The position numbers were made by a program, and so were the translations under genes. A model generated the notes under the pieces. The model made no database searches. It saw only the letters and a list, made by a program, of their open reading frames with translations, and had not been told where the DNA came from. Positions 1-64,000 of a stretch of DNA of 64,000 bases are shown one piece after another. Positions within the stretch are counted from its first letter, which is position 1, and each line of letters opens with the position of its first letter. The DNA is taken from positions 3,532 through 67,531 of the forward strand of contig MEUA01000010.1 in assembly GCA_001771505.1 (NCBI GenBank). The letters are read 5' to 3'. The DNA is from a candidate division WOR-1 bacterium RIFOXYB2_FULL_36_35 (GTDB lineage Bacteria; Margulisbacteria; WOR-1; XYC2-FULL-46-14; XYC2-FULL-37-10).

Positions 1-742
1 GTCGCGACCCAAAATTAAAAGTATATACGGCAGCAATCGGTGCTTCGTTTAAATAAGCTATAAAGATATTTGCAAGCGCGTGATCGACAAGAAGTTTTTT
101 TATGTTTTGATAATATTTTAACGGGTGGATCAAAAAATTATCTCGTTTGCAGGTCTCCTGATATATTTTATAGAAAACTTCAACCCCATCATCGGTGGAA
201 AGCTCTTTTACGACAACCCCTTTTTTGGCAGCCAGTCGGATATTATAGCGGGTCTTCTCCTCAAAACTTTTCAACAAATCTTCGGATGATAAAGTCAAAT
301 CCACAATAAAAGTTGAACGCGGCTGGATCTGCTTCTTACAAACCACAAATCCCTTTTCCTTTAAAACATTCTGTACACTGTTCACTGTACACTTTTCACT
401 TTCTTTAACCTGCGGATCGATTTTCAACAAGATAGCATTATGCTTTTTTGCAACTTTTTTCATTTCTGCCAATATAAAATCTAAAGCTTGAGTATTTTGA
501 AAGTCAACGATAGGCCCTCTGGGAGCATAAAATAAATTCAGTTTTATATAAGGGAGTTTGCGTTTTAAAATTGAAATTGCGGCAACAATTTTATCCCCAT
601 CTAAAACAGCCAATCTAATTGGAGTCCAACCATGAAGAGCTTTTAGTTCTCCCCATTCCCATGATTGTAAAATTGCCGGTTCGTCTTGTTTTGCAACAAA
701 ATCATTCCAAGATTCTTTTGATATGTTAGTTAGAAGTTGCAT
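1..742 (-). CDS. FemAB-family peptidoglycan interpeptide-bridge peptidyltransferase (partial; 3' end lies beyond the window start)
   Basis: Minus-strand ORF with ATG at 740-742 runs off the window start, so it is absent from the ORF track. The translation MQLLTNISKESWNDFVAKQDEPAILQSWEWGELKALHGW...FYAPRGPIVDF...RYNIRLAAKKGV is typical of FemAB/MurM family N-terminal and middle regions. Confidence 0.55.
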   Translation of the reverse strand, partial: MQLLTNISKESWNDFVAKQDEPAILQSWEWGELKALHGWTPIRLAVLDGDKIVAAISILKRKLPYIKLNLFYAPRGPIVDFQNTQALDFILAEMKKVAKKHNAILLKIDPQVKESEKCTVNSVQNVLKEKGFVVCKKQIQPRSTFIVDLTLSSEDLLKSFEEKTRYNIRLAAKKGVVVKELSTDDGVEVFYKIYQETCKRDNFLIHPLKYYQNIKKLLVDHALANIFIAYLNEAPIAAVYTFNFGSR

Positions 743-915
743 AATAAACTTATTTTATAACAAAATAGACTTTTTGGGCAGTATAATTATGTTATAATAT
801 TTTTTATATTCCCTACTCAGAAGAAGAAAAGGAAAAAAGATAAATAAACCTTAGGATTTTTGCCTAGCACTCTTCAGACCTCGAAACCTTATTGTCCATA
901 TGCTATACTTTTGAA

Positions 916-1482
916 ATGATCCTGATGATCGACAACTACGATTCTTTTACTTACAACCTGGTCCAATATCTTATGGAGCTTGGGGCAGATATACAAACTT
1001 TTCGCAATGATAAGATTACAATAGAAGAAATAGAAAAATTAAATCCAGAAAAGATTGTAATATCTCCCGGCCCTAAAACTCCAAAAGAAGCAGGAGTTTC
1101 TGTTGATGCAATAAAATATTTTGCAGGTAAAATCCCTATTTTAGGAGTTTGTTTAGGGCTTCAATCCATAGGATATGCTTTTGGGGGAAATATTGTGCAA
1201 GCAAAAAATCTTATGCACGGTAAAACCTCACAAATTTATCATGACGGCAAAACAATTTTCAAAGGGCTTAAAAATCCTTTCACTGCTACAAGATATCATT
1301 CTTTAGTTGTTGAAAAAGCAAGTCTCCCTGACATATTAGAAATATCAGCTTACACAAAAGAAGATGATGAAATTATGGGGTTGCGTCATAAAGAGCTAAA
1401 AATTGAAGGGGTACAATTCCATCCTGAATCTATTTTAACAAATTACGGTAAAGACCTGCTTAAAAACTTTATAAATCTTTAA
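916..1482 (+). CDS. Class-I glutamine amidotransferase of the anthranilate/aminodeoxychorismate synthase component II type (TrpG/PabA)
   Basis: The start [18 protein letters not shown] resembles the N-terminus of E. coli PabA ([12 protein letters not shown]). A GVCLGLQ catalytic Cys motif and a C-terminal HPES motif are present. The track ORF begins at 892 but the homologous start is the Met at 916. Confidence 0.8.
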
Positions 1483-2253
1483 TTATGAGGTAAATGTACG
1501 AAGACTGTTCCACTTCGATTCATCACAATCAAAAGGAGAAAATTTCATAACATTTATTGTATTTTCTCTAAGAATATTATATGCTTCGCGATCTGTCTCT
1601 TTCAATAAATCTGCTAGTATTCTAAACGCTGACCATGCCATTTCAAACGAAGAGTTATAAGGGATAGATAAAACAGCGCAGGCTTTCGCTTTTACCAGCA
1701 TAAGATAAACTTTTTCCTTCTCACTTTCTGTTAAAAAATACAATTTTCTTTCGCTGATAAACTCAGCATGTGAAAAAAAAACTTTAAACTTAGGAAGTAT
1801 ACGTCCATTAACGCCAACATTTTCTCCCCTGCCAAGACGAATCCCCTCTATCCACTCTCCCGCAATTAAAGCATTCCATATCCCAAAGGGAAATAGATCA
1901 GAAGATATAGTCCCCAAAGGAGTTTCATTGTTTGCAAACTGTCTTTTTATTAAAATTGCAATAGATTCAACACCGAATCCTTCATAAGGCATTTGGAGTT
2001 TACCACTTTCAAGCAATTTTGCTTCCTCCAATAAACGCCTTAGAACAAATTCAACTCCTCCGGTTTTAATAGCTTGAAGAAGTCGACTATTTACCACGGG
2101 CAAACCTATCCCTTTAAGCGTAGCTTTAAGCTCATCTGTAAAAAGCTCAATATTCCCTTCTCTGACATATCGTAGAGTACCCATAAGTTCTATAGAAACT
2201 TTGCGTTCTACTGTGTTTAAAAATTCAAATGAAATGGTTTTTCTATTTAACAT
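1483..2253 (-). CDS. Hypothetical protein, 256 aa
   Basis: Long ORF convergent with the amidotransferase gene; the stop codons abut at 1482/1483. No motif recognised by eye. Confidence 0.4.
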   Translation of the reverse strand: MLNRKTISFEFLNTVERKVSIELMGTLRYVREGNIELFTDELKATLKGIGLPVVNSRLLQAIKTGGVEFVLRRLLEEAKLLESGKLQMPYEGFGVESIAILIKRQFANNETPLGTISSDLFPFGIWNALIAGEWIEGIRLGRGENVGVNGRILPKFKVFFSHAEFISERKLYFLTESEKEKVYLMLVKAKACAVLSIPYNSSFEMAWSAFRILADLLKETDREAYNILRENTINVMKFSPFDCDESKWNSLRTFTS

Positions 2254-2262
2254 TATATCTTC

Positions 2263-2285
2263 ACCCTGATTATGATAACCGGGGG
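2263..2285. repeat. Degenerate family-1 palindromic element (CCCTGATTA-TGA-TAACCGGGG)
   Basis: Imperfect inverted repeat resembling the AACCCCGATTA/TAATCGGGGTT family, immediately upstream of the 256-aa ORF start. Confidence 0.35.
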
Positions 2286-2447
2286 ATTCATCCCTTCACT
2301 TTTATTTTTTCTCGGGATTCCAATAAAATTTCAGGCCAAAAAGGATCGTGTCAATTCTATTTAGACTCTCGAGATTTATTTCATCTTCATTTATCTTAAG
2401 CATTGATTTTTCTATAGTTTATTATCGATTCTCAAAAAAATAAATTT

Positions 2448-2470
2448 CACCCCGATTAGGAAATCGGGGT
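2448..2470. repeat. Family-1 palindromic element (CACCCCGATTA-GGAAA-TCGGGGT)
   Basis: Inverted repeat CCCCGATTA...TCGGGG in the intergenic gap between ispE (3' end) and the 256-aa ORF (5' end). Confidence 0.6.
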
Positions 2471-2575
2471 TCAGGGGAAAAAAGAGAGTGTTGCAAAATG
2501 CTTATTTTTGAAAAAGATAAATTTACCAACAGTCCCAAGAAGGGAAAAAGAAAGAAAGTAAAAAAAACATTGAGC

Positions 2576-3457
2576 TTATTCTTTTATTCCAACATTCATG
2601 CCCTCTACAACAAAACTTTGAGAATATTTCTTTTTTATCTCCTCACAAATTTCATAAGCTTTTTTCTTATCACAAACAAGTCCGAAAACCGAAGAACCAG
2701 AGCCAGACATAAGAGATTGCAAACAACCTAAACTTAAAAGCCTGTTTTTGATCTCTCCTATCTCATGGTGTTTTGGTAAAACAACTTTTTCAAGATCATT
2801 TTTTAATACTAATTCCCCATGCTGTAAAAATCCATCAATATAGTTTTCTTTTTCGATAAAAGACTTCTCAAAACTATCATAAACTGATTTTGTTAAGATC
2901 GATAGCTTGGGTTTAACTAAAACGTAATATTTTGTTTCTCCATCATAAGATTCTGTCTCATCAGCACAAAATTTTGTGCCACTATTATCTATTTTTTCTA
3001 CAAGCTCACCCCTCCCTCTGCACCGGCAAAAACCTCCCGTCAAACAAAAAGAGACATCCGACCCTATTTGGGCTCCTAGCTCTAAAAGTTCTTTTTCTGA
3101 CAAATTGGCGTCAAACAACCTATTTAACCCGATTAAAACAGCCGCAGCATCGGAAGAGGCGCCTCCAAGTCCGGCTTCAGTCGGAATATTTTTTCTGATA
3201 TCAATCTTAACGCTAGGCTCTAATTTAGTTTTATAAAAAAACAGCTCTGCAGCTTTGTAAGCAGTATTTCTCTTGTCATTAGGAATGTTTGGATCATTTA
3301 AAAAAAGTTCAATGCCGGATTTTTTTTTATCAACTAAAATTTCATCATATAATGAAACGGACTGCATTAAAGAATCTATTTCATGATAACCATCCGCCCG
3401 TTTACCTAAAATTTGAAGTATGAAATTTATCTTTGCAAAAGCTTTTAATTTTATCAC
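2576..3457 (-). CDS. ispE: 4-diphosphocytidyl-2-C-methyl-D-erythritol kinase
   Basis: GHMP kinase. N-terminus KAFAKINFILQILGKRADGYHEIDSLMQSVSLYDEI matches the IspE signature and the ATP-binding loop IPTEAGLGGASSDAAAVL is present. Confidence 0.85.
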   Translation of the reverse strand: MIKLKAFAKINFILQILGKRADGYHEIDSLMQSVSLYDEILVDKKKSGIELFLNDPNIPNDKRNTAYKAAELFFYKTKLEPSVKIDIRKNIPTEAGLGGASSDAAAVLIGLNRLFDANLSEKELLELGAQIGSDVSFCLTGGFCRCRGRGELVEKIDNSGTKFCADETESYDGETKYYVLVKPKLSILTKSVYDSFEKSFIEKENYIDGFLQHGELVLKNDLEKVVLPKHHEIGEIKNRLLSLGCLQSLMSGSGSSVFGLVCDKKKAYEICEEIKKKYSQSFVVEGMNVGIKE

Positions 3458-3693
3458 TTAGAAGAAGTCAGTTTCATTAACTTAGATTTTTTACGGGATG
3501 CCAGATTTTTAGAAATGACTTTTTTACTTGCGGCTTTATCAAGAGCTTTTATGGCTTTGCGAATATCTTCGGTTGATTTTGTCTTTAACGCAGCCTTTAA
3601 TCCCTTTCTTATCGCATCCTTGTAAACCAAATTTCTTTTTCTGTTTCTTGCCGTAATTTTTATTCTTTTAATCGCAGACTTAATATTAGCCAT
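3454..3693 (-). CDS. rpsT: 30S ribosomal protein S20
   Basis: MANIKSAIKRIKITARNRKRNLVYKDAIR is the canonical basic, helical N-terminus of S20. Overlaps ispE by 4 nt. Confidence 0.85.
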   Translation of the reverse strand: MANIKSAIKRIKITARNRKRNLVYKDAIRKGLKAALKTKSTEDIRKAIKALDKAASKKVISKNLASRKKSKLMKLTSSK

Positions 3694-3846
3694 CTATTCC
3701 TCCTATTTAACCTCTTTCAAAAACCTTCTTGACAAATTAAACATCAAAACTGTATAATTTTAACATATGTAAAAAAATCTCGCAACCAATTTGGCTTTCA
3801 GATCCACGCTTTTCGTTATTTCCAAAGAAAAAAATAAAGAGGTAAA

Positions 3847-4707
3847 ATGTCAATCCACGAATGGTTTCTAAGAAAAAAAACAGAAAAACAACAAAAAAAT
3901 GGCGCATCAGAAAGACTAAATATTCCCGAAAATCTATGGCTTAAATGCCCTTCCTGCAAATCAACAATATACATAAAAGAGTTAAATGAAAACTTAAAAG
4001 TTTGCCCGAAATGCGATTTTCATTTTAGGCTTTCAGCATCAGAAAGAATAAACCTGATTATAGACTCCGGAACATTTAAAGAGATGTCTATAACTCTCAA
4101 GTCTACTGATTTTTTAGGCTTTGTAGACTCCAAAGCCTATAACAAAAGAATAGATGAAGCCATACTAAAGTCAGGCTTAAACGAAGCGATTGTTATCGGA
4201 GAAGGCTTAATAGAAAATATTAAAACTGTTTTTGGAGTGATGGATTTTTCTTTTATGGGTGGAAGTATGGGTTCTGGAGTCGGAGAAAAATTCACAAGAA
4301 TGATAGAGCATTCAATAGAAAATAAAATCCCGGCAATAATTGCAACCTCTTCCGGAGGAGCTAGAATGCAAGAAGGTATTTTGTCTTTAATGCAAATGGC
4401 AAAAGTATCCGCAGCCCTTGGTCGTTTGAGAGAAAATGGGCTTCCTTATATAGTGTTATTAACCGATCCGACAACAGGAGGAACAACAGCAAGCTTTGCA
4501 ATGCTCGGAGATATTCAAATAGCCGAACCTAAAGCATTAATCGGGTTCGCGGGGCCTAGAGTCATAGAACAAACGATTCGGCAAAAACTGCCAAAAGGAT
4601 TTCAACGTTCCGAATTTTTACTGGAACATGGAATGATCGATTTAATCTGTGAAAGAAAAGACATAAAAAGCACATTAGCAAAAATTCTCAGGTTTTTTGA
4701 AGAGTAG
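3847..4707 (+). CDS. accD: Acetyl-CoA carboxylase carboxyltransferase subunit beta
   Basis: N-terminal zinc ribbon CPSC...CPKC, followed by a carboxyltransferase domain (MGGSMGSGVGEKF). Confidence 0.9.
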   Translation: MSIHEWFLRKKTEKQQKNGASERLNIPENLWLKCPSCKSTIYIKELNENLKVCPKCDFHFRLSASERINLIIDSGTFKEMSITLKSTDFLGFVDSKAYNKRIDEAILKSGLNEAIVIGEGLIENIKTVFGVMDFSFMGGSMGSGVGEKFTRMIEHSIENKIPAIIATSSGGARMQEGILSLMQMAKVSAALGRLRENGLPYIVLLTDPTTGGTTASFAMLGDIQIAEPKALIGFAGPRVIEQTIRQKLPKGFQRSEFLLEHGMIDLICERKDIKSTLAKILRFFEE

Positions 4708-4723
4708 GCGAAAAGAATTAATT

Positions 4724-5698
4724 ATGAAAGAAATAAATAACGAAACAAAAAACTTACTCTACTTTGAAAAAGATTTAAAAGACCTTTATCAAAAGATTAC
4801 TGAACTACAAAAACTTTCAGAAAAAGAAGATTTAAATCTGGAAGAAGAAATACGCATGGTAAAAAAACGTATAGACACCATGCGTCAGGAAATTTTCAAT
4901 AAATTGGAGCCGCAGCAAATTGTTCAAGTGGCACGTCATATAATGAGACCTTCCACCCTAGATTACATAAATTTTATTTTTGAAGATTTTATAGAACTTC
5001 ACGGCGACAGAAATTTCGGGGACGACAAAGCCATTGTCTGCGGAATAGCCAAGCTAAACGGACAATCAATTGTAATTATAGGACATCAAAAAGGCCATAC
5101 AACAAAAGAACTTATAAACAGGAATTTCGGAATGGCTCATCCGGAAGGATATCGTAAAGCTTTGAGAATTATGAGAATGGCCGTACGCGCAAACAAGCCC
5201 ATCATAAGTTTTATAGATACCCCAGGCGCTTATCCGGGAATCGGAGCGGAAGAAAGAGGTCAATCAGAAGCTATCGCAAAAAATTTAAGAGAAATGTCTA
5301 TTTTTACTGTTCCTTTTATAAGTATAATCACCGGCGAAGGCGGAAGTGGCGGAGCTTTGGGTATATCTATGGGGAACAGAGTTTTAATGATGGAATATTC
5401 AATATATGCTGTAATATCACCGGAAGGATGCGCGTCAATTCTTTTTAGAGATTCGAGCAGGGCAAATGAAGCGGCAAAAGTTTCAAAAATAACAGCAAAA
5501 GATCTGCTTGGATTTGGTATAATAGATGAAATAATCAAAGAACCGATTGGCGGCGCCCATAATGACTATGAGGCAACTGCTAAAAACATTAAAACAGCTA
5601 TACTAAAAAACCTTAATGAACTTTCAAAATTTTCTCCCAGAGAATTGGTTGCGGACCGTTATAATAAATACAGAAAAATGGGAATTTTTACAGAATAA
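4724..5698 (+). CDS. accA: Acetyl-CoA carboxylase carboxyltransferase subunit alpha
   Basis: Carries the AccA motifs FGMAHPEGYRKALRIMRMA and PIISFIDTPGAYPGIGAEERGQ. Overlaps accD; the track ORF begins at 4697 but the Met at 4724 is the likely start. Confidence 0.9.
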   Translation: MKEINNETKNLLYFEKDLKDLYQKITELQKLSEKEDLNLEEEIRMVKKRIDTMRQEIFNKLEPQQIVQVARHIMRPSTLDYINFIFEDFIELHGDRNFGDDKAIVCGIAKLNGQSIVIIGHQKGHTTKELINRNFGMAHPEGYRKALRIMRMAVRANKPIISFIDTPGAYPGIGAEERGQSEAIAKNLREMSIFTVPFISIITGEGGSGGALGISMGNRVLMMEYSIYAVISPEGCASILFRDSSRANEAAKVSKITAKDLLGFGIIDEIIKEPIGGAHNDYEATAKNIKTAILKNLNELSKFSPRELVADRYNKYRKMGIFTE

Positions 5699-5724
5699 GT
5701 TTTTGATTTATGTTTATTAAAATT

Positions 5725-5809
5725 GCCGAAGTGGCGGAACTGGCAGACGCGCACGACTCAAAATCGTGAGCTCCTTGCGGGCGTGAGGGTTCGACTCCCT
5801 CCTTCGGCA
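5725..5809 (+). tRNA. tRNA-Leu, anticodon CAA
   Basis: Acceptor stem GCCGAAG/CTTCGGC, D-arm GGCGGAACTGGCAGACGC, anticodon loop gactCAAaatc and a long variable arm. T-arm GGTTCGACTCCC. CCA is not encoded. Confidence 0.85.
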
Positions 5810-5829
5810 TTTCATTTGTGCCAAAAATT

Positions 5830-5913
5830 GCCGAGATGGCGGAACTGGCAGACGCGCTACATTCAGGATGTAGTAGGAGCAATCCTGTCGGAGTTCAAAT
5901 CTCCGTCTCGGCA
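5830..5913 (+). tRNA. tRNA-Leu, anticodon CAG
   Basis: Acceptor stem GCCGAGA/TCTCGGC, anticodon loop cattCAGgatg, long variable arm, T-arm GAGTTCAAATCTCC. Lies 20 nt after the first tRNA-Leu. Confidence 0.85.
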
Positions 5914-5943
5914 CTATTTAAAAATCTTAGTAGGAGGTAAAAA

Positions 5944-7191
5944 ATGGATATTGTAGAACTGGAAAGACAAACACTGCAGGAATTATACGGGGTGGCAAAA
6001 CAACTAAATATTCAAGGTTTCAGGGTATTAAAAAAACATGATTTAATTTTTAAAATATTGGAAACGCAAACCCAAAAAAACGGCAATCAATTTATCCCAA
6101 AAGGAATTCTAGAAATACTGCCTGAAGGATACGGGTTTTTAAGAACCGGAGGGTATCTTCCTTCAAGAGAAGATATCTACGTATCACAAACACAAATCAG
6201 AAGATTTGATATGCAAAATGGAGATCTTGTGTCAGGACAAGTCAGACCCCCAAAGGATGGAGAAAAATATTATTCATTGCTTAAAATTGAAGCTATAAAC
6301 GGGATGAATCCGGATGAAGCCAGGGAAAGGACCCCATTTGAAAATTTAACTCCGATTTTTCCTTTAGAGCGCTTTACACTAGAACATGCCAAATGTTCTA
6401 TGGCGTCAAGACTGATAGATCTTTTATCTCCTGTAGGAAAAGGACAAAGAGCGATGATTGTATCTCCACCAAAAGCAGGGAAAACCACCATTCTCAAAAA
6501 TATTGCAAATAGTATTGCTGTTAATTTCCCTGAAACGGTCATTAAAGTTCTACTAATTGATGAACGACCGGAAGAAGTAACTGACATGGAAAGAAGTGTA
6601 AAAGGAGAAGTAATAGGATCTACATTTGATGAACCTCCGGAAGAACACATCAAAATTGCCGAACTGGTTTTAGAATCAGCAAAAAGACAAGTTGAATGTA
6701 AAAAAGACGTTATCATATTACTTGATTCAATTACCCGATTGGCACGTGCCTACAATTTGGTCACACCCCCTTCAGGAAGAACGCTTTCTGGAGGTTTAGA
6801 CCCAACATGTTTGCACCGGCCAAAAAGATTTTTTGGCGCAGCACGCAACATTGAAGAAGGAGGAAGTTTAACTATCGTAGCAACCGCTCTTGTGGAAACA
6901 GGAAGCCGTATGGATGATGTTATATATGAAGAATTTAAAGGAACAGGAAATATGGAACTCCATTTGGCAAGAAAACTCGCAGATAGAAGGATTTACCCGG
7001 CAATAGACATAAAAATGTCAGGAACAAGAAGAGAAGAACTTCTATTATCAGAAAAAGAGATACAAAAAATGTGGTTGCTTAGAAAAATTATGGGGGATTA
7101 TGATGAAATAGAAGCCACAGGACAACTTATAGACAGATTAAAAGAATTTAAAACAAATAAAGCATTTCTTGAATCTGCAGATGTAAAATGA
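5944..7191 (+). CDS. rho: Transcription termination factor Rho
   Basis: Rho N-terminal domain plus RNA-binding region (YGFLR, DIYVS), Walker [17 protein letters not shown], and a RecA-like C-terminal domain. Confidence 0.9.
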
Positions 7192-7192
7192 A

Positions 7193-7375
7193 ATGCCCAA
7201 AATTATAAAGGAATTATGCCCTCAAAACCATGTATGCCCATGCATTAACATCTGTCCTGTTAACGCAATAAAACAAAAAGGTTTTGAGCTTCCAGAAATA
7301 AACAAAGAAATATGTATTAATTGCAATAAATGTATAATCTTTTGTCCTAGAAACGCTATACAAAAAGATTCATAG
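7193..7375 (+). CDS. Small 4Fe-4S ferredoxin-like protein (60 aa)
   Basis: One canonical CxxCxxCxxxCP motif (CINCNKCIIFCP) plus an atypical N-terminal Cys cluster CPQNHVCPCINICP. Starts 1 nt after the rho stop. Confidence 0.45.
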   Translation: MPKIIKELCPQNHVCPCINICPVNAIKQKGFELPEINKEICINCNKCIIFCPRNAIQKDS

Positions 7376-7387
7376 GGAGATATAAAA

Positions 7388-7924
7388 ATGCAAAAAAAAC
7401 TTAAAATAATATTACTAATAATGCTTCTCATGATAGGATTCTTTGTCATAAAAAGCATTTCACCCCGATTATTCACCTCGATTAGAAAATCGGGTCTCAT
7501 AGTAGAAAGAATTTCAAGCCCCGATTATCAATCGAGGTTAGTTTCTGATTCTATCGTGAACAATCGGGGTTCATACACCCCTCAAGTAAAAGAAAATATA
7601 GCACAGCAATTGTCTGTCGCGCTCAAAAAAAACCTTCCTGTAATTGCAAAATTGGGCGCTGATTGGTGCCCCCCATGTCGTGAAATGAAACCCATTTTAC
7701 AAGAACTGAAAATAGAACTTAATGGAAAGGCTATTGTTTTAGATTTAGATATTGACCAAAACAAAGATTTGGCAAAAAAGCATAAAATCAACGCAATCCC
7801 AACAACTTTATTTTATAATTCCAAAGGGGAATTCAAGAAAAAAATTATCGGATTTATTGATAAAAAACAGATCTTACGGGAACTGGATAACTTACAATCA
7901 AAAGATCCTTTATTGAACAACTGA
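7388..7924 (+). CDS. Membrane-anchored thioredoxin-family protein
   Basis: N-terminal TM helix LKIILLIMLLMIGFFVI and a thioredoxin fold with WCPPCREM active site. The linker between them (7461-7570) is encoded by two family-1 palindromic elements. Confidence 0.65.
   Translation: MQKKLKIILLIMLLMIGFFVIKSISPRLFTSIRKSGLIVERISSPDYQSRLVSDSIVNNRGSYTPQVKENIAQQLSVALKKNLPVIAKLGADWCPPCREMKPILQELKIELNGKAIVLDLDIDQNKDLAKKHKINAIPTTLFYNSKGEFKKKIIGFIDKKQILRELDNLQSKDPLLNN
7461..7570. repeat. Two adjacent family-1 palindromic elements embedded in the thioredoxin CDS
   Basis: CACCCCGATTATTCACCTCGATTAGAAAATCGGGTCTC (7461-7498) and GCCCCGATTATCAATCGAGG...GAACAATCGGGGT (7518-7570), in-frame within ORF 7388-7924. 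Confidence 0.7.
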
Positions 7925-7997
7925 CAAGTTACCACCAACACAACTACTTATTTCTTGTAAAAAATCCCATCTTTTGATATAATTATTTATACAACAA

Positions 7998-8291
7998 ATG
8001 AAAAAAGATATTCATCCTAAATATTATAAGACAATCGCAAAGTGCGCTTGCGGCGCAGAATATGAAATCGGTTCAACAAAAGAAAAAGTTCATGTTGATA
8101 TATGTTCCGCCTGTCACCCATTGTTTACAGGCAAACAAAAAATATTAGATACAGAAGGAAGAGTCCAAAAATTTAAAAAGAAATATGCAGGAGTGGAAAC
8201 AGAAGAGCGTAAACCGCAAAAAAAACGTATTATAAAATCTAAAAGCAAAAAAGCTGTTATCAAAAAAACATCCTCAAAAGTTAAAAAGTAG
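7998..8291 (+). CDS. rpmE: 50S ribosomal protein L31 with Lys-rich C-terminal extension
   Basis: [10 protein letters not shown]...CACGAEYE...[10 protein letters not shown] is the L31 zinc-ribbon signature. An additional ~25-aa KKKR-rich tail follows. Confidence 0.85.
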
Positions 8292-8309
8292 CTTATTTAA
8301 AAATTCTCT

Positions 8310-9371
8310 ATGCTGTTAGACAAATTATCTTCCATAGAATCCAGATATGAGGAACTTTTAAACCTTCTTTCACAAAAAGAGATTATCGATAATCGTGAAA
8401 AATTTCAACAATTCAGCAAAGAATTATCAGAACTTGAAGAACTGGTTCAAACCTTTAGAAAATTCAAAGAGGCCGAAAAACATATTTTAGAAATTGAACC
8501 TATGTTATCTGATATTGAGATGAAAGAACTAGCAATTAAAGAAATCGAAGAGTTAAAAGAAACTCAGGAAAAACTCAAAAATCACCTCGAAGTCCTTCTT
8601 TTGCCAAAAGATCCATCCGATGAAAAAAGCATAATAATGGAAATTCGGGCGGGAACAGGAGGAGAAGAAGCAGCACTTTTTGCAGGGGAACTGCTAAGAA
8701 TGTATCTCCGCTATGCGGAAAGAAGAGGATGGAAGGTTGAATGGATAGAATCAAACGACACAGGGCTTGGCGGTTATAAAGAGGCAATAATATCCATTCA
8801 GGGAAAAGGTGTTTATAGCAAACTCAAGTTTGAAGGCGGAACACACAGAGTTCAACGTGTACCGAAAACAGAATCAGGAGGAAGAATACATACATCAGCC
8901 GCAACCGTTGCCGTACTTCCCGAAGTTGAAGATGTAGACATTAATATCGACGAAAAAGATTTAAGAATTGACACCTATAGAGCAGGCGGTGCGGGAGGAC
9001 AAAATGTAAACAAAGTTTCATCCGCAATCAGAATAACCCACATCCCCTCCGGTATAGTCGTTGCCTGCCAACAAGAGAGATCACAACACCAAAACAGAGA
9101 TAAAGCTATGAAACTGCTTCGCGCAAAATTATATGAAATGGAAACTGAAAAAAACCGTAAAGGCCGTGAAGAGGCTCGCAAAATTATGGTAGGGACCGGC
9201 GACAGATCTGAAAAAATAAGAACATATAATTATCCTCAAGGGAGAATAACTGATCATAGAATAGGGTTTACAATATACAGATTGCAAGAAGTATTAGATG
9301 GAGATATTGATGAAATAATAGAAGCGCTGCAAACCGCAGATAGGGTCGCAAAACTGGAGAAAATGAAATAA
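8310..9371 (+). CDS. prfA: Peptide chain release factor 1
   Basis: GGQ motif ([25 protein letters not shown]) and RF1-type PxT tripeptide ([10 protein letters not shown]). Confidence 0.9.
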
Positions 9372-9415
9372 GCTCTTATATCACACCCACCGCCAAAACA
9401 ATCCCCAAATAAAAA

Positions 9416-10201
9416 ATGGATAAACTTGAAGAAAAAATATTAATATGTGAAGCCTTGGGAATAGATAAGATAAAATTAGCCGCACACCCCGAACTTGAAA
9501 ATTCAAACAACCCAAAACTTGCCGAGTTTAAAAAGAGATGCTCAGAGAATGAACCTCTGGCCTATATCGTCGGACATCAACCTTTTATGGATTTAGATTT
9601 TTTAGTAGACAGATCCGTTCTTATTCCAAGACCAGAGACAGAGGAAATGGTTAATTACATACTAAAATCCCAAATTTCAGATACCACATCCCAATACGGC
9701 ATAAAAATATTAGATATCGGAACAGGGTCTGGATGTATTGCAATCACACTTGCAAAATATTTACCCCAAGCAAAAGTCTGGGCAACTGACACGTCAAATG
9801 AGGCATTGAATATCGCAAAGAAGAATGCAAAAAAGCATGAGGTTGTAGATAAAATAAAGTTTATCGAAGGGGATTTATTTGCTGATATTAAAGAAAAATT
9901 TGACATTATTATTTCCAACCCGCCCTACATTCCAACAAGTGACATCAAAACGCTTGATGCAAATGTAAAAGATTTTGAGCCAAGAGACGCACTGGACGGC
10001 GGCAAGGATGGTTTGGATATTATTAGAAAAATAATTGAAAATGCTTATTCTTATTTAAAAAAAGACGGCATTATCATGCTGGAGCTGGAATTTAGACAAT
10101 CAGAAAAAGTTAAAAATTTACTTAAAAACAAAGGTTATAAAAACATAGAAATAATTAAAGATTCCGCGGAGATAAACAGAATGGCAAAAGCATATTTCTA
10201 A
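9416..10201 (+). CDS. prmC: Release-factor glutamine N5-methyltransferase (HemK/PrmC)
   Basis: SAM-binding loop ILDIGTGSGCIA and NPPY motif (IISNPPYIP). Lies immediately downstream of prfA. Confidence 0.8.
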   Translation: MDKLEEKILICEALGIDKIKLAAHPELENSNNPKLAEFKKRCSENEPLAYIVGHQPFMDLDFLVDRSVLIPRPETEEMVNYILKSQISDTTSQYGIKILDIGTGSGCIAITLAKYLPQAKVWATDTSNEALNIAKKNAKKHEVVDKIKFIEGDLFADIKEKFDIIISNPPYIPTSDIKTLDANVKDFEPRDALDGGKDGLDIIRKIIENAYSYLKKDGIIMLELEFRQSEKVKNLLKNKGYKNIEIIKDSAEINRMAKAYF

Positions 10202-10224
10202 ATTTCTGCTAAAATAATAGAAAA

Positions 10225-10797
10225 ATGAAAACAATAACCTTTAATCAAAAAAACTTCAAAGAAATCATTCAAACCTTAAAGCTTGGAGGCGTAATAATTT
10301 TCCCCACAGATACGGTATATGGCATTGGCACACTCATATCTAATGAGAAAGGGATTAAAAAACTTTTTGAAATTAAAAATCGACCAGTCGATAAGCCCTT
10401 TCAAGTTTTAATATCTGATCTAAAACAGATTCAACTTTTCGCAAAAGAGACAAATCAAACAGCAAAAGAGCTTATTAAAAACCATTGGCCTGGGCCATTA
10501 ACTCTTATTTTTAAAAAGAAGGCTGAAGTTTTAAATGTGATCACAGCAAATAAAGATACCATAGGATTAAGAATGCCCGACCATCCCCTACTCCTTAAAT
10601 TAATGAAAAAGACAGGTCCATTAGTTGTCTCTTCCGCAAATTTGTCAGGAAATAAACCTCCAACAAATCCTGAAGAGGTAAAAATAGAAGCAGACCTGTT
10701 ATTAAACGGTGGAAAATGCAAAATCGGACAATCATCAACAATAATAGATGTTTCAAACAACAAGCCAATCATTTTAAGAAATCAACCCCGATTATGA
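10225..10797 (+). CDS. tsaC: L-threonylcarbamoyladenylate synthase, YrdC/TsaC type
   Basis: Carries the family signature GGVIIFPTDTVYGIG and a single YrdC domain of ~190 aa. The last 5 codons and the TGA stop lie inside a family-1 palindrome. Confidence 0.8.
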   Translation: MKTITFNQKNFKEIIQTLKLGGVIIFPTDTVYGIGTLISNEKGIKKLFEIKNRPVDKPFQVLISDLKQIQLFAKETNQTAKELIKNHWPGPLTLIFKKKAEVLNVITANKDTIGLRMPDHPLLLKLMKKTGPLVVSSANLSGNKPPTNPEEVKIEADLLLNGGKCKIGQSSTIIDVSNNKPIILRNQPRL

Positions 10798-10834
10798 TAC
10801 TCGGGGTTGATTTCACTGCGAATAATCGGGGTTA
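10784..10834. repeat. Family-1 palindromic element (1.5 units) between convergent genes
   Basis: AACCCCGATTATGATACTCGGGGTT followed by GATTTCACTGCGAATAATCGGGGTTAA. It contains the stop codon of tsaC (TGA, 10795-10797) and that of the minus-strand PPIase gene (TTA at 10832-10834). Confidence 0.75.
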
Positions 10835-12232
10835 ATCTGTTACAATTTTATCAGAAACTTTCCCTGAGTTCTTTCTTAATGAGTCCTCAAAAAGCTCTCT
10901 TTTTTCAATACGAACAATTTCCTGTTTTTCCGCCAAAGCAAGTGGTTTTAAGCCTAAATCTAAAAATTCTTTTTCCAAATCTTTGTGCATCAGCTTATCA
11001 TCACCTGCAATAAGAGAAGCCCTTTTAAATTGACTTACAGCCAAATCTTTCTGGCTGTTTTTTAAATACGCTTTACCCAAAACAAGGTATATAGTAGGAT
11101 CGGCTGTTTCCAGTCGAATGGCTTCTTTATATTGAGATATCGCCTGTTTTAAATTTTTTGTATCTTCATATAAAAGCCCCAAAAAAAGCCTGTAATAAGC
11201 ATTATTTGGGTTATCCGCAATAGCTTTGTTGTATTCGGCAATCGCATCAGCAATTTGGCCTTTAAACCGTAAATCCAACGCTTTTAGACTAGGATCTAAA
11301 ATTTCGACTTTAGCATTCTTTTTTATTTCATAAAACCAATCCTGAAAAGCTTTATTCTGCTTCTCTTTTAAAACTGCCGCCTCTATGTTTTTTTCTCCAG
11401 GAATTTTCTTCAATCTGGCATCCACAACTTTTATGATATGATAACCATATTCAGTCTTTACAGGCCCGCCTATCTCGGATACTTTAAGAGAAAAGGCCAA
11501 ATCTTCAAAGGGCTTAACCATTGTCCCGGTTGAAAAAAAGCCTAAATCTCCTCCTTTATCCTTAGATCCAGGATCCTCAGAATATTTTTTGGCTAACACA
11601 GAAAAGTTTTCTCCTTTTTGAATTGCTGTTTTAATTTTTTCTATAAGTTCTTTTGCTTTTTGATCCCCGTCTTTCTCGTTTTTTACTTTCACCAGAATAT
11701 GACTTACCTTAATCTCCCTTAAATCATTCGGATTAATTTCAACAGATCCATAAATTTTTTCATTTATTTTTTTTACTAGTAAATCATCTTTAATCATTTC
11801 TTTAAATCTATCCCAAGAAATATGGGAAGACTCTATCGCCTTTTTTAATTCCGATATATTTTTTAACTTTTCCTGTTCAGCTATTTGTTTTAGAGCTTCA
11901 TTAAGTTCGTCCCTGGAAACTCGCACTTTTTTTTGCGCCTCATCCAACATAATGGAAAAATCAATTGTCTGGGAAAGCGCCATATTTTGAAGAAATAAAA
12001 TATCAGAAGGTTTAATTCTCTCAGGAAAGTTTTGCCTTAACCTTGAAAAAATATTGTTAAAAGTTATAATGTCAACTCTCTTTCCATTTACCTTCAAAAG
12101 CGCTTTGTCTTTTTCAGTAGTAGAAAACTTACTAAAACCTGAATATCCCAAACCATAAAAAATAGAAAAACTAAAAACAAAGGCAACAACAATCATTATT
12201 ATTTTCATTTTTTTTCTAAAAAAACTAAGCAT
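10832..12232 (-). CDS. Membrane-anchored PpiC-type peptidyl-prolyl isomerase with C-terminal TPR repeats (SurA/PpiD/PrsA-like)
   Basis: N-terminal TM segment. Parvulin domain (EIKVSHILVKV...GGDLGFFSTG...YGYHIIKV). TPR-like repeats at the C-terminus (AEYNKAIADNPNNAYYRLFLGLLYEDTKNLKQAISQYKEAI). Confidence 0.7.
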   Translation of the reverse strand: MLSFFRKKMKIIMIVVAFVFSFSIFYGLGYSGFSKFSTTEKDKALLKVNGKRVDIITFNNIFSRLRQNFPERIKPSDILFLQNMALSQTIDFSIMLDEAQKKVRVSRDELNEALKQIAEQEKLKNISELKKAIESSHISWDRFKEMIKDDLLVKKINEKIYGSVEINPNDLREIKVSHILVKVKNEKDGDQKAKELIEKIKTAIQKGENFSVLAKKYSEDPGSKDKGGDLGFFSTGTMVKPFEDLAFSLKVSEIGGPVKTEYGYHIIKVVDARLKKIPGEKNIEAAVLKEKQNKAFQDWFYEIKKNAKVEILDPSLKALDLRFKGQIADAIAEYNKAIADNPNNAYYRLFLGLLYEDTKNLKQAISQYKEAIRLETADPTIYLVLGKAYLKNSQKDLAVSQFKRASLIAGDDKLMHKDLEKEFLDLGLKPLALAEKQEIVRIEKRELFEDSLRKNSGKVSDKIVTD

Positions 12233-12237
12233 ATAAT

Positions 12238-13128
12238 CTACTCCTTATCTTTTAAAATTCTGGAAATTGAAATATATCCGCCAAACATACCCAAAAGAAT
12301 ACCCGCAACAACAACAGTTGAATATATCAAAGTAAGCATTGGGCCAGAACTAATCACAGGTAAAAAAGGCAATGCTGTCTGTACCCGTTCAAGTATAACT
12401 TCATATAAAGTTTTAAGAGCAACAAGTCCTATACTCCCACCTAAAACACCAATAATAATACCTTCTATAACAAAAGGCCATCTAAGAAAAGAACTTGTAG
12501 CCCCAACCAATTTCATTATATATATATCTGTAGATCTCGCCAAAACAGTAAGCCTAATAGTATTAACAACTATCAATAAAGTAGCTGTAAATAATAATAT
12601 AACAAGACCGGCGCCGCCAATACGAACTGCCTCAATAAAACTTTCCATCTGTTTTATCAGTTTACCGCTATAGCGAACTTCATCAATTGCAGAAAACCCT
12701 GCAACTTGTTTAGCAATGTCAGGCAACAATTCAGGAGACCGCACACGTATGGCAAAAAAGTTAGGAAGAGGATTTGCGTCTACAACATCATCTAAATTGA
12801 GCCTTCCCCCAAAATCTTCTTTAAAATTTCTCCACGCTTCTTGTTTAGAAACATACCTAACCTCATCAACGCCATTAATTCGAGCAATAGATAGTTGAAG
12901 ACGCGAAGATGAATCAGAGGACAAATCCCTGTCAACATAAGCAACCATATCCAATCTTGTGCCAATGTTTGATGCTATATGGCCCAGATTAGAGATAAAT
13001 ATAAGAAAGAACCCAAAAATAAAAAGAGAAACAGTAACAATGGCAATTGCGACTAAGCTCATAAGACCAGAACGCTTAATCCCACGAAAAGCCTCCACTA
13101 TAAAAAACTCAATATCTCCTAAAGTCAT
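12238..13128 (-). CDS. ftsX: Cell division permease FtsX
   Basis: N-terminal EAFRGIKRSGLMS, four TM segments plus a periplasmic domain. Lies immediately downstream of ftsE. Confidence 0.8.
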   Translation of the reverse strand: MTLGDIEFFIVEAFRGIKRSGLMSLVAIAIVTVSLFIFGFFLIFISNLGHIASNIGTRLDMVAYVDRDLSSDSSSRLQLSIARINGVDEVRYVSKQEAWRNFKEDFGGRLNLDDVVDANPLPNFFAIRVRSPELLPDIAKQVAGFSAIDEVRYSGKLIKQMESFIEAVRIGGAGLVILLFTATLLIVVNTIRLTVLARSTDIYIMKLVGATSSFLRWPFVIEGIIIGVLGGSIGLVALKTLYEVILERVQTALPFLPVISSGPMLTLIYSTVVVAGILLGMFGGYISISRILKDKE

Positions 13129-13808
13129 CAGTGACTATACACTCCTAACTGTTGATCTCTTATTGCTCTTCCAGCATCTAACGCTATAACTCTGCGTTTC
13201 ATGTTGTCAACAATATTTTTGTTATGAGTTGACACAAGAACTGTTGTATTTCTACAATTAATTTTATCTAAAAGCTCCATAATTTCCCATGATGTAGAAG
13301 GATCAAGATTTCCCGTAGGTTCATCTGCTATTAAAATTGTAGGATTATTAACAATTGCACGAGCTATGCAAACTCGCTGTTTTTCCCCTCCGGATAGTTG
13401 TTCCGGAAAAGAACTCACTCTTTTAAACATACCTACAAGTTCAAGGGCCTGCATGGTGCGACGCCTAATTTGAGAACGCTTTGCAGATGTCACCTGAAGA
13501 GCAAATGCCACATTTTCATAAACGGTACGCTTAGGCAAAAGTTTAAAATCCTGAAAAACAATTCCTATATTTCTTCGCAAAAAAGGGACTTGCTCAGGAT
13601 TTAAAGTAGTAACATTCACCTTATCTACAATAACTCTGCCTGAAGACGGCAATTCTTCCCTGTAGATCATCTTCATCAACGTAGTCTTGCCGGCGCCGGA
13701 TGGACCAACAATAAAAACAAATTCTTCCTTGCCTATGTGAAGATTTATATCAAAAAGAGCTTCCACACCGTTTGAATATATTTTTGATACATTTTTAAAT
13801 TCAATCAT
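13128..13808 (-). CDS. ftsE: Cell division ATP-binding protein FtsE
   Basis: ABC ATPase with Walker A GPSGAGKTT, signature LSGGEKQRV and Walker B ILIADEPTGNLD. Confidence 0.85.
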   Translation of the reverse strand: MIEFKNVSKIYSNGVEALFDINLHIGKEEFVFIVGPSGAGKTTLMKMIYREELPSSGRVIVDKVNVTTLNPEQVPFLRRNIGIVFQDFKLLPKRTVYENVAFALQVTSAKRSQIRRRTMQALELVGMFKRVSSFPEQLSGGEKQRVCIARAIVNNPTILIADEPTGNLDPSTSWEIMELLDKINCRNTTVLVSTHNKNIVDNMKRRVIALDAGRAIRDQQLGVYSH

Positions 13809-13865
13809 TGTTTATTTTTCGTTTGGACTGTTATGTCGGTCTGCCACTTAATCCCATTTTTTATT

Positions 13866-15125
13866 CTAAATGTACAAAGGGAACCTAAGACAAAGGCTCT
13901 TAACTTCTTCACGAATCTCTTTTTTCTTTAAATCACTATCTTTATTTTCTATTGTCCTTGATATAAAGTCCGCAATATATTTCATTTCCGCCTCTTTCAT
14001 TCCACGGGTTGTCATGGCGGGAGTCCCTATTCTGACGCCGGAAGTAACAAACGGAGATTCCGGATCAAAAGGGATTGTATTTTTATTTAACGTAATCCCA
14101 ACTTCATCTAAAACCCTCTCCGCTTCCTTCCCAGTTATTTTTTTAGGTCGTAAATCAACAAGCATCAAATGGTTATCCGTGCCTCCTGAAACAAGCCTAA
14201 AGCCATTATCTATCAAAGCTTGCGAAAGAGCTTGCGCATTTTTAATAATCTGCTCCTGATATTTTTTAAAATCAGAGGTTCCCGCTTCTTTAAAAGCAAC
14301 CGCCTTTGCTGCAATTATATGCATTAAAGGCCCTCCCTGATTCCCAGGAAAAACAGCTTTATCAATTTTTTTCGCATAATCTTCGCGGCATAAAATCATT
14401 CCCCCTCGCGGCCCTCTTAATGTTTTATGGGTAGTTGTTGTAACAACTTCCGAATAAGGAACAGGAGAAGGATGGAGGCCGGCAACAACAAGTCCTGCAA
14501 TATGGGCAATATCAACCAATAAAATAGCCCCTACTTCATCGGCAACTTTTCTAAACTTTTCAAAATCTATTATTCTGGGATAAGCCGTCGCCCCTGTCAC
14601 GATCATCTTTGGCTTATATTCTTTCGCAAGTTTTAAGAGTTCATCATAATCAATCAATTCTGTCTCCTTATTTACACCATAAGGGATAAACTTAAAATAT
14701 GTTCCAGAAATATTAACGGGGCTACCATGAGTCAAATGCCCTCCATGAGAAAGGTTCAAACCTAAAACGGTATCACCGTGATTTAAACATGCAAAATAAG
14801 AGGCCATGTTGGCCTGGGAACCTGAATGAGGCTGTACATTCGCATGATCTGCGCCAAATAATTTTTTTGCGCGATCACGAGCCAAATCTTCCGCTATATC
14901 AACACAACCGCATCCTCCGTAATAACGCTTTCCGGGATAACCTTCCGCGTATTTATTTGTCATGACAGCGCCGCAAGCTTCCATAACCGCACGCGATGTA
15001 AAATTTTCGGATGCTATAAGTTCAATATGTGTTTGCTGGCGTTCAAATTCAAGGTCAAGCGATTTTGCTGTTTCAGGATCCACTTTACGAAGATGTTCCA
15101 AATCAAAATGCATTTTAAAACCCAT
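13866..15125 (-). CDS. glyA: Serine hydroxymethyltransferase
   Basis: SHMT signatures including the PLP-lysine region [15 protein letters not shown]. The true start may be the Met 4 codons downstream (MHFDLEHL). Confidence 0.9.
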
Positions 15126-15226
15126 CTCCTTTAAGAAAATATAAACCTTTTTGAAATTTTAACATAAATATAAAGAGGCAGCAAGGAAATAGAAAAGAAT
15201 TCATCACGTCTCGGCTTCCATTTTAT

Positions 15227-15253
15227 GGACCCCGATTAGGATAATCGGGGTCC
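15227..15253. repeat. Family-1 palindromic element (GGACCCCGATTA-GGA-TAATCGGGGTCC)
   Basis: Perfect 12-bp arms with a 3-nt loop, intergenic between the 5' end of glyA and the 3' end of the 223-aa ORF. Confidence 0.8.
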
Positions 15254-15305
15254 ATTTATTAACAAATCTTAGAAAACCACGACAAATTTTATGCTATTCG
15301 TGTAA

Positions 15306-15977
15306 TCATTCTAAAGACCGCGAATCCATAGTACTCACAGACATAGCTACTTGATCAATAAAGGCTTCAAAGCTTAAAACGGTTCCAACTTGTGGTTGAG
15401 CCTTAAGCACATCCCCTAATTTCCCCCAAGAAAGGCGAGGAAATTCTCTAACTAATCTTCCACTATCTACTATCTTTTCAGATTTATCAGGAAACAGAAA
15501 AAAAGGAATAGCAGATACTGAGAAAGCAAAATCACCAGGTCTTAACTTTAAAAAAAGATTATCCGCCGCCACCTCAAAATTGGGAGTACTTCGAATTTCT
15601 TGTAAAAGATCAAAATACTTTCCACTAGTCGGATATTTTTCTAAAACTTGAGAAAGAGCTGTAGTTACCGTACTCCTTTCTTCTCTTGAAAAGACGGAAA
15701 GGAGGTCGCCTCTAAAATCGCTAGGAAGATCATATATTCTGTTTAACAAATCTATTCTTCCAAGGAAATCCATACTTAACCCGGCTCTTTGAATCGCCTC
15801 ACACACATTGTCCAATCGAGCATTTTCGGCTATTTTTACTGGATCACAAAACTCACCTTCAGAAGTAAACTCATTCCTACCAGTATTTCGAACAATAATA
15901 CTTTCAGCCCTGTAAACCATTTTTTGTCCCATTCTAATATAACTCTGACCTCTTATAACTCCAGCAGCTCCAATCAT
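15306..15977 (-). CDS. Hypothetical protein, 223 aa; last gene of the flagellar operon
   Basis: Long ORF preceded by a strong Shine-Dalgarno (AAGGAGG 8 nt upstream of the ATG). Same strand as the flagellar genes. No recognisable motif. Confidence 0.45.
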   Translation of the reverse strand: MIGAAGVIRGQSYIRMGQKMVYRAESIIVRNTGRNEFTSEGEFCDPVKIAENARLDNVCEAIQRAGLSMDFLGRIDLLNRIYDLPSDFRGDLLSVFSREERSTVTTALSQVLEKYPTSGKYFDLLQEIRSTPNFEVAADNLFLKLRPGDFAFSVSAIPFFLFPDKSEKIVDSGRLVREFPRLSWGKLGDVLKAQPQVGTVLSFEAFIDQVAMSVSTMDSRSLE

Positions 15978-16060
15978 AAATATGCCTCCTTATTATTTAT
16001 AACAAATTATCTTCGTATCTTTGATAAAGAAAATTTCAGTAAAAAACATGGCGCGATATT

Positions 16061-16648
16061 TTATCTTACAACCTTGGATTCTCCAGATATACGCATACCT
16101 AATAATTTAACCCGCTTAAGGCCAAAACCATTAGCTTCAATATCTTTTGTTATAAACTCTACAGAAATAAAAGAAAGGTTTGCCTTTTCCAGAAATTCCT
16201 CAAGAAGAGTTAAAACATTATCTTTCTCAAGAAACCTAATTAAAGATGAAGTCTCCTTAAAATCTATGCTAATAATAGGAGAAGTTGAACTTCGTTCAAC
16301 CCTAGCAACGGCTTTTGCAATTCTTAGTTTTGTTGCAGAAGTAAAAGGATGAAATTCCCCCCTATAGTAAATTTTAACAAGCGCGGGAAAAGTCCCTTCT
16401 TCAAACGACCTCCTGACCAGAACTTCTTCACAAAAAGAATTACTTCTAGAAAGTTGACTGACAGAAGAGTAAACAAAAATATCCTCTTTTATTTCCACAG
16501 AAAGATTAGATTTTTTTTCCCATGGTGGAACAGCAAGAGGCCCCTGAAATTTCAATGATTCGTGGGGGAGAGCAGAGAATCTTCTTAATCCTTTAAATGA
16601 TGCCGTGCCTATATCTATAGTAGGAATAAACAGTGTCATATAAAACAA
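16061..16648 (-). CDS. Hypothetical protein, 195 aa, downstream of fliJ
   Basis: ORF directly after fliJ on the same strand. The N-terminal IDIGTASFKG is vaguely reminiscent of the actin-fold phosphate-1 motif of PilM/FtsA, but this is unproven. Confidence 0.4.
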   Translation of the reverse strand: MFYMTLFIPTIDIGTASFKGLRRFSALPHESLKFQGPLAVPPWEKKSNLSVEIKEDIFVYSSVSQLSRSNSFCEEVLVRRSFEEGTFPALVKIYYRGEFHPFTSATKLRIAKAVARVERSSTSPIISIDFKETSSLIRFLEKDNVLTLLEEFLEKANLSFISVEFITKDIEANGFGLKRVKLLGMRISGESKVVR

Positions 16649-16738
16649 TTCGAATAAAAAATAAAAAAATTTCAGTTTATTTGCAAAAAATCCGGATATA
16701 ATTTAACCCTGATTATTAGGAGGAATTTCAAACAGTCT

Positions 16739-16817
16739 TAACCCCGATTATTCATACCGTAAGTAATGTTTGACAATTTGTTAGTTATTGATTCTGGGGT
16801 GAATAATCGGGGTTAAG
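16739..16817. repeat. 78-bp family-1 MITE-like element (15-bp TIR AACCCCGATTATTCA with a ~48-bp core); copy A
   Basis: TAACCCCGATTATTCATACCGTAAGTAATGTTTGACAATTTGTTAGTTATTGATTCTGGGGTGAATAATCGGGGTTAAG. Overlaps the fliJ stop codon (TTA at 16813-16815). A degenerate half-site AACCCTGATTATTAGG lies just upstream at 16705-16720. This copy is 100% identical to the inverted copy at 57821-57898. Confidence 0.85.
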
Positions 16818-17292
16818 ATTTTTCTCTCTGATCCCGTTGAAATCTTTGTGTGGCAATTTCATCTAAAAATTTAAGTTCTAAATCTTGCATTAATTTTGTA
16901 TGTTTTTTCTTTGTATTATCTTTATCTTTCTCCATAATTTTTTTATCTTTCATCGACTTAACGAGCTGTTCCCTCTGTTTTTCCAGTTTTTTGCTTGCAT
17001 CTATAACTTTTTCAACCTGTTTTTCTATATCTTCTTTTAATATGCCCAAATGAGAATGGCGGCGCATCACTTCCCCAAAATCAGAGATCGGCCCTGACTT
17101 AAAAACTTTTCTTAAGGTGTTTTCCTGGTCTTTCTTTTCATCCCTTAATTCATCTTCTTTTTTCTTTTCTTTTATATATTCCCTGTTTTTTTCAGCAAAT
17201 TTTTCCTGTTCTTTTTTTTCTCTAATTCCTCTCACCTTTAAAACAGTTTCTAAAGTGTATTTGAATTTGCCCGCTTTTATTTTTCTTGCCAT
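16813..17292 (-). CDS. fliJ: Flagellar export chaperone FliJ (coiled-coil)
   Basis: 159-aa, highly charged, coiled-coil protein immediately downstream of fliI. N-terminus KFKYTLETVLKVRGIREKKEQEKF resembles the FliJ consensus (FRL..LL.lR...e). Confidence 0.55.
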   Translation of the reverse strand: MARKIKAGKFKYTLETVLKVRGIREKKEQEKFAEKNREYIKEKKKEDELRDEKKDQENTLRKVFKSGPISDFGEVMRRHSHLGILKEDIEKQVEKVIDASKKLEKQREQLVKSMKDKKIMEKDKDNTKKKHTKLMQDLELKFLDEIATQRFQRDQREKS

Positions 17293-17308
17293 TTATTTTC
17301 TAACCCGA

Positions 17309-18619
17309 TTATTTAAAGATTTTTACCAGCCTTTTAGCCGTTTCATTAAAATCAATCTGTTCAAAAGTCCCTTGTTGCAAAAACTTATTCACCTCGTCTA
17401 TTTTAGATAAAGCATAATCAATTTTTGGATTACTCCCCTTCACATAAGCTCCGATATTAATAAGATCTTCCGCCTCATTATATCGAGCTAGAACTTCCCT
17501 TAATTTTGCGGCTGCCCCCTTATGGTCATCTTTCACAAGATTTGTCATAAGACGAGAAACACTGTGGGAAACATCAATCGCAGGATAATGGTTTCTGGCT
17601 GCAAGATCACGGGATAACATAATATGACCATCTAAAATAGAACGACACTGATCAGCAATAGGTTCATTAAAATCATCACCTTCAACTAAAATAGTGTAGA
17701 AAGCAGTAATAGAGCCTACAACAGATGTGCCTGATCGTTCCATCAGTTTTGGCAATAATGCAAAGACAGAGGGTGTATAACCTCGGGTTGTCGGAGGTTC
17801 GCCGGCCGCAAGCCCCACTTCACGCTGAGCCATTGCAAACCTTGTAACAGAATCCATCATTAAAATAACCTTATTACCCAAATCTCTAAAATACTCGGCA
17901 ATCGCAGTCGCGACAAAAGCCGCTTTCAACCTAATAAGTGGAGGCTGATCGGAGGTTGCAACAACTACCACAGATTTTTTCAACCCTTCTTCGCCTAAAG
18001 ATTCTTCTATAAAATCTCTTACTTCTCTTCCACGCTCTCCAACTAAAGCAATAACGTTTACTTCTGCTTCCGCATTACGTGCAATCATACCCATAAGTGT
18101 AGATTTGCCAACGCCAGACCCTGCGAAGATACCCATGCGTTGGCCTCGCCCAATAGTCAATAACCCATCTATAGCGCGAACCCCTACTTTTAATATTTCT
18201 GTTACTCTGGGACGTTTTACAGGGTCCGGAGGTTCTGCAAAAAGGGATCTGTCTTTTTCTCCGACAATTTGCCCTTTTCCATCAATGGGTTCCCCCAGTC
18301 CGCTTAAAACTCTACCTAATACATGTTTACCGACTTGAACCATAAGAGGCCTTCCTGCAGCCAGGACCTGAGAACCTGGAGATATACCGTAAGTTGAACC
18401 AAGGGGCATTAATAAAACTCTCTTTTCCCTAAAACCGACAACCTCAGCATAAGATTCACGATCCTCTTTTTCTACCCGTATAACACATAAGTCTCCAACA
18501 GAAACACCCTGAACCTGAGCCTCTATTATAAGCCCCACAACCTGAACTACTTTGCCTATAACTTTTATAAGATCTGTCTTTTCGATAGCACGGTAATACT
18601 TTTCAATATCAATTACCAT
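17309..18619 (-). CDS. fliI: Flagellum-specific ATPase FliI
   Basis: F1/T3SS-ATPase family with Walker A GIFAGSGVGKSTL and Walker B region VILMMDSVTRFA. Sits in the flagellar operon. Confidence 0.9.
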   Translation of the reverse strand: MVIDIEKYYRAIEKTDLIKVIGKVVQVVGLIIEAQVQGVSVGDLCVIRVEKEDRESYAEVVGFREKRVLLMPLGSTYGISPGSQVLAAGRPLMVQVGKHVLGRVLSGLGEPIDGKGQIVGEKDRSLFAEPPDPVKRPRVTEILKVGVRAIDGLLTIGRGQRMGIFAGSGVGKSTLMGMIARNAEAEVNVIALVGERGREVRDFIEESLGEEGLKKSVVVVATSDQPPLIRLKAAFVATAIAEYFRDLGNKVILMMDSVTRFAMAQREVGLAAGEPPTTRGYTPSVFALLPKLMERSGTSVVGSITAFYTILVEGDDFNEPIADQCRSILDGHIMLSRDLAARNHYPAIDVSHSVSRLMTNLVKDDHKGAAAKLREVLARYNEAEDLINIGAYVKGSNPKIDYALSKIDEVNKFLQQGTFEQIDFNETAKRLVKIFK

Positions 18620-19372
18620 TTAAACAGCTTCAACCTCTTCTGATGCCCTTTTTAAAGCTTCCCCCAAAACCTCTATCTTCGTAGAAATTCTAGCATCAAC
18701 ATACCCAAGATTAGTCTCAATAATACAACCACCAGGTTCTATCTGGCTATCTTCCAGAATCGACAAACTTTTTACTCCATCAACAAGTCCAGATAATCTA
18801 TCCTTATAACGCTTTATATAGTCAGCATCTTCCCTGTTTACTTTTATAATTATCTGTTCCCTGTCCGACACCCGGTTTATAGCATCAGAAACCACATTTA
18901 AACAAACATCACGATGCAAAGAGACTTCAGAATGTATAATTTGCTCGGCCGCTTTCAACGCAAGCCTCAATATTTCAGATTCAGCATCTTTAATTATCTC
19001 TTTGCGCTCTTTTACCGCTTGGTTAAGGGTTGAAAGCGCATCTTTTATTTTTTCAGTAGCCTCTTTTTTTCCCTCCTCCCTCCCTCTCTTTTGTGAATCT
19101 TCTCTTATCTTTTTGGCTTCCAGCTTAGCCTCCTCTATAATCCCCCTGGCCTGTTTATCAGCTTCTGATAGTTTCTCTTCATCCGAAATCACATCAGGAA
19201 AAGATTGTTCTTCAGATATTTCTTCCTCTTCCTTAAAAGTTGTATTTTCTTCTTGTCGCAAATCCTGTCCCCAGCCAAAATCGAGGGGTAAATCTTTGGA
19301 TATTCTTATAGGTTTCTTCTCAAGTAAAATCTCCCCTGTTTGCGTAATATTTAACCGCTTTATAAGCCCCAC
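18620..19372 (-). CDS. fliH: Flagellar assembly protein FliH
   Basis: Charged coiled-coil N-terminal half and a conserved FliH C-terminus (PGGCIIETNLGYVDARISTKIEVLGEAL). Adjacent to fliI. Confidence 0.7.
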   Translation of the reverse strand: MGLIKRLNITQTGEILLEKKPIRISKDLPLDFGWGQDLRQEENTTFKEEEEISEEQSFPDVISDEEKLSEADKQARGIIEEAKLEAKKIREDSQKRGREEGKKEATEKIKDALSTLNQAVKERKEIIKDAESEILRLALKAAEQIIHSEVSLHRDVCLNVVSDAINRVSDREQIIIKVNREDADYIKRYKDRLSGLVDGVKSLSILEDSQIEPGGCIIETNLGYVDARISTKIEVLGEALKRASEEVEAV

Positions 19373-19977
19373 TAAACCCTCTCCGCAAAATAAGAAGTGA
19401 GTTTCTCTTGAAGATCTAAAGTAAACGGCGTTTGTTTTAAATTAGGAATTAATTCATCAACCTGATCCCTATTTACAGTCATCTCCATAAGTATCTCCTC
19501 TTTTTTCATAAAAGGAAACATCCCTAAAACAAAAGCAGCAACCTGAGGTTTTTCTTCCGAAAGAATGTTTGCAATTTTTTTGGCATCCGCAGATAGAAGT
19601 TTCTCTTTCGGGGGTAAATTGTCCAAAGGGACAGTTTCAGTCTCTTTTAAATCTTTACCGTAAATAAACTCTTCATCAAAGTTAGAAACAAGATTATTTG
19701 AAGGCTGAGCCATCTTAGATAGTTCAGGTATTTTTACATCTTTATACTTTTTATTAGAAGAAGGAAGCGCAAAATAACTCTGGAAATCCTCAAAAATCTC
19801 ACCTAAAGCCTCAGGTGTAGGTGTAGGTAAATGACTTATGGATGAAGCAATAAGATCAGCTAAATCAGGCGGCAAATAACGCAATATTGCCGAAGATGTA
19901 TCTGATCCTAAAATCGAAAGAAATATAGTTGCTTTTTCTTTTCCTGTTAATTTCACCCTTCCGCCTCCGTAAGCCAT
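19372..19977 (-). CDS. fliG: FliG-like rotor protein, short form (201 aa; N-terminal plus part of middle domain only)
   Basis: The N-terminus (LTGKEKATIFLSILGSDTSSAILRYLPPDLADLI) matches the FliG N-domain. An EHPQ-like EEKPQVAAFVLGMF marks the start of the middle domain. No C-terminal torque-generating domain is present. Positioned between fliF and fliH. Confidence 0.55.
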   Translation of the reverse strand: MAYGGGRVKLTGKEKATIFLSILGSDTSSAILRYLPPDLADLIASSISHLPTPTPEALGEIFEDFQSYFALPSSNKKYKDVKIPELSKMAQPSNNLVSNFDEEFIYGKDLKETETVPLDNLPPKEKLLSADAKKIANILSEEKPQVAAFVLGMFPFMKKEEILMEMTVNRDQVDELIPNLKQTPFTLDLQEKLTSYFAERV

Positions 19978-21584
19978 TTTTTCAAAAGACTGGCTATTTT
20001 TTCCGGATCATTTTTTGCCAAATCTTTAATTTTTCTTACAGTAGCTGTAGCTTCCCCTTCAGTAGGAGCCTCTTTTTCAAACACTACATCTTCTTTCTCT
20101 CTTCTCCCCGAAAGTCTTCTACGCCTTACAACAAGAATAATAAATACAAAAACAAGAATAAAAATCCCACTCAATAAAACGTAAGAAAGATTAAGTTTTA
20201 TTCCAGGAATAACAAAACCAAATAATTTAGATTCCTCTTTTTGTTCCGGAAACTCAGCATAATGAAAAGGGACTCTCTTTAAAATTATTTTATCGCCTCT
20301 GGCCCTATCGTAATCTACGGCTCTTGCTATGGTTTGATATGTAGATTTTCTAACTCTCAGAGTAAGATCCAAATTTTCATCAACCAAGGTCATTACTACT
20401 ATATCTTTAATTGGAACATAAATAAATCCTGATCCCGCATTTATTTTAAGCTTGGACTCCTTCTTTCCTTTTGGAGGCTGACCAAAATTAACATTTACTC
20501 TAACAATTATAGTATCTTCGGGATAAAACTGATTTAAAAGATCTTGAGCTTTAGCCGTCAGTTGTCTTTCATATTCTTCTTTTGCCTTCATTTTCAAAAC
20601 ATTCTTATCAGAATCCGTTAAATCCGCAATCTTTTTTTCAACTTTAGGAAATTGTTCTATAACTTCTATATTTTTTTCTTCGTTTTTTACGATCTCATTT
20701 TTAACTTCACTTGTATTTATACTGCTTTCAGGCTTCTCTTCTTCCCCTTTTACTATAATGTTTTCACTCCCTGCCGCTTTTTCTGATTTTTGAACTTCGT
20801 TATTAGGTATTGTCTCTTCCAATCCCTCTTTTTTAATAATTTCTTGTTCTATAGGAGCTTGAACCGTCTTTTTTATAAGTTCGCTTGCCGTCGGAATTTT
20901 TTCCATATAAGTTGAATCAGAAGTCAAAATATTTCCTGCATTGTCAACGATTGTCACATTTTCAGATAAAAGCCCTTCAACGCTGTGAGAAACAAGCTTA
21001 ACTATCCCCCCAACCTGTTCAGGAGTTAAACGTTCTCCAGGGGTAATCTTTAACAACACAGCGGCTGTCACGGGAGATTTTGTAACCTCAAACAATTTAG
21101 TTTCAGGAAGAACTATTTGAACGTGTGCGTCTTCCACCCCTCTTATTCTTTTAATTGTTCTTGAAAGCTCACCTGAAATTGCGCGTATTAGTTGAATTCT
21201 TCTGTCAAAATCGGTAGCTCCCATACGCGTTTCATTAAAAAGTTCCCATCCAACAGAACCACCAATAGGAAGATTCTTTTCGGCCAAACCCAATTTAGCT
21301 TCATCAGATTTATCTTTAGGAACAGCTATCGCAGATCCCTCTTCTTTTACTTCATAAGGTATTTTTAATTCTTTCAGGCGTGAAACAACATTAGCAGTAT
21401 CTTTTAAATCCAAACCGGTATAAATAGTTAAATATCCGCTGTTTTGATTTTTTATTCCGGAAACACAACCACGCAATGACCACAAAAACACAATCAAAAC
21501 AACAGCAATAACAACGCCAATTATTACAAGTAATCTTCTATTACTTATTAAAGTCAGTCCCCTAGTACTTCCCGTCTCTGCCAT
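19953..21584 (-). CDS. fliF: Flagellar M-ring protein FliF
   Basis: N-terminal TM helix, then YLTIYTGLDLKDTANVVSRLKELKIPYEV (FliF/YscJ secretin-ring domain), a second TM near the C-terminus, and a C-terminal cytoplasmic tail. Confidence 0.85.
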   Translation of the reverse strand: MAETGSTRGLTLISNRRLLVIIGVVIAVVLIVFLWSLRGCVSGIKNQNSGYLTIYTGLDLKDTANVVSRLKELKIPYEVKEEGSAIAVPKDKSDEAKLGLAEKNLPIGGSVGWELFNETRMGATDFDRRIQLIRAISGELSRTIKRIRGVEDAHVQIVLPETKLFEVTKSPVTAAVLLKITPGERLTPEQVGGIVKLVSHSVEGLLSENVTIVDNAGNILTSDSTYMEKIPTASELIKKTVQAPIEQEIIKKEGLEETIPNNEVQKSEKAAGSENIIVKGEEEKPESSINTSEVKNEIVKNEEKNIEVIEQFPKVEKKIADLTDSDKNVLKMKAKEEYERQLTAKAQDLLNQFYPEDTIIVRVNVNFGQPPKGKKESKLKINAGSGFIYVPIKDIVVMTLVDENLDLTLRVRKSTYQTIARAVDYDRARGDKIILKRVPFHYAEFPEQKEESKLFGFVIPGIKLNLSYVLLSGIFILVFVFIILVVRRRRLSGRREKEDVVFEKEAPTEGEATATVRKIKDLAKNDPEKIASLLKKWLTEAEG

Positions 21585-21652
21585 TTAATCCCCCTTTTCG
21601 ATTAAAGAGATAAACTATTTGCTGTTTTCTGTCTTCTATTTCCTATCTCCCT

Positions 21653-22006
21653 TTATACCTGCATCTGAGTAATTTCTTTAAACGTTCCTACCACTGAAGT
21701 TATTATCGTTGTAGCCAATTGAACCATTACTCCCATCTCAGACGCAGCAAACATCACTTCTTGCAAATTGGCTTCACCTCTAGCGTATTTTTCCATAAGT
21801 TGATTAGCATGCGCCTCTGTCTGAGAAACTCCTTGTAGTGCATCTATGGCTTTTGCCAATACATCATCAAAAATATTTTTGCTTGTGGTACTATTTAAAG
21901 CTACTCCGTCGTAAGGAGCTGAATCTGGCAAAACCTGAGCGACATTAAAATCATCATCTAAAAGTTTATTTAATCTGATTTCCAAAGGATTGATCTGCTC
22001 AACCAT
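21653..22006 (-). CDS. fliE: Flagellar hook-basal body protein FliE
   Basis: 117 aa. Conserved C-terminus MGVMVQLATTIITSVVGTFKEITQMQV. Lies between fliF and flgC. Confidence 0.7.
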   Translation of the reverse strand: MVEQINPLEIRLNKLLDDDFNVAQVLPDSAPYDGVALNSTTSKNIFDDVLAKAIDALQGVSQTEAHANQLMEKYARGEANLQEVMFAASEMGVMVQLATTIITSVVGTFKEITQMQV

Positions 22007-22041
22007 GTTAATCCCCTCCTACACACTTTAAACTTATAAAA

Positions 22042-22464
22042 CTAAGGCAACTGTATCAAATCCTGAATCATTTTTTTTGTTGCATTGTATGCTGTTATCT
22101 GAGCTTCATATCCTCTCGACGCTTCAGTTAAATCCACCATTTCCGACGCAAGATCAACATTAGGCGTTTCAACAAATCCATCTTTATCCGCATCAGGATG
22201 AGAAGGCTTATAAACTTTTTTAAAAGGGGTTGTATCTTCCACTATTTTAGCTCCAACACCATTTAATCTTTTTTCGGCAAGGTTTAAAGCGTCAGAGAAA
22301 GAGATGTTTTTTTCATACAAACTAACAGAAAGCCTCCTGTATGGCCCACCGTTTAAACTGCGAGTGGTATTTATATTTGCAATGTTAGAAGATATTACTT
22401 CCATCCTCAAGCGTTCGGCCTCTATAGCCGACACACTCACATCCATAGCATGCTTAAGGCTCAC
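22042..22464 (-). CDS. flgC: Flagellar proximal rod protein FlgC
   Basis: N-terminal rod motif VISSNIANINTTRS and C-terminal GFVETPNVDLASEMVDLTEASRGYEA. Confidence 0.85.
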   Translation of the reverse strand: MSLKHAMDVSVSAIEAERLRMEVISSNIANINTTRSLNGGPYRRLSVSLYEKNISFSDALNLAEKRLNGVGAKIVEDTTPFKKVYKPSHPDADKDGFVETPNVDLASEMVDLTEASRGYEAQITAYNATKKMIQDLIQLP

Positions 22465-22467
22465 AGA

Positions 22468-22752
22468 TTATCTCCTCCCTTGTGAAGCAATTGTCTTTAA
22501 TGTGTTTATTTTATAACTTAACAATTTTACTAAAGAAGAATACCTTAACACATTCTGCGAGATCTCATCCATTTCTTGTTCTACAGTAATCTTTTTGTCT
22601 TCTCTTTTTATAACTTTTTGTAAAACTTCATCAAAGGTATTAGGTTCGAACCCGGGGGTATTTATATTTGCTAAGTTATGGGCAGCAACCTCCTGCTTTA
22701 TGATAGTCTCTCCCAATGCCCCCTTTAAACTGATATAAGCAGGATCAAACAT
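22468..22752 (-). CDS. flgB: Flagellar proximal rod protein FlgB (short, 94 aa)
   Basis: Carries the rod N-terminal motif AAHNLANINTPGF. Sits immediately upstream of flgC. Shorter than typical FlgB. Confidence 0.6.
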   Translation of the reverse strand: MFDPAYISLKGALGETIIKQEVAAHNLANINTPGFEPNTFDEVLQKVIKREDKKITVEQEMDEISQNVLRYSSLVKLLSYKINTLKTIASQGRR

Positions 22753-23473
22753 GCTTAAGCTCCTTTTGCAAAAATCTTATCCCTTTATCAATTAACCTGC
22801 AAACTTTTGGCCGTGATAAACCAAGTTTACTTGCAATTGTTTTTTGATTAAATCCTTTTCTGTAAAAGAGTTCCATAACTTGCTTATGTTGAATTGGCAG
22901 CTTTTCAAGACACACATTAAGTTTATCCTGAAGCTCATTAAATTCCAAATCCTCAACAGGACCCTTTTCCGAAGAAACCTGAACTTCTTTAAAACTGACA
23001 ATTTCTTCCAAAGAGAGCAAATACATAAGAGCTGAAGCAGAAACAATTTTCTTAATCTTTTTAACGGCCACTTTAAAATCCTTTTCAGAAAGATTTTTCT
23101 TTTCTATGTCTTCCTCTCGCTCCTTCATTTTTTCAACAACAGCAGCTTTATATCCTTTTTTAGCCAAATCACGAATCATAACCTGTATTCTATAAGGAAC
23201 CGGACTATAATTTCTCAATCCATCAAGAATCTCACCACGAATTCTGTAGGACGCATATGTTTCAAACTTAACACCCCGTGACGGATCAAAATTTTCCCAC
23301 GCTTTCATTAATCCAACAGTCCCATCAGAAACTAAATCATTATAATCAACAGAAGGGGGCAATCCTTTACCTGAAACCATTGATGCTATAGAATGTACAA
23401 GCGGCATGTATGCTTCAACAGACCTAGGCATTTTTCTTCTCAATGAATTCTTATTTTTTTTATCTATAGTCAA
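22745..23473 (-). CDS. fliA: Flagellar sigma factor (sigma-28, FliA/WhiG family)
   Basis: Sigma-70 region 2 (DLVSDGTVGLMKAWENFDPSRGVKFETYASYRIRGEILD) and region 4 HTH (NQKTIASKLGLSRPKVCRLIDKGIRFL). Embedded in the flagellar operon. Confidence 0.7.
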   Translation of the reverse strand: MTIDKKNKNSLRRKMPRSVEAYMPLVHSIASMVSGKGLPPSVDYNDLVSDGTVGLMKAWENFDPSRGVKFETYASYRIRGEILDGLRNYSPVPYRIQVMIRDLAKKGYKAAVVEKMKEREEDIEKKNLSEKDFKVAVKKIKKIVSASALMYLLSLEEIVSFKEVQVSSEKGPVEDLEFNELQDKLNVCLEKLPIQHKQVMELFYRKGFNQKTIASKLGLSRPKVCRLIDKGIRFLQKELKHV

Positions 23474-23494
23474 TTCTAATATCCTTTCTTTATG

Positions 23495-23767
23495 TTATTT
23501 TGTATCGGATATAAACTCCGAATTTTTTTCCGCTAGCTCCCGCGCCAAAGTATTTATAAAAAAATCTTTTGCCATAGAGGAATAATGTCCTTCACCAAAC
23601 CCGCCAAAATCACCTTTAAAACTTTCTTTTAACATTTCTTTATAAAATATTGTAGCAAACTCCAATGATACTTCATTTGAACCAATTTGATTAGTATGCC
23701 CAAATTTTTGAGGAATCTGATTATTCTGTCCGTATATTTTATTACTAATAGATTCACCAGTTATCAT
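23495..23767 (-). CDS. Rod-binding protein (FlgJ N-terminal domain-like), 90 aa
   Basis: Follows flgI as flgJ typically does. EFATIFYKEMLKESFKG resembles the Rod-binding family core (LE.lFl..mLKsM). Confidence 0.45.
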   Translation of the reverse strand: MITGESISNKIYGQNNQIPQKFGHTNQIGSNEVSLEFATIFYKEMLKESFKGDFGGFGEGHYSSMAKDFFINTLARELAEKNSEFISDTK

Positions 23768-23771
23768 TTTA

Positions 23772-24926
23772 TTATATTATCTCCAATTCCGCTTTTAGTG
23801 AACCGACCTTCTTCATCGCCTGCAATATAGCAATAAGCTCCTGAGGCTTAGCTTTAATAGCATTTAATGCTTTAACTAAAGTAGATAAGCGCGATGAAGA
23901 AGGGACAAGAAGAATTGAACTGTCAGAACGCGAAAGATTGACATTTGTTTGTATTCTCATAGTATCGGAAGCAGAATTATACGCATCTGCATGACCTTCG
24001 GAATATAAGTTTACAGGACCCACTGTAACATTTATCCCTCCATAGCTTACCGCAACTTCTGATATTTTAACATTTTCTCCCATTACAATTGTTCCTGTCC
24101 GTTCACTTATCACAACTTTTGCAATACTATCCGGCACAACAGTAATATTTTCAATATCGGCAATAGTTCTCAACGCGTCCTCAGTTCCTAAAACCGTAAC
24201 ATTAATAGTCCCGGCATCAATTGCACGTGCAGCATACCCACCTTCTTCTATGGCTATTGCAACCCTATCAGCTGTCGTAAAATCAGGCTCATCTAATACA
24301 ATAGAAACAAACCCTTGCTCGGCAATAGTAACAGGAACTTCTCTTTCTACCAACGCCCCACCCGGAATTCTTCCTGTCGTTGCATGGTTCTTTCTTACCG
24401 TAGACAAATTTGGCATAATTGTATCATAGTCAATGGAAATATTCCCTTGTGCAGTAGCATAAACATTACCATCAGGCCCTTGCAAGGGAGTTAAAAGCAA
24501 CGTCCCCCCACCCAAACTAGTGGCATCCCCAACAGAAGATACGGTAACATCCATCTTTTGTCCTGATCTAATAAACGGGGGCAAGTTACAAGTCACCATA
24601 ACGGCTGCAACATTTCTACTTTTAAAATCTATTTGGGGAGCCATCCCCATTTTTGACAAAAGATTGTTCATTGCTTGTTGAGTAAAACCTGTAGAAACAG
24701 AATCTCCCGTATTTTTCAAACCAACAATCAAACCAAATCCCATAATTTGATTCTCTCTTGCTCCAAGAACACTGGCCATATCTTTAATACGAACGGGAGG
24801 AGCAGCAATACAGGATTCAAATTCCAAATTCCAAATCCCAAATCCCAAAATAAAAACAATAAACAAAATTATACCCCTAAGACCGCTTAACTTAATATTT
24901 ATATAATGTTTTTTATTGTTTTTCAT
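23772..24926 (-). CDS. flgI: Flagellar P-ring protein FlgI
   Basis: Signal peptide, then RIKDMASVLGARENQIMGFGLIVGLKNTGD, the conserved FlgI N-terminal signature. Confidence 0.85.
   Translation of the reverse strand: MKNNKKHYINIKLSGLRGIILFIVFILGFGIWNLEFESCIAAPPVRIKDMASVLGARENQIMGFGLIVGLKNTGDSVSTGFTQQAMNNLLSKMGMAPQIDFKSRNVAAVMVTCNLPPFIRSGQKMDVTVSSVGDATSLGGGTLLLTPLQGPDGNVYATAQGNISIDYDTIMPNLSTVRKNHATTGRIPGGALVEREVPVTIAEQGFVSIVLDEPDFTTADRVAIAIEEGGYAARAIDAGTINVTVLGTEDALRTIADIENITVVPDSIAKVVISERTGTIVMGENVKISEVAVSYGGINVTVGPVNLYSEGHADAYNSASDTMRIQTNVNLSRSDSSILLVPSSSRLSTLVKALNAIKAKPQELIAILQAMKKVGSLKAELEII
24818..24850. repeat. Imperfect heptanucleotide tandem repeat (CAAATYC x4 on plus strand; TTGGRAT on the coding strand) inside flgI
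   Basis: caaattc caaattc caaatcc caaatcc caaaa. Encodes GFGIWNLEFES, codons ~27-37 of FlgI. Confidence 0.7.
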
Positions 24927-24927
24927 G

Positions 24928-25545
24928 TTAAAACAACCAATTTAAAACTCTGGTCAACCATCCAGGATCTTCCGCTTCTTGCACAACTCCCACTCCCGTG
25001 ACAGATACGTTAGCATTGGCAATTTGATAAGAATATACAACATTGTTAGCTGTAATATCTTTTGCGCGAACAATACCTGAAATAACAACTTCTTGCATTT
25101 CATCATTGATGCTTATTTTATGGCTTCCTTCTATGCTTATATTTCCGTTGGGTAAAACCTCCATAACAATAGCTGCAACCTTTGCCGTAACGCTAGACGC
25201 TCTTTGAGTTGACCCGCTGCCTGAATACTTGTTGCCATTATTAAATGCCGCGGAATTATTTTGATCTATAAGAGGAATTAAACTATTAATTGTATGTGTA
25301 AATTTAAAACTCATATCATCCTTAACATCAGTATCTGTTCCTGCTTTATGTTTAGCATTGGTATTTTCAACTATAAGAACGGTTATAATATCTCCAATTT
25401 TATAGGTCTTTTCAGATGAATAAGGCGAAGGAGAATTTTGATTCCATAAAGAATCCGCAAAAACAGGAAGAAACAAAATAAAATTGACAAGAAACAACGA
25501 AAATATAAACATCAAAAATATATTTAAAAGTTTTTTTATGCGCAA
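24928..25545 (-). CDS. flgH: Flagellar L-ring protein FlgH
   Basis: Signal peptide, then SLWNQNSPSPYSSEKTYKIGDIITVLIVENTNA, the FlgH signature region. Confidence 0.8.
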   Translation of the reverse strand: MRIKKLLNIFLMFIFSLFLVNFILFLPVFADSLWNQNSPSPYSSEKTYKIGDIITVLIVENTNAKHKAGTDTDVKDDMSFKFTHTINSLIPLIDQNNSAAFNNGNKYSGSGSTQRASSVTAKVAAIVMEVLPNGNISIEGSHKISINDEMQEVVISGIVRAKDITANNVVYSYQIANANVSVTGVGVVQEAEDPGWLTRVLNWLF

Positions 25546-25561
25546 AATTCATCTCCTATTA

Positions 25562-26284
25562 TCATAAGCTGACCTTTACAACCCCATTATTTAATACAAC
25601 AGCATTAAATGTCTCTTTTGAATTATCACGCTTCACTTTAATAATATCCCCCGTTTGCCCATCTTCTAAAGCAATTCCAAACGCCTCCACCAAAAGAGTT
25701 TCAACCGGAACCAAGATTGTAACTTTTTCACCTTTCGCAATAACAGGTTTTAATTTTAACATCCAACTGTATAATATTGCCCCTTCACTAATATTTCCTT
25801 TTGCCACTTTAGTTAAAACATCTTTCATACTAGCATAGTAATTTTGTTGTAAAGAAGACACATTCTTGTTTTCCAGGCCTATATCTTCAGCAGATACAAT
25901 AGAACCTTTCATGATTTTCTTTTTTGCCACTACAATATTTTTAAAGATTCCAATATCTACCTGTAGATATTCCTTTCCAAGATCAACCTTATTTGAAGAT
26001 ACAACAAAGGGAATAATCATATGAGTCATTATTTTTGACAGCTTATAATCTTCCGGGATCGTAATCTCAATATTTTCTCTTCCATCACAAATGTCCATTA
26101 ATGCCTGAGTTTTGATAAAGTTTACGCTAATTTGTTCTTTTGCCCATTCAGGTTTTTTTGAAAAGACAAATTTTTTTATCGATGATTCTATTTTGCTGTC
26201 AATTAAATCTTTTGAATCACCAGAACAATAACCGGTGAAAAAAAAGAGAGACAAAAAAATTAAAATAATTATATTTTTCAACAT
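25562..26284 (-). CDS. flgA: Flagellar P-ring assembly chaperone FlgA
   Basis: Signal peptide. SAF-like C-terminal region DGQTGDIIKVKRDNSKETFNAVVLNNGVVKV is typical of FlgA. Sits between flgG and flgH. Confidence 0.6.
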   Translation of the reverse strand: MLKNIIILIFLSLFFFTGYCSGDSKDLIDSKIESSIKKFVFSKKPEWAKEQISVNFIKTQALMDICDGRENIEITIPEDYKLSKIMTHMIIPFVVSSNKVDLGKEYLQVDIGIFKNIVVAKKKIMKGSIVSAEDIGLENKNVSSLQQNYYASMKDVLTKVAKGNISEGAILYSWMLKLKPVIAKGEKVTILVPVETLLVEAFGIALEDGQTGDIIKVKRDNSKETFNAVVLNNGVVKVSL

Positions 26285-26307
26285 AAAGTCAAACCTTTTA
26301 CTATAAA

Positions 26308-27108
26308 TTACGCTTTCATCCTTGTTAGATTAGTCAACATCCCTTCATACCCTGAAACAGCTTTGGTTATGGTCTCAAAAACCCTTTGAACCATAACCAT
26401 CCTCATCATTTCAGAAATAACATCAACATTTGAAGCTTCTACGGAATATTGAGTTATTGTTCCAAAACCTTCATCTCCAGGATAACCGTTAATCGGATCT
26501 CCGGATGATGGGGTCTGCGCATAAAGATTTTGACCAAGGCTCCTTAATCCTCCGGGATTTGAAAATTTAACAAGAGAGAGCTGACCTATTTCTGTCTGGG
26601 AAATTGCATTATCTATAGAAACAAAGACAACTCCATCCTGCCGAATTACAATAGATGTTGTTCCCTGGGGTATAACTATAGAAGGTTCAAGAAAATGTCC
26701 ATCAGCATTTACCAAATTCCCTTCATTGTCAACCCTAAGATGCCCTGCTCGTGTATAACCTATGGACCCATCCGGCATTTTAACCTGAAGAAAACCTTCT
26801 CCATAAATAGCAACATCCAAAGGATTGGTTGTATGCTCAAGAGTCCCCTGCGAAAAATCTTTCGGTGTTGCAGCCACACGAACCCCTGTGCCAAATTCAG
26901 GAATAACATTCGAAGAATTATCATATGCAGCCATTTGAACAGCTAACATATCTTTAAAAGATTTTTGCACATATGGAAGACTTTCCATTTCAGTCCGTCC
27001 TGCCTTAAACCCGGGAGTTTTAGCATTAGCTAGATTATTGGTTATCTCTAATAATTCATCTTCTGAAGCAGAAAGGCCTGTCGCAGCAACATATAAAGGT
27101 TGAAACAT
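26308..27108 (-). CDS. flgG: Flagellar distal rod protein FlgG
   Basis: N-terminal GLSASEDELLEITNNLANAKTPGFK and C-terminal VEASNVDVISEMMRMVMVQRVFETITKAVSGYEGMLTNL. Confidence 0.85.
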   Translation of the reverse strand: MFQPLYVAATGLSASEDELLEITNNLANAKTPGFKAGRTEMESLPYVQKSFKDMLAVQMAAYDNSSNVIPEFGTGVRVAATPKDFSQGTLEHTTNPLDVAIYGEGFLQVKMPDGSIGYTRAGHLRVDNEGNLVNADGHFLEPSIVIPQGTTSIVIRQDGVVFVSIDNAISQTEIGQLSLVKFSNPGGLRSLGQNLYAQTPSSGDPINGYPGDEGFGTITQYSVEASNVDVISEMMRMVMVQRVFETITKAVSGYEGMLTNLTRMKA

Positions 27109-27126
27109 GTTAATACCCCTCCTTAA

Positions 27127-27864
27127 TTATTGAACTCTTCCCATTCCGATGGCTTGAGATAAATTACCGTCACGAGTTTGAATTATTTTCGTATTTGTAT
27201 CATAAATACGGTTTATATAAATCATTTCCACCATCTGATCGACAACACTTGCATTGGAAGATTCTACGTATCCCTGAAGAATTTTAGGATTATCAACCTC
27301 TTTTAATGCCAAATTCCCTGTCGGATCTTTAAAAATAACCCCATTTAAAGACTCAAGAGACTGGTTATCTTCAAAGTCAACAACTCTTATTTTATCAACA
27401 ACTTCCGAATCGACCAAAAGTTCACCAGTTTCTGAAATATCTATCCTGCTTCCTGGAGAGACAAGTATAGGCCCATTTTGTCCCATGAGCTTATAACCGC
27501 CAACAACAGTTACAACTTCTCCCTCCGGATTAACCATAAACCTACCATCCCGAGAATACCCTTCTCCCCACGGACAAAACAGAACAAAAAAACCAGGCGT
27601 TCCTATGGCAAAATCAGTATTTTTACCCGTGCGAACAAATGTCCCCTGAGCATAATTATAAAAAGTCCCATCAACTTTTGGAGACTGGGTTGAAAGCTTT
27701 TTTTCCGCGGCTTCTAATTCAAGAGGAAAAGATCGTATTGTTACATCTGAACTTCTAAAACCAGGAGTCTCAGCATTAACAATGCGGTTAATAAGGCTTT
27801 GCATTTTTTCATCTGTAGACGCTAAGCCTTCCGCCCCAATTTGTAAAATTGGATCGCGCTGCAT
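27127..27864 (-). CDS. flgF: Flagellar proximal rod protein FlgF
   Basis: Rod N- and C-terminal motifs (NRIVNAETPGFR; VESSNASVVDQMVEMIYINRIYDTNTKIIQT). Located upstream of flgG. Confidence 0.75.
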   Translation of the reverse strand: MQRDPILQIGAEGLASTDEKMQSLINRIVNAETPGFRSSDVTIRSFPLELEAAEKKLSTQSPKVDGTFYNYAQGTFVRTGKNTDFAIGTPGFFVLFCPWGEGYSRDGRFMVNPEGEVVTVVGGYKLMGQNGPILVSPGSRIDISETGELLVDSEVVDKIRVVDFEDNQSLESLNGVIFKDPTGNLALKEVDNPKILQGYVESSNASVVDQMVEMIYINRIYDTNTKIIQTRDGNLSQAIGMGRVQ

Positions 27865-27952
27865 TATTCCTCCTGTTTTCTTCTATTCGGGTCAAACGAT
27901 CATCATTGCATTAAGAATGAGAAAGATCAGCAGATTACTCAATAAAACTGGA

Positions 27953-27983
27953 ATTATTATACCACTTGAAAAGACAAAATCAA
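27953..27983 (-). promoter_or_regulatory. Candidate sigma-70-type promoter for the flgF...fliJ operon
   Basis: On the minus strand: TTGATT (-35), a 16-nt spacer, then TGGTATAAT (extended -10). It lies ~90 nt upstream of the flgF start codon. Confidence 0.35.
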
Positions 27984-28057
27984 TTAAAATTTTGTATGTT
28001 TTTTTTGAAATTAAACTCTTCTTTTGCTGATAATAAACTATAGGGGAATCAAAGCTT

Positions 28058-28098
28058 AACCCCGATTATCTTTATTGGGGAAAATAATCGGGATTAAT
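28058..28098. repeat. Family-1 palindromic element in the divergent promoter region
   Basis: TTAACCCCGATTATC-TTTATTGGGGAAAA-TAATCGGGATTAA, between flgF (minus) and the 587-aa gene (plus). Confidence 0.7.
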
Positions 28099-28139
28099 TA
28101 AGAATAACTAATGTATTGTGTTTAAGGAGATAAATCAGA

Positions 28140-29903
28140 ATGAAAGTACTAAGAGGGAGTGGATGGGACACCAGCCGAACAATAAATTTTATTCTAGGAA
28201 GAACAACCTATATCGAAACTTTTTTGGGATCATTTAAGAGCGGAAGAGTAAAAGTACATATATCTCCATCATTGAGCAGACATGCAGTTGATGTTAAAGT
28301 TAAAAAAGAAAATGAAGTAGTTGGCAGAGTAAAAAGAGATGAAGTAGCTTTTCTTTCAATAGGGACAATTCAAATTTTCTTAACTCAATACAATGAAATA
28401 ACAATTGGGAAAAAAATCCCATCAAATGAACATGGCGCCGCAGATATAATGATTGAAGATAGTTTTCTTCCTAAGCAATTTTTTTCTATATATTTTGATA
28501 GAGACAATCAATGTTTTGCTCTCAAAGTGTTTTCCAATCATAGCCGCCTCACTATATACGACAACTACAAAGGAAGACAAGAGCAGGTATTACTTGACTG
28601 CGATACGGAACCTTTTTTGCTTTCCCCTTACAATATTATTGAATTCGAACTATCCGGAATTAATAGTTTTGGGGAACAAGAAAGAGCAACAATATCATTT
28701 AGACATGTTATACGAAATGGTACGCCCCAAACAAAAAAAGAACCAGAACTAATGTTGCCCCCGCCATTTTTTAATATAACCCAAACAGAACCAAGGACAA
28801 ATGGTATTCCCCCAACAAGCCTTACAGAAGATTCTCCTTGCAAAAGCATAGTCCTAAGACAACCAATGCCAATTATAACAAACGGTCATTTTCTTAAAAG
28901 ATGGCAAATTAAAAATTTAATGGATATCGATACTCCCCAAGCATGGGAAATTCTTCTGACCAAAACAAAGAGAAGATTTCTACTTTCATTATTAAAAACA
29001 AAAAACCGCGATAAATTACTTAGAATATCTGATTTGGCAAAAACCGGCAATTTAGCAGCCAGCAATTTTTTATGCTCTTACCTGCCACAAATGGGAAAAA
29101 AAGATTTTACACAATTAGCATCTTCTCACGGAGACCTAAAACACATAACAAGTTCTCTTAATTTGTCGCAGCTTTATTCTCTTGTAAAAACAGAATCTTC
29201 TGTTAAAGCGGGAAAAAGTCTATGGGGACTTAAAGATGAGGTTTTTCGAAAAATTTTACAACAAGCAGAAGGGCTTGACAATGAAGCTATTCAATTATTA
29301 TTTCAATTCTTAATTTCAGAAAAAGACATGTTTTATGTTATGCATCTTAATGACATTGCACTTCTTGAAAGATCGTTGCCATTGGTTGGCAGGGACAACA
29401 TAGAAAAATTGCTATCAATGTTAATTGATTTTGTGAAAAAATCTTCAGGATCAACAAGGAAAAAGATGTTTTTGCCAATAAAAACAATACTAGAATTTTT
29501 AATACGTAAAGCAAAAACATCTGCAACAAAAAATTTATATATATTTATTATAACAGACTTCCTGTTCTATAAATTTCCTTCTGAATACATAGGCTATATG
29601 GAAGCTTACAAGATTTTTGAACTTTGTCTGTATGATTGTTTAAGATGGGAAGATTTATATGCTTTATTAAATAGCGACAAATTCCCTAAAACCTCCGAAG
29701 GGAAAGAAGCTTATAAAAAAGTCCTTCTTATTGTTTTGGATGCAGCAGAAAAAGGAAACGCAAAAGCCAAAAAGTGTCTTAAAGATCACTTACTAAGGAT
29801 AGATACTTACTGGCTAAAATATTTAAAGGTTTTTGGAACTTCTGACGGTTGGGGGATTTTTACACAGCACTGGCCCAGAATCAGAAAAATCAATGAGGAT
29901 TAA
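28140..29903 (+). CDS. Hypothetical 587-aa protein, mostly alpha-helical; possible FHA-like N-terminus
   Basis: Good Shine-Dalgarno (AAGGAGA). Transcribed divergently from the flagellar operon. N-terminal FILGRTTYIETF...HISPSLSRHAVDV loosely fits the GR...SxxH spacing of FHA domains, but this is a weak call. No enzymatic motif. Confidence 0.5.
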   Translation: MKVLRGSGWDTSRTINFILGRTTYIETFLGSFKSGRVKVHISPSLSRHAVDVKVKKENEVVGRVKRDEVAFLSIGTIQIFLTQYNEITIGKKIPSNEHGAADIMIEDSFLPKQFFSIYFDRDNQCFALKVFSNHSRLTIYDNYKGRQEQVLLDCDTEPFLLSPYNIIEFELSGINSFGEQERATISFRHVIRNGTPQTKKEPELMLPPPFFNITQTEPRTNGIPPTSLTEDSPCKSIVLRQPMPIITNGHFLKRWQIKNLMDIDTPQAWEILLTKTKRRFLLSLLKTKNRDKLLRISDLAKTGNLAASNFLCSYLPQMGKKDFTQLASSHGDLKHITSSLNLSQLYSLVKTESSVKAGKSLWGLKDEVFRKILQQAEGLDNEAIQLLFQFLISEKDMFYVMHLNDIALLERSLPLVGRDNIEKLLSMLIDFVKKSSGSTRKKMFLPIKTILEFLIRKAKTSATKNLYIFIITDFLFYKFPSEYIGYMEAYKIFELCLYDCLRWEDLYALLNSDKFPKTSEGKEAYKKVLLIVLDAAEKGNAKAKKCLKDHLLRIDTYWLKYLKVFGTSDGWGIFTQHWPRIRKINED

Positions 29904-29945
29904 GCTGCCTAAGCCTGATTTTTTGAGGCAGAAAACATCGTCTTT

Positions 29946-30281
29946 TCATCTCTTTTTTTCCTTCTCTGTCTCTCTCATTTTGGATATAAGTTTCTCTCTC
30001 TTCTCCGCCATTCTATCAAGTTTATAAATAAAAAATAAAACTTCGGCAACAAGAGTGTAGAGTTCGGGAGGAACTTCTGTATCTATCTCAAGTTTTGCGA
30101 GGAGTTGCGCAAGATCAGGATCTTCATAAAGAGGAATCTTGTTTTCATCCGCAATTCTTAATATTTCGTCAGCAATAGGACCACTCCCCGCAGCTAAAAC
30201 AAGGGGGGCTTTATCTTTATCAACATCATACCTTAAAGCAACTACAGCCCTTTTTTTTTCTTTATCTTCAAACTCAGCCAT
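29946..30281 (-). CDS. FlhB C-terminal-domain-only protein (YlqH/FhlB-like, EscU/YscU family)
   Basis: KRAVVALRYDVDKDKAPLVLAAGSGPIADEILRIADENKIPLYEDPDLAQLLAKLEIDTEVPPELYTLVAEVLFFIYKL matches the FlhB cytoplasmic C-terminal domain (KAVAL.Y....APKVVAKG.G..A..I...A...gIP..ed..LAr.Ly.....g.eIP.eLy.aVAeiLafv). Confidence 0.7.
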   Translation of the reverse strand: MAEFEDKEKKRAVVALRYDVDKDKAPLVLAAGSGPIADEILRIADENKIPLYEDPDLAQLLAKLEIDTEVPPELYTLVAEVLFFIYKLDRMAEKREKLISKMRETEKEKKR

Positions 30282-31552
30282 TATGCCTCCAAATCAATCC
30301 TCTTTAATTGAGCGCCAAGCTTAGGCAGCATAGGAATTAAATATGGCTTTACGCTGCACATGGCAGGATCAATTTTAATCTGATACCCTGAAACAATAAA
30401 ATCACTCTGAACAAGCTTTTTTTGAAGCTCAGAATATTCCCTTGCTATTATCTCACTTGCATCATCACCATATTCTTTTTTATTAAAAACAAAAACAATA
30501 TAAACTCTTTTTGCCTTCACATAAACGGAACAAACCATTTTACCAAGATTTGCTGTTTGCAGGGATAAAACAACCTGAGAATTTTCGTAATCAAAAGTTG
30601 AATTTTTTTCATCACCGTTCCGTTTTATCACTATTTCCAAATCTTTTGGCGGATCTGCTGACAAATTAGGAACCTGCTTATAAAGGAAATTTACGTCCTC
30701 TTTTCCTTTTTGGGACAATAAAGCTTGAGCAACCAAGTTCTCTATAACCGCATTAAGTTTGCTCATAGATTGCCCCAAACTTGATTGTAAAACTTGAGCT
30801 TCCGCAGAACCAGAATTCTCTGCTTTTCCTTGAACCTCCGTTAATAAAGCTTTTAAAGCTTTAATATCATTAAGAAGATTTTTGTTGTTTACTTTAAATT
30901 GTTTGCCTGTAAATCCAGAAACTGCTTCATCAAACTGCGCAAGAAGAGCCCCAAGCTGAGAGACAAGATTAGTATCCAATAAACCTTTACTTATGCCCAA
31001 TGCGGAACCAAGATTAGTTAAGCCTTGTTGCAGTGCAACAAGTTGAGAAGCAATCTGAGGATTTTCCGCAAAAAATTTACCAAGTATCTGCAATGCTTCA
31101 GGAGAATCTATCCCTTTCATGGTAAGCATAATGGCTGCTTCCTGCATACTTAAACTTTTATTCGTCCCTTGAAGCAAAGATAATATACTTACAAAATTCA
31201 CCTGTGAAAGTTCCAAACCATCTTTAAGCATTAAAGAAGCAAGCTTAACATTAAAATCTGTATCAGGTATCTGAAGCTGTAGAAGATGTTGTTTTATATC
31301 CGCAATAGTTAATGGTCTGGCAATATTTGCAGCCTGTGTTGGAGGTAAAGCTGTTGTTGTCCCCGTAGTTTGAGAAACAGTAGTGGTAGGTGCAGCGCCT
31401 GTTGTAGAACCTGTGGAAACAGATCCTTTTACATTCCCACTTATCTGAGTTTGATTAACAGTCTGAGCCTGAGGCGCACTCTTGCCAGAAGGCCAAATTA
31501 TAGGTTTTCCAGGATGAACGCCTCCAGACTGGGTTGACATATCTTGAGCCAT
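30281..31552 (-). CDS. FliK-like flagellar hook-length control protein (Thr/Gly-rich N-terminus, Flg_hook-type C-terminal domain)
   Basis: Low-complexity T/S/G-rich N-terminal region. The C-terminus VVLSLQTANLGKMVCSVYVKAKRVYIVFVFNKKEYGDDASEIIAREYSELQKKLVQSDFIVSGYQIKI fits the FliK C-terminal pattern. Lies upstream of the YlqH-like gene, as in many genomes. Confidence 0.45.
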   Translation of the reverse strand: MAQDMSTQSGGVHPGKPIIWPSGKSAPQAQTVNQTQISGNVKGSVSTGSTTGAAPTTTVSQTTGTTTALPPTQAANIARPLTIADIKQHLLQLQIPDTDFNVKLASLMLKDGLELSQVNFVSILSLLQGTNKSLSMQEAAIMLTMKGIDSPEALQILGKFFAENPQIASQLVALQQGLTNLGSALGISKGLLDTNLVSQLGALLAQFDEAVSGFTGKQFKVNNKNLLNDIKALKALLTEVQGKAENSGSAEAQVLQSSLGQSMSKLNAVIENLVAQALLSQKGKEDVNFLYKQVPNLSADPPKDLEIVIKRNGDEKNSTFDYENSQVVLSLQTANLGKMVCSVYVKAKRVYIVFVFNKKEYGDDASEIIAREYSELQKKLVQSDFIVSGYQIKIDPAMCSVKPYLIPMLPKLGAQLKRIDLEA

Positions 31553-31609
31553 GGCATTTATTATATCGTAACGGTAAAAGGAAATCTTGTAGAACTTTTA
31601 TTTGAAGTA

Positions 31610-32311
31610 TTATTTTTTAGGTTTTTCAGAAGTGGAAGATTTATCTCCCTCTTTTGAAGTCGCACCCTCTGTTGATTTAGCTTCCGTTTGAGAGGACAAT
31701 CCCTCACCCTCCGCAGGAAGCGCGCCTTCAACCACAGGAGCAGCAACAACCTCTTCTTTCGCAGGAGCAGAAATATGCACAATAGAATCTGTCTGATTAG
31801 CCAGAATCTTAACGCCTTCTTTAACTTCAATGTCAGAAACTAAAATACTATCCCCTATATTCAATAAAGAAACATCAAATTCAAACTTTTCAGGTATTCT
31901 ATCCGGCAAACATTCAACTTCAAGCTCTCTAATATTATGTACCAAAATACCACCTTCGTCTTTAACCCCGATAGACTCCCCTGTAAGCTCTACATGCACT
32001 TTTGTTTTAATTTTTTCATCCATACGGATACGGAAAAAATCAATATGCAAAATGTCTTCACCTAAAACATCTCTTTGAACATCATGGACAAGAACAGGCA
32101 ATGTATCGTTTTTAATTTTTAGGTCAATAATGGCATTTTTTCCAACATCTCCACCTATAATTTTGACAAAGGATTTAATAGGTACAGAAATAGGAAAAGA
32201 TTCCATTCCATGACCATACACTATAGCAGGAATAACACCGTTTTTACGTAAACCACTAACCTTCTTTCCTAATAGTTCTCTCTTTTCAGCTTCTAAATAA
32301 ACTTTCTTCAT
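31610..32311 (-). CDS. rplY: 50S ribosomal protein L25 / general stress protein Ctc
   Basis: MKKVYLEAEKRELLGKKVSGLRKNGVIPAIVYGHG, followed by a beta-barrel domain and a C-terminal acidic, low-complexity tail. Confidence 0.85.
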   Translation of the reverse strand: MKKVYLEAEKRELLGKKVSGLRKNGVIPAIVYGHGMESFPISVPIKSFVKIIGGDVGKNAIIDLKIKNDTLPVLVHDVQRDVLGEDILHIDFFRIRMDEKIKTKVHVELTGESIGVKDEGGILVHNIRELEVECLPDRIPEKFEFDVSLLNIGDSILVSDIEVKEGVKILANQTDSIVHISAPAKEEVVAAPVVEGALPAEGEGLSSQTEAKSTEGATSKEGDKSSTSEKPKK

Positions 32312-32359
32312 AATAGTTTAATTATACCAAAAAACTTAAAAAAACTCAAATCACACAGG

Positions 32360-34315
32360 CTACCTCCTTATCTCCACGCCCAAATGCTCTTCCAAAGCTT
32401 TTTGAATAGTATTAAATTTTTCATTCACAATGTCATCTGTCAATGTTGAGTTTTTATCTCTAAAAGATAGTCTATAGGCTCTGCTGTTTTTGTAAATATC
32501 AAACAATTCCACTTCCTCCAAAAACTCACCCCCAAATTTTTTAATGAGGTCAACTATCTTTTGATGAGAAGAATTTGATGAAACAAACATGGCCAAATCT
32601 CTCTCAACTTTAGGAAACCTAGGTAATTTGGAATACCTTTTTTCTTTTTTTGCCAAAAACAACGCCGTCAGGTCTAATTGAAAAACAAAAATATCCTGTC
32701 TAAAATTCCATTTTTTAGAAACTTCAGGATGCAACAAGCCAAACCATCCGATATCTTTAATTTCGCCGGACTCATTTGGGTGAAGGAGGTTATTGTTAAC
32801 TGATGAAACATAAAAACAATCTACAAACTCATAAAGCAAGTTTTCAACAATCCCCTTAACATCAAAATAAGATGATTTAGGAAAAGTTATAGCGCCCGCT
32901 ATAATATCTTTTTCTTGATGAGGAGTTCCAGGCATAAAAATTTTCCCGACTTCATAAATCCTTATATCATTAATCTGATGCCTTATATTATGAGAAATAA
33001 CTTTCAAGAGTCCGGAAATAATATCGGTTCTCATAACAGATGCTTCGGATGTCATTGGGTTTGATATCTTTAAAGCTGAACCATCAGCGTTGTTTGGATC
33101 TACTATGCTAAAAGTTTGAACCTCATATAAGCCTGATCCTGCCAAAATCTCTTTTATGTAAGATACCTTATCCAAAGTATCATCACCTAAAGATTTTTTA
33201 ATAAAGGTAGGCATCGTAGTTAAAATTTTATCATACCCATTTATACGCGAGATTTCTTCTATTAGATCAATTTCTCTTTCAATATCCGAAATCCTGAAGC
33301 TTGGAACTTCCACTTTTAATTTTTTATTATCTTTTTTAATAATTTTAAATCCCAATCTCCTTAAAATCTTTACGGCAACTTCCGGGAAAATTTTAATTCC
33401 CAATAATTGTTCTAGTCTAGAAAATCTAAGATCCAATATTTTGGGAGCGCTTCTTTTTTCTGCTATATCAATTATTCCAGACAAAACATCTCCATTCCCC
33501 AACTCCGCAATTAATTGAGCTCCAAGATCCAAAGCCCGTCCAACCATGTTCCAATCAACTGCTTTTTCAAAGCGGGCCGAAGATTCGGTTCTTAATTTGG
33601 TCTCTTTTGAAGTTTTGCTTATCGAAAGAGGGTTAAAATAAGCTGATTCCAAGACAATCGTCGTTGTAGAATCAGAAACTTCTGTATTTTTCCCACCCAT
33701 AACGCCAGCAATAGCAACAATTCTCTCTAAATCTGCAATGACAAGCATATCTCTTGTAAGTTTATGTTCTCCTCCATCTAAAGTCTTAAATGGTTCGCAA
33801 TCAGAAGCCCTTCGAACAATTATCTGTTTAAAGCTTCCACTCAAACTTTGCAGTTTGTCTGCGTCAAAAGCATGCATAGGTTGACCATACCCTAAAAGAA
33901 TATAATTTGTAACATCGACAACATTGTTAATCGATCTTATTCCACAAGATTCAAGCCTCTCTTTAAGCCATTGAGGAGACTCTTTTATTTTTACATTTTT
34001 GATGACCCTGGCCATGTAGCGCGGACAAAGTTTTTTATCTCTTACATCAACTCTAAGATATGATGAAATTTTCTCTTTTATCTCTTTAATCTTTGTTTTT
34101 GAGGTTTTTGATTTTGCTCCTGTTACAGCACAAACTTCACGGCTAACACCTAAAACAGATTGGCAATCTCCCCTATTCGGCAAAATATCAACCTCAAGAA
34201 AATTGCCGGCAGAAACAGAGGTCTCAAGTCCCGCCATAGTAAGTAAAGAAGCAAGCTCATCTGCTTTTATGTTTATATTGACAAAATCTTTTAACCACTC
34301 TATAGGAACTTTCAT
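32360..34315 (-). CDS. pheT: Phenylalanine--tRNA ligase beta subunit
   Basis: N-terminus MKVPIEWLKDFVNINIKADELASLLTMAGLE. Contains B3/B4 and B5 domains and a C-terminal FDX-ACB-like domain. Located downstream of pheS. Confidence 0.9.
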   Translation of the reverse strand: MKVPIEWLKDFVNINIKADELASLLTMAGLETSVSAGNFLEVDILPNRGDCQSVLGVSREVCAVTGAKSKTSKTKIKEIKEKISSYLRVDVRDKKLCPRYMARVIKNVKIKESPQWLKERLESCGIRSINNVVDVTNYILLGYGQPMHAFDADKLQSLSGSFKQIIVRRASDCEPFKTLDGGEHKLTRDMLVIADLERIVAIAGVMGGKNTEVSDSTTTIVLESAYFNPLSISKTSKETKLRTESSARFEKAVDWNMVGRALDLGAQLIAELGNGDVLSGIIDIAEKRSAPKILDLRFSRLEQLLGIKIFPEVAVKILRRLGFKIIKKDNKKLKVEVPSFRISDIEREIDLIEEISRINGYDKILTTMPTFIKKSLGDDTLDKVSYIKEILAGSGLYEVQTFSIVDPNNADGSALKISNPMTSEASVMRTDIISGLLKVISHNIRHQINDIRIYEVGKIFMPGTPHQEKDIIAGAITFPKSSYFDVKGIVENLLYEFVDCFYVSSVNNNLLHPNESGEIKDIGWFGLLHPEVSKKWNFRQDIFVFQLDLTALFLAKKEKRYSKLPRFPKVERDLAMFVSSNSSHQKIVDLIKKFGGEFLEEVELFDIYKNSRAYRLSFRDKNSTLTDDIVNEKFNTIQKALEEHLGVEIRR

Positions 34316-34354
34316 GTTTTTTTAATCCTTATTCTCAAATCTCATCCCCCACTC

Positions 34355-35374
34355 TCAAAACTGTTTTAAAAACCTCAAATCATTTTCATAAAAAAGCCGA
34401 ATATCATCAATCCCATGTTTAAGCATAGCGATACGCTCAATCCCCAAACCAAAAGCAAACCCTGAATATTTTTCGGGATCGATATCGACGTAACCAAATA
34501 CATTTGGATCAACCATCCCTGATCCCAAGATTTCAATCCAGCCGGTCTCTTTGCAAATTCTACATCCTTTACCGCCACAGGAAGTACATTCAACATCAAC
34601 TTCCGCCGATGGTTCTGTAAAAGGAAAATAACTTGGCCTGAATCTTACCTTTTTGTTTTTGCCAAAAACAGCATGCAAAAACGCGGTTAAAACACCTTTT
34701 AAATCGCCAAAAGTGATATTAGTATCAACCATAAGCCCTTCCAACTGATGAAAAACTGATGAATGAGTAATATCATCATCTCTTCTGTAAACTCGACCCG
34801 GAACAACAAAAGCAAAAGGAGGTTTTTGTTTCTCCATTATACGAATCTGAACAGGAGAGGTATGAGTCCTAAGCAAAAGTCCATTTTCAAGCCAAAACGT
34901 AGCCCACATATCACGTGAAGGGTGATATTTTGGGATGTTTAACGCTTCAAAATTATAATATTCCGTTTCAATATCCGGACCTAAAGCAATATCAAATCCT
35001 AATCGCCTAAAAATTTTTACAAGCTCATCTACTACAACAGTGATAGGATGTCTCTTTCCGCGAGGAATTCTCTTCCCGGGAAGAGTTATATCCATTGTCT
35101 TTTCAGACAGGTTGTGAGCCAAGATCTGTCCTTCAAATTGAACCTTTTTTTCCTCTATTTTTGTTTCAATCTCTCTTTTGGTAAGATTCAAAGATTGACC
35201 AAAAGCAGGCCGATCCGAAGGATCTACAGTCTTTAAAGATTTTAATATCTCTGTTAAAAGCCCTTTTTTCCCAAGGTATTTAATGCGAATTGACTCAAGA
35301 TCTTGTAACGATTTTACACTATCAAGATCACTATCAGCTTGTAATTTAATCTCTTCTATTTTACCAGATAGCAA
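34355..35374 (-). CDS. pheS: Phenylalanine--tRNA ligase alpha subunit
   Basis: Class II aaRS motifs (FRPSYFPFTEPSAEVDV; GWIEILGSGMVDPNV). Confidence 0.9.
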   Translation of the reverse strand: MLSGKIEEIKLQADSDLDSVKSLQDLESIRIKYLGKKGLLTEILKSLKTVDPSDRPAFGQSLNLTKREIETKIEEKKVQFEGQILAHNLSEKTMDITLPGKRIPRGKRHPITVVVDELVKIFRRLGFDIALGPDIETEYYNFEALNIPKYHPSRDMWATFWLENGLLLRTHTSPVQIRIMEKQKPPFAFVVPGRVYRRDDDITHSSVFHQLEGLMVDTNITFGDLKGVLTAFLHAVFGKNKKVRFRPSYFPFTEPSAEVDVECTSCGGKGCRICKETGWIEILGSGMVDPNVFGYVDIDPEKYSGFAFGLGIERIAMLKHGIDDIRLFYENDLRFLKQF

Positions 35375-35393
35375 ACGCTTACCTCCCGATCCT

Positions 35394-35443
35394 GGGACTG
35401 TTGCGAAATGTCACCCTGAGCTCAGCCTAAGGGTGCGAAAACC
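35394..35443. repeat. Solo terminal repeat of the family-2 element (GACTGTTGCGAAATG) plus a hairpin, upstream of pheS
   Basis: 15/15-nt identity to the TIR of the element at 56180-56294, followed by a different hairpin (CACCCTGAGCTCAGCCTAAGGGTG). Confidence 0.5.
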
Positions 35444-35517
35444 TTAATCCTCTTATTAAAAGATAATTATAACAAAAAAGTTGAAACTTTGTACTGTTTT
35501 AAACGAAAAAAAATTAT

Positions 35518-38500
35518 ATGACAATTCAAATATCTACAAAAAGCATCTATGCCGCAAAAAAAATAAAAGCAGGGCTAGGTGCTGTTATTGAGTCTGAAGG
35601 GAAATGTCTTGCCATCACAAGGCTTTCTACTCAAAGAACAGATTTACAGCCTCTTTACACTGAAACAACCTCTTTAAAAATAGTCAGAGGGATTACCGGA
35701 AGGATTGCGATAAGAAGCAATCCGAACTTTGAATTTGTAGATCCCGCAAAAAGGGCAAAAAGGATAAAAGAACTTGTCTCTTTAGGCAACGCAAATGATT
35801 TAGAATCAGCAGCGATGCTCCTTTTTTCCTGTGGTGATTCTTTTGAAACAATTCAAAAAATTATTGAAGAACAAAAACTGGAGCATCAGCTTGTCTTACT
35901 ATGCGAGGCTGGTAATCCCAATTCTGTGGCTGATTACTTTTATCAACTCGCGATAAATGACAAAAAAGAAGGAATAAATAAAATCATAGAAATTTCTCGG
36001 GGCAAAACGGCAGCAAAATATGTTTACGGATTTACAAGTTACAGGCGATTGGCCGTGGTCTTGTTCAAACTTTCTATGAAGAATAACGGCTCAGGAAGGA
36101 AAGTTGTTGATAACATATTTTGCGCTGCCAGAGAACTTTTAGAACCTGGAATATTAGAGTCTGCCTTAAATGAATTAAACAGACAAATGCCTCATATTTT
36201 TAAAAATTACGCTGAATTCTCAATACCACAAATAAGAACTCCTCTATTTTTTGGAAGTCCACAAACAGGATTCAAAGAAACATCTACGTTTAAAACAGAA
36301 GGGAGCTCTCTCTTAAAAGAAAGAATGGAGGCAAGAAGAGATCTGACAATTGAAGAAGAAATAATCGCGCCTGAAATATCAAAAACAAGAAGACCGGTCT
36401 ATTCAAGTTGTAAAGCATTAGTCTTAAGAAATGACCCTGTGAGTAATTTATCAAAGTACTGGGATTTTGGATACGCAGATGCAAGGGAAACACTAATAGC
36501 CTCAGTCCAGGATCTGACAAGAAAAGGAGATTATAAATCAGCCTGTTTTTTATTGTTTGGTATACCAAGAAGAATAGATGAAATATCATCCGTCTTAAGG
36601 ATCGAATATTTAACATCAGAGGAGATAAGGGGTATTTTAGAAGTATTAGACAATGAAGGATTAAGAAGTTTTTTAGTTGAAGTCGCAAAATATGGCAGAG
36701 AGAAAGAAATTGGGGAATCTGTCGAACGTCTTACAAACTATATCGATCCATTTTTTTATGGGATATTACTGACATTATCAAAAATGCCAATACAAACTTT
36801 GACGGATGTTTTAGACATGATGATAAACCATAAAGAGGAAGAACAAAAAGAGGCCGCATATTATCTATTAAGAGAAGGATTAAATCCGTTTAAAACTTAT
36901 CATTTAAAATATACAGAGGCTTTGGAAACAATGTGCGCAAGAGATGGATATTTACAACCTATAGATTTTATTTTGCATGGGAAATTGCTCGTAACCGATG
37001 AAGCGGTTGCAATTCCAAATACAAGAGGCAAAATAAAATTTTACGACAATTTAATGCGTGAAAACAATCCAAGTATTGTAAGGCTTAAAGCTATGGTATG
37101 TTTAGCTCAATTGGGAAAAGGGGACATCGCGAAAAAATATCTTTCCGATAAATTCACAAAAATCCTACTACTAGAATGTATATTAGAACTTGCGGCTGAA
37201 CATAGCCGATTTCTAACATTATATAATCTAGATATTTTACTCGGTCTGGTTGACTATGATTGTGAAGCGGTAGCTTATTATGACGATAAAATTCAGATTC
37301 TTGGCATTAATAACGAAAAAATATCAAGAGAAGATTTTATTTCACGATTAAGAGATGCCTTTTTGGACACCCTTATTCCGGATAGTGCGATAATTGATTT
37401 CATAGATTACCTTGATAAAGCAACTGCAGCAATAAATCAGATAAAAAGAAAAGAACAGGAAAAAGAATGGTGTCCTGAATTAACAGAAGGGTATCTTAGA
37501 TTAATGGAATTCCAAGATGCAAGGTTTATCCCGTGGATTAAAAAGGGTTTATCACATTTAGACGTTGAAATCAGGACTGCCGCACTCAAAAACATCCATC
37601 TTTTAGAAAAAAGGGCCGCCGTAAAAATAGCAAGAGAAGTTGTACATTTACGGAAAAGGAGAAGGCCTACTTACAGCGATACACGCCTAAATTGGAATTA
37701 TAATGAGGGAGTTCAAGGATGCCTTGCTTTGATCAAGCTAGGAGAAGTTTCAGAGGGACTCACAGCATTATTAGATTTTGCCCTTGATTATTACGATTCA
37801 CCAAAGAGAACAACAAAAGAGACCAAACCAAAACTTGAAGGTCACTCCAAGCAACTTTATCTTATTACTCAAAAAATATTCGAGGCTCTTCTTGATAAAA
37901 AAACACAGGAAGAGAAAGAAAAACCTTGTACTACAGCAGCTCTTGAGTATTTAAAACATCCCGAAGCCGCGAACCATTTGATATTAAGAATATCTAAAGA
38001 CAAACTCTCAAAAATATTAGAACAACTTTCAGAACTCGAGTCAAAGGGGACTGCAAACATTACCTCCCAAGGGTTATTTAGTTTAACCAGTTATGAAATA
38101 GTTTTAAGAAAGTTACTAGAAGATGAAAAATACACAACTGCGTATGAGGTTATAGATAGCTTGAGCAACTTTTTGTTTCAAACAAGCAAAAAACCAAGAA
38201 CTTTCTATAGGACAAGAAGAAAAAAATATCTGCCATTGTTAAGACTAGTATGTTCAAAGCTCACAGAAACAAAATTATATATTGATATACCTGTTATGCT
38301 AAGGCTCGAACCAGATGATGTAAGCGCCATGTCTCTTGGAGGAGCGTTAAGACTACATTTTTTTTCAATAAGCATTTTAAATCTTGGGAAGGCGCATTCC
38401 AATAGAACATTAGATAATTTAGAAAAAGGGTCTACATTATTCAAAGATGAACTTGATCTTTTTAGAATTGACACATTTATAGAAGAATATGAAGAAAAAC

Positions 38501-38670
38501 AAATAACAAGAGAAATGTTTCTAGGCAACCTAATAGATTTTCTCCACGAACCAAACTGGCAGAATACTCTTGCAGGGCAATATGCTTATCACGCCTTACA
38601 AGAATATGATCCTGATCCCCCTGAGCTTACTCCCATCAACTTTAATCCGCCGATTTTTAAACGTTTTTAA
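35518..38670 (+). CDS. Hypothetical 1050-aa cytoplasmic protein with HEAT/ARM-like helical repeats
   Basis: Uninterrupted ORF with no signal peptide. HEAT-like repeat segments (e.g. PSIVRLKAMVCLAQLGKGD; HLDVEIRTAALKNIHLLEK). No catalytic motif recognised. Confidence 0.5.
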   Translation: MTIQISTKSIYAAKKIKAGLGAVIESEGKCLAITRLSTQRTDLQPLYTETTSLKIVRGITGRIAIRSNPNFEFVDPAKRAKRIKELVSLGNANDLESAAMLLFSCGDSFETIQKIIEEQKLEHQLVLLCEAGNPNSVADYFYQLAINDKKEGINKIIEISRGKTAAKYVYGFTSYRRLAVVLFKLSMKNNGSGRKVVDNIFCAARELLEPGILESALNELNRQMPHIFKNYAEFSIPQIRTPLFFGSPQTGFKETSTFKTEGSSLLKERMEARRDLTIEEEIIAPEISKTRRPVYSSCKALVLRNDPVSNLSKYWDFGYADARETLIASVQDLTRKGDYKSACFLLFGIPRRIDEISSVLRIEYLTSEEIRGILEVLDNEGLRSFLVEVAKYGREKEIGESVERLTNYIDPFFYGILLTLSKMPIQTLTDVLDMMINHKEEEQKEAAYYLLREGLNPFKTYHLKYTEALETMCARDGYLQPIDFILHGKLLVTDEAVAIPNTRGKIKFYDNLMRENNPSIVRLKAMVCLAQLGKGDIAKKYLSDKFTKILLLECILELAAEHSRFLTLYNLDILLGLVDYDCEAVAYYDDKIQILGINNEKISREDFISRLRDAFLDTLIPDSAIIDFIDYLDKATAAINQIKRKEQEKEWCPELTEGYLRLMEFQDARFIPWIKKGLSHLDVEIRTAALKNIHLLEKRAAVKIAREVVHLRKRRRPTYSDTRLNWNYNEGVQGCLALIKLGEVSEGLTALLDFALDYYDSPKRTTKETKPKLEGHSKQLYLITQKIFEALLDKKTQEEKEKPCTTAALEYLKHPEAANHLILRISKDKLSKILEQLSELESKGTANITSQGLFSLTSYEIVLRKLLEDEKYTTAYEVIDSLSNFLFQTSKKPRTFYRTRRKKYLPLLRLVCSKLTETKLYIDIPVMLRLEPDDVSAMSLGGALRLHFFSISILNLGKAHSNRTLDNLEKGSTLFKDELDLFRIDTFIEEYEEKQITREMFLGNLIDFLHEPNWQNTLAGQYAYHALQEYDPDPPELTPINFNPPIFKRF

Positions 38671-39446
38671 AAAATTTTATGCCGGAGCGCCTCATATAAT
38701 ATAATAGAAGCCGCCATTGCCGCATTTAGCGATTCGGCTTTCCCGGGTATTGGAATCTTTACAGTATCATCGCATATTTTTAAAATATCAGAAGGGAGTC
38801 CCACAGATTCATTCCCTATTAACAAAACAGTCGGTTGCTTATAATCAATATCCCAGTGCGTTTTTTTAGCTACCAAATCTGTCCCCAGTATCCTGTATCC
38901 TTTATCCTGTATCCCGATCAAAACAGAAAGGAGATTATCAATCTCAACAATAGGAACTCTGAAAATCGATCCCATCGTCGAGCGTACAACTTTTGGATTA
39001 TAAGGATCAACCGTCCCTTTTGAAACAATAATTCCAGATGCGCCCACAGCATCGACAACTCTTATCATGGTACCAAGGTTCCCCGGATCTTGTATCTCTA
39101 TGGGTAACAGGATTAAAGAATTAAGAGGATTAGAAGGCTTACGAAGATTAAGTAAATTGCTGATCTTATAATTTGTTTTTCTGCAAACGGCTAAAACCCC
39201 CTGAGGAGTTTCAACTAAAGACAGTTTTTTCATTTCTGAAGAAGATATTTTATAAACTTTTATGTTTTTCTTTTGGGCATCAATAATCGCAGAAACATCT
39301 TCAGAATAAACTATAAATTCAACCTCGCCAAATTTGATTGCCTCTTCTACAAGTTTTTCACCTTCAGCAACAAACAAAGATTCTTCATCGCGAATTTTCT
39401 TTTTATTAATAAGAGCCAAAGCCAGTTTGGCTTGTGATATCAACAT
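38667..39446 (-). CDS. TrmH/SpoU-family RNA 2'-O-methyltransferase
   Basis: SPOUT motifs: LLPIEIQDPGNLGTMIRVVDAVGASGII, LLIGNESVGLP, IPIPGKAESLNAAMAASIILYE. Confidence 0.8.
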   Translation of the reverse strand: MLISQAKLALALINKKKIRDEESLFVAEGEKLVEEAIKFGEVEFIVYSEDVSAIIDAQKKNIKVYKISSSEMKKLSLVETPQGVLAVCRKTNYKISNLLNLRKPSNPLNSLILLPIEIQDPGNLGTMIRVVDAVGASGIIVSKGTVDPYNPKVVRSTMGSIFRVPIVEIDNLLSVLIGIQDKGYRILGTDLVAKKTHWDIDYKQPTVLLIGNESVGLPSDILKICDDTVKIPIPGKAESLNAAMAASIILYEALRHKIF

Positions 39447-40321
39447 TGGCCCAAAGCCGCACGGAAAGCAGTGTTATCGCAAATAAATTCATTTTCTATT
39501 AATAATTTTCTGAAGTTTAATAAATAAGTAAAATGTTTTTCACAAGAAGGAAAAACAGCCACACGTCCACCTCTCGCAAATGTGGTTCTGACAAACCAAA
39601 ATATAGAAAAATTTTCCATTGCTTCACATAAATCCATGCCTAAATACTGATTTAAAAATTTGAATGAGCCTATGTCATAGAACTTACAAGTCAATCTTCC
39701 CAAAATCATAGCCTTATTAAATAAAGCAAATTCTCTTTTTAAAAAAACATCGTTTTTGGGATCCCTTGAATTTAATCCGTTAAAAACAAAAGGGAAATGC
39801 GAAGACGAGTCACTATTGCAATCAGGGAAATAACACAATTCTTTTCTTCTATTATCCATGACACAAGAAAATTCAAGTGGAATTAAAGGATAAGTCCTAT
39901 TCCCAGGAAAGGTAAGAGCCAAATCCAAAATCGTTCCAGAATCAACGCTAATTAATTCGCTCTGCGCTCTGGATGCCCTGTGAATTATAAGTCTTGGAGT
40001 AGGATCATAAGAAAAAGCAAAATAATTTCCGGCATCCTCATTTAAATAGGCTATAACTTCTTCTGGCACCTTATCTAACTGACTTAACAATTCTATGTCT
40101 ACACTTCTTCCCTTTTCGCCACGCAAAATATCATAAACCAAACTAGAATCCAATAAGTTTAATTTGGCATTACTAAAATCGATTTTACGCATTCCAAGGA
40201 TAACCGCTTTATTTTGGCCAGCATTAGCCACAACCCCAATCCCTCCCCTATCCCAAGAAAAAAAACCTCTCCCAAATTTTTTAACGAATTCCGGAAATCT
40301 TATCGTCGTTTTGTTTAACAT
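39440..40321 (-). CDS. Hypothetical protein, 293 aa
   Basis: Long ORF overlapping the trmH-like gene by 7 nt. Cys-rich. No recognisable motif. Confidence 0.4.
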   Translation of the reverse strand: MLNKTTIRFPEFVKKFGRGFFSWDRGGIGVVANAGQNKAVILGMRKIDFSNAKLNLLDSSLVYDILRGEKGRSVDIELLSQLDKVPEEVIAYLNEDAGNYFAFSYDPTPRLIIHRASRAQSELISVDSGTILDLALTFPGNRTYPLIPLEFSCVMDNRRKELCYFPDCNSDSSSHFPFVFNGLNSRDPKNDVFLKREFALFNKAMILGRLTCKFYDIGSFKFLNQYLGMDLCEAMENFSIFWFVRTTFARGGRVAVFPSCEKHFTYLLNFRKLLIENEFICDNTAFRAALGQC

Positions 40322-40452
40322 TCGACTATTCCTCTCTTCTACAATAAAAAATTATTATAACATTTGTGTTGTTGATTTTATAGTAGAAGGGCTTATAATT
40401 TAATCACATGATGGTTTGCGATTCATAATATCAGCCGTGCAAAACAAAAAAG

Positions 40453-42921
40453 ATGAATAACATAAAAACGACAAAACAAAAAAAGATAATAAATATATTT
40501 TCATGCGTAATCTTTATAATACTGCTTTTTTCTTTAACAAACACCTCGAATGCGTCAATATTTCAAGACACGCAAAATAATCTCCATTGTATACTGAAGA
40601 ACAACTATTTCAGATCAACTAATTTTGGAGAAACATGGAAAGAATTTACCTTGCAATCAACATTTGAAACAAATGGTATTATTCAAGAAAGATCAAATGG
40701 AATATTATCTTTCTTCTGGGTGAAAAACAAAAAATTATATGAAAAAGAGAGTAAAAACAAAGGTTCGGACTTTTCCGAGCCAAGACAAATCCTGCAAGAC
40801 TTCTCTCCCCTCTCTTTCTTTATAAAGATAATAAATGGAACGTCTCATATAGTATATCAAAGGGAAAACACTATTTTTCATAGGTTTTCAATAAATAATG
40901 AAAAAAAATTCTCCGAGGACCAAATATTAAGCAGTTTTCCAACCATTGAAGGCTGGAGTTTTTTTGCAGATGAAAATGTTTTAAGAATAAACATCGTATC
41001 GAATAAAAAAATCTATCAAATAGAATCAATCGACCAGGGAAATACATTTACAAGTCCGGAACAAATATATTACAGTAATAATGATATAACCGAAATAGCA
41101 AGTTCTCTTTTTGTTTTCTGGATTGAAAAAAAGGCAAATACCTGCAAAATACTTTTTCTTGAAGGGAAAAATACTGAGCCTACAAAAATATATGAGTCAA
41201 CAGAAACATTATCAGATCTTCAGGTAAAAGCAACATCCCAATCCATAATTATCTCTTTTAATGAAAATAAATTCTCAAAAAAAATACCAATGATTACAAG
41301 ACTTTTTACAAATGGTCAAATAATCAATCAACCCAAAGAAGCAACTAATTCTCCTTATGAAGATGGAAAATTTGTTGATTGCTTAACAAAAGAGAATAAA
41401 CTTATAGTGTTTTTAACTTCAGATGATAACACATTAAAAAAAGAAGAATTTGGAAATTATCCTCCGGAGGTAAAAACAACTCTCCCTGAAGACGGATTTA
41501 TTACAAATTCAAACAAAATTCTTTTTAAGTTTTTAGGATCAGATATTGATCAAGACAATCTACTATTTGAGATTAAAGCAAATAAATATAAAAATCTTAA
41601 TCCCGACAAGCCCTTAACTTTCAAAGAATTGACATCAGAAGCAAAACTAGAATTTCCAGATGAAGAAGGTGACTATTATTTAGAAACATCCGTAACAGAT
41701 GGAATTGCAAAAAGAGACTCAAAAGAAATCACAAAAATTATTATTGATAAGACTCCTCCTGAAATTATTATTACGAAGCCTTTACATAATCAAATTACGA
41801 CAAATTCGGAAATAGAAACATCATTTCAAACGTCTGAAGAATCATACATTAAATTAAATGGGAAAGATTATTACCTAAAAAAGGGAGATAAACTATCAAC
41901 TCTTATTATGTTAAAAGAAGGGGAAAACAAAATAGAGCTAACAGCTATGGATAAAGCTGGTAATGTAACAACAGAATCTTTATATGTCACTTATAATGCA
42001 AATGCCCCTGTGATTTTAATAACCAAACCAACACCTATGAGCTGGTTTAAAAGCGGTTCCACAATATTTTTAGAGATTTCTATATCAGATAACAACAATG
42101 ATGTTGAAGATTTGCCAACAATATCAATTAATAGCAAAGAAGTCTCGGCCTTTCTTATAAATGACACTTCCCAAAATAAAATCAACGGTTTCATTGAACT
42201 CCCTGAAAACTTGAAAGAAGGCCAAACCCTTTTAAATTTAACTGTCAAAGATAAAAACGAAAATACAGGAACAAATCAAATCACTTTCGGCATAGATAAT
42301 AAACCCCCTTCTCTTATAAAAAAATCAATCTATGCTGATTATGATAAAATAAGCATTCCAATTGATGAATCAGGATCCGGTTTAGACTCAACATCCATAA
42401 GATTAAAAGTCTACCAAGGAAGTTTAGAAGTATCAGGAAAGATAGAGATTAAAAATTCATTGATTGAATTTACCCCATCTACTAAGTTAACCAAAGAGAG
42501 CTACACTCTGCAATATTCATTTTCCGATAATGCCGGAAATCTTGCCAGTCCTGAAAGCTTTAATATAATGCTTACTCCTGACACTAAAATTTTTGCAACA
42601 ACAAATACCTCCTATTCATTTCAAATTACAAATCTGCAAAATGGACCTAACCCTTTCAATCATGATAAAGATCAAGCAATCATCATAAAATATATTTTAT
42701 CTTCCTATCCTGCCAACATTGAATTTTACCTGTTTTCCATAACAGGGAAGTTATTATATAAAACATCTTTTCTTGCAACAAACACAACAGAACATATAAA
42801 CTTTAGGGGAGTCGACAACTACGGAAATTATCTTTCACCAGGAGTTTATCCTTATATCCTGCAAGCAAAAGATAACTACGGAACAAAAGATTTAAAACGC
42901 GGAAAAATTATAATCTTTTAG
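40453..42921 (+). CDS. Secreted 822-aa protein with Ig-like middle domains and a C-terminal FlgD-Ig / T9SS-type sorting-like beta-sandwich
   Basis: Signal peptide MNNIKTTKQKKIINIFSCVIFIILLFSLTNTSNA. Repeated IIDKTPPEIIITKP-type Ig-like segments. C-terminus NPFNHDKDQAIIIKYIL...VYPYILQAKDNYGTKDLKRGKIIIF fits the FlgD_ig/Por-secretion-tail pattern (NPFNP..T.I.Y.L....V.L.IYD..G..V..L....G.H...WDG.D..G..V.SGVY.Y.L). Confidence 0.6.
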   Translation: MNNIKTTKQKKIINIFSCVIFIILLFSLTNTSNASIFQDTQNNLHCILKNNYFRSTNFGETWKEFTLQSTFETNGIIQERSNGILSFFWVKNKKLYEKESKNKGSDFSEPRQILQDFSPLSFFIKIINGTSHIVYQRENTIFHRFSINNEKKFSEDQILSSFPTIEGWSFFADENVLRINIVSNKKIYQIESIDQGNTFTSPEQIYYSNNDITEIASSLFVFWIEKKANTCKILFLEGKNTEPTKIYESTETLSDLQVKATSQSIIISFNENKFSKKIPMITRLFTNGQIINQPKEATNSPYEDGKFVDCLTKENKLIVFLTSDDNTLKKEEFGNYPPEVKTTLPEDGFITNSNKILFKFLGSDIDQDNLLFEIKANKYKNLNPDKPLTFKELTSEAKLEFPDEEGDYYLETSVTDGIAKRDSKEITKIIIDKTPPEIIITKPLHNQITTNSEIETSFQTSEESYIKLNGKDYYLKKGDKLSTLIMLKEGENKIELTAMDKAGNVTTESLYVTYNANAPVILITKPTPMSWFKSGSTIFLEISISDNNNDVEDLPTISINSKEVSAFLINDTSQNKINGFIELPENLKEGQTLLNLTVKDKNENTGTNQITFGIDNKPPSLIKKSIYADYDKISIPIDESGSGLDSTSIRLKVYQGSLEVSGKIEIKNSLIEFTPSTKLTKESYTLQYSFSDNAGNLASPESFNIMLTPDTKIFATTNTSYSFQITNLQNGPNPFNHDKDQAIIIKYILSSYPANIEFYLFSITGKLLYKTSFLATNTTEHINFRGVDNYGNYLSPGVYPYILQAKDNYGTKDLKRGKIIIF

Positions 42922-42945
42922 TTTTTCCTATAAGAGCAAAAAATA

Positions 42946-43812
42946 ATGAAATCTCCTCAAATATTATTCGAAATATACTTAGATATGTATTTAACTCAAT
43001 CATATAAAGCATCCTATAGCTCTGAATTATATAATCCCCATTTGCAAAGATATTTACTTAGAGCAGCACAATTACGTACTCACGGAGATTCAAGCGGTTC
43101 AAGCCTATCAACAAGAACTCTAATAGAATCAAATCTACTGTTAGTGGTAAGTATTGCACACGAACACCATTTATCAACTGGTTACCCATTGGATGACCTA
43201 ATACAAGAAGGAAATATAGGCCTTTTTAATGCCGCTCAAACATTCATTCCGTCCAAAGACACAAAATTTTCTACTTATGCCGCAAACGGAATTACAAAAG
43301 CAATACGAACAAAACTAAAAGCATTAAGAAAATATCAAAGAGAAGTTTCAGAAGATGAAATACCAAGACCACCATATCATCACATAACACCTGAAAAATT
43401 AATTTCTGAAAGGCTGCATTTTTATCTTAGACTAGGAAATCTCTCTTCAGAAGAAGCAGAAATAATTAAACTGACTTTGCAAGGATATGATACCCCTGAG
43501 ATAGGAGCTAAATTAGGGGTATCAAAAGCGGCTGCCGGCCAAAAAAGGACAAAAGCTTTGTTAAAATTAAAAATTATTGATGCAAAACGACTTCCGGCAA
43601 AGTTACTTTTGGATGATGTTTTTATTGAAAAATTATTTGAATATAAAGACGATCATTATCTTATCCTCAAACATGACTCTTATGAATCAATTCGTTTAGC
43701 AAAAAGCTTGATAGAAGATGAAGATTCTTTATATACAATGTTATGTATTCTGGATACAAATCACGCTCAGCAGGTAAAACGTCAAAAAATCAAATTGCGG
43801 CAGGCAGCTTAA
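42946..43812 (+). CDS. Divergent sigma-70 family sigma factor (regions 2 and 4 only) with ~80-aa C-terminal extension
   Basis: Region 2.1-2.4 (TRTLIESNLLLVVSIAHEH...LDDLIQEGNIGLFNAAQTFIPSKDTKFSTYAANGITKAIR) and region 4 HTH (EAEIIKLTLQGYDTPEIGAKLGVSKAAAGQKRTKALLKLK). Starts 24 bp after the secreted-protein gene. Confidence 0.6.
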   Translation: MKSPQILFEIYLDMYLTQSYKASYSSELYNPHLQRYLLRAAQLRTHGDSSGSSLSTRTLIESNLLLVVSIAHEHHLSTGYPLDDLIQEGNIGLFNAAQTFIPSKDTKFSTYAANGITKAIRTKLKALRKYQREVSEDEIPRPPYHHITPEKLISERLHFYLRLGNLSSEEAEIIKLTLQGYDTPEIGAKLGVSKAAAGQKRTKALLKLKIIDAKRLPAKLLLDDVFIEKLFEYKDDHYLILKHDSYESIRLAKSLIEDEDSLYTMLCILDTNHAQQVKRQKIKLRQAA

Positions 43813-43986
43813 CCCCGATGGGGCTGTTACATAATGGTCATTCCCGTGAAAACGGGAATCTATTTTTCATAAAACAACCCCGATTATAATAATCGGGGTT
43901 AAGATGGATCCCCGCTTTTGCGGGGATGACAAATTGCAAAAACTATTATTACGCAACAAGCCCCCGATTAGGATAATCGGGGTTAA
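43810..43986. repeat. Composite/nested repeat block: family-2 element interrupted by a family-1 palindrome and flanked by family-1 (half-)sites
   Basis: AACCCCGAT half-site (43810-43820). Family-2 copy (43822-43960, TIR-like GGCTGTTACATAATGGTCA ... ACGCAACAAG, hairpins ATTCCCGTGAAAACGGGAAT and ATCCCCGCTTTTGCGGGGAT). Inside it, a perfect family-1 AACCCCGATTA-TAA-TAATCGGGGTT (43876-43900). Then CCCCCGATTA-GGA-TAATCGGGGTTAA (43961-43986). Confidence 0.8.
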
Positions 43987-43987
43987 C

Positions 43988-45373
43988 TTAAAATGCCCCA
44001 TGAGCTGTCAATACAACAGGAATTGTTCTAAAGAGAATTTTAACATCCAACCACAATGACCAGTTTTCAATATAGTAGATATCAAGCCTTACCATATCCT
44101 CAAAAGGAAGTAGCGAACGGCCCGACACCTGCCACAACCCCGTAATTCCGGGAGCAACTCTAAGCCTTTTCTTGTGCCATGGAGAATAATTCTCCACCTC
44201 TCTTGGAAGCGGAGGTCTTGGCCCTACTAAACTCATCTGGCCCGCAAATACATTAAATAGCTGCGGAAGTTCATCAATGCTTAGCCTCCTAATCCACCTG
44301 CCGATCCTTGTCATGCGAGGATCATTTCTTATCTTAAAGATATGGCCCTCAACTTCCGATTTATCTTTTATATTTAAAAGCATATTTTCCGCTTCCTGAA
44401 CCATTGAGCGGAATTTTAGCATGGAAAAATCTTTTCCATCCTTGCCTATCCTAATCTGCTTAAAAAAGATAGGCCCATTAGAATCTAATTTTATTAACAA
44501 AGCAATTAAAATAAAAAATGGAGACAAAAATAATATTAAAACAAAAGACATGACAACATCCACAAGTCGTTTAATAAAAGCATTAAACCCTGCCAATCCT
44601 ATCTCAGAAATTGTAACTAAGGGGACACCTCCAACCTCATCAACACTAACCCTGGATGCTATTATTTCAAAAATTCCAGGGACTATTTTAAAGCTGATCC
44701 CCAAGGATTCACATTCCGTAATAAGATCTAATATTCTTTGATAAGGGATCCTACTTGTTGCGAATATAACCTCTTGCGCCGAAAGCTTTTTTATTAATTT
44801 CAACAAATCGGTACTATTTCCCAAAACCGGTATCTCATGAAAAACTTTTCCATTTTTTTGCGCATCATCATCAATAAAGGCGACAGGTTTTCTCTCTAGT
44901 GTTTTATCGGACATAAACCTCAACCCCAAGGTTTGCCCCATATCTCCAGCGCCAACAATTAATACACTTTTTAATCCAATCCCTTTTTGCAATAAAAGCC
45001 GCTTTACCAATCGAAGAAGGAAACGAAAAATAAAGAGAGATAAAAAAGAGATAATCCAAGCATTTAAAATAACCAGCCTGGAAAACCAGAAGCCACGATA
45101 CAAAAATAAAAGCCCGAAAAGAAATAAAGAAGAAAACGTAACAGATACAAACAAAAGAGCTGCTTCATCAATAAAATCGCTTATTTTTTTATCATATAAC
45201 CCGAATAACTTAAAAATAGCAAGCCATAATAAAGTTATAAAAACTAAAGTTCCAAAATAATCCTTAAAAAGAGCCGCCTTTTCAAAAACTATAAAAGTCA
45301 TTACCTCAAACCTTAGGTGATATGCCAATAAAAAAGAAAGATTTATCAAAACAGCATCAATTAATATTTTCAT
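43988..45373 (-). CDS. Polyprenyl-phosphate sugar phosphotransferase (WbaP/WcaJ-like bacterial sugar transferase)
   Basis: N-terminal TM bundle, Rossmann-like segment VLIVGAGDMGQTL, and C-terminal sugar-transferase domain (KRLVDVVMSFVLIL...GPIFFKQIRIGKDGKDFSMLKFRSM...DELPQLFNVFAGQMSLVGPRP). Confidence 0.85.
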   Translation of the reverse strand: MKILIDAVLINLSFLLAYHLRFEVMTFIVFEKAALFKDYFGTLVFITLLWLAIFKLFGLYDKKISDFIDEAALLFVSVTFSSLFLFGLLFLYRGFWFSRLVILNAWIISFLSLFIFRFLLRLVKRLLLQKGIGLKSVLIVGAGDMGQTLGLRFMSDKTLERKPVAFIDDDAQKNGKVFHEIPVLGNSTDLLKLIKKLSAQEVIFATSRIPYQRILDLITECESLGISFKIVPGIFEIIASRVSVDEVGGVPLVTISEIGLAGFNAFIKRLVDVVMSFVLILFLSPFFILIALLIKLDSNGPIFFKQIRIGKDGKDFSMLKFRSMVQEAENMLLNIKDKSEVEGHIFKIRNDPRMTRIGRWIRRLSIDELPQLFNVFAGQMSLVGPRPPLPREVENYSPWHKKRLRVAPGITGLWQVSGRSLLPFEDMVRLDIYYIENWSLWLDVKILFRTIPVVLTAHGAF

Positions 45374-47730
45374 TATTGCCCAAGCATCAATTTTGCGTAT
45401 TCATTATTTGGATCTAATTGTAAAGTTTGCTCAAATTCCTCTTTTGCCCTGATGTTATTGCCCTTCTTCTTATAAATAATCCCAAGACCATTATGAACCT
45501 GAGGATTTCCAGGATCGGAAATCAGTAACTCCTGAAACATATTAAATGCTTCATCCAGCGCTCCCTGTTCAATCTTTTCAAGAGCAACTTTTATTTTTGG
45601 TTCTGAAAGACCCGGATTTATAAAATATGCCTTTTTATAATAATCTTGAGCCTCTTTAATTTTTTTCTCCTTTTCGCTTATTGCAGCCAAAACCAGGTAC
45701 GCTTCCGCATAATAAGGATCCACCTTTAAGGCATTTTCCGCATACTCTTTAGATTTCTTCAAATTACCATCCATAAATAAAATTCTAGAAGCAATATAAA
45801 AGTTATCCGCATTGTAAGGATCAACTTTTATTCCATACTCAAAAGTATCCTGCGCCTCTTTATGAAGCATTGAGACTTCTTCCTTTTTTCCTGTTAAAGA
45901 TGCATTTAAAGCATCTATTCCCTTATTAGTTACAGTTCCACCCTCAATTGGAAAGGTTTTCAAAGATTTTTCAAACCAAGGCAAAGCTTCCTGATATCTT
46001 TTATAATCCATATAATTTTTGCCCATTTTAAAATACTTATCTGCATTAAACTGCAACATAAACACATACCCTAAAAAACAGATGAAAACAAAAAGGATAA
46101 AAACATATAACCAAGGAACACTATCCCAGGAGATATCTCGTTCATCTTCTTTATCCGGAATTGAATCAACATTAATTAAAAGCGCCCACAAAACCCAAAA
46201 AAGAGAAGTAATAGCCAAAACCCCAAAACTAAACTGGTTTTGTATAAGATAAGAAGTAATAGCCGCAATAACTGCAACAATAAATACTTTTTTATCAGCA
46301 TCAACCGTTTTAATCTTTTTAAAAGCAAATTGATAAATCAAGAATAAAATAAACAGGTAAACAAAAAATGTTATTAACCCCTTTGTTGAAGGAACGTCAA
46401 ACGTTTCATTATGGCAACGATCCTGTTTTACGTGAAAAGCCTCTTTAAAACGGAAAAGATTTGTTTCGTACCGGGGGAAAATCATCTTTAAAACTTCAGG
46501 ACCAGTCCCCCAAAAAGGCCTGTCCGCAATTATTCCAAAAGCGCTTTTCCATGTCTCTCCCCGAGATCCGGCCGCTCCAGAGATAACTACTTTTTTCTCT
46601 GAATCAGTCTTTTCTTGCTGTGTTTGGGTAGAAATAACATCTTTTAATTTTATCTCTTCAGAAAACCTTCCAAATGGGGAATATTTCGGATTAACCGCAG
46701 TAATAATTGTTATAAGAAATATTACCAAAAACAAGACAGAAAGAATTTTCCAGTTTTCAAAAAATCTCTTTCTTGGCACAAAGATAATCAATATAGTAGC
46801 TCCAACTATCAACGCAAGATAACCTCCGCGACTTTGAGTATAAAAAAGACAGACATAGTTTAAAACCAGACTGATTGAAACTAAAATTTTCAATACAATA
46901 TCCGGCAACTTATTGTAAGTATAAGCAAATCGTAGCGCGGCAAAAGTCATTGCGGCAAAAAAGAGATACCAAATAAAAACATTACTCCCCGACTGGGAAT
47001 ATACCATGACGATAAAAAGCAAAGGGACAGCAATATAGTAAACAATGGGTAAAAGCTTATCTCCTATTAAGTAAATGTCATCTTTTTTTATCTCTTTTTT
47101 AGAATTGTTTTTAACTTTTGAAGAAAAATTGCCATTGGCTGGCTGATTATAAGTCAAAACAAAATAGAACATAAGGAAAAAAGACATGCATACGTAAGCC
47201 GCAAGAAAATTAGGCTGACCTATTGTTGCAATAACTCGTTGCCATGTTACAACCCCACCCCAAACATATGGATCTATGCCTTGACGCTGTATTATTGCAT
47301 ATATAGACATGGCAACCGACGCGGGAATTATAAGTGCAATAAAACTTTTTATCTTATCAAAACCTCTAATATAATGTACAGCAATAAAAAACATCAACCC
47401 GTATGAATACCAAGTTATTAACCCTTCATAACGCCCGTAAAACCCAAAAAGACTTATAAGAACATGTACGGATGTTATGGTAGCAGTCGTCGCACATAGC
47501 AAATAAGATAAAACGGGCCAATCAAGTATTGTCCTTTTAAAATTATGTTTTCCTCCAGCCATAAGTTTTATTCCCCAAACAGTTAAAATGATTAAAATAA
47601 ACAATCTTATTGTCCATGATTTAGTTCCTGAAAAAACTATACCGATACGACGATCAAATATAACCGGAGACAAAAACATCAAAGCAAAAAACAACCATTC
47701 AATCGCTCGATCAAAGTATTTTATTTTCAT
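45373..47730 (-). CDS. O-antigen ligase/polymerase-like polytopic membrane protein fused to C-terminal TPR repeats
   Basis: ~12 predicted TM helices with a Wzy_C-like loop region, followed by ~250 aa of TPR repeats (AEAYLVLA..., NALKVDPYYAEAY...). Confidence 0.6.
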   Translation of the reverse strand: MKIKYFDRAIEWLFFALMFLSPVIFDRRIGIVFSGTKSWTIRLFILIILTVWGIKLMAGGKHNFKRTILDWPVLSYLLCATTATITSVHVLISLFGFYGRYEGLITWYSYGLMFFIAVHYIRGFDKIKSFIALIIPASVAMSIYAIIQRQGIDPYVWGGVVTWQRVIATIGQPNFLAAYVCMSFFLMFYFVLTYNQPANGNFSSKVKNNSKKEIKKDDIYLIGDKLLPIVYYIAVPLLFIVMVYSQSGSNVFIWYLFFAAMTFAALRFAYTYNKLPDIVLKILVSISLVLNYVCLFYTQSRGGYLALIVGATILIIFVPRKRFFENWKILSVLFLVIFLITIITAVNPKYSPFGRFSEEIKLKDVISTQTQQEKTDSEKKVVISGAAGSRGETWKSAFGIIADRPFWGTGPEVLKMIFPRYETNLFRFKEAFHVKQDRCHNETFDVPSTKGLITFFVYLFILFLIYQFAFKKIKTVDADKKVFIVAVIAAITSYLIQNQFSFGVLAITSLFWVLWALLINVDSIPDKEDERDISWDSVPWLYVFILFVFICFLGYVFMLQFNADKYFKMGKNYMDYKRYQEALPWFEKSLKTFPIEGGTVTNKGIDALNASLTGKKEEVSMLHKEAQDTFEYGIKVDPYNADNFYIASRILFMDGNLKKSKEYAENALKVDPYYAEAYLVLAAISEKEKKIKEAQDYYKKAYFINPGLSEPKIKVALEKIEQGALDEAFNMFQELLISDPGNPQVHNGLGIIYKKKGNNIRAKEEFEQTLQLDPNNEYAKLMLGQ

Positions 47731-48796
47731 ATAAAAATCTCCTCATATTTTTTTTAAATATCTCTTTACTAAACTTTTCAGAATGTTCTCTTAATTGTTT
47801 TTTATCAAACTTCATCTTTTCGAAACATTTAACCGCTTCTATCAAAGCATTTATGGTTTGTTCATAAAAAAAGACACCTGTCTTATCTTTTATTATAGTC
47901 TCTAGCGCTCCGCCGGCCGCATAAGCTATTGTTGGTCGTCCTGAAGCCGCAGCCTCAAGCGGAACTATCCCAAAATCCTCTTCCCCCGGAAAAACAAGCG
48001 CCCTGCACCCTAAATAAAGTCGCTTAAGCTCTTTTTCTGATACTTTTCCAAGAAAAAAGATATTATCCCCAGCTATCTTTTTTAAATTCGCTAAAGCAGG
48101 GCCTGCTCCAACAATTTTTAAAGGTAATTTTAATTCAGAAAAAGCTTTCACGGCCAAATCTATATTTTTGTATGCTGCCAAACGTGAAACTATTAAGAAA
48201 TAATCCCCATCTTCATAAGACACCCTAAATTCATCAACATTTACAGGTGGATATATTATATCAGAATCTCTTTTGTATATCGACTTTATACGTTCTTTAA
48301 TTTCTTTTGATATAGCAATAAAATAATTAACTCTTTTGGAAGTAAACAAATCCCATAGCTTTAAAGGATAAAGGAAAAAAGGGAGAATAAGCTTAACTAA
48401 TAAAGATAGGTCTTCTTTTTTCATATAATCTTTATATCGCCAAACAAAGCGCATAGGGTTATAACAGTAACAAACGTGTGTCGCATCTTTACGTTTTCTC
48501 ACCCCTTTTGCATAAGCAGAACTTGAAGAAATAATAAGATCAAAATCACGAAGATCAAAACTTTCAAAGGCAAAAGGATAAAACATAAAATATGCTCTAA
48601 AATTCTTAAAAATAAAAGGGAGCTTTTGCATAAAAGATGTTCTGATCTCCATAGATTGAAATTCTTCAGGAAAATTTTTAGAGTTATAAATAGAAGTAAA
48701 AATTGGAGCATCAGGAAACATCTCATGCAATACAGCAACTACCCGTTCCGCCCCGCCAAATTGATGCAAATAATCATGCACTATAGCGATTTTCAT
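47711..48796 (-). CDS. Glycosyltransferase family 4 (GT-B)
   Basis: C-terminal GT1/GT4 motif EEDFGIVPLEAAASGRPTIAYAAGGALETI. Confidence 0.8.
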   Translation of the reverse strand: MKIAIVHDYLHQFGGAERVVAVLHEMFPDAPIFTSIYNSKNFPEEFQSMEIRTSFMQKLPFIFKNFRAYFMFYPFAFESFDLRDFDLIISSSSAYAKGVRKRKDATHVCYCYNPMRFVWRYKDYMKKEDLSLLVKLILPFFLYPLKLWDLFTSKRVNYFIAISKEIKERIKSIYKRDSDIIYPPVNVDEFRVSYEDGDYFLIVSRLAAYKNIDLAVKAFSELKLPLKIVGAGPALANLKKIAGDNIFFLGKVSEKELKRLYLGCRALVFPGEEDFGIVPLEAAASGRPTIAYAAGGALETIIKDKTGVFFYEQTINALIEAVKCFEKMKFDKKQLREHSEKFSKEIFKKNMRRFLYENKIL

Positions 48797-49719
48797 TATT
48801 TAATATTTTTCACATGCCCTTTTTCAACCAGATATTCTTGTAACCCTTTTTCCCAGCTTGGCATACAATCCAAACCTATTTCTTTTAATCTCTTATTTTG
48901 CAAAACAGAATATTTAGGTCTTTGAGCTTTAGCTTCATAATTTTTAGAATTAGTTTTTTTTATATTTACCCCCACCCCCAAAATCTCAAAAATCTTATTT
49001 GCATACTCCCACCAAGTACATTCACCGTTATTGGTAACATGATACAATCCGTAATATTCCGTTCTAATTAATTTATTTATATTCTCAGCTAAATTACGGG
49101 TATAAGTAGGCGTAATTGTCTCATCGTCAACAATACTTAAACTCTCCCCATTTCTAAATCTTTTTATCATGTTTTCCACAAAATTCCCCCCCCCCTTTCC
49201 CAAACATCCCGCAGCGCCATACAAACCAGAAGTCCTTACAATAAAATATTTATCACACAAATATCTTATAAATTGTTCTCCTGCTAACTTAGAAATGCCA
49301 TAAGCTGTTTTTGGGTTTGGAATATCATCCTCAATATAAGGGGAACCTTTGTCACCATCAAAAACATAATCCGTAGAAATATGAACAAGAAGAGCTTTTA
49401 TGCCTTTACACGCCAAGGCTAAATTTTTAACTCCGTGGGAATTAACTTTATATGCCTCAAGATCATTATCTTCGCAATCATCCACACGATGATAGGCCGC
49501 GGTATTAATAATAATATCAGGCCGTATTTTTTTTACTACTGTATCACAAACAAATATGTTTGTGATGTCAATGTCAGAAATAGTAAGCGGAATTTGTTCC
49601 CTCTTATCTATAATTTTGCATAAATCTGAACCTAATTGCCCGTCCGCGCCAATAATTGCTATCTTCAAAATCTTTAACTCCTCTTTTTCAGATTCCAAGT
49701 ACAGGCAACCGACTACCAC
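48796..49719 (-). CDS. rmlD: dTDP-4-dehydrorhamnose reductase-like SDR (RmlD family)
   Basis: Glycine loop KIAIIGADGQLGSDL, catalytic Y..K (YGISKLAGE), ~290-aa RmlD substrate-binding architecture. Confidence 0.65.
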   Translation of the reverse strand: MVVGCLYLESEKEELKILKIAIIGADGQLGSDLCKIIDKREQIPLTISDIDITNIFVCDTVVKKIRPDIIINTAAYHRVDDCEDNDLEAYKVNSHGVKNLALACKGIKALLVHISTDYVFDGDKGSPYIEDDIPNPKTAYGISKLAGEQFIRYLCDKYFIVRTSGLYGAAGCLGKGGGNFVENMIKRFRNGESLSIVDDETITPTYTRNLAENINKLIRTEYYGLYHVTNNGECTWWEYANKIFEILGVGVNIKKTNSKNYEAKAQRPKYSVLQNKRLKEIGLDCMPSWEKGLQEYLVEKGHVKNIK

Positions 49720-49723
49720 ACAA

Positions 49724-50749
49724 CTAAAAAACTTTTCCTATAACTTTAAGTTTTTGTTCCATAGATACAAGTAATTTCATCCAATCAATATTATAATAAA
49801 TAGGATTTCGAAAGTCTGTATATTTTCCGGAATGCAATATATTATAAATCTCAAGAACCGCCTCTTTTACATCATGAATCGCTTCAAACCCCAATTTTTT
49901 ATTTATCTTTTCTCCGGAAATTCTATAACTTCTCGACTCCTTATTTCCGAACAAAACCTCAACATTAACAGGAATAAAATCCTTTAAGATCTCTTTTACC
50001 CAGTGGCCCAATTCTAAAATTCTATAATTCTTATGCACCAGATTAAATATCTCCCCGCAAACTTTATCTTCGGAAGCATTTATTCCTTCTATATGAGCCA
50101 ATGCTACATCTTTTACATGTACCAAAGGCCGAAAATTATCTCCTGCACAATAGACAAAAATGTTTCCTTTGGAAAAAGCATCCTTAATCATGGTATTTAC
50201 CACAAGATCCCATCTCATACGCGAAGAAAACCCAAAAACAGTAGCTTGCCTAAATATAACAGGACAAAATTTCGAAGACACCATAGATAGCAATCCATTT
50301 TCCGCATTTAACTTTGACTCGGCATATTCCGATTGAGGGTTCGGCTTATAATTTTCATCGGCAATCGTATCAACATGAAATCCTATTATTGCCGCCGAAC
50401 TTGCAAAAGTAAAACGAGATACCCCTTTTTTCTTACATGCTTCCGCAACACGCATAGTACCATCAAAATTTATCTCTTTATTAGCTCTCGGATCAAATTC
50501 CGCGGTAGGATCATTGCTTAGAGACCCCAAATGGATAACAGCCTTTACGCCATCTAAAACATCTTCCGAAAATTGCCTGACATCCCCCTGTATTAAATCT
50601 ATCTTATGCTTAACCCCTTCTAAGGCAGAATCTCCAAAATAAAGTTTATCAAAAACACGAACCTTCTCCTCACGGGCAAGCAACTCTTTAACCAAAACAG
50701 CTCCAATATACCCCGCACCGCCTGTAACCAAAACAATTTCTTTTGTCAT
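49724..50749 (-). CDS. NAD-dependent nucleotide-sugar epimerase/dehydratase (extended SDR)
   Basis: VLVTGGAGYIGAVLVKELL Rossmann motif and YAESK catalytic dyad. Confidence 0.8.
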   Translation of the reverse strand: MTKEIVLVTGGAGYIGAVLVKELLAREEKVRVFDKLYFGDSALEGVKHKIDLIQGDVRQFSEDVLDGVKAVIHLGSLSNDPTAEFDPRANKEINFDGTMRVAEACKKKGVSRFTFASSAAIIGFHVDTIADENYKPNPQSEYAESKLNAENGLLSMVSSKFCPVIFRQATVFGFSSRMRWDLVVNTMIKDAFSKGNIFVYCAGDNFRPLVHVKDVALAHIEGINASEDKVCGEIFNLVHKNYRILELGHWVKEILKDFIPVNVEVLFGNKESRSYRISGEKINKKLGFEAIHDVKEAVLEIYNILHSGKYTDFRNPIYYNIDWMKLLVSMEQKLKVIGKVF

Positions 50750-50806
50750 AACAAAACCCCTTTAAGAAAATGAAAAATGAAAAACAATATGGTTATTAAT
50801 TTTATC

Positions 50807-51403
50807 CTAAAAAAGCTCTCCATTCAATAAATAGTGAATTAGCTTAATGTACTCAAAAGCTATCGGCTCCGTATCTTCTCGCCTTGTCCACCAGGAATCT
50901 GGGTTTAACGCAGAAGCTTGAACAGGATAGCTCAAAACCCTTATGTTTTCCTTTAAACAGTATTTACGAGCAACAGCTCGAGCCCGTCTTGCGTGAAAGG
51001 GAGATGTAACTAAAATAATTGTCTTGGCGTTAAGCCTTTTTAAAATTGGAATTGAATATTTAATATTTCCAAGGGTTGATAATGATTTTTCTTCCATAAA
51101 AATATTTTTAGGCGGAACACCTAACGCAATTGCCTGGCTTTTCATATTTTGAGCGCTGGTTAATTTCCATATAATCGGGCCTCCGCTCATTAATATCTTG
51201 GGAGCATAGCCTTCTTTGTAAAGTTTTACGGCTTGATCAACCCTCTCCCCATTGCTATCTCCCGCAAGCACCAAAATAACATCGGATTTTTCAGGCTTAT
51301 CCTGAACCACCAGAAAATCATACATTTTATCAAAAATAAAAGGATGAAATAAAACAACAAAAAGAACAAGAGCAAAAATTACGATAAAAATTTTCTTAAA
51401 CAT
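50807..51403 (-). CDS. DUF218 (YdcF/SanA/ElyC-like) envelope-biogenesis protein
   Basis: TM anchor plus DUF218 core (VILVLAGDSNGERVDQAVKLYKEGYAPKILMSGG...ILVTSPFHARRA). The track ORF extends to 51457, but the Met at 51403 (MFKKIF) is the more plausible start. Confidence 0.55.
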   Translation of the reverse strand: MFKKIFIVIFALVLFVVLFHPFIFDKMYDFLVVQDKPEKSDVILVLAGDSNGERVDQAVKLYKEGYAPKILMSGGPIIWKLTSAQNMKSQAIALGVPPKNIFMEEKSLSTLGNIKYSIPILKRLNAKTIILVTSPFHARRARAVARKYCLKENIRVLSYPVQASALNPDSWWTRREDTEPIAFEYIKLIHYLLNGELF

Positions 51404-51800
51404 CTTTACCCCCGAAAGAATAATGCTTATGTCCAAAATAACTAGTAATAATAACAAGCCCTATGACAAAAATTTGCGCAATAACAGGACTTATTTTAAA
51501 AAACTCGACAATAACCGGCAACAAAACTAAATTCAAAATAAAAGCCACTCCGTAAACAAGATAAAACCTAATATATTCCTTCAAATAATCTCCTTTTGTC
51601 TTAAAAACAAAAAATTTATATCCGACATATGCGTTAGTTATGCTCAAAATGTTGCTGATCACCAGCAAAAAAAGATAATGAACATACAAAGAAAACAAGT
51701 AATACAATAAAACAAAAGAACCATAACCAAAAATTGTATTCCAAACACCTACAAGTAAATACGCGATTTTTTCTTTATGATTTATTAAAATTTTCTTCAC
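51396..51800 (-). CDS. GtrA-family small polytopic membrane protein (polysaccharide-associated)
   Basis: 134 aa with 4 TM helices and a GtrA-like N-terminus (YLLVGVWNTIFGYGSFVLLY). Confidence 0.6.
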   Translation of the reverse strand: MKKILINHKEKIAYLLVGVWNTIFGYGSFVLLYYLFSLYVHYLFLLVISNILSITNAYVGYKFFVFKTKGDYLKEYIRFYLVYGVAFILNLVLLPVIVEFFKISPVIAQIFVIGLVIITSYFGHKHYSFGGKDV

Positions 51801-51808
51801 ATTAATTT

Positions 51809-52738
51809 TTAAAAATTGATACGCTCTTCTTCAATAACAAGAGGCCTTTTTAAAACCTGGGTATGAATAGAACCTATATATTCACCTATTATACCTATAA
51901 AAAACAGTTGGACAGACGAAAAGAAAAACAGGCCTATTACCAAAGGAGCAATACCAACATCAAAATTATTCCAGAAGATAAGTTTATAGATCAAGTAACC
52001 AAAAGCCACAAAAATACTCATAGTTGAAACAAAAAAACCAAGCATCGTAGCTAATCTTAACGGAACTTTTGAGTAACTGGTAATGCCAAGCATTGCAACA
52101 TCATACAGATTATAAAAATTATTTTTTGCCCTCCCCTTTTCTCTTTTAGGCTGAGCATATTCTATTTTTGCAACCTCAAACCCAATTTCACAAATAAGGC
52201 CTCTAAAATACGGATAAGGATCTTTTATCGTTCTTAGCACATCCACGATTTTTTTATCGTATAATCCAAAGCCAAAAAAGTTTTTAATTTGTTTAATCTC
52301 TGAAAGTTTTTCTATGATGTCATAAAAAAGATTTCTAATGCCAAACATCAAAAAAGATTCCTTACTCTCCTTTTTCACCCCCACAACAATTTTATACCCC
52401 TCTTCCCATTTTTTTAAAAAATCCGCTATCATCTCAGGAGGATCCTGCAAATCCGAAGCTATATTGGTAACAGCATCCCCTTTTGCCTGCAAAATAGCAT
52501 GATAAGGAGACCGAATCCATCCAAAGTTCCTGCTGTTAACTATAATCTTAACTCTTTTATCTTCCTGCGCTATTTTTTTTAAGATACTAACCGTTTTATC
52601 TTTTGAATCGTTATCGATAAAAATATGTTCATAGGAATATTGTGTAAGGCCCTCAAAAACTTTTTTAACCCGCTTATACACCTCTTCAATATTTTCCTCT
52701 TCATTATAAGAATGAGTAACAACACTAATTAATTTCAT
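51809..52738 (-). CDS. Glycosyltransferase family 2 (polyprenyl-phosphate hexose synthase-like, DPM1/GtrB type)
   Basis: LISVVTHSYNEEENI, the DxD region (IFIDNDSKD), and C-terminal TM helices typical of GtrB/ArnC-like enzymes. Confidence 0.8.
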   Translation of the reverse strand: MKLISVVTHSYNEEENIEEVYKRVKKVFEGLTQYSYEHIFIDNDSKDKTVSILKKIAQEDKRVKIIVNSRNFGWIRSPYHAILQAKGDAVTNIASDLQDPPEMIADFLKKWEEGYKIVVGVKKESKESFLMFGIRNLFYDIIEKLSEIKQIKNFFGFGLYDKKIVDVLRTIKDPYPYFRGLICEIGFEVAKIEYAQPKREKGRAKNNFYNLYDVAMLGITSYSKVPLRLATMLGFFVSTMSIFVAFGYLIYKLIFWNNFDVGIAPLVIGLFFFSSVQLFFIGIIGEYIGSIHTQVLKRPLVIEEERINF

Positions 52739-52755
52739 ATTAAAAAATCTCCATT

Positions 52756-53805
52756 TTATTTTCCAAGATATTCTTCTATCTGATTAAAACAGATTGCTTT
52801 TACATCCTGTTTTTGCAGATAACAGTTTAGCCAATCAATGATTTTATCAAGAGCAGTTTTCAATGTCCATTTCGGATCCCAGTTTAATCTTGTTCTTGCT
52901 TTTGTTGAATCCAAGATCAAACAAGTCGTTTCATGGGGATGATCATTTGAATCAATTTCAAATCCATCTCCTTCTCCCAATCGCGTATACAAGTAATCTA
53001 AAATCCACTTAACAGATTTGATGTCTTTCTTGTCCGGCCCGAAATTCCATGCTTCTGAATATTTTTTGCTGTTTTCAACAAGTTTTTGAGCCAATATAAG
53101 ATAACCGCTCAATGGCTCTAAAACGTGTTGCCAAGGTCTTATCGAATTCGGATTTCTAATAAGAAGCTTTCTCTTAAACAGAATAGCCCTGAAAAAATCG
53201 GGAATCAACCTATCTTTCGCCCAGTCCCCACCCCCTATAACATTCCCGGCTCTTGCAGTTGCGATTCCAATAGACCCAAAAAAAGAATCTCTGTAAGCAG
53301 ATGTTACAATCTCCGAACAGGCTTTGCTGCTGGAGTAAGGATCATGCCCACCCAAAACCTCATCTTCTTTATATCCTGTTTTCTTCTCCCTATTTTGATA
53401 ACACTTATCTGTCGTAACATTTATAACAGCCTTTATGCTTTTACAACTTCTTGCAGCTTCCAAAAGGTTAACTGTTCCTATAACATTGGTAGTATAAGTT
53501 TCAACAGGATCTTTATATGATGCTCGCACTAAAGGCTGCGCTGCCATATGGATTACCACATCAGGAGCAGCTTTTAACATCGACTTTTTAAGTTCCCTAC
53601 CATTCCTAACATCATCAATTACAGAAGTTATTAAATTATCAATACTACAAAGCTCAAACAAATTAGGTTTTGTCGGAGGTTTAAGCGCATACCCCGTAAC
53701 CTTAGCGCCTAAATAAGAAAGCATTAAACATAGCCATGAACCTTTAAATCCGGTATGACCAGTAACAAAAACTCTCTTATTTTTCCAGAATATTTTATTG
53801 ACCAA
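52756..53805 (-). CDS. CDP-glucose 4,6-dehydratase-like extended SDR
   Basis: VFVTGHTGFKGSWLCLML Rossmann motif, YSSSKACSE catalytic motif, and overall RfbG-like length and architecture. Confidence 0.7.
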   Translation of the reverse strand: MVNKIFWKNKRVFVTGHTGFKGSWLCLMLSYLGAKVTGYALKPPTKPNLFELCSIDNLITSVIDDVRNGRELKKSMLKAAPDVVIHMAAQPLVRASYKDPVETYTTNVIGTVNLLEAARSCKSIKAVINVTTDKCYQNREKKTGYKEDEVLGGHDPYSSSKACSEIVTSAYRDSFFGSIGIATARAGNVIGGGDWAKDRLIPDFFRAILFKRKLLIRNPNSIRPWQHVLEPLSGYLILAQKLVENSKKYSEAWNFGPDKKDIKSVKWILDYLYTRLGEGDGFEIDSNDHPHETTCLILDSTKARTRLNWDPKWTLKTALDKIIDWLNCYLQKQDVKAICFNQIEEYLGK

Positions 53806-55684
53806 TGTTTACTATTATCTTTCCTTTTTGTAAAACGTTATAAATACCTTCCGCATCCAATTTCAACATTTTTAAAATTTCCGATCTCGTGCCATGTTCT
53901 ATGTATTGGTCAGGAAGGCCAAGCTTCAAAACAGGTTTATTGATCTTGTTTTCACTTAAAAGATCGATAACAGCGGAACCAAACCCGCCATTAACAGAAC
54001 CTTCTTCAAGTGTCACAATAGTTTCAAAACTGGTAACCATTTCTAAAATAAGATCTTTATCAATAGGTTTTGCAAAACGCGCGTTTACAACAGTTGTATC
54101 ACCCATTCTCTTGGCTACTTCCATTGCAGTATAAACCATAGAGCCCAAAGCCAAAATCAAAACTTTAGGCAAACCAGATTTTGAAACGACCTCAGCTTTA
54201 AAAAGTTCCATGTTTTTAAAATTATCATCAAGTCTTGTTGCTATCCCTTCACCTTTTGGGAATCTAATCGCCACAGGAGAATTAAGATTTATAGCCGTAA
54301 AAAGCATGTGTTGCAATTCATTTTCATCTTTCGGAGCCATTATTATAATGTTAGGAATAGTCCTAAGATAAGAAATATCAAAAAACCCATTGTGGGTTGG
54401 GCCGTCTTCTCCCACAATCCCCGCCCTATCTACAATAAAAACAACAGGCGCATTTTGCAAACAAACATCATGATGAATTTCGTCATATGCCCGTTGTAAA
54501 AAAGTTGAATAAATAGCAACTACAGGTTTTAATCCCCCTTTTGCAAGCGCTCCTGCAAATGTCACAGCATGTTCTTCCGCAATGCCAACATCAAAAAATC
54601 TGTTAGGGAATTTTTCCGCGAAGAGTTCAAGCCCTGTACCATCAACCATGGCGGCTGTTACCGCGACTATATTTGTATTCTTTTCCGCGATTTTCGCAAT
54701 CGCCTGACCAAAAACCTGGGTATAGGTTTTCTTATGATTGCCATTTTTCAATGTTTTTCCCGATTCTATGTCGAAAGGACCCGTACCATGAAACTTTGTC
54801 GGATTTTCTTCCGCGGAAATATATCCCTTCCCTTTCTTGGTCAAAATATGTAATAAAACCGGCCCATTAATCTCTTTTGCATGATGAAGAGTGCTCATAA
54901 GAAGTGGAAGGCTATGCCCATCAATCGGACCGAAATACTTAAACCCCATCTCTTCAAAAATAACATCAATTTTAAGTCCTGTAACTATATGGCGGGTCCT
55001 CTCTTTTAATTTTCGTGCAGATTCAAAAAGAGACTTTCCTTGAGGAAGTTTTTTAACCAGATTTTCCACTCTACCGCTCAACTCGTTATAAAAATTCGAA
55101 GTACGCACAACAGTCAAATATTTAGAAAGCGAACCCACATTTTTTGATATGGACATTTCATTATCATTTAATATTATAATCATGTTGCTTTTTAAAGAAC
55201 TCGCGTTGTTAATTCCTTCAAATGCCAAGCCACTGGACAAAGCGGCATCTCCAATAACAGCTATCACAGAATAATTTTCACCTTTTATATCTCTTGCATG
55301 AGCCAACCCCAATGCCTGAGAAATAGAAGTAGAGGCGTGACCTACCGTAAAAATATCATGAGGGCTTTCGGAACTATTTGGAAAACCGCTTATTCCTTTG
55401 AATTGCCGTAAAGAGTAGAACTTGTCTTTTCTGCTTGTCAATATTTTATGGGCATAAGCCTGGTGCCCCACATCCCAAATTATTTTATCTTTTGGGGATT
55501 CAAAAGTAGAATGAAGGGCAATAGCAAGCTCTACCGCTCCAAGACTGGAGGCAATATGTCCGCCAGTTTTCGATACAACTTTAATTATAATTGCCCTTAC
55601 TTCATCTACCAATTGTTGCAATTGTTTTGCAGATAGATGCCTTAAAGTTTCAGGCAATTTTAGTTCATCCAATAAACGTTTCAT
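53795..55684 (-). CDS. dxs: 1-deoxy-D-xylulose-5-phosphate synthase
   Basis: ThDP-binding GDG motif (VIGDGALSSGLAFEGINNA), the DXS histidine region (GHASTSIS), and transketolase-like domains. Confidence 0.9.
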   Translation of the reverse strand: MKRLLDELKLPETLRHLSAKQLQQLVDEVRAIIIKVVSKTGGHIASSLGAVELAIALHSTFESPKDKIIWDVGHQAYAHKILTSRKDKFYSLRQFKGISGFPNSSESPHDIFTVGHASTSISQALGLAHARDIKGENYSVIAVIGDAALSSGLAFEGINNASSLKSNMIIILNDNEMSISKNVGSLSKYLTVVRTSNFYNELSGRVENLVKKLPQGKSLFESARKLKERTRHIVTGLKIDVIFEEMGFKYFGPIDGHSLPLLMSTLHHAKEINGPVLLHILTKKGKGYISAEENPTKFHGTGPFDIESGKTLKNGNHKKTYTQVFGQAIAKIAEKNTNIVAVTAAMVDGTGLELFAEKFPNRFFDVGIAEEHAVTFAGALAKGGLKPVVAIYSTFLQRAYDEIHHDVCLQNAPVVFIVDRAGIVGEDGPTHNGFFDISYLRTIPNIIIMAPKDENELQHMLFTAINLNSPVAIRFPKGEGIATRLDDNFKNMELFKAEVVSKSGLPKVLILALGSMVYTAMEVAKRMGDTTVVNARFAKPIDKDLILEMVTSFETIVTLEEGSVNGGFGSAVIDLLSENKINKPVLKLGLPDQYIEHGTRSEILKMLKLDAEGIYNVLQKGKIIVNIGQ

Positions 55685-55695
55685 AATTAATCAAA

Positions 55696-56151
55696 TTAAA
55701 AAATGATTGTATATGCTAATACAGCGGTAATAACTCCCAAAAGTCCTCCGATAAAAACTTCAAAAGGAGTATGGCCTATAAGCTCTTTCATTTTTTCCTT
55801 TTCAGAAACTTTTTCCGAGTATATATCTTCTATGATTTTATTGAGTACAACAGCCTGCTGACCCGCCGCAAAACGAACCCCCATAGCATCATACATAACA
55901 ATAATTGAAAAAACCACAGCTACCGCAAAAATAGGAGATGAAAACCCTTCCGTTAAACCTATCATAAGAGTCATCGCGGACGACATGGACGAATGGGTAG
56001 AAGGCATCCCCGCGGCTTGAAAAAAATGGCTGGGATTAAATTCTTTATCCTTAAAATAATAATAAATTATTTTTAAAGTTTGAGAAAGCAAAAAAGCAAT
56101 TCCACCTGTTAGCAGCGGCACATTTGATAAAAGCATTGTTATCGTATTCAT
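55696..56151 (-). CDS. DUF212 / divergent PAP2-family membrane protein (YuiD-like)
   Basis: 151 aa with a GMPSTHSSM motif and four TM helices. Confidence 0.65.
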   Translation of the reverse strand: MNTITMLLSNVPLLTGGIAFLLSQTLKIIYYYFKDKEFNPSHFFQAAGMPSTHSSMSSAMTLMIGLTEGFSSPIFAVAVVFSIIVMYDAMGVRFAAGQQAVVLNKIIEDIYSEKVSEKEKMKELIGHTPFEVFIGGLLGVITAVLAYTIIF

Positions 56152-56179
56152 TTATTTAAAACTCCATTTAAAAATTTGA

Positions 56180-56294
56180 GACTGTTGCGTAATGACAGTT
56201 TTTGCGATTTGTCATCCCCGCGAAAGCGGAGATCCATTTTGTTTCCTGAGAAATAGATTCCCGTTTTCACGGGAATGACCATTTCGCAACAGTC
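56180..56294. repeat. Family-2 MITE-like element (115 bp, imperfect 17-19-bp TIRs GACTGTTGCGTAATGACAG / TGACCATTTCGCAACAGTC, two internal hairpins)
   Basis: Contains the hairpins ATCCCCGCGAAAGCGGAGAT and ATTCCCGTTTTCACGGGAAT. Homologous, in inverted orientation, to 43822-43960. Confidence 0.8.
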
Positions 56295-56321
56295 CCAATT
56301 TAGTAAATAAGCAATGAGTTA

Positions 56322-57167
56322 TCACTTTTCCCTGTTTACCACAAAATCAGCCAATAAAACCAAATTTTCAGCCTTTTTACCAAATTGATTCAAAGCTTTT
56401 TTTGCCTTTTTTGAATGAAAAGAAGCCATTTTTTTTGCTTCTTCCACCCCTAAAATTGAAACATAAGTCGATTTCTTATTTTTTTCATCCAACCCGGCAG
56501 GCTTTCCTAATGCTTTACTGTCAGACGTTGCGTCTAGTATATCATCAGCTATTTGAAATGCCAACCCCAAATGATATCCATAATTAGAAAAGGCTTTTAA
56601 TTGCTTATCTTTGGCTCCTCCCAAAATTCCCCCGATTTTTAAAGATGCCTGTACAAGAGCCGCTGTTTTCAAAAGATGCATCTCTCTTAATTTTTTCAAA
56701 CCAACGTTTTTCCTTTCTGCCTGTATATCTATAACCTGACCATATACAACATTAATTAAAGCGCGGGACAAGCAAGAGATAACCTGCGCCACCTTCGCGG
56801 GTTTACAATTTTTTGCAATTACTTCAAATGCAAGAGTATTTAAAGCGTCTCCCGCCAACAACGCTATATCTTCACCAAAAATTTTATGACAGGACGGTTT
56901 CCCTCGTCTCAAATCAGAATTATCCATACAGGGAAGATCATCATGTATTAAAGTAAAGGTGTGGATCATTTCTATGGCGCAAGCAGCGGGAATTACATCG
57001 GCTTTTTTGCCACCGCAAATTTTACAGGCCTCCAGGGACAAATAAGAACGGAATCTTTTGCCGCCAATCATAGCTGAATATCTCATGGCAGAAGACAAAG
57101 ATGATTTATCTTTCGGGAGATATCTTTTTAGCGCGGCATCTATCTGTTTTATAAATATTTTGTCCAC
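56322..57167 (-). CDS. ispA: Polyprenyl diphosphate synthase (farnesyl/geranylgeranyl diphosphate synthase)
   Basis: FARM LIHDDLPCMDNSDLRRGKP and SARM FQIADDILD motifs. Confidence 0.8.
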   Translation of the reverse strand: MDKIFIKQIDAALKRYLPKDKSSLSSAMRYSAMIGGKRFRSYLSLEACKICGGKKADVIPAACAIEMIHTFTLIHDDLPCMDNSDLRRGKPSCHKIFGEDIALLAGDALNTLAFEVIAKNCKPAKVAQVISCLSRALINVVYGQVIDIQAERKNVGLKKLREMHLLKTAALVQASLKIGGILGGAKDKQLKAFSNYGYHLGLAFQIADDILDATSDSKALGKPAGLDEKNKKSTYVSILGVEEAKKMASFHSKKAKKALNQFGKKAENLVLLADFVVNREK

Positions 57168-57211
57168 TGACTAAATTATTGCATAAGATAAGATTATGGG
57201 CAAATATTTTA

Positions 57212-57248
57212 GCCCGAATTATTACATCGGAATAAATAATCGGGATTA
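57212..57248. repeat. Degenerate family-1 palindrome (CCCGAATTATT...AATAATCGGGATTAA)
   Basis: Imperfect arms. Lies between the 3' end of the 184-aa ORF and the 5' end of ispA. Confidence 0.4.
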
Positions 57249-57800
57249 ATATATTATGCGTGACGAATCAATCATTACACCGGCGCCAAACATAAGGTGA
57301 TCGGAATTTGTCATCTCTAATATGCCAACGTAATAAACATCTTCATCCTCGGTCTTTGAAATAACAAGAGCGTCCTGCCCTCGTTTAGTTAAAATTCCAT
57401 TCATAGCAAGATCGGAAGAGCAAGCTACAAGATTTATTATTTCAAGTTGATGTTGTTCTCTCAGTAAATAAACCACGGAGTTACTAGCATCACCAGAACA
57501 ATCCAATATTGAATTAACAAAATGACTATTAGCTGTTTTCAGGATTACAATTAGTTCTGGTATGTCAGCAGATGGGAATCTTGTACAAATAACTTCTAAA
57601 GAATGAACTTCTCCTCTAGACCTTGGATGTCCAAAATGTGGATGCATAGTCAATCCTCCAATTAATCTTTTCATTAATGGTGAATCTGTCTCTCTAGGCA
57701 TAACAGGAAACTCCAACCCATTACTTCTTCGTTTAAAAGTAGAGACTGGACTCTTTCCAATGTCTGTAGACCTAAAACCTGAATTAATTTGTATTGACAT
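57246..57800 (-). CDS. Hypothetical protein, 184 aa
   Basis: ORF flanked on both sides by family-1 elements. No motif recognised. Confidence 0.4.
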   Translation of the reverse strand: MSIQINSGFRSTDIGKSPVSTFKRRSNGLEFPVMPRETDSPLMKRLIGGLTMHPHFGHPRSRGEVHSLEVICTRFPSADIPELIVILKTANSHFVNSILDCSGDASNSVVYLLREQHQLEIINLVACSSDLAMNGILTKRGQDALVISKTEDEDVYYVGILEMTNSDHLMFGAGVMIDSSRIIY

Positions 57801-57820
57801 AATTAGCTCCTTTTTTATAT

Positions 57821-57898
57821 TAACCCCGATTATTCACCCCAGAATCAATAACTAACAAATTGTCAAACATTACTTACGGTATGAATAATCGGGGTTAA
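57821..57898. repeat. 78-bp family-1 MITE-like element, copy B (inverted orientation relative to copy A at 16739-16817)
   Basis: Reverse complement is 100% identical over 78 nt to 16740-16817. TTAA is present at both ends. Confidence 0.85.
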
Positions 57899-58032
57899 CC
57901 CCTCTTTTTAAGTTTTCGAGATTAATTAAGATAAATTTCAGGCGATTTTATTTTTTTCTCAAAAGAGGGACTGTTTAATTTTGATTAATAGAAAATTTTA
58001 TAGGGATCGGAATTAAACATTTCACAAAAAAG

Positions 58033-58413
58033 CTAGTGGTTTGAGATAGAACTCAACAAGGCTTCAAAATGTTTAACCGTATTTGGTAACTCCAAGAAAA
58101 CTTCTTCTGCTGTCTTTTCATAATATGTATGACTTGTTTCATTTCGCATGTCAACAATATCCAACCATGCTTCATCATAAGTTATTATTCCTTGCCGATA
58201 CGCTTCACGAAAACATTCTTTTGGAGAAGCACAAACAATCCCCTTTTTATCTTCCAGATATGCTTTTAATGCTTTCCATGAAAGGTCAAGTGTAAACTCA
58301 AATCTTTGAATGGCAGAATCACGAACAATGTCATTTCTTGGTATATTTAAAACTTCTTTGAGACGTAAAAGAGCCCTTGAAAATTGTTGAACTAAAGCTT
58401 CAGTTTTTGTCAT
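58033..58413 (-). CDS. HEPN-superfamily nucleotidyltransferase substrate-binding protein (HI0074 family); putative toxin of MNT/HEPN pair 1
   Basis: RDSAIQRFEFTLDLSWKALKAYLE is the NTase_sub_bind family core. Adjacent to the minimal nucleotidyltransferase gene. Confidence 0.7.
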   Translation of the reverse strand: MTKTEALVQQFSRALLRLKEVLNIPRNDIVRDSAIQRFEFTLDLSWKALKAYLEDKKGIVCASPKECFREAYRQGIITYDEAWLDIVDMRNETSHTYYEKTAEEVFLELPNTVKHFEALLSSISNH

Positions 58414-58424
58414 GTTTTTTGAAA

Positions 58425-58787
58425 TTATAAGATTTTCTCGATATTTTGTAAAGCTATTTTTTTAAAGTCAGAAGAGACATTTTTAAAATCCACAAAATCT
58501 ATTTTATACAGTATTCTAATGTTTTTCATCTCTTCTCTTATATTTCTCATTATTTCTCTTGAAATCTTTTCTTCTCCTTCTATGCCTATATCAATGTCAG
58601 ATCTGTCATCTTTTGCCCCAATAACACGAGAACCAAAAAAGAAAATTTTATATTTAGAAACATCCAAATACTTTTCAAGAATGCTTAAAATATCTTTTTT
58701 TATCTTTAAAACAGGATAATTCTTTAGATACATATTGTGTAATATTATCATCAAAGATAAAGGTTGGCAATTTTTCCCGTGATACAA
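58425..58787 (-). CDS. Minimal nucleotidyltransferase (MNT); putative antitoxin of pair 1
   Basis: GS...D.D motif (IFFFGSRVIGAKDDRSDIDIGIE). The true start may be an internal Met (MYLKN...). Confidence 0.7.
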   Translation of the reverse strand: MYHGKNCQPLSLMIILHNMYLKNYPVLKIKKDILSILEKYLDVSKYKIFFFGSRVIGAKDDRSDIDIGIEGEEKISREIMRNIREEMKNIRILYKIDFVDFKNVSSDFKKIALQNIEKIL

Positions 58788-58793
58788 ATTGTT

Positions 58794-58818
58794 AACCCCG
58801 ATTATCCTAATCGGGGTT
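58794..58818. repeat. Family-1 palindromic element (TTAACCCCGATTA-TCC-TAATCGGGGTTAA)
   Basis: Perfect arms, with a loop complementary to the GGA-loop copies. Overlaps the hisF stop codon (TTA at 58817-58819). Confidence 0.8.
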
Positions 58819-59602
58819 AAATTCTTACCGAAATGCCTTTATCCTGTAAATATTCTTTGATTTGCCGAATTGTGAATTCTTTGTAGTGTAAAAGAGAAGC
58901 AAGGAGAGCAGCATCGGCTACCCCTTCATCAAAGGCAGCATAAATGTGTTCAAGTTTTCCGGCGCCACCTGAGGCGATAACCGGAATTGAAACCGCGTCG
59001 GAAATCGCACGCGTTAATTCCAAATCATAACCATCTTTCGTCCCATCCTTATCCATCGAAGTCAAAAGTATCTCACCCGCGCCCAATTCTTCCCCTCGCT
59101 TCGCCCATTCAACGGCATCAATCCCTGTCGGAGTCCTTCCCCCATGGATATAAACCTCCCATGTTTGATCTCGTCCCTCGTCCTTCGACCCTCGTCCTTC
59201 TTGATTTTTCGCATCAATCGCCAAAACAATGCACTGCGCCCCAAACTGAAATGAGGCCTCTTTTATAAACTCAGGTCTTTTAACCGCCGCAGTATTAACG
59301 GAAACCTTATCAGCGCCAGAAAAGATCAATTCTCTTATTGTCTCAATATTGTTAATCCCTCCGCCAACTGTAAAGGGGATATAAATACTCTCAGCTACTT
59401 TTTTAATAACATCGAGCATTATATAACGTTTTTCATGAGAGGCTGTGATATCAAGGAAGACAAGCTCGTCAGCTCCTTCTTTATCATAGATGATCGCTTG
59501 TTCAACAGGATCGCCAGCGTCTTTTAAGTTGATAAAATTGACCCCTTTTACAACTCTCCCTTCTTTGACATCAAGGCACGGGATTATTCTTTTGGCTAAC
59601 AT
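58817..59602 (-). CDS. hisF: Imidazole glycerol phosphate synthase cyclase subunit HisF (orphan; contains a ~10-aa low-complexity insertion)
   Basis: HisF TIM-barrel signatures ([16 protein letters not shown]; [12 protein letters not shown]; [20 protein letters not shown]). Carries an inserted [12 protein letters not shown] encoded by a YTCGTCC heptamer repeat. No other his genes are present in the window. Confidence 0.8.
59170..59200. repeat. Imperfect heptanucleotide tandem repeat (CTCGTCC-like x4) inside hisF
   Basis: ctcgtcc ctcgtcc ttcgacc ctcgtcc ttc. Encodes the DEGR-rich insertion. Confidence 0.6.
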
Positions 59603-59850
59603 CTATATCCCTCTTTTTTTAAAATTTCACGTTTAGCGCTTCTTCCACTTGCAAACCCGCCTATTGTACCATCTTTTCGAATTACTCGATGGCATGGAAT
59701 CTCTTTTGATCGATTTTTGTTTAGAGCATTGCCGACCGCGCGGGCTGATTTTGGATTTCCAATTTGAATTGCGACCCATTCATAAGAGCGGGTCTCCCCT
59801 TTCGGAATTTTTTTGACAGTTTCGTAGACTTTTTGCTGGAACTTAGTCAT
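59596..59850 (-). CDS. Methylated-DNA--protein-cysteine methyltransferase, DNA-binding/active-site domain only (MGMT family, 84 aa)
   Basis: [18 protein letters not shown] active-site motif and HTH region. No N-terminal Ogt domain. Confidence 0.75.
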
Positions 59851-59856
59851 TAAAAT

Positions 59857-60234
59857 TTATAGTAATGTCTCATTTAGTTTTTCAAACAAAGGGAGATATT
59901 TCTTTATTTTAGAATAGACATCTTCCGCCATAGATTCCTTGTAAAGATGTGAAGTCTGATTCCTAGTATCAACCATATCAAGCCAAAGTGGATCGTCGGA
60001 AATAAGCCCTGCTTTAAATGCAGTTCTTATTACATCTTTTGGGAAATTTATCTCGATTACCCCTTTTTCCTTTAGATAAGCTTTCATCCCTTTCCAGGCC
60101 AATTCATAAGTAAATTCAAACCTTTGTATAGCTGAATCTCTGATATATTCGTCTTTTTTCTTTGTCATAACATCCTGCAAGCGTAAAAGGGCTTTTTTAT
60201 ATTGAGAGACCAGATTTTCAAATTTATCGTTCAT
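59857..60234 (-). CDS. HEPN-superfamily nucleotidyltransferase substrate-binding protein (HI0074 family); pair 2
   Basis: RDSAIQRFEFTYELAWKGMKAYLKEKG. Paralogous (~45% identity) to the protein at 58033-58413. Confidence 0.7.
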   Translation of the reverse strand: MNDKFENLVSQYKKALLRLQDVMTKKKDEYIRDSAIQRFEFTYELAWKGMKAYLKEKGVIEINFPKDVIRTAFKAGLISDDPLWLDMVDTRNQTSHLYKESMAEDVYSKIKKYLPLFEKLNETLL

Positions 60235-60526
60235 AAATCACCTCTATATTTTTTAACGCCACTTTTTTAAACTCGGAATCAACTTGGCTAAAATCAACAA
60301 TTTCAATCTTTTGCATTACAGGTAAATTGTCCATATCTTGTTGTATGTCAAGTTTTGTTTCCGAAGAAATTTTTTTCCCTGCGTCTATTCCAACATCAAA
60401 ATCAGAACGGGAAGTTGCATCTCCGTTTACTTGTGAACCAAAATAGAAAACTTTATAGTGCTGTAAATTTAAATGTTTCTTTACGCTTTCTATCAACGCT
60501 TGAGTTATTTTCTCTTTAATGCTCAT
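60224..60526 (-). CDS. Minimal nucleotidyltransferase (MNT); pair 2
   Basis: VFYFGSQVNGDATSRSDFDVGID. Overlaps the partner gene by 11 nt. Confidence 0.7.
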   Translation of the reverse strand: MSIKEKITQALIESVKKHLNLQHYKVFYFGSQVNGDATSRSDFDVGIDAGKKISSETKLDIQQDMDNLPVMQKIEIVDFSQVDSEFKKVALKNIEVIYER

Positions 60527-60567
60527 ATGTCATATACTAACAAAAAAAAGCGCACTAAAACAACAGG

Positions 60568-61326
60568 CTAAACCGACTTAACCGGTCTAACATATTTTTC
60601 AATCATCTCTTTAGAATAATTAATAATATTCTCAATTGGAAAATCAACTTCCTTGCAAACATCCAAAGCATAGTCAAATTTGCCAACCATTGTGGCAATG
60701 TGGGAATCAGTCCCTAGGCAAATATTTCCCCCTACCCTTTTTACCTCTTTTAGTATTTGAACAATTCTATCTTTTGTCCCCGGACGACTCAAATATGAAC
60801 TATTATTTACTTCTATTAAGATATCTTTTTCTTTTGCTGCTTCTGCCAATCTTTTAAAATTAACTGGAAACTGCGCGTTTTCCGGATGAGCAATCGCGCA
60901 AAGATGGGGATTATCCATCGCTTTTATCATTGCATCCGTGTTTTTCTCTTCCCCTTGGTTTTCATAACCACAGCGAGGATGAAATGTCGCAAGAACAAAA
61001 TGTATCCTGCTAAAAATCTCATCATCAAGATCGAGTTTCCCTTCGCTGTTGATAATGTTTGCTTCAATCCCTCTTAGTATTTTCACGCCATCAATTTCAA
61101 GCGGTATCATCTGGAGATTGCAGAAATAATAATAGTGAGGTCCATCGGGCATCGCGGGACCATGATCGGTAATAGCAATATACTTTAATTTTCTCTTTTT
61201 TGCTTCTTTGATATATTCTAAAATAGTGGAATAAGCATGACCGGAAGCCACTGTATGGATATGCAGATCTGCAATTAGTTTTTTCTTTTCTCGTCCTTCG
61301 TCCTTTCGTCCCTCATCCATCTTCAC
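60568..61326 (-). CDS. PHP-family metal-dependent phosphoesterase, YcdX type, with N-terminal DEGR-repeat extension
   Basis: ADLHIHTVASGHAYSTILEYIKEAKKRKLKYIAITDHGP resembles E. coli YcdX (VDLHMHTVASTHAYST...AITDHGP). The N-terminal MKMDEGRKDEGREKKK is encoded by a YTCGTCC heptamer repeat. Confidence 0.75.
   Translation of the reverse strand: MKMDEGRKDEGREKKKLIADLHIHTVASGHAYSTILEYIKEAKKRKLKYIAITDHGPAMPDGPHYYYFCNLQMIPLEIDGVKILRGIEANIINSEGKLDLDDEIFSRIHFVLATFHPRCGYENQGEEKNTDAMIKAMDNPHLCAIAHPENAQFPVNFKRLAEAAKEKDILIEVNNSSYLSRPGTKDRIVQILKEVKRVGGNICLGTDSHIATMVGKFDYALDVCKEVDFPIENIINYSKEMIEKYVRPVKSV
61290..61318. repeat. Imperfect heptanucleotide tandem repeat (YTCGTCC x4) at the 5' end of the PHP gene
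   Basis: ctcgtcc ttcgtcc tttcgtcc ctcatcc. Same unit as the repeat inside hisF. Confidence 0.6.
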
Positions 61327-62057
61327 TTCATCAGCTCATCGGGAATATCAAAATTAGAATGGACAGCCTGGACATCATCCAGTTCTTCAAGTTTTTCAAC
61401 AAGGTTCATGGCTTTACGGGCATCGTCGCCTGACAATGCAACCGTAGTAGAAGGGATCATTGTAACTTCGGCATTTTCGGGTTCATATCCTTTTAATTTT
61501 AAAGAATCCCTTATCTGTTCAAATTTTTCCTGCGAAGTAATTACTTCTATAGAAGAGTCGTCAAGTTTTATGTCTTCTGCTCCCGCGTCGATTGCTTCCA
61601 TCGAAAGGGTATCGGCATCAACTTTTGATTTGTCAAAAGAGATAGTTCCAAGCCTTTTGAAAATATAAGAGACACATCCAGCACTCCCCAAATTTCCTCC
61701 CACTTTTGAAAAGACAGTCCTAACATCGCCAAGTGTCCTGTTTTTGTTGTCAGTCATACATTCGATTAGAATTGCAACTCCCGCGGGACCGTATCCTTCA
61801 TAAGTTATTTCTTCCATAACCGCGGCATCAGGCCCTGCCGCCCTATCGATCGCCCTTTTTATGTTGTCATTTGGCATATTGGCCGCTTTTGCTTTGTCGA
61901 TGACAAGACGGAGACGGGGATTTCCGGACGGATCAGGTCCGCCAACTTTTGCTGCAGTTGTCAATTCACGAATAATTTTGGTAAAGACTTTACCACGGGC
62001 GGCATCGGTTTTTGCTTTAGCCCGTTTAATTGTCGCCCATTTACTGTGACCTGACAT
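61323..62057 (-). CDS. yebC: YebC/PmpR-family probable transcriptional regulator
   Basis: MSGHSKWATIKRAKAKTDAARGKVFTKIIRELTTAAK is the canonical YebC N-terminus. Confidence 0.9.
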   Translation of the reverse strand: MSGHSKWATIKRAKAKTDAARGKVFTKIIRELTTAAKVGGPDPSGNPRLRLVIDKAKAANMPNDNIKRAIDRAAGPDAAVMEEITYEGYGPAGVAILIECMTDNKNRTLGDVRTVFSKVGGNLGSAGCVSYIFKRLGTISFDKSKVDADTLSMEAIDAGAEDIKLDDSSIEVITSQEKFEQIRDSLKLKGYEPENAEVTMIPSTTVALSGDDARKAMNLVEKLEELDDVQAVHSNFDIPDELMK

Positions 62058-62149
62058 GGTTTTAGTTTACAAGATTTTTTGGGGAAAATCAATTGCTTGG
62101 ATGTATTAATAATGTTATCATAAACAAAATTATTTTTGGGAGGTTACTT

Positions 62150-63706
62150 ATGAAAAAGTTCTTGTTTCTTTTTTGTCTCTTTTCTCTTTTTTTTACAATT
62201 ATTCCAACAAAAACCATAGCCGAAAATGTTGATGTAGTTTTAGATAAGAACGACGCATCCAGCTCTTTTGTTATAAAAGATTCTACAAAACAAAAGCTTA
62301 TGTCAATAAACACTGACTCAAGGTCTATTGGTCTACATTGTTCTACTGAGGGATCAAATTCTTTGGCTTTAGGGGGAGCATATACTACTGCAACAAAATT
62401 ATTATCTGTTGCGCTAGGCTCATATATATCAGCAGAAGCTAATCATGCTTTTGTTATTGGAGTCGGATCAAATGCTGCAAATCGTCTCACCAACACTATT
62501 CCCGACTCCTTAATGATAGGATTTGGAAATACAACTCCTATCTTATTTGTTTCAGGAGATGCAACTAATGGCACGGTAGGAATCGGAACAAGCAACCCTC
62601 AAGCAAAATTAGATGTTTCGGGAAATGTAAATTTTCTGGGAAGTGTAAGTTGTTCACTTGACAAGAGTTCGGATGTTTTTAAAATTTCAGACAGCAGAGA
62701 TGATAAAATTTTCAAAATAACCAGCACAACACTTGAAATTTTCTCATTAACGTCTACCGCAAAAATAGGGATTGGAACTTCAACTCCGGGATCTACACTA
62801 CAGATCAAGGGAAACACAGCTATAGGATATTCAACATCAACATCCGCACCAGCTAACGGATTAGCTGTTTACGGAAATGTCGGAATTGGAACAAATAGTC
62901 CCTCTACAAATTTAGCAGTTCAAGGATCAGCCATAATTGGAAATCCTGATTCTTACTATACCAATGTAACAGCCTCTCATGGAATTATTTTGGGCGGCGG
63001 AGGTGTTTATCAAGGTCAAAGAACAACACTAACAAATGATAAACCTTATTCTTTGATGGTAGGGTTCTTGTCCAGCGTCCCAACATTATTTGTAAGTTCC
63101 AGTGAAGGTGGCAACACAATAGGAAAGGTGGGAATTGGGACAAGCAATCCACAGGCAACGTTGGATGTTAATGGAAAGATAAACGCTAATAATATAGATA
63201 CAACAGTAATAGACACTAATACTATAAACGCTATCTATATAGAGCTCTCTAGTGGTAGTTCTATAGGTGACAATATTGTTGCAAATAGTTCCTTGAGAGC
63301 TAAGTCTTTAAGTGGTCATGGCACTTTTGCAGTCGAAGCTGATAATAACGGAACACTGATATATCCTTCTTCCGACAAACGCCTCAAGAAAAATATTAAA
63401 ACAATTTCTGAAAAAATGGATGTTTTAAAGAGTTTGGATAAGCTTCGAGGGATTTACTTTAATTGGGACACAAGTAAGGAAAAAGTCAAAGATATGGGGA
63501 ATCAAAAACAAATAGGAATGATAGCCCAGGAAGTAGAGCCTGTTTTGCCTGAAGTCGTTGGTACAGGAAGTGATGGCTACAAATCTATTGATTACGCAAA
63601 ACTGACAAGCTTTCTTGTAGAAGTAAACAAAGCACAGCAAAAAGAGATTGAAGAATTAAAATCAAGACTTCAAAAACTTGAAGAAAAAATGGGAACAACA
63701 AAATAA
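62150..63706 (+). CDS. Secreted tail-fibre-like repeat protein with C-terminal peptidase-S74 (endosialidase intramolecular chaperone) domain
   Basis: Signal peptide MKKFLFLFCLFSLFFTIIPTKTIA (GGGAGG Shine-Dalgarno before the ATG at 62150; the track ORF starts at 62093). Repeated [KN]VGIGTSNPQAKLDVSGN-type units. C-terminus SDKRLKKNIKTI...LRGIYFNWDT...QIGMIAQEVEPVLPEVV...IDYAKLTSFLVEVNKAQQKEIEELKSRLQKLE matches the S74 chaperone pattern (SD.R.K.nI..l...l.kl..l.pv.y.w.....igliAqeve...Pe.V.....idy.kl...li.AiqEL). Confidence 0.6.
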   Translation: MKKFLFLFCLFSLFFTIIPTKTIAENVDVVLDKNDASSSFVIKDSTKQKLMSINTDSRSIGLHCSTEGSNSLALGGAYTTATKLLSVALGSYISAEANHAFVIGVGSNAANRLTNTIPDSLMIGFGNTTPILFVSGDATNGTVGIGTSNPQAKLDVSGNVNFLGSVSCSLDKSSDVFKISDSRDDKIFKITSTTLEIFSLTSTAKIGIGTSTPGSTLQIKGNTAIGYSTSTSAPANGLAVYGNVGIGTNSPSTNLAVQGSAIIGNPDSYYTNVTASHGIILGGGGVYQGQRTTLTNDKPYSLMVGFLSSVPTLFVSSSEGGNTIGKVGIGTSNPQATLDVNGKINANNIDTTVIDTNTINAIYIELSSGSSIGDNIVANSSLRAKSLSGHGTFAVEADNNGTLIYPSSDKRLKKNIKTISEKMDVLKSLDKLRGIYFNWDTSKEKVKDMGNQKQIGMIAQEVEPVLPEVVGTGSDGYKSIDYAKLTSFLVEVNKAQQKEIEELKSRLQKLEEKMGTTK

Positions 63707-63761
63707 GGCTATACATATATTTATTGTGTTATAATTTTGTATAAGGGGAGTTGATGAAAAA

Positions 63762-63995
63762 GTGAATTCTGTAAAATATGATGAATTGATTGATGATCAA
63801 ATAAAAACCATGACGATCCTTGAAAAAATGGAGATTTTTAACTTTGTTGAATTTTTGAAATTGAAAAAGCTAAAAGAAAATAATGCTTTCTTGGAGGCCT
63901 TAAAAGAAGGCCAAAAAATCGGCCGATGTTTAAGAATTACAGAAAAAGATATAAAAAAAGAAATAAAGGCCGTAAGAAAAACAAGAAATGGATAA
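63762..63995 (+). CDS. Small hypothetical protein (77 aa), possibly DUF2281-like antitoxin-type
   Basis: MTILEKMEIFNFVEFLKLKK resembles the DUF2281 core (...L.F.eFLl.K). Any partner would lie beyond the window end. Confidence 0.3.
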   Translation: MNSVKYDELIDDQIKTMTILEKMEIFNFVEFLKLKKLKENNAFLEALKEGQKIGRCLRITEKDIKKEIKAVRKTRNG

Positions 63996-64000
63996 ATTAA

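Follow-up and report, generated by a model that had tools for sequence, protein, structure and literature searches.

The window analyzed here is a stretch of 64,000 nucleotides, and its host is an uncultivated groundwater bacterium of Ca. Saganbacteria (candidate division WOR-1) from an aquifer metagenome. Scattered along the window are short palindromic elements, all of which have a 9-bp terminal inverted repeat in common (CCCCGATTA / TAATCGGGG). A degenerate 21-bp hairpin (CCCTGATTA TGA TAACCGGGG) lies at 2264–2284, 10 nt upstream of the start of a minus-strand gene of 256 aa, and downstream of ispE, at 2446–2473, there is a minimal hairpin with a 20-bp core (2450–2469, CCCCGATTAGGAAATCGGGG) and the direct repeat TTCA/TTCA; read on the minus strand, where a weak T tail follows, the latter was flagged as a terminator-like hairpin. 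Two further minimal hairpins have 21-bp cores: the one at 15226–15254 (core 15230–15250) has a GGA loop and inverted flanks, TGGA/TCCA, which lengthen the stem to 14 bp, and the one at 58792–58820 (core 58796–58816) has TTAA on both sides and a TCC loop, and a hisF-like gene uses the TAA in its right-hand TTAA as the stop codon. Other members are a 34-bp element at 28056–28097 (core 28060–28093, TTAA/TTAA) in the promoter region of the divergent flgF and a 587-aa gene, a degenerate 33-bp element at 57213–57249 (CCCGAATTA...TAATCGGGA plus TTAA), whose right-hand TTAA supplies the TAA stop of a 184-aa gene, and a 46-bp element at 10782–10835 (core 10786–10831). The last occupies the gap between the convergent genes sua5 and surA, its TGA loop forming the stop codon of sua5 and the TTAA on its right flank supplying the TAA stop of surA.

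Two long MITEs of type A, at 16738–16816 on the plus strand (core 16742–16812, with the 13-bp terminal inverted repeats CCCCGATTATTCA) and at 57820–57898 on the minus strand (core 57824–57894), each with a TTAA/TTAA duplication, are mutual reverse complements and represent one element with a 71-bp core in two orientations; in the former, fliJ terminates at the TAA contained in the right TTAA. A solo left arm on the plus strand at 16703–16719 (TTAA-CCCTGATTA-TTAG, 1 mismatch) is probably a remnant. An earlier note on this DNA had listed the copies with sequences that we confirmed at every coordinate, but its grouping of them needs some correction. What it gave as separate copies at 7461–7498 and 7518–7570 is really one composite MITE (7459–7573) with a 107-bp core (7463–7569) and TTCA on both sides as its duplication, 111 nt in all, which by alignment is an in-frame insertion into the linker of a gene for a membrane-anchored thioredoxin (ORF 7388–7924). 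Similarly, a supposed half copy at 43810–43820 and a copy at 43961–43986 are really two pieces of one 21-bp hairpin on the plus strand, TTAA plus CCCCGAT on the left (43809–43819) and CCGATTAGGATAATCGGGG plus TTAA on the right (43964–43986), split by the insertion of a 144-bp MITE from a different family, 'B' (43820–43963, plus strand; terminal inverted repeat GGGRCTGTTGCRTAAT; 5-bp duplication, here CCGAT). Deleting 43820–43968 leaves a perfect TTAA-CCCCGATTAGGATAATCGGGG-TTAA. Nested in this MITE 'B' is a 25-bp palindrome, AACCCCGATTATAATAATCGGGGTT (43876–43900), and an empty form of MITE 'B' without the nested hairpin lies on the minus strand at 56178–56296 with an AATTT/AATTT duplication. 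The copy listed at 17301–17314 is doubtful: a match is obtained only if a mismatch is allowed, and the site, in the region of the fliI stop codon, may be a chance one.

That the palindromes form a real family, as the note had it, is borne out by their numbers. Allowing at most 1 mismatch, AACCCCGATTA has 23 matches in the window against 1.17 ± 1.03 expected, the largest shuffle giving 4, and the 9-mer core CCCCGATTA has 34 against 10.3 expected. The proposed density of about one per 5 kb is right for clusters, which are often nested composites. A scan of the metagenome yielded at least 40 loci with at least three arms each and about 35–39% G+C, which together with the window make up 359 kb of non-redundant sequence holding 223 arms; the source of one contig, the single one checked among these loci, was the MAG of the window. 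Further copies are thus found across the genome, and the family is not restricted to a single operon. Its commonest members are the minimal ones, in which two 9-bp ends and a loop of 2–3 nt make a core of 20–21 bp, and their loops fall into discrete classes (GGA/TCC in 30 of 69, CC/GG in 12, TGA/TCA in 11 and TAA/TTA in 8). The long members have cores of 71–107 bp with at least three types of interior, unrelated or weakly related, and in these the terminal inverted repeat is extended to 13 bp. With cores of 20–107 bp, the elements are short and have no ORF of their own, as is characteristic of MITEs.

The TTAA flanking many copies had been read as either part of the terminal inverted repeat or a target signature. 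We find that it is a target-site duplication, as copies without TTAA are flanked by other direct 4-mers (TTCA, TGAA, TAAA, TTTA). The same 4-mer stands on the left and right in 17 of 18 independent copies of the long elements; TTAA/TTAA accounts for 10 of the 18 and non-palindromic direct repeats for 7 (TTCA three times, TAAA twice, TGAA and TTTA), and inverted flanks do not occur. By permutation, 0.89 such direct repeats are expected on average, and none of 50,000 shuffles reached 7. The long copies thus carry a true 4-bp target-site duplication, and insertion takes place at T-N-N-A sites, where TTAA is favored and TTCA/TGAA and TAAA/TTTA are also used.

These flanks bear on the possibility that the family is of the REP/REPIN type, consisting of ssDNA hairpins spread by a REP-associated tyrosine transposase (RAYT; HUH/Y1, IS200/IS605-like), with the flanking tetranucleotide as the GTAG-type recognition or cleavage site. 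REPs and REPINs are palindromes of 20–40 nt that occur in hundreds of copies and depend on RAYT transposases (PMC3116915); they form clusters of direct and inverted units and are regarded as non-autonomous mobile DNA. The present elements are likewise very short hairpins that fold stably as DNA (−12 to −15 kcal/mol, z about −6 to −7), and clusters of tandem and inverted arms are present that recall BIMEs and REPINs. The mixture of direct and inverted flank pairs around the short hairpins would also fit, as would the insert in MITE 'B', which adds 4 nt to the core at one end only and lacks a full duplication, as expected of an IS200/IS605-like enzyme that inserts 3′ of a target tetranucleotide. 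On the other hand, the 4-mers of the long members co-vary between left and right (TTCA/TTCA, TAAA/TAAA, TGAA/TGAA, TTTA/TTTA), which marks a duplication, and HUH/Y1 (IS200/IS605) transposition is not known to make one. Instead of a constant GTAG-like tetranucleotide there are varying ones (TTAA, TTCA, TGAA, TAAA), the palindromes are perfect, unlike the imperfect ones of REPs, and some copies are intragenic. In addition, the roughly 0.36 Mb of the window and 40 loci yielded neither a RAYT nor any ORF with an HUH-Y1 motif. A REP/REPIN-type origin is in our view unlikely, and the dispersed mobile family of REP/MITE type suggested by the earlier note is better described, within that pair, as MITEs, presumably moved by a DDE-type enzyme with duplication of the target.

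Traces of mobility are found where elements are nested. In five copies of MITE 'B' the sequence ...CAGAAAAC is followed directly by AAGATGG..., and in seven copies exactly AACCCCGATTATAATAATCGGGGTT stands at this point, the difference being the 25-bp palindrome. Long elements of types A, B and C also occur as ...GGTATGAA joined directly to TAATCGGGG, with filled counterparts of the form ...TGAA(CCCCGATTTCCTAATCGGGG TGAA)TAATCGGGG, and the hairpins are nested at one TGAA/TTCA position across three long-element types. A type-B long element was found inside a type-A long element with a TAAA duplication. The sister genome RIFOXYC2_FULL_37_10, in which Rho is 93% identical and the same genes are kept, carries no hairpin in the 19 kb that are syntenic, and a Saganbacteria contig with an 87% identical Rho has none either; two 99%-identical strains, when compared, showed no insertion polymorphism. 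Judged from these sequence comparisons, the paralogous empty sites and the absence from the sister genome supply the contrast between filled and empty sites by which MITEs are recognized. An over-represented 9–11-mer, often in inverted pairs downstream of genes, could also suggest DNA uptake sequences (DUS/USS-like), which in Neisseria form inverted pairs downstream of genes. Here, however, single arms, or plain motifs within coding sequence, are almost never seen; arms occur in pairs or as parts of MITEs, they are accompanied by duplications and by filled and empty sites, and the close relative has none of them. We find uptake sequences hardly credible as an explanation.

The minimal hairpins match the long elements in their termini and in the spectrum of their flanking 4-mers. 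Direct non-palindromic flanks surround 10 short solo hairpins, where 3.9 would be expected (p = 0.00045), but the signal is mixed, as 10 of the non-palindromic flank pairs of minimal hairpins are direct and 7 are inverted; the sole clean insertion of a hairpin in MITE 'B' has the flanks ACAA/TTAA and a duplication of at most 2 bp. It could be argued that the minimal hairpins are immobile relics of long MITEs, the interior of which was lost by deletion or by recombination between the inverted ends. The shared termini and flanks would agree with this, ends 2–3 bp apart should be hard for DDE enzymes to use, and arms with TTCA...TGAA on both sides resemble recombination products of nested copies. 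Independent deletions would nevertheless be expected to leave heterogeneous junctions, not a few discrete loop classes, the GGA/TCC loop is not derivable from the subterminal TTCA...TGAA sequence, and the nesting position at TGAA/TTCA is the same in three long-element types, so that we judge an origin as relics to be distinctly improbable. Assembly of a DDE transpososome on two 9-bp ends only 2–3 bp apart is physically awkward, and therefore the short forms may move by another route.

We favor the interpretation, which we hold to be probably correct, that the family represents non-autonomous DNA transposons (MITEs) of Ca. Saganbacteria (WOR-1), selfish and mobilized in trans by a putative DDE enzyme. 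Insertion at T-N-N-A duplicates 4 bp of the target, and because this entails a 4-bp staggered cut, we suggest a transposase of the DDE type acting in trans; elements also insert into one another and into MITE 'B'. The CC(CC) tips, together with a 4-bp duplication resembling TTAA, suggest the IS1380 family, the prokaryotic relatives of piggyBac, and the enzyme could be of that family or piggyBac-like. IS1380 elements duplicate 4–5 bp and piggyBac duplicates TTAA, with element tips of CC or CCC; the present family, with CCCC tips and a 4-bp duplication, agrees with IS1380 in these properties. In the phylogeny of piggyBac, the IS1380 transposases are the prokaryotic outgroup (PMC10813416), and Saganbacteria do encode IS1380-family transposases (NF033539, 260 bits).

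The IS1380 copies recovered from related Saganbacteria differ from the family in their ends, which are CCCAAGnnCCGAnATAG and not CCCCGATTATTCA, with only a stretch CCCGAT(A/T) in common. When the IS1380 profile was run against all fetched low-G+C loci, it gave no match and no remnant in the sampled part of the genome. That the window holds no transposase, as the earlier note stated, agrees with the Pfam annotation of its called genes, with an NCBIfam scan of eight unannotated ORFs and with a Pfam scan of two ORFs. In the roughly 0.36 Mb of non-redundant sequence formed by the window and 40 loci, there was also no multi-copy ORF and no autonomous IS or transposase with the ends of the family.

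Bacterial MITEs such as Correia/NEMIS, RUP and Nezha, which are non-autonomous IS derivatives, resemble the family in being small, non-coding and multi-copy, with terminal inverted repeats and a duplication of fixed length; their copies, too, are found in either orientation and inside one another, fold into stable hairpins and in some cases provide a stop codon or lie in frame. MITEs typically measure about 50–400 bp, whereas the commonest members here, with a 20–21-bp core of two 9-bp ends, are several-fold smaller, and the 0.36 Mb searched contained no parent IS that shares their ends. Very small mobile repeats are also known from Nostocaceae, where, in the accounts of PMC5861425 and PMC3116915, the small dispersed repeats SDR1-8 of 21–27 nt (Elhai et al., 2008, Genome Res 18:1484) were seen to insert precisely when filled and empty sequences were compared. 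Their sequence is unrelated, and the target of SDR5 is HIP1 (PMC4390886) and not T-N-N-A. In contrast to the SDRs, the tiny elements described here have ends and 4-bp flanks in common with bona fide MITEs, which provides a handle on the mechanism. Margulisiibacteriota/Saganbacteria, the phylum of the host, are commonly regarded as sister to the Cyanobacteria; the host is not itself a cyanobacterium, and the motif was not found in a relevant context in the literature searched.

The elements are not strictly extragenic, as three lie in frame within ORFs (one in the thioredoxin linker, the others in two large ORFs), with inserts of 107 + 4 = 111, 20 + 4 = 24 and 20 + 4 = 24 nt, 3/3 of them divisible by 3. 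Copies in ORFs are tolerated only where the length of the core and the 4 added bases together is divisible by 3, and it is this that makes them compatible with the frame. Rickettsia palindromic elements (RPE), of about 100–150 bp, are similarly tolerated in frame in protein-coding genes, but they are unrelated in sequence, and here only a minority of copies lie in ORFs. Otherwise the elements survive in any non-coding DNA and at stop codons, the latter being restored by the duplication.

Copies in the window abut stop codons at 10832, 16813, 57246 and 58817, and overlap with stop codons is enriched (9/69, against about 1.8% per strand for background TTAA/TGAA sites), which might suggest functional hairpins under selection, acting as terminators, as stabilizers of mRNA 3′ ends or as palindromes bound by a regulator or a nucleoid protein. 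Three hairpins were indeed flagged as terminator-like, but only these three, and with weak T tails; most copies lack a T tract, terminator-like sites are not enriched in the genome (21 against 15.7 ± 4.5; 20 against 13.3 ± 4.2), and there is no bias towards the 3′ ends of genes, in keeping with the earlier view that these are not classical terminators. Of the 65 intergenic clusters, 29% lie in divergent, 49% in tandem and 22% in convergent spacers, much as spacer length predicts (33/50/17%), copies also lie within ORFs and other repeats, and the syntenic region of the sister genome has none despite having the same genes. Selection for such functions is thus very improbable. We see no sign of a cellular role, and an RNA-hairpin function, if any, would be secondary; the family is selfish DNA of an ordinary kind in an unusually small form. 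The same palindrome is also found in unrelated genomes, there as A-tract/T-tract terminators with one copy each.

We find that the dispersed GC-rich palindromes form a lineage-specific MITE family in a candidate phylum, some of whose members are ultra-short. The earlier note had proposed a REP/MITE-like mobile family, and this was essentially right. The family has the structure by which MITEs are defined: it is non-coding and duplicates its target, it has terminal inverted repeats (TIRs), multiple copies and insertion polymorphism, and only the parent IS is missing. All members share the termini CCCCGATTA ... TAATCGGGG. The minimal hairpins have a 21-bp core, CCCCGATTA-NNN-TAATCGGGG, or a 20-bp core, CCCCGATT-TCC-TAATCGGGG and similar, and among 69 unique minimal copies the loop is GGA/TCC in 30, CC/GG in 12, TGA/TCA in 11 and TAA/TTA in 8. 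The long elements have 13-bp ends, CCCCGATTATTCA ... TGAATAATCGGGG, and cores of about 71 bp with at least three types of interior (A, B and C); additional variants of 34–107 bp occur, as do composites with a hairpin nested beside the arm of a long element. Folded as single strands, the elements are far more stable than shuffled sequences (z-scores of -6 to -8), at -12.5 to -15.2 kcal/mol for the minimal hairpins and -21.5 kcal/mol for the long element.

The window holds 23 matches to AACCCCGATTA at up to one mismatch, against 1.17 ± 1.03 expected from dinucleotide-preserving shuffles of 64 kb, and 34 matches to the 9-mer core against 10.3 expected. All positions in the earlier note contain the sequences as listed there, but several entries counted as separate copies are pieces of larger units: 7461–7498 and 7518–7570 belong to one 107-bp element (core 7463–7569), and 43810–43820 and 43961–43986 are two halves of one 21-bp hairpin split by another transposon. 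One and the same 71-bp-core element is present at 16739–16817 and, in the other orientation, at 57821–57898. The setting is ordinary chromosome of about 35% G+C, with rho, prfA, rpmE, accAD, glyA, ftsEX, surA, pheST, dxs, flagellar and polysaccharide genes, and the only Rfam matches in the window are two tRNA-Leu genes.

That the family would be found beyond the window was borne out by a metagenome scan with the pattern ACCCCGATTA-N3-33-TAATCGGGGT, which returned at least 114 stretches, among them at least 40 loci of about 35–39% G+C with three or more arms each, on long contigs from a few samples. The window and 40 of the loci among the matches listed hold 223 arms in 359 kb of non-redundant sequence, a density biased upward because the loci were picked by the pattern itself; in the window the density is 0.36 arms per kb. 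Another element-rich contig encodes a protein annotated in the WOR-1 (Ca. Saganbacteria) bacterium RIFOXYA2_FULL_36_21, whose Rho is 100% identical to that of the window. Among GTDB representative genomes, 84 stretches (88 loci) matched, almost all of them singly, and all but one were rejected as relatives of the family: they are single-copy bidirectional terminators of unrelated taxa, in which a hairpin whose stem is long and variable stands between an A tract and a T tract, and they make up a chance background. Only a TTAA-flanked copy in WOR-1 RIFOXYB2_FULL_37_13 stands apart. Nothing relevant was found in the viral contigs scanned, and the motif is absent from any relevant context in the literature searched. 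The sister genome RIFOXYC2_FULL_37_10, with a Rho 93% identical, has no hairpin in the 19 kb syntenic from rpsT to sua5, where the window has four element sites, and a contig with a Rho 87% identical has no hairpin either; between genes, the sister genome has diverged too far for base-precise alignment of empty sites. Two strains that are 99% identical over 18 kb do not differ at any element, so that this comparison gives no sign of current activity.

The flanks of the long elements reveal how they insert. The 4 nt outside the CCCC...GGGG core were compared in 18 long copies, after copies clearly from one propagated composite had been collapsed. Ten have TTAA on both sides, seven have non-palindromic direct repeats (TTCA three times, TAAA twice, TGAA and TTTA once each), the remaining copy has flanks that match at three of four positions, and none has inverted flanks. 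When right flanks were permuted, a mean of 0.89 direct non-palindromic matches was obtained and none of 50,000 permutations reached seven. Thus, of the two origins that the earlier note had allowed for TTAA, part of the TIR or a target-site signature, the second holds: TTAA is a target-site duplication outside the inverted repeat, and the target is T-N-N-A, with TTAA favored.

Evidence of mobility comes from filled and empty sites in a second family, MITE 'B', which is unrelated to the hairpins, measures about 115–119 bp, has the TIR GGGRCTGTTGCRTAAT, contains two GC hairpins in its interior, CATTCCCGTGAAAACGGGAATC and GGATCCCCGCTTTCGCGGGGATG, makes AT-rich 5-bp duplications such as AATTT, ATAAA, ATAGA, ACGTT and ATATA, and is present in at least 12 copies, including window 43820–43963 and 56178–56296 and others at the fetched loci L161, L184, L168, L203, L124, L204, L200, L113 and L156 (alignment A1). 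In this alignment five copies, including window 56178–56296, have the empty site, ...CAGAAAAC followed directly by AAGATGG..., and seven, including window 43820–43963, have exactly AACCCCGATTATAATAATCGGGGTT at the same point. MITE 'B' thus receives hairpin insertions; it also inserts into hairpins and long elements, and removing 43820–43968 from the interrupted hairpin gives back exactly TTAA-CCCCGATTAGGATAATCGGGG-TTAA. All three types of long element (A, B and C) are present both with ...ATGAA joined directly to TAATCGGGG and with a hairpin and a second TGAA inserted at that junction, which requires several independent insertions at one arm-adjacent site. The mirror case, a hairpin inserted at TTCA, is seen at the left end of long elements, and one type-A element holds a type-B long element within it, with TAAA duplicated.

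Copies inside genes provide independent support for the 4-bp duplication. In all three copies inside long ORFs the core plus 4 bp is a multiple of three, which also shows that purifying selection acts on the insertions; such in-frame copies recall the Rickettsia palindromic elements. In the gene for a membrane-anchored thioredoxin (window 7388–7924; insert 7459–7573), 107 + 4 = 111 nt are inserted in frame with TTCA duplicated. The alignment to the protein of the sister genome covers the N-terminal anchor and the Trx domain, and the extra residues lie in the linker and are absent from this homologue. The other two are 24-nt (20 + 4) in-frame hairpin insertions at L183 6373–6396 and L184 4120–4143, one in a 1217-aa protein and one in a 568-codon ORF, which give the peptides ...EPRLENRGE... 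and ...EPRLGNRGE...; the insert in L184 may precede the true start codon. The 1217-aa hypothetical protein is A2230_03680 of RIFOXYA2_FULL_36_21, and no homologue was found among 5.8 billion proteins searched. Hairpins overlap stop codons more often than expected: 9 of 69 do so, compared with about 1.8% per strand for background TTAA/TGAA sites. The target (TTAA, TGAA) itself contains a stop, which the duplication regenerates. In the window this has happened at surA, fliJ, a 184-aa gene and the hisF-like gene. At sua5/yciO, a hairpin arm and loop supply the last four codons and the TGA stop (window 10784–10797), the TAA stop of surA lies within the right-flank TTAA of the same element (window 10832–10834), and these two convergent genes are separated by the element alone. 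Together, the nesting, the rebuilt interrupted elements and the frame rule attest to how long the target duplication is, and such internal evidence is unusually clean.

As the earlier note had held, the elements are not classical terminators: a loose terminator scan picks out just three of the hairpins in the window, whose T tails are weak, and terminator-like sites are not enriched overall (21 vs. 15.7 ± 4.5 and 20 vs. 13.3 ± 4.2). By crude ORF-based gene calls, 65 of 82 element clusters are intergenic, distributed as 29% divergent, 49% tandem and 22% convergent. This split tracks the length of the corresponding spacers (33, 50 and 17%), and the elements therefore neither prefer gene 3′-ends nor avoid promoter regions. 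Operator or regulon sites, DNA uptake sequences and CRISPR-like arrays were also rejected, since copies sit within one another, are duplicated, lie in genes or are missing from the relative. The simplest reading is that the elements are selfish DNA, tolerated wherever it is harmless. We point out that the type-A long element contains a promoter-like TTGTCA-N18-AATAAT (10/12) directed outward through its right end (window 16747–16776, minus strand; 57860–57889, plus strand), which at 16.7 kb faces a downstream 192-aa gene and at 57.8 kb is antisense; this may be due to chance.

The co-varying 4-bp flanks point to staggered cleavage by a DDE transposase, which would be the enzyme mobilizing the family; HUH/Y1 transposition (IS200/IS605, RAYT) is not known to leave a duplication. 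On the points that could be compared the family also departs from REP/RAYT systems, as it lacks a constant GTAG-like tetranucleotide, has duplications, and its palindromes are perfect. The IS1380 family makes 4–5-bp duplications and has ends that begin with CC, and piggyBac, its relative in eukaryotes, targets TTAA, with ends that begin with CCC. IS1380 transposases have served as the prokaryotic outgroup to piggyBac (PMC10813416). They occur in related Saganbacteria (NF033539, 260 bits), the sister genome included, where elements of about 1.6–1.7 kb (L206 16491–17801; L209–L212) have the ends CCCAAGnnCCGAnATAG... and in one case CCCAAGCCCCGATATAG; none of the copies examined there has CCCCGATTATTCA ends. 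Many IS1380 homologues sit on contigs of about 1.6 kb, typical of collapsed repeats. The window has no annotated transposase domain, in line with the earlier note. Across the window and the 40 loci, inverted long TIRs 0.4–4 kb apart enclose only ORFs of housekeeping genes, no ORF is multi-copy, and a regular-expression search for HUH-Y had no match. The contig ends checked carry no TIR with IS sequence, and an IS1380 HMM had no match in six-frame translations of the fetched low-G+C loci.

How the minimal hairpins move is less clear-cut. Tentatively, and at somewhat less than even chances, we suggest that the 20–21-bp palindromes, each with two 9-bp transposon ends around a loop of 2–3 nt, are themselves the transposing unit, moved by the enzyme of the long MITEs or by a route specific to hairpins. 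Among 37 solo minimal hairpins, 10 have direct non-palindromic flanks (3.9 expected, p = 0.00045), six have TTAA on both sides, and seven have inverted flanks that merely lengthen the stem; the only clean insertion into MITE 'B' is flanked by ACAA and TTAA, a duplication of at most 2 bp. Because the flanks are mixed and the two ends are only 2–3 bp apart, an unlikely substrate for a DDE enzyme, the short forms may take a hairpin-specific, REP/RAYT-like route, or some may be collapsed long elements. The hairpin-specific route would accommodate the direct and inverted flank pairs as well as the insertion into MITE 'B'. The discrete loop classes and the repeated nesting at one site in three long-element types speak against independent collapse. 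If the palindromes do move as such, they would be smaller than any other transposon for which an end sequence and a target duplication are defined, and a mechanistically tractable counterpart outside the Nostocaceae of the unexplained small dispersed repeats of 21–27 nt, the nearest analogue of the minimal forms. Published reports present the Nostocaceae repeats as very small mobile elements that insert at precise positions and are absent from the HIP1-enriched non-Nostocaceae cyanobacterial genomes examined (PMC5861425, PMC4390886, PMC3116915).

One more such family is unsurprising, since MITE and REP families are commonplace. Its dominant members, however, lie at the lower size limit of mobile DNA and share their ends and target flanks with MITEs of the same genome, which offers a testable hypothesis for the origin and movement of very small mobile repeats, a question still open for the cyanobacterial ones. 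The elements also document recent transposon activity in the uncultivated candidate phylum Saganbacteria. They could serve as strain markers, and they are relevant to the assembly and annotation of MAGs, as the repeats make stop codons, C-terminal extensions and in-frame insertions.

Several further observations were made in passing. Other organisms, represented by L092, L097, L138 and L169 (41–45% G+C) and L191 (56% G+C), have densely clustered hairpins that share the 9-nt core but have longer arms, e.g., GACCCCGATTAGG...CCTAATCGGGGTC and GGGGACAGACCCCGATTA..., some with paired changes in both arms (CCCTGATTA/TAATCAGGG, CCCCAATTA/TAATTGGGG). This suggests that the 9-nt core is a recognition sequence common to related mobile elements in several lineages; Pfam found no transposase among ORFs beside the similar hairpins of the 56% G+C organism. 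Between rho and the thioredoxin gene (window 7193–7372, plus strand) lies an uncalled 59-aa ORF with a ferredoxin-like CxxCxxCxxxCP motif (CINCNKCIIFCP), with no evident counterpart in the rho-trx spacer of the sister genome. On either side of the hisF-like gene lie two neighboring pairs of nucleotidyltransferase (Polbeta) and NTase_sub_bind (HepT-like) genes (window 58033–58787 and 59857–60526), which are probably MNT-HEPN toxin-antitoxin modules, and the first pair has elements on both sides. Finally, a strain represented by L090 (ENA ERZ27254852, k141_620870) is 99% identical to the window over 18 kb, with differences concentrated at window 61.3–62.1 kb, and an unalignable segment of about 2 kb, with a 653-aa YadA_head/Peptidase_S74 gene, replaces window 62126–63722, inside a 537-aa Peptidase_S74 ORF (62093–63706); window 61285–63722 is a strain-variable surface or tail-fibre-like locus.

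What the first reader, a model, noticed from the sequence alone, without database searches (positions are those of the whole stretch)
16739..57898. Two 78-bp copies of the long family-1 variant are 100% identical and inverted, 41 kb apart
16740-16817 equals the reverse complement of 57821-57898 at every one of 78 positions. The match includes a 48-bp non-palindromic core (ATACCGTAAGTAATGTTTGACAATTTGTTAGTTATTGATTCTGGGGTG). Perfect identity suggests very recent transposition or gene conversion. A large inverted pair like this could support inversion of the intervening 41 kb, which contains the whole flagellar rod/ring operon, pheST and other genes. The core carries a TTGACA hexamer, so the element might deliver an outward promoter. 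That last point is speculative.
Basis: seen in the sequence. Interest (0 to 1): 0.6.

Follow-up and report, generated by a model that had tools for sequence, protein, structure and literature searches.

The report
Tiny jumping-DNA element, two fresh copies
The two identical inverted 79-bp sequences are the two youngest copies of a small non-coding mobile element (a MITE) present about 22 times in this uncultivated groundwater bacterium, so the pair is ordinary mobile DNA, and a flip of the 41 kb between them is hinted at by only one doubtful assembly.

Summary
16738-16816 and 57820-57898 are 100% identical in inverted orientation.

[quoted passage not shown] Its layout is CCCCGATTATTCA, a 45-nt core, then TGAATAATCGGGG, flanked by a 4-bp target-site duplication, TTAA at both window copies.

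Across 24 independent insertions, 19 have perfect 4-bp direct repeats of the form TNNA. Ten of these are non-palindromic, which excludes simple hairpin extension.

The host is a candidate division WOR-1 (Saganbacteria) organism from the Rifle aquifer. Its genome holds about 22 intact copies in several core subfamilies. Eight belong to the window's subfamily (0-5 differences among seven, the eighth with an indel), and the window pair is the only identical pair among them. That fits very recent transposition.

No transposase partner was found. The ends resemble those of ISEcp1 (IS1380 family) at 9 of 14 positions.

Inversion: about 20 or more contigs from several assemblers show the window's arrangement. 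One low-coverage ENA scaffold carries exactly the predicted inversion junction. The reciprocal junction was never seen, and the same assembly series makes a demonstrably chimeric join at this element.

The TTGACA hexamer has no -10 partner and is subfamily-specific. Other outward promoter-like pairs exist but are untested.

Verdict: a new member of a known kind, of modest interest.

The parts
16738..16816 (+). MITE copy 1. The element proper is 16742-16812 (13-bp terminal inverted repeats plus a 45-nt core). TTAA duplications lie at 16738-16741 and 16813-16816. The strand reading TTCATACC... is the window + strand.
   Evidence: The minus-strand stop codon of fliJ (16813-16815) lies inside the right TTAA.
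57820..57898 (-). MITE copy 2, 100% identical to copy 1 and inverted. The element proper is 57824-57894, with TTAA on both sides. It ends 19 bp upstream of the ATG of ORF 57246-57800.
16703..16737 (+). Degraded left half of another subfamily of the same family (TTAACCCTGATTATT..AGGAGGAATTTCAAACAGTC, like the L033 type), abutting copy 1.
   Evidence: (3 mismatches to the terminal repeat), compared by eye with the L033 element.
16813..17292 (-). fliJ, the last gene of the fliE-fliJ flagellar block. Its stop codon is in the duplicated TTAA.
   Evidence: Pfam FliJ 2e-10.
16061..16639 (-). 192-aa ORF of unknown function downstream of copy 1. Together with ORF 15306-15977 it is absent between fliJ and glyA in the sister species.
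57246..57800 (-). 184-aa ORF of unknown function immediately downstream of copy 2 (RBS AAGGAG, ATG 57800).
58033..58413 (-). NTase_sub_bind / HepT-like gene upstream of copy 2.
16747..16776 (-). Promoter-like pair TTGTCA-18-AATAAT (10/12) reading out of copy 1 towards the 192-aa ORF. The mirror pair TTGTTA-18-AATAAT lies at 16778-16807 (+).
   Evidence: Consensus match only: 4 sites found against 1.8 +/- 1.4 in shuffles.
57829..57858 (-). Promoter-like pair TTGTTA-18-AATAAT (9/12) reading out of copy 2 towards the 184-aa ORF. The mirror pair TTGTCA-18-AATAAT lies at 57860-57889 (+).
7459..7573 (+). 115-bp composite member of the family. It has outer terminal repeats, two nested short hairpins and TTCA/TTCA flanks. 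It lies in frame inside thioredoxin-like ORF 7388-7924.
2450..2469 (.). 20-bp minimal member CCCCGATTAGGAAATCGGGG flanked by TTCA/TTCA.
10786..10835 (.). Short hairpin (10786-10806) plus a solo right terminal repeat CGAATAATCGGGGTTAA (10819-10835).
15230..15250 (.). Short hairpin CCCCGATTAGGATAATCGGGG between glyA and ORF 15306-15977.
28060..28093 (.). 34-bp member flanked by TTAA/TTAA, next to a lineage-specific 587-aa ORF (28140-29903).
43878..43982 (.). Two short hairpins (43878-43898 and 43962-43982).
57208..57250 (.). Degenerate family member downstream of the 184-aa ORF.
58796..58816 (.). Short hairpin CCCCGATTATCCTAATCGGGG flanked by TTAA/TTAA.

Best explanation
The two sequences are copies of a 71-bp non-autonomous transposon (MITE) with no coding capacity. 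It has 13-bp perfect terminal inverted repeats, CCCCGATTATTCA / TGAATAATCGGGG.

Inferred mechanism: a transposase supplied in trans binds the two ends and inserts the element at staggered cuts in a TNNA target, most often TTAA. Repair of the cuts leaves a 4-bp direct duplication. From sequence alone, a 2-bp duplication with A/T as the outermost element bases would look the same.

The family is active in this WOR-1/Saganbacteria genome. It has diversified into several core subfamilies and into 20-35-bp minimal derivatives. It often inserts into the TTCA of another copy's terminal repeat.

The window pair differs at no position because both descend from the same master copy by the most recent transposition events in its subfamily. 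Copy 1 landed on the TTAA that holds the fliJ stop codon. Copy 2 landed 19 bp upstream of a 184-aa gene. Any effect on neighbouring genes (outward promoter-like sites, an mRNA hairpin) or on genome structure (a recombination substrate) is a side effect, not the reason the sequence exists.

Shown: structure, duplications, copy number and recency. Inferred: a DDE-type, probably IS1380-like (piggyBac-related) transposase acting in trans.
For: Structure and chance.

Family census:
- A scan of JGI metagenomes for the two terminal repeats 30-60 nt apart gave 32 loci, plus 2 from the GTDB species-representative genomes. These collapse to 24 independent sites.
- 19 of 24 sites have identical 4-nt flanks: TTAA x9, TAAA/TTTA x7, TGAA/TTCA x3.
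- Ten of these are non-palindromic direct repeats. None shows the inverted flanks expected if the hairpin simply extended.
- P about 1e-17 for agreement of the two middle bases alone.

Same genome as the window:
- RuvB next to the L014 copy is 100% identical to WOR-1 RIFOXYA2_FULL_36_21.
- 10 of 10 tested loci carry proteins exactly identical to the same MAGs that hold the window's proteins.

Recency: the window pair has 0 differences, against 1-5 to the other gap-free subfamily copies. Identical pairs also occur in other subfamilies (L015=L024, L038=L039).

Nesting and minimal forms: minimal 20-bp members have TTCA/TTCA or TGAA/TGAA flanks and nest inside terminal repeats.

Location: all simple copies are intergenic, in every gene-orientation class. 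Five abut stop codons.

Not a known or conserved RNA: only the terminal-repeat stem is conserved as structure across subfamilies. Rfam gave nothing but generic hairpin matches far below threshold.

End similarity: ISEcp1's left end, read from an E. coli record, matches at 9 of 14 positions, P about 0.004.
Against: No autonomous element was found:
- no pair of terminal repeats 1-2.5 kb apart;
- no multi-copy segment longer than 250 bp;
- no IS1380-like ORF (tblastn) in about 500 kb of held DNA;
- no transposase among about 40 window ORFs scanned.

No clean empty site was obtained. In the sister species the fliJ-glyA spacer lacks the element, but it also lacks 1.6 kb of neighbouring DNA.

The core is 45 nt in nearly all simple elements although subfamily cores are highly divergent. 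A simple 'decaying junk' picture does not predict this.

Some short hairpins (15230, 10786) have inverted rather than direct flanks.
Confidence: 0.85

Rival explanations
1. The inverted pair is an active recombination substrate. Homologous recombination between the two 79-bp copies flips the 41-kb block (flagellar basal-body genes, pheST, polysaccharide genes), and both orientations coexist in the population.
For: ENA ERZ28564009 scaffold_9385 (L046/L050/L058) equals window 6820-16816 at 100%, then the element, then the reverse complement of window 57819-56919. That is exactly one of the two junctions an inversion would make, with no Ns at the junction. The 184-aa protein variant on it (P0003) is known from this contig only.
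Against: - Only 1 contig shows it. Look-ups of all four flanking proteins read 24 contigs each, including about 15 contigs of 50-200 kb from JGI, NCBI, ENA and Logan. Every other distinct place shows the window arrangement or a break at the element, apart from the chimeric L012.
- The reciprocal junction (fliJ | element | NTase gene) was never seen.
- About 9.9 kb on the left is 100% window-like. The right 901 bp has 4 SNPs clustered in 58 bp. That pattern fits a graph mis-join between strain variants.
- L012, from the same assembly series, joins the same 184-aa flank through the element to DNA with no close match in the protein collection and no named WOR-1 MAG. Its best protein match is 91% identical, in an unnamed contig.
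- GC skew and gene strand are continuous across both copies.
- No recombinase gene is adjacent.
Confidence: 0.2
2. The perfect identity is maintained by gene conversion between old copies rather than by recent insertion.
For: Identity stops close to the element borders, which either model predicts. Other copies of the subfamily differ by 1-5 nt.
Against: The tract is only 79 bp and the copies are 41 kb apart in inverted orientation. Three subfamilies each have one identical pair at unrelated sites, which is what ongoing transposition gives. Conversion would have to act pairwise and selectively.
Confidence: 0.08
3. The element is a functional cis-regulatory module, spread because it is useful. 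It would act as an outward promoter for the downstream genes, or as an mRNA-stabilising or processing hairpin.
For: Two outward promoter-like pairs use the invariant AATAAT of the terminal repeat as -10. In both window copies one of them faces a downstream gene on the same strand. At copy 2 the predicted start lies about 22 nt before the ATG, upstream of the RBS. One strand folds about 10 kcal/mol better because of G-U pairs.
Against: - The -35-like hexamers occur only in the window subfamily.
- The number of promoter-like sites is not above shuffles.
- Insertions occur in convergent, divergent and co-directional spacers, in both orientations.
- The two window copies present opposite strands to the local mRNA.
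- No T-run follows the hairpin, and 0 terminator-like sites were found.
- No structure beyond the terminal stem is conserved.
Confidence: 0.12
4. It is a REP/BIME-type palindromic unit mobilised as single-stranded DNA by a RAYT (IS200-like tyrosine transposase), not a cut-and-paste MITE.
For: The family includes many 20-30-bp perfect hairpins in intergenic DNA. No DDE partner was found.
Against: 4-bp direct duplications flank 19 of 24 long copies and many short ones. REPs and IS200/IS605 elements make none (established knowledge of those families). There is no GTAG-type 5' motif. No Y1 transposase was found among the ORFs scanned.
Confidence: 0.04

Closest known systems
Correia elements (CREE/NEMIS) of Neisseria
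   Same: Both are short non-coding elements with terminal inverted repeats. Both are present in many near-identical intergenic copies flanked by a short AT target duplication. Neither has a partner transposase in the genome. Both carry promoter-like sequences at the ends and form hairpins when transcribed. (Properties of Correia elements are from my own knowledge.)
   Different: The sequences are unrelated. This element is 71 bp against about 100-155 bp. Its duplication is 4-bp TNNA against TA. Its terminal repeats are 13 bp against 26 bp. There are about 22 copies against hundreds. No transcription or RNase III data exist here.
IS1380-family insertion sequences (e.g. ISEcp1), the bacterial relatives of eukaryotic piggyBac
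   Same: The ends begin with CC. ISEcp1 IRL CCTAGATTCTACGT matches CCCCGATTATTCAT at 9 of 14 positions. From my own knowledge, not tested here: IS1380 elements make 4-5-bp duplications, piggyBac makes TTAA duplications and has CCC...GGG ends, and IS1380 members carry outward promoters (PMC9330008).
   Different: No transposase gene is present in the element or in 500 kb of held DNA. The element is 71 bp against about 1.6 kb. Descent from an IS1380-type element is therefore a lead, not a result.
Rickettsia palindromic elements (RPE)
   Same: Both are palindromic mobile repeats that can sit in frame inside protein-coding genes. Here the 115-bp composite lies inside thioredoxin-like ORF 7388-7924.
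   Different: Only one such case was seen in the window, and the two copies of the finding are intergenic. RPEs are 100-150 bp and unrelated in sequence (own knowledge).
REP/BIME elements with RAYT transposases
   Same: Both give short GC-stemmed hairpins scattered in intergenic DNA, sometimes clustered.
   Different: Direct target duplications are present here. There is no conserved GTAG motif and no RAYT gene was seen.

Membership tests
MITE (miniature inverted-repeat transposable element) | Short (< about 300 bp) with no coding capacity | tested here: met
   71 bp. No ORF of 20 aa or more can fit; by inspection it has stop codons in all frames.
MITE (miniature inverted-repeat transposable element) | Terminal inverted repeats | tested here: met
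   13-bp perfect repeats, invariant in 18 distinct sequences.
MITE (miniature inverted-repeat transposable element) | Target-site duplication flanking independent insertions | tested here: met
   19 of 24 sites have identical 4-nt flanks (TNNA). Ten are non-palindromic and none is inverted. P about 1e-17.
MITE (miniature inverted-repeat transposable element) | Multiple dispersed copies in one genome | tested here: met
   About 22 intact copies on contigs assigned to the same WOR-1 population.
MITE (miniature inverted-repeat transposable element) | Presence/absence polymorphism (empty sites) | tested here: inconclusive
   The sister species lacks the element after fliJ but also lacks 1.6 kb of adjacent DNA. 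The L059 orthologue diverges right after the stop codon.
MITE (miniature inverted-repeat transposable element) | Cognate autonomous element with matching ends | tested here: inconclusive
   None in about 500 kb of held DNA.
IS1380-family derivative | Ends related to IS1380-family inverted repeats (CC...) | tested here: inconclusive
   9 of 14 matches to ISEcp1 IRL and 7 of 14 to IRR. Only one family member was compared.
IS1380-family derivative | IS1380-type DDE transposase in the same genome | tested here: not met
   tblastn with the ISEcp1 transposase against all held DNA gave no hit better than E = 2.7. The held DNA is only part of the genome.
REP/RAYT system | No target duplication; a RAYT gene flanked by REPs | tested here: not met
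   Duplications are present. No Y1 transposase among the scanned ORFs.
Intrinsic terminator | GC-rich stem-loop followed by a T-run | tested here: not met
   0 terminator-like sites at either copy. The flanks are TTAAGAC... and TTAATATAAAAAAGG.
Programmed invertible segment (site-specific invertase switch) | Inverted repeats flanking the segment, a recombinase gene nearby, and both orientations present | tested here: not met
   No recombinase next to either copy. The second orientation is supported by one doubtful scaffold only.
Known RNA family (Rfam 15) | Match at the gathering score | tested here: not met
   The best match is 27.8 bits against a gathering score of 84, a generic hairpin match to a plant miRNA precursor.

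The most novel reading that the evidence does not exclude
The family may be a length-locked micro-transposon. Its core is 45 nt in nearly all simple copies despite highly divergent subfamily cores, and it has 20-bp minimal derivatives that still make TNNA duplications. It would be driven by an IS1380/piggyBac-like enzyme in Saganbacteria, with the spacing of the two ends, or a fold-back form, being what the enzyme reads. Its inverted copies would really rearrange the chromosome, including the 41-kb flagellar/polysaccharide block (scaffold_9385) and the synteny breaks and ORFan insertions seen next to family members.
Probability: 0.12. Interest if true: 0.55.

Novelty: new member of a known kind. 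Interest (0 to 1): 0.3.

Why it matters
This appears to be an undescribed MITE family; two literature searches found nothing on it. It occurs in a candidate phylum, Saganbacteria/WOR-1, a sibling lineage of Cyanobacteria known only from metagenomes.

Practical consequences:
- The element breaks or mis-joins assemblies (L008, L012, L051, L064, possibly L046).
- One carrier contig, deposited in a 'Sulfurimonas' MAG, proved to be mis-binned WOR-1 DNA. Repeats like this can mislead assembly and comparative work on these genomes.

Biological points that could reward follow-up by a mobile-DNA specialist:
- the clean TNNA duplications;
- the self-nesting in TTCA of other copies;
- the 20-bp minimal members;
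- the fixed 45-nt core.

None of this changes the picture of how MITEs work. The idea that the pair flips the flagellar region remains unproven.

Tried and rejected
- **Known RNA.** Rfam at gathering and at permissive thresholds gave only tRNAs and sub-threshold generic hairpins.
- **Conserved RNA structure.** RNAalifold on 18 distinct sequences kept only the terminal-repeat stem, with no covariation inside. The strand asymmetry of folding is confined to the window subfamily.
- **Autonomous element.**
  - A candidate pair of ends 1.8 kb apart in L036/L024 proved to be unrelated short hairpins inside a 693-aa ORF.
  - All-against-all BLAST of the held loci showed no IS-like repeat.
  - Pfam on ORFs next to the copies in other organisms (L001, L022) gave no transposase.
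  - tblastn with the ISEcp1 transposase gave nothing.
  - BLAST against plasmids gave only chance matches.
  - The viral-contig scan gave one unrelated hit, L047.
- **Third copy via L012.** Its response-regulator flank has no close match in the protein collection and none in a named WOR-1 MAG (best 91%). L012 is therefore read as a chimeric scaffold and not counted.
- **Cross-phylum spread ('Sulfurimonas' L002).** Rejected: the contig is WOR-1.
- **Composite transposon (two elements mobilising the 41 kb, or the 192/223-aa gene pair).** The outer flanks are uninformative (all TTAA) or unequal (TGGA against TTAA), so there is no support.
- **Literature.** No paper mentions the motif other than as chance primer matches. 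Nothing was found on repeats in Saganbacteria. The IS-family review table I wanted is not held.
- **L064.** It turned out identical to the window and broken inside the element, so it gave no new information.


Full report
**1. Observation**

The identical unit is 79 bp: 16738-16816 equals the reverse complement of 57820-57898. The match runs to 82 nt with one mismatch.

The unit reads TTAA-CCCCGATTATTCA-[45 nt]-TGAATAATCGGGG-TTAA. It therefore has perfect terminal inverted repeats. The whole unit folds as one imperfect hairpin, at -35.5 kcal/mol for the strand reading TTCATACC... and -25.2 for the other strand.

**2. Organism**

Exact-sequence look-ups place the window in a Rifle aquifer population of candidate division WOR-1 (Saganbacteria). 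The MAGs are RIFOXYA2_FULL_36_21, RIFOXYB2_FULL_36_35 and RIFOXYD2_FULL_36_8. The region also lies on JGI contig C687J26860_1000023 and on NCBI MEUK01/METR01. The window is 35.4% G+C.

The 41 kb between the copies holds the following:
- fliJ-fliE, flgC/B, a sigma factor and flgI/H/A/G/F;
- ribosomal protein L25, pheT, pheS and an rRNA methylase;
- a polysaccharide gene cluster;
- dxs, a DUF212 gene, a polyprenyl synthase and a 184-aa ORF.

**3. What the unit is**

I scanned for the two 13-nt ends 30-60 nt apart. This gave 2 loci in the GTDB species-representative genomes and 32 in JGI metagenomes. After merging the same locus seen in several samples, there are 24 independent insertion sites.

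The four bases outside CCCC...GGGG are identical on the two sides at 19 of 24 sites:

| Flank | Sites |
|---|---|
| TTAA | 9 |
| TAAA/TTTA | 7 |
| TGAA/TTCA | 3 |

Ten of these are non-palindromic direct repeats. No site has the inverted flanks expected if the palindrome merely extended outward. Chance agreement of the two middle bases alone has P about 1e-17.

These are target-site duplications. The element is therefore a MITE of 71 bp with a TNNA target. Sequence alone cannot separate a 4-bp duplication from a 2-bp duplication with A/T as the outermost element bases.

The imperfect cases are partly nested insertions into the TTCA of another copy's terminal repeat, for example L017.

**4. Census in the window's own genome**

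- The 'Sulfurimonas' contig (L002 = L014) carries a RuvB 100% identical to WOR-1 RIFOXYA2_FULL_36_21. It is mis-binned.
- All 10 of the JGI loci tested carry proteins exactly identical to those of the same MAGs that hold the window's proteins.
- The JGI hits are therefore a genome-wide census of about 22 copies with intact ends. L001, L022 and L045 come from other organisms and have other cores.
- Eight copies belong to the window's core subfamily. The window pair differs at 0 positions. The others differ from it by 1 (L042), 2 (L014, L044), 4 (L031, L018) and 5 (L025), and L017 has an indel.
- Two other subfamilies also contain one identical pair each.

The pair is thus the youngest product of an active family. 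It is not a unique structure.

**5. Family anatomy**

- Across 18 distinct sequences, only the 13-nt ends and a few core positions are invariant. Only the terminal stem is a conserved structure.
- The core is 45 nt in nearly all simple elements, although subfamily cores are highly divergent (visibly so in the alignment). I cannot explain this length constraint. A requirement of the transposase for a fixed spacing of the two ends is a guess.
- The family also has minimal members of 20-35 bp, for example CCCCGATTAGGAAATCGGGG. These are often flanked by TTCA/TTCA or TGAA/TGAA and often sit inside the TTCA of a longer copy's terminal repeat.
- Some short hairpins (15230, 10786) have inverted rather than direct flanks.
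- All simple long copies are intergenic. They occur in co-directional, convergent and divergent spacers and in both orientations. Five abut a stop codon, which is natural for a TNNA target.

**6. Transposase**

None was found. The checks were:
- no pair of ends 1-2.5 kb apart that bounds an ORF of the right kind;
- no multi-copy segment among the held loci;
- no transposase among the scanned ORFs.

From memory, the IS1380 family has ends beginning with CC and makes 4-5-bp duplications. It is the bacterial relative of piggyBac, which has CCC ends and duplicates TTAA. As a test, I read the ISEcp1 ends from an E. coli chromosome. IRL CCTAGATTCTACGT matches CCCCGATTATTCAT at 9 of 14 positions (P about 0.004). 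tblastn with its transposase finds nothing in 500 kb of held DNA. The family assignment stays a lead.

**7. Inversion**

I looked up all four flanking proteins (FliJ, the 192-aa ORF, the 184-aa ORF and the NTase-binding protein). Each look-up read 24 contigs, about 15 of them 50-200 kb long, from JGI, NCBI, ENA and Logan. Apart from the exceptions below, every distinct place shown has the window arrangement or a contig end inside the element.

*Exception 1: ENA ERZ28564009 scaffold_9385.*
- It equals window 6820-16816 at 100%, then the element, then the reverse complement of 57819-56919.
- This is exactly one of the two junctions an inversion would create.
- The right part carries 4 SNPs within 58 bp.

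*Evidence against reading it as a real inversion.*
- The reciprocal junction is never seen.
- Divergence is zero over 9.9 kb on one side and clustered on the other.
- Scaffold L012, from the same assembly series, joins the same 184-aa flank through the element to DNA with no close match in the collection and no named WOR-1 MAG (best protein match 91%, unnamed contig). That assembler therefore does make chimeric joins here.
- GC skew is uniformly negative across both copies, so the window orientation is the long-standing one.

I put a real inversion polymorphism at about 0.2.

**8. Promoter idea**

The forward TTGACA has no -10 partner and is not reported by the scan. The scan does report TTGTCA-18-AATAAT (10/12) and TTGTTA-18-AATAAT (9/12). 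Both read outward at the two ends and use the invariant AATAAT of the terminal repeat as -10.

At copy 2 the second of these faces the 184-aa gene, whose RBS and ATG follow within 19 bp. At copy 1 the first faces the 192-aa ORF.

The -35-like hexamers are confined to this subfamily, and the site counts are not above shuffles. No terminator-like site is present at either copy.

**9. Context from a sister species**

In WOR-1 RIFOXYA2_FULL_37_7 (FliI 89% identical), fliJ is followed after 40 bp by glyA. The window organism has 1.64 kb there: copy 1, two ORFs without Pfam hits, and a short hairpin.

Likewise, a 587-aa ORF plus a 34-bp family member lie between the flhB-like gene and flgF only in the window organism. 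Synteny with the sister ends at the family members at 10786-10835.

Family members thus mark the edges of lineage-specific DNA. Whether they cause this is not shown.

**10. Verdict**

This is a real MITE with a good target-duplication record, and it appears to be undescribed. It is a new member of a known kind. The inversion is unproven. The promoter idea is wrong in its specifics and untested in general.

Noticed in passing
window 7459-7573 (inside ORF 7388-7924): A 115-bp composite member of the family lies in frame in the N-terminal part of a thioredoxin-like gene, at codons ~24-62, before the Trx domain that starts at residue 76. It has outer terminal repeats, two nested short hairpins and TTCA/TTCA flanks. 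The same 178-aa ORF is called in other assemblies. This resembles the in-frame Rickettsia palindromic elements.
   Followed up: partly
window 43819-43958 and 56183-56297: Two further repeat families, unrelated to this one, form 88-90% inverted pairs 12 kb apart inside the 41-kb segment. Their sequences are GGTCATTCCCGTGAAAACGGGAATC... and GATCCCCGCTTTTGCGGGGATGAC...AATTGC. Copies also occur in other contigs of the same genome (L017, L023, L038, L040, L043).
   Followed up: no
window 15126-16816 compared with L060 5803-5844: In the sister species (WOR-1 RIFOXYA2_FULL_37_7), fliJ is followed after 40 bp by glyA. The window organism carries 1.64 kb there: MITE copy 1, ORFs of 192 and 223 aa without Pfam hits, and a short family hairpin at 15230-15250.
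   Followed up: partly
window 27865-29945 compared with L066 878-1001: A 587-aa ORF without Pfam hits (28140-29903, opposite strand) and a 34-bp family member (28060-93) lie between the flhB-like gene and the flgF promoter. They are present only in the window organism. Synteny with the sister species also ends next to the family members at 10786-10835.
   Followed up: partly
L002 (NZ_MICC01000001.1, 'Sulfurimonas sp. RIFOXYB12_FULL_35_9'): This contig of a public Sulfurimonas MAG is WOR-1 DNA. Its RuvB is 100% identical to that of WOR-1 RIFOXYA2_FULL_36_21, and it equals JGI contig Ga0208953_1000048. It is a binning error in a GTDB species-representative genome.
   Followed up: yes
L012 (ENA ERZ28563756 scaffold_19574) and L046/L058 (ERZ28564009 scaffold_9385): Two scaffolds of one assembly series join the 184-aa gene flank, through the 79-bp element, to a different left flank. 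One left flank is foreign DNA. The other is the copy-1 flank. Several other contigs end inside the element (L008, L051, L064). The element is an assembly breakpoint and mis-join site.
   Followed up: yes
alignment A1 (18 distinct elements); window 16742-16812: The core length is 45 nt in nearly all simple elements, although different subfamilies have highly divergent cores. This points to a constraint on length rather than on sequence, and it is unexplained.
   Followed up: partly
window 5725-5809 and 5830-5913: Two tandem tRNA genes, 94% alike over their first 34 nt.
   Followed up: no
L036 7540-7590 (inside ORF 6020-8101): Short family hairpins also lie inside a 693-aa ORF of the same genome (gaaccccgatttcgtaatcggggtgaataatcggggtttaag). 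This is another possible in-frame insertion.
   Followed up: no

Follow-up and report, generated by a model that had tools for sequence, protein, structure and literature searches.

Copies of the element in the window

The DNA analysed here (the window, 64,000 nucleotides) comes from Candidatus Saganbacteria (WOR-1) of the Rifle groundwater. Copy A, an intact 119-bp element recognized by its sequence, its terminal repeats and the 94% identical copies at other sites, lies on the plus strand (56178-56296) between the genes ispA (56322-57167, minus strand) and DUF212 (55696-56151, minus strand), 26 nt upstream of the DUF212 start codon. A decayed copy of 144 bp in the opposite orientation, identified from its repeats and by alignment, is copy B (43820-43963, minus strand), located between the convergent genes of a sigma-70-like protein (42946-43812, plus strand) and of a sugar transferase (43988-45373, minus strand). 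The 53-bp mini element copy C (2484-2536, plus strand) is intergenic, between the ORFs 1483-2253 and 2576-3457, and a solo end (35394-35435, plus strand) precedes the start of pheS by 20 nt, within the divergent region that leads to the gene at 35518. The original prediction contained copies A and B and the solo end, all of which are present, but it had overlooked copy C, and the ends that it gave to A and B were too short; the limits given above include three extra bases (GRG...CYC).

The element measures 119 bp and has variants of 53, 88 and 144 bp; it has no coding content. Its ends are 17-nt terminal inverted repeats of the form G[G/A]GACTGTTGCG[A/T]AATG. The 15-mer GACTGTTGCGWAATG has three exact matches in the window, at 56180, at 56280 and, as had been noted upstream of pheS, at 35396; with up to three mismatches there are seven matches against 2.26 expected, a number reached in 1 of 100 shuffles. 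The opposite orientation of A and B is confirmed by the pairing of 43819-43877 with 56239-56297 (59 nt, 88% complementary) and of 43901-43958 with 56183-56240 (58 nt, 90%), so that the homology stands with a likeness slightly above the 85% or so first estimated.

Copy A is bounded by the target duplication AATTT (56173-56177 and 56297-56301). Its left terminal inverted repeat is GAGACTGTTGCGTAATG (56178-56194, plus strand), a variant also found in L130 and L110, and its right one is GGGACTGTTGCGAAATG read on the minus strand (56280-56296), the same sequence as that at the left end of the IS5-family copies described below. Between them are two arm hairpins, on one hand GTC-ATCCCCGC-GAAA-GCGGAGAT-C (56211-56234, plus strand) and, on the other hand, GTC-ATTCCCGT-GAAA-ACGGGAAT-C read on the minus strand (56256-56279), which fits ATTCCC-N8-GGGAAT and carries a terminator-like flag on this strand. 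Both hairpins are shared with copy B, as predicted, but the first is perfect only in B, its stem in A containing one C.A mismatch. The spacer between ispA and DUF212 is 170 nt here versus 16 nt, an overlap and 1 nt in three related Saganbacteria (DUF212 proteins 81%, 77% and 76% identical), and copy A is absent from the orthologous junction in all three. It is present in 24 of the 24 contigs encoding the exact DUF212 protein, and nothing points to recent movement here. Its ends still look usable.

Copy B has three mismatches in each terminal 15-mer, and with such degraded ends it is probably immobile. Its target duplication is CCGAT, on the left at 43815-43819, as part of an interrupted family-1 hairpin, and on the right at 43964-43968. 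Deletion of copy B with one CCGAT rebuilds a family-1 hairpin, TTAACCCCGATTAGGATAATCGGGGTTAAC; the 26-nt core of this sequence, CCCCGATTAGGATAATCGGGGTTAAC, recurs as an exact reverse complement in the copy at 58791-58816. Copy B landed inside a family-1 hairpin and holds another nested within: the insertion previously noticed at its centre is the 25-nt family-1 hairpin CCCCGATTATAATAATCGGGGTTAA (about 43878-43902, from the alignment). The same nested hairpin occupies the same position in L130 (2641-2784, duplication TCTAT) and in a copy of L174 (about 10768-10911, duplication AACGT). This variant is thus present at three sites with different duplications (CCGAT in copy B), and the family-1 hairpin entered the element before copy B transposed.

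Copy C consists of GAGAGTGTTGCAAAATG...AATTTACCAACAGTCCC without hairpin core; its flanks AAAAA/AAGAA match at 4/5 positions, and another mini element of similar size (54 bp) is located at L174:9802-9855. The solo end is composed of the terminal repeat GGGACTGTTGCGAAATG followed by the hairpin GTCACCCT-GAGCTCAGCCTA-AGGGTG. A right end was not found for it, and over its first 24 nt it is identical to an arm of the mini element in L174. Both copy C and the solo end are, we infer, either left over from deletions or a form that lacks the core.

Target duplications and IS5-family insertion sequences with the same ends

Among 41 complete elements gathered from the window and from public contigs, 27 have an exact 5-bp target duplication and another four match at 4/5 positions, against 0 for adjacent 5-mers and 0.8% for mismatched flank pairs. 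The duplicated sequence is AT-rich. Terminal repeats and target duplications go together, with a duplication of 5 bp (AATTT in A, CCGAT in B, AAAAA/AAGAA in C) and not of the 2 bp originally proposed for checking. Additional copies were also recovered: the same subfamily is inserted at 13 or more other sites in related Rifle contigs (35-39% G+C, also bearing family-1 hairpins), with 89-97% identity to copy A, and dozens of related elements are found beyond these contigs. In Saganbacteria (WOR-1) contigs the element occupies numerous unrelated positions. The 88-bp deletion variant is present at three different sites; since the nested-hairpin and the deletion sub-lineages each occupy three different sites, each spread after arising. 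In independent assemblies contigs break within the elements, which is usual for repeats dispersed in a genome.

Insertion sequences of the IS5 family, 1.2-1.33 kb long, have this terminal repeat at their ends. They encode a transposase of 320-339 amino acids with the Pfam domains DUF772 and DDE_Tnp_1; NCBIfam IS5_4 scores above cut-off for two of three proteins, and more than 1600 homologous transposases are detected at E<=1e-30. The repeat is located 60-125 nt upstream of the transposase genes in L111, L126, L155, L160 and L116. L177 has a copy in which the gene is a pseudogene, L141 and L207 are deletion derivatives of 522 and 554 bp that keep both ends, and further copies occur in L221 (duplication TACTA), L222 (duplication ATTTT) and L217. 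A clean 5-bp duplication is lacking in four copies (L111, L126, L116 and L217), and the flanks of L126, L116 and, only partly, L111 are inverted and not direct repeats. The duplications given in ISfinder for groups of the IS5 family are of 2-4, 8 or 9 bp, and 5 bp is not known to be among them. Only the outer 12-17 nt are common to the insertion sequences and the short element, and none of the former contains the hairpin core. No IS5-family transposase gene was found in the window or in the sampled Saganbacteria-like contigs; mobilisation in trans by a putative resident partner is proposed from the identity of the terminal repeats.

The original interpretation as a MITE is thus borne out by the further copies, by the terminal repeats with 5-bp duplications and by insertion sequences with matching ends and a transposase gene. 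We consider the repeats to be copies of a non-autonomous DNA transposon with IS5-family ends and a 5-bp duplication, with a probability of about 0.88. An IS5-family transposase supplied in trans would bind the terminal repeats, excise the MITE and insert it across a 5-bp staggered break. The element is of an ordinary kind; its paired-hairpin core is unusual.

The hairpin-doublet core and its possible origins

The core is composed of two mirror-image arms, each made of GTC, a GC-rich hairpin of 8-4-8 (or longer) and C. Across subfamilies the stems vary by strict Watson-Crick compensatory changes. The covariation looked for in the stems is therefore present, but it obeys Watson-Crick pairing strictly on both strands and is mirror-symmetric about the centre; an RNA would explain this no better than a palindrome acting at the DNA level. 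We would guess that the core serves as a palindrome of the DNA or as a portable module, and less probably as a dedicated RNA. If copy A is read through in the gene row ispA-DUF212-dxs, the whole element would form one long hairpin, which could attenuate or process the transcript. The doublet GTCAT-hairpin...hairpin-ATGAC is also found within other terminal-repeat frames, and it lacks such repeats in Neisseria (dRS3/NIME), Azospirillum and Sphingopyxis. The occurrence of the same paired-hairpin core in several bacterial phyla and in the dRS3 repeats of Neisseria is an unusual feature of the element.

A tentative alternative, clearly less probable than the simple MITE, is that the 119-bp unit combines a core-less mini-MITE of about 50 bp with an independent and widespread palindromic doublet, inserted or captured, akin to the Neisseria dRS3-RS-dRS3 (NIME); the composite would then have been moved as a whole by an IS5-type transposase. 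Removal of the doublet leaves 48-54 bp, which is the size of the core-less mini elements (copy C, 53 bp; L174, 54 bp), and the distances from the doublet to the ends vary by subfamily (17/33, 19/29 and 26/28 nt). The doublet stands in another frame in L073 (2977-3105, ends CACTGTAAAATTAGTT) and in an Azospirillum plasmid (ends GGGGCTATGGCATTCACACA). Terminal repeats are lacking around it in N. gonorrhoeae and in Sphingopyxis, where it lies within an annotated ileS gene. Of 174 GTCAT-hairpin arms in loci totalling about 800 kb, 76 are not accompanied by a nearby IS5-type terminal repeat, although some of these 76 match by chance or have terminal repeats that are only degenerate. Nesting of palindromes does occur, as the family-1 hairpin inside copy B illustrates. 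However, the flanks of the doublet display no target duplication or other insertion signature in any context examined, no enzyme is linked to it, and within the window its hairpins are confined to the MITE copies; recombination between MITE families, or convergence on stable cGAAAg hairpins, would look alike.

It is rather doubtful that copy A, while being a MITE, has also been co-opted as an RNA, its transcript in the gene row ispA-DUF212-dxs forming a long hairpin with a function (attenuator or terminator, target of a double-strand RNase, or mRNA stabiliser), as Correia and REP elements have been reported to act. The minus-strand (sense) RNA of copy A is predicted to fold at -57 kcal/mol (z = -10.2 against shuffles), yet such a fold and z-score are given by any inverted-end element with a palindromic core. 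The hairpin ATTCCCGTGAAAACGGGAAT followed by CTATTTCTCA on this strand has a terminator-like flag, but its T-rich tail is weak and is not kept in other subfamilies. The insertion left intact the GGAG ribosome-binding site of DUF212, copy A is fixed in all 24 contigs examined, and its stems are held by compensatory changes; on the other side, the mismatch in one stem points to decay and not to maintenance, and the stem variants include no G.U intermediates, which argues against selection on RNA only.

Very improbable is the proposal that the units are a conserved small structured RNA (genes or parts) rather than mobile DNA. Paired stems, GNRA-like GAAA loops, compensatory changes, a strong predicted fold and a sub-threshold match to the Francisella sRNA FtrB (26 bits versus a gathering score of 66) are in its favour. 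No Rfam family reaches threshold, however, and the best matches are models of microRNA precursors, which reflect merely a long hairpin; moreover, the units are flanked by 5-bp target duplications, lie at unrelated sites in both orientations, include truncated and nested copies, decay in place and share their ends with transposase-encoding insertion sequences, copy A is missing from the orthologous site in relatives, and the mirror symmetry makes neither strand special. This part of the original prediction, an RNA in place of a MITE, is not supported; an RNA in addition to a MITE, with the covarying stems, may be considered.

Equally improbable is another transposon lineage, whether a Tn3-derived miniature (a 5-bp duplication and G-rich ends, as here, are features of the Tn3 family, with its GGGG ends), an IS6/IS26 derivative (the terminal repeat resembles the IS26 repeat GGCACTGTTGCAAA) or a REP/REPIN doublet moved by a RAYT tyrosine transposase (the inverted hairpin doublet resembles a REPIN): all transposase genes found inside these terminal repeats are IS5-family (DUF772 and DDE_Tnp_1, 320-339 amino acids), with no Tn3, IS6 or Y1 transposase among them, and the observed duplication is 5 bp against the 8 bp of IS6. 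RAYT/IS200-type movement is not known to leave a duplication or to require terminal inverted repeats.

Comparison with known repeat families

The MITE shares with the IS26/IS6 repeat GGCACTGTTGCAAA, a string that occurs in IS26-related papers, the core ACTGTTGC and the subsequent A-run; it differs by its association with IS5-family transposases and by its duplication of 5 bp instead of 8 bp. REP/REPIN sequences are likewise extragenic and multi-copy, with two GC-rich palindromes in inverted arrangement that form a larger hairpin. REPINs have a conserved GTAG head and are not known to have DDE-type terminal inverted repeats or a target duplication, whereas terminal repeats and a duplication are present here and the head motif is GTCAT. 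Correia repeat-enclosed elements (CREE) of Neisseria are also MITEs of about 100-150 bp with a shorter internal-deletion form, often beside or between genes, whose transcribed form can make a long hairpin. Their 26-bp terminal repeats are of unrelated sequence, their duplication is TA, and they do not contain the GTCAT hairpin doublet. In the description of PMC1797815 it is a 51-bp inverted repeat that bounds them.

The core itself resembles the neisserial intergenic mosaic elements (NIME), organized as dRS3-RS-dRS3 with dRS3 = ATTCCCNNNNNNNNGGGAAT and reported absent outside Neisseria (PMC1797815). Of the two hairpins of copy A, the right one agrees exactly with the dRS3 consensus (PMC1797815), whereas the left one (ATCCCC...) falls outside it. 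Gonococcal NIME units have the same layout GTCAT-hairpin-ATC...GAT-hairpin-ATGAC, and an Elusimicrobia MITE (L061) shares the 27-mer GTCATTCCCGCGAAAGCGGGAATCTAG in full with N. gonorrhoeae. NIMEs form arrays without IS5-type terminal repeats or duplications; our element has one doublet within a frame of terminal repeats, with a 5-bp duplication on the outside.

IS5-derived MITEs are represented by ATR of Neisseria meningitidis (proposed parent ISNme1) and by BrickBuilt of Porphyromonas gingivalis (ISPg1/ISPg9) (PMC4596501). Like our element, they are short and non-coding, with IS5-family-like terminal repeats and an interior unrelated to the insertion sequence ("type II" MITE). Their repeats as published, GAGACCTTTGCAAAA and GAGACCTTCGCA, agree with our GAGACTGTTGCGAAA at 12/15 positions, GAGACCTTTGCAAAA being that of ISNme1, with 12 of 15 bases identical to the terminal repeat described here (PMC4596501). 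The hosts differ, our element being found in Saganbacteria, Omnitrophota and Elusimicrobia; its duplication is regular (5 bp) in contrast to the irregular one of BrickBuilt, and the conserved hairpin-doublet core distinguishes it from both ATR and BrickBuilt.

Copies of the element in the window

A repeat search of the window showed that positions 43819-43877 pair with 56239-56297 (59 nt, 88% complementary) and positions 43901-43958 with 56183-56240 (58 nt, 90% complementary). It follows that the two copies concerned, here named A and B, are homologous and in opposite orientation, as originally predicted, and that the copy at 43.8 kb is interrupted. The 15-mer GACTGTTGCGWAATG has three exact matches in the window (35396, 56180 and 56280); when up to three mismatches are allowed, seven matches are found against 2.26 expected, a number reached by 1 of 100 shuffles. 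Two weaker matches at 2486-2534, in facing orientation, define an additional copy C of 53 bp. The count of two copies plus a solo end was thus correct for the members it listed, whose sequences are as described, and had overlooked this one. Copy A carries at both ends the 17-nt terminal inverted repeat G[G/A]GACTGTTGCG[A/T]AATG; the terminal repeats of copies B and C are degenerate. From three further conserved end bases (GRG...CYC), the limits first proposed for these two real elements were corrected, copy A now extending over 56178-56296 and copy B over 43820-43963.

Copy A (119 bp) has ispA on one side and a DUF212 gene on the other and is upstream of dxs, these three genes being on the minus strand. 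The neighbours of copy B (144 bp) are a sigma-70-like gene and a sugar-transferase gene, whose convergent ends enclose it; copy C (2484-2536) is intergenic, and pheS is found 20 nt downstream of the solo end (35394-35435). These four members are contained in 64 kb with a G+C content of about 35%. Identical proteins on record assign the window to candidate division WOR-1 bacterium RIFOXYA2_FULL_36_21 / RIFOXYB2_FULL_36_35, a member of Candidatus Saganbacteria from Rifle groundwater. No ORF of at least 80 aa overlaps copy A or B, and none of at least 60 aa lies inside copy C; the ORF 2498-2731 (plus strand, 77 aa) overlaps only the 3' part of copy C and continues beyond it. A protein of 1050 aa beside the solo end (35518-38670, plus strand) had no match in a Pfam scan, and a protein of 293 aa (39440-40321, minus strand) has no precomputed Pfam match on record. 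Two adjacent tRNA genes of the plus strand (5725-5809 and 5830-5913) have a near-identical 5' part of 34 nt (94%).

The interruption predicted in copy B is real, and its nature is that of a nested hairpin of family 1, the first repeat family of the window. Removal of copy B and of one flanking CCGAT restores the hairpin TTAACCCCGATTAGGATAATCGGGGTTAAC, the 26-nt core of which, CCCCGATTAGGATAATCGGGGTTAAC, matches the family-1 copy at 58791-58816; copy B has therefore landed inside a family-1 hairpin. The family-1 hairpins TTAACCCCGATTAnnnTAATCGGGGTTAA are located at 2449-2471, 10784-10808, 15229-15252, 43878-43902, 43962-43987 and 58791-58818; copy B is inserted in one of them and contains another. 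Two palindromic elements of 82 nt (16738-16819 and 57817-57898) have family-1 ends and are 99% complementary to each other.

Target duplications and distribution of the family

Copy A is flanked on both sides by AATTT and copy B by CCGAT, and the flanks of copy C are AAAAA and AAGAA. An exact 5-bp flanking duplication was observed in 27 of the 41 complete short elements collected (54-229 bp), and four more agree at 4 of 5 positions, against 0 matches for adjacent 5-mers and 0.8% for mismatched flank pairs. The original prediction had suggested 2 bp, a length that gives way to 5 bp; no other duplication length is prominent among these elements. The duplicated target sequence is 80% A+T.

Concerning the distribution of the family, a scan of the genome collection with both 10-mer ends separated by 70-100 nt gave 33 matches, which is about the chance expectation, and only some 6-8 of them are true relatives. 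They belong to Omnitrophota (L072, L073, L078), to Elusimicrobia (L061, L083) and to a Caulobacteraceae MAG (L068). A scan of viral contigs with the 15-mer terminal repeat gave 51 single matches, at chance level, from which we conclude that the 15-mer is too short for scanning collections. With the 17-mer end, at least 118 loci were recovered from metagenomes. The additional copies that the original prediction had proposed to look for were found: the window's own subfamily (89-97% identity to copy A) occupies at least 13 further sites, on contigs from Rifle with 35-39% G+C that also contain family-1 hairpins. Two variants were each found at three sites: a deletion variant of 88 bp, and the 144-bp type of copy B, in which a family-1 hairpin is nested. 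The three sites of the latter differ in their duplications (CCGAT, TCTAT and AACGT), so that this composite has moved as a unit after nesting. These are clean cases of palindromic elements that nest mutually and then move as composites. Two MITE copies (L119, position 433; L157, position 1935) are inserted directly after the GTCATT of another hairpin module, with the duplications CATTC and CATTG, and may hint at self-targeting or at a preference for nesting.

The ispA-DUF212 spacer measures 170 nt in the genome of the window. In three other Saganbacteria, whose DUF212 proteins are 81%, 77% and 76% identical, the spacer is respectively of 16 nt, absent by overlap of the genes, and of 1 nt. The 170-nt gap in the isoprenoid gene row ispA-DUF212-dxs is a transposon insertion and not a regulatory region. 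No polymorphism of copy A was detected within the population, the copy being present in all 24 contigs with an identical DUF212 protein. Contigs of independent assemblies end inside copy B, copy A or the solo terminal repeat (L004, L005, L006, L216), and the MITE repeats fragment the assemblies of this organism. The family thus accounts for four odd repeats of the window and for several assembly breaks.

Insertion sequences with the same ends

Each 17-mer end was paired with an inverted partner at most 7 kb away, which gave elements of 1.15-1.33 kb, each with a single gene of 320-339 aa containing the Pfam domains DUF772 and DDE_Tnp_1. PF05598 and PF01609 were present in the three transposases tested, DUF772 being N-terminal, and the scores with NCBIfam NF033581 (IS5_4) were 283, 147.5 and 139.9 bits for a cut-off of 140. 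These insertion sequences (IS) bounded by the terminal repeat of the MITE come from other metagenomes and phyla. Using tblastn, transposase genes or fragments adjoining the terminal repeat were detected at eight loci; two of these are deletion derivatives, of 522 and 554 bp, in which both ends remain. Homologous transposases number more than 1600 at E≤1e-30, mostly on contigs of about 1.3 kb, the length expected of collapsed IS copies; the few named homologues are from Ignavibacteria and Auribacterota.

Three IS copies in longer contigs have the ends GGGGCTGTTGCGAAA, GAGCCTGTTGCGAAA and GGGGCTGTTGCAAAA. Two of these three, at L221 (TACTA) and L222 (ATTTT), are surrounded by clean 5-bp duplications, and none was found around the first four IS copies. 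At L116 and L126, and only partly at L111, the flanks of the IS are inverted repeats of each other with no direct duplication, those of L116 forming a perfect inverted pair of 15 nt (tccctctcccgcaag / cttgcgggagaggga); either these copies are inserted at the centre of a palindrome or their true ends are further out. For the described IS5 subgroups, duplications of 2-4, 8 or 9 bp are known. The 5-bp duplication of the MITEs and of the IS copies at L221 and L222 is outside these lengths, which suggests that the partner IS represents an undescribed or atypical IS5 subgroup. A relative with 46% identity, from a Rickettsiales plasmid, starts with GGGAGTGTTGCAAGATGG, which resembles the end of copy C. 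The terminal repeat of the MITE is identical at 12 of 15 positions to that printed for ISNme1 of the IS5 family, GAGACCTTTGCAAAA (PMC4596501).

The IS copies and the MITE have only the outer 12-17 nt in common, their interiors being wholly different, so that simple deletion does not account for the MITE. A tblastn search for a resident transposase found none, either in the window or among related contigs totalling about 110 kb, for which reason we infer, rather than demonstrate, that the MITE is mobilised in trans, the transposase being likely of the IS5 family. An active-looking pair of an IS5-type IS and a MITE with a 5-bp duplication is documented in poorly studied uncultured phyla.

The hairpin core and comparison with known elements

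In most elements, the order inward from either end is the terminal repeat, a spacer of 9-11 nt and GTCAT. The distance of GTCAT from the end is 26-28 nt for most subfamilies and 17/33 nt for that of the window. GTCAT opens a GC-rich hairpin closed by ATC. Arms were selected by their invariant flanks only (GTCAT-N16-ATC beside the terminal repeat), and the 41 instances so obtained represent nine distinct 24-mers. All six free pairs are Watson-Crick in seven of the nine; the two exceptions, one of which is copy A, are singletons with one mismatch each, and no G.T pair occurs in any of the nine. An earlier alignment, of sequences pre-filtered for pairing, had shown 3 of 8 pairs changed on both sides (C-G/U-A/A-U, C-G/G-C and C-G/U-A) and 0 one-side changes, and the selection by flanks gave the same result. 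As judged from these compensatory changes, which the original prediction had proposed to look for, the stems are under pairing constraint. A second class of hairpins has the form ATyCT-GA-[short GC stem]-GAA-[stem]-GA-AGrAT with variable inner stems.

A small structured RNA had also been envisaged for these hairpins, and the covariation of the stems agrees with that idea. However, the arms are mirror images, each strand in consequence having a GAAA loop in one arm and a UUUC loop in the other, and only two tRNAs of the window pass the Rfam gathering threshold. At permissive thresholds, the best matches over copy A are sub-threshold and concern microRNA-precursor models and FtrB. Mirror arms, strict complementarity on both strands and the absence of an Rfam family agree with a DNA palindrome no less than with an RNA. 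The match to the Francisella sRNA FtrB (56192-56283; 26 bits for a gathering threshold of 66, E = 0.022) probably reflects only the hairpin shape. Folded as RNA, copy A is predicted to form one long hairpin (-57 kcal/mol, z = -10), a fold to be expected of any element whose ends are inverted and whose core is palindromic. Read in the sense direction of the operon, a hairpin of copy A together with CTATTTCTCA scores as terminator-like, which makes an effect on the ispA-DUF212-dxs transcript possible.

The dRS3 repeats of Neisseria have the consensus ATTCCC-N8-GGGAAT, and the right hairpin of copy A, ATTCCCGTTTTCACGGGAAT, fits it (PMC1797815). The hairpin 56257-56276 and its counterpart in copy B (43840-43859) fit the 20-bp inverted repeat of dRS3, ATTCCCNNNNNNNNGGGAAT; the other hairpin (ATCCCC...GGGGAT) does not. 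When the elements were compared by BLAST with the plasmid collection, which includes two Neisseria gonorrhoeae chromosomes mislabelled as plasmids, hairpin matches of 100% were found at 37 or more places in each gonococcal chromosome. One gonococcal unit is CGTCATTCCCGCGAAAGCGGGAATC...GATTCCCGCTTTCGCGGGAATGACG, without IS5-type ends. The 27-mer GTCATTCCCGCGAAAGCGGGAATCTAG is identical in a gonococcal NIME unit upstream of pilE (L224, PMC7593972) and in the Elusimicrobia MITE of L061. A literature search with the terminal-repeat and hairpin strings found the element nowhere described, the sole match being a gonococcal construct sequence.

The core, a doublet of two mirror-image arms (GTCAT-hairpin ... 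hairpin-ATGAC), also occurs in other frames. An Omnitrophota MAG (L073, JAZDOX010000125.1, 2977-3105) contains a second MITE type with the same doublet, the ends CACTGTAAAATTAGTT...AACTAATTTTACAGTG and the duplication TACTA. In plasmid AZO_p1 of Azospirillum lipoferum 4B (L223, 71-279), the doublet is enclosed by another terminal-repeat frame, GGGGCTATGGCATTCACACA, itself flanked by the inverted pair CCCTCTCCCGC...GGGAGAGGG. In plasmid pMC4 of Sphingopyxis indica (L225, 122-200), a frame-less CGTCAT...ATGACG doublet of 79 nt is found within the annotated ileS coding sequence, a situation that recalls the palindromic insertions found in frame in Rickettsia genes. Of the 174 GTCAT-hairpin arms present in the loci collected (about 800 kb), 98 are beside an IS5-type terminal repeat and 76 are not, some of the latter being chance matches or having degenerate ends. 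Without its doublet an element would measure 48-54 bp, which is also the size of the mini copies that lack the core. These arrangements suggest that the doublet may be a portable module acquired by several MITE frames. A wider proposal is that this module is selectively maintained in unrelated MITE frames across Saganbacteria, Omnitrophota, Elusimicrobia, Alpha- and Betaproteobacteria, and that the dRS3/NIME repeats of Neisseria, so far considered genus-specific and of obscure origin, are its frame-less form; we regard this as unlikely. Under that proposal, the strict Watson-Crick compensation would reflect a function as DNA hairpin, possible candidates being a target for a recombinase, a target associated with replication, or a structure promoting MITE amplification. 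The present comparison links the hairpin core of these MITEs to the dRS3 hairpins; if the link is true, it becomes possible to test both how NIMEs originated and why MITE cores keep stable hairpins. We consider this shared dRS3-like core as a secondary lead.

As for the elements themselves, Tn3-derived miniature elements (TIMEs) have a 5-bp duplication, as does the MITE of the window, and inverted repeats of about 38 bp common to a Tn3-family transposon. A Tn3 origin was considered for this duplication and rejected, because every transposase found inside the ends is of the IS5 family (320-339 aa). The same observation rejects an IS6/IS26 origin, considered for the likeness of the repeat to that of IS26: IS6/IS26-derived elements have an 8-bp duplication and an IS6-type transposase, and exact 8-bp flank matches were 0 of 54. 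REP/REPIN elements, mobilised by RAYT, are not known to have target duplications or DDE-type terminal repeats, both of which are present here. The NIMEs of Neisseria are arrays of dRS3 alternating with RS, with no terminal repeats or duplications, whereas the doublets of the window are single, with IS5-type terminal repeats around them and a 5-bp duplication outside. The main reading of the original prediction holds: terminal repeats, 5-bp duplications, further copies and IS with the same ends indicate that the MITE family is genuine. It belongs to a well-known kind of element and has the traits of bacterial MITEs, namely a short non-coding sequence, terminal inverted repeats, a duplication fixed at 5 bp, many unrelated sites, empty orthologous sites and ends common to a transposase-encoding IS.
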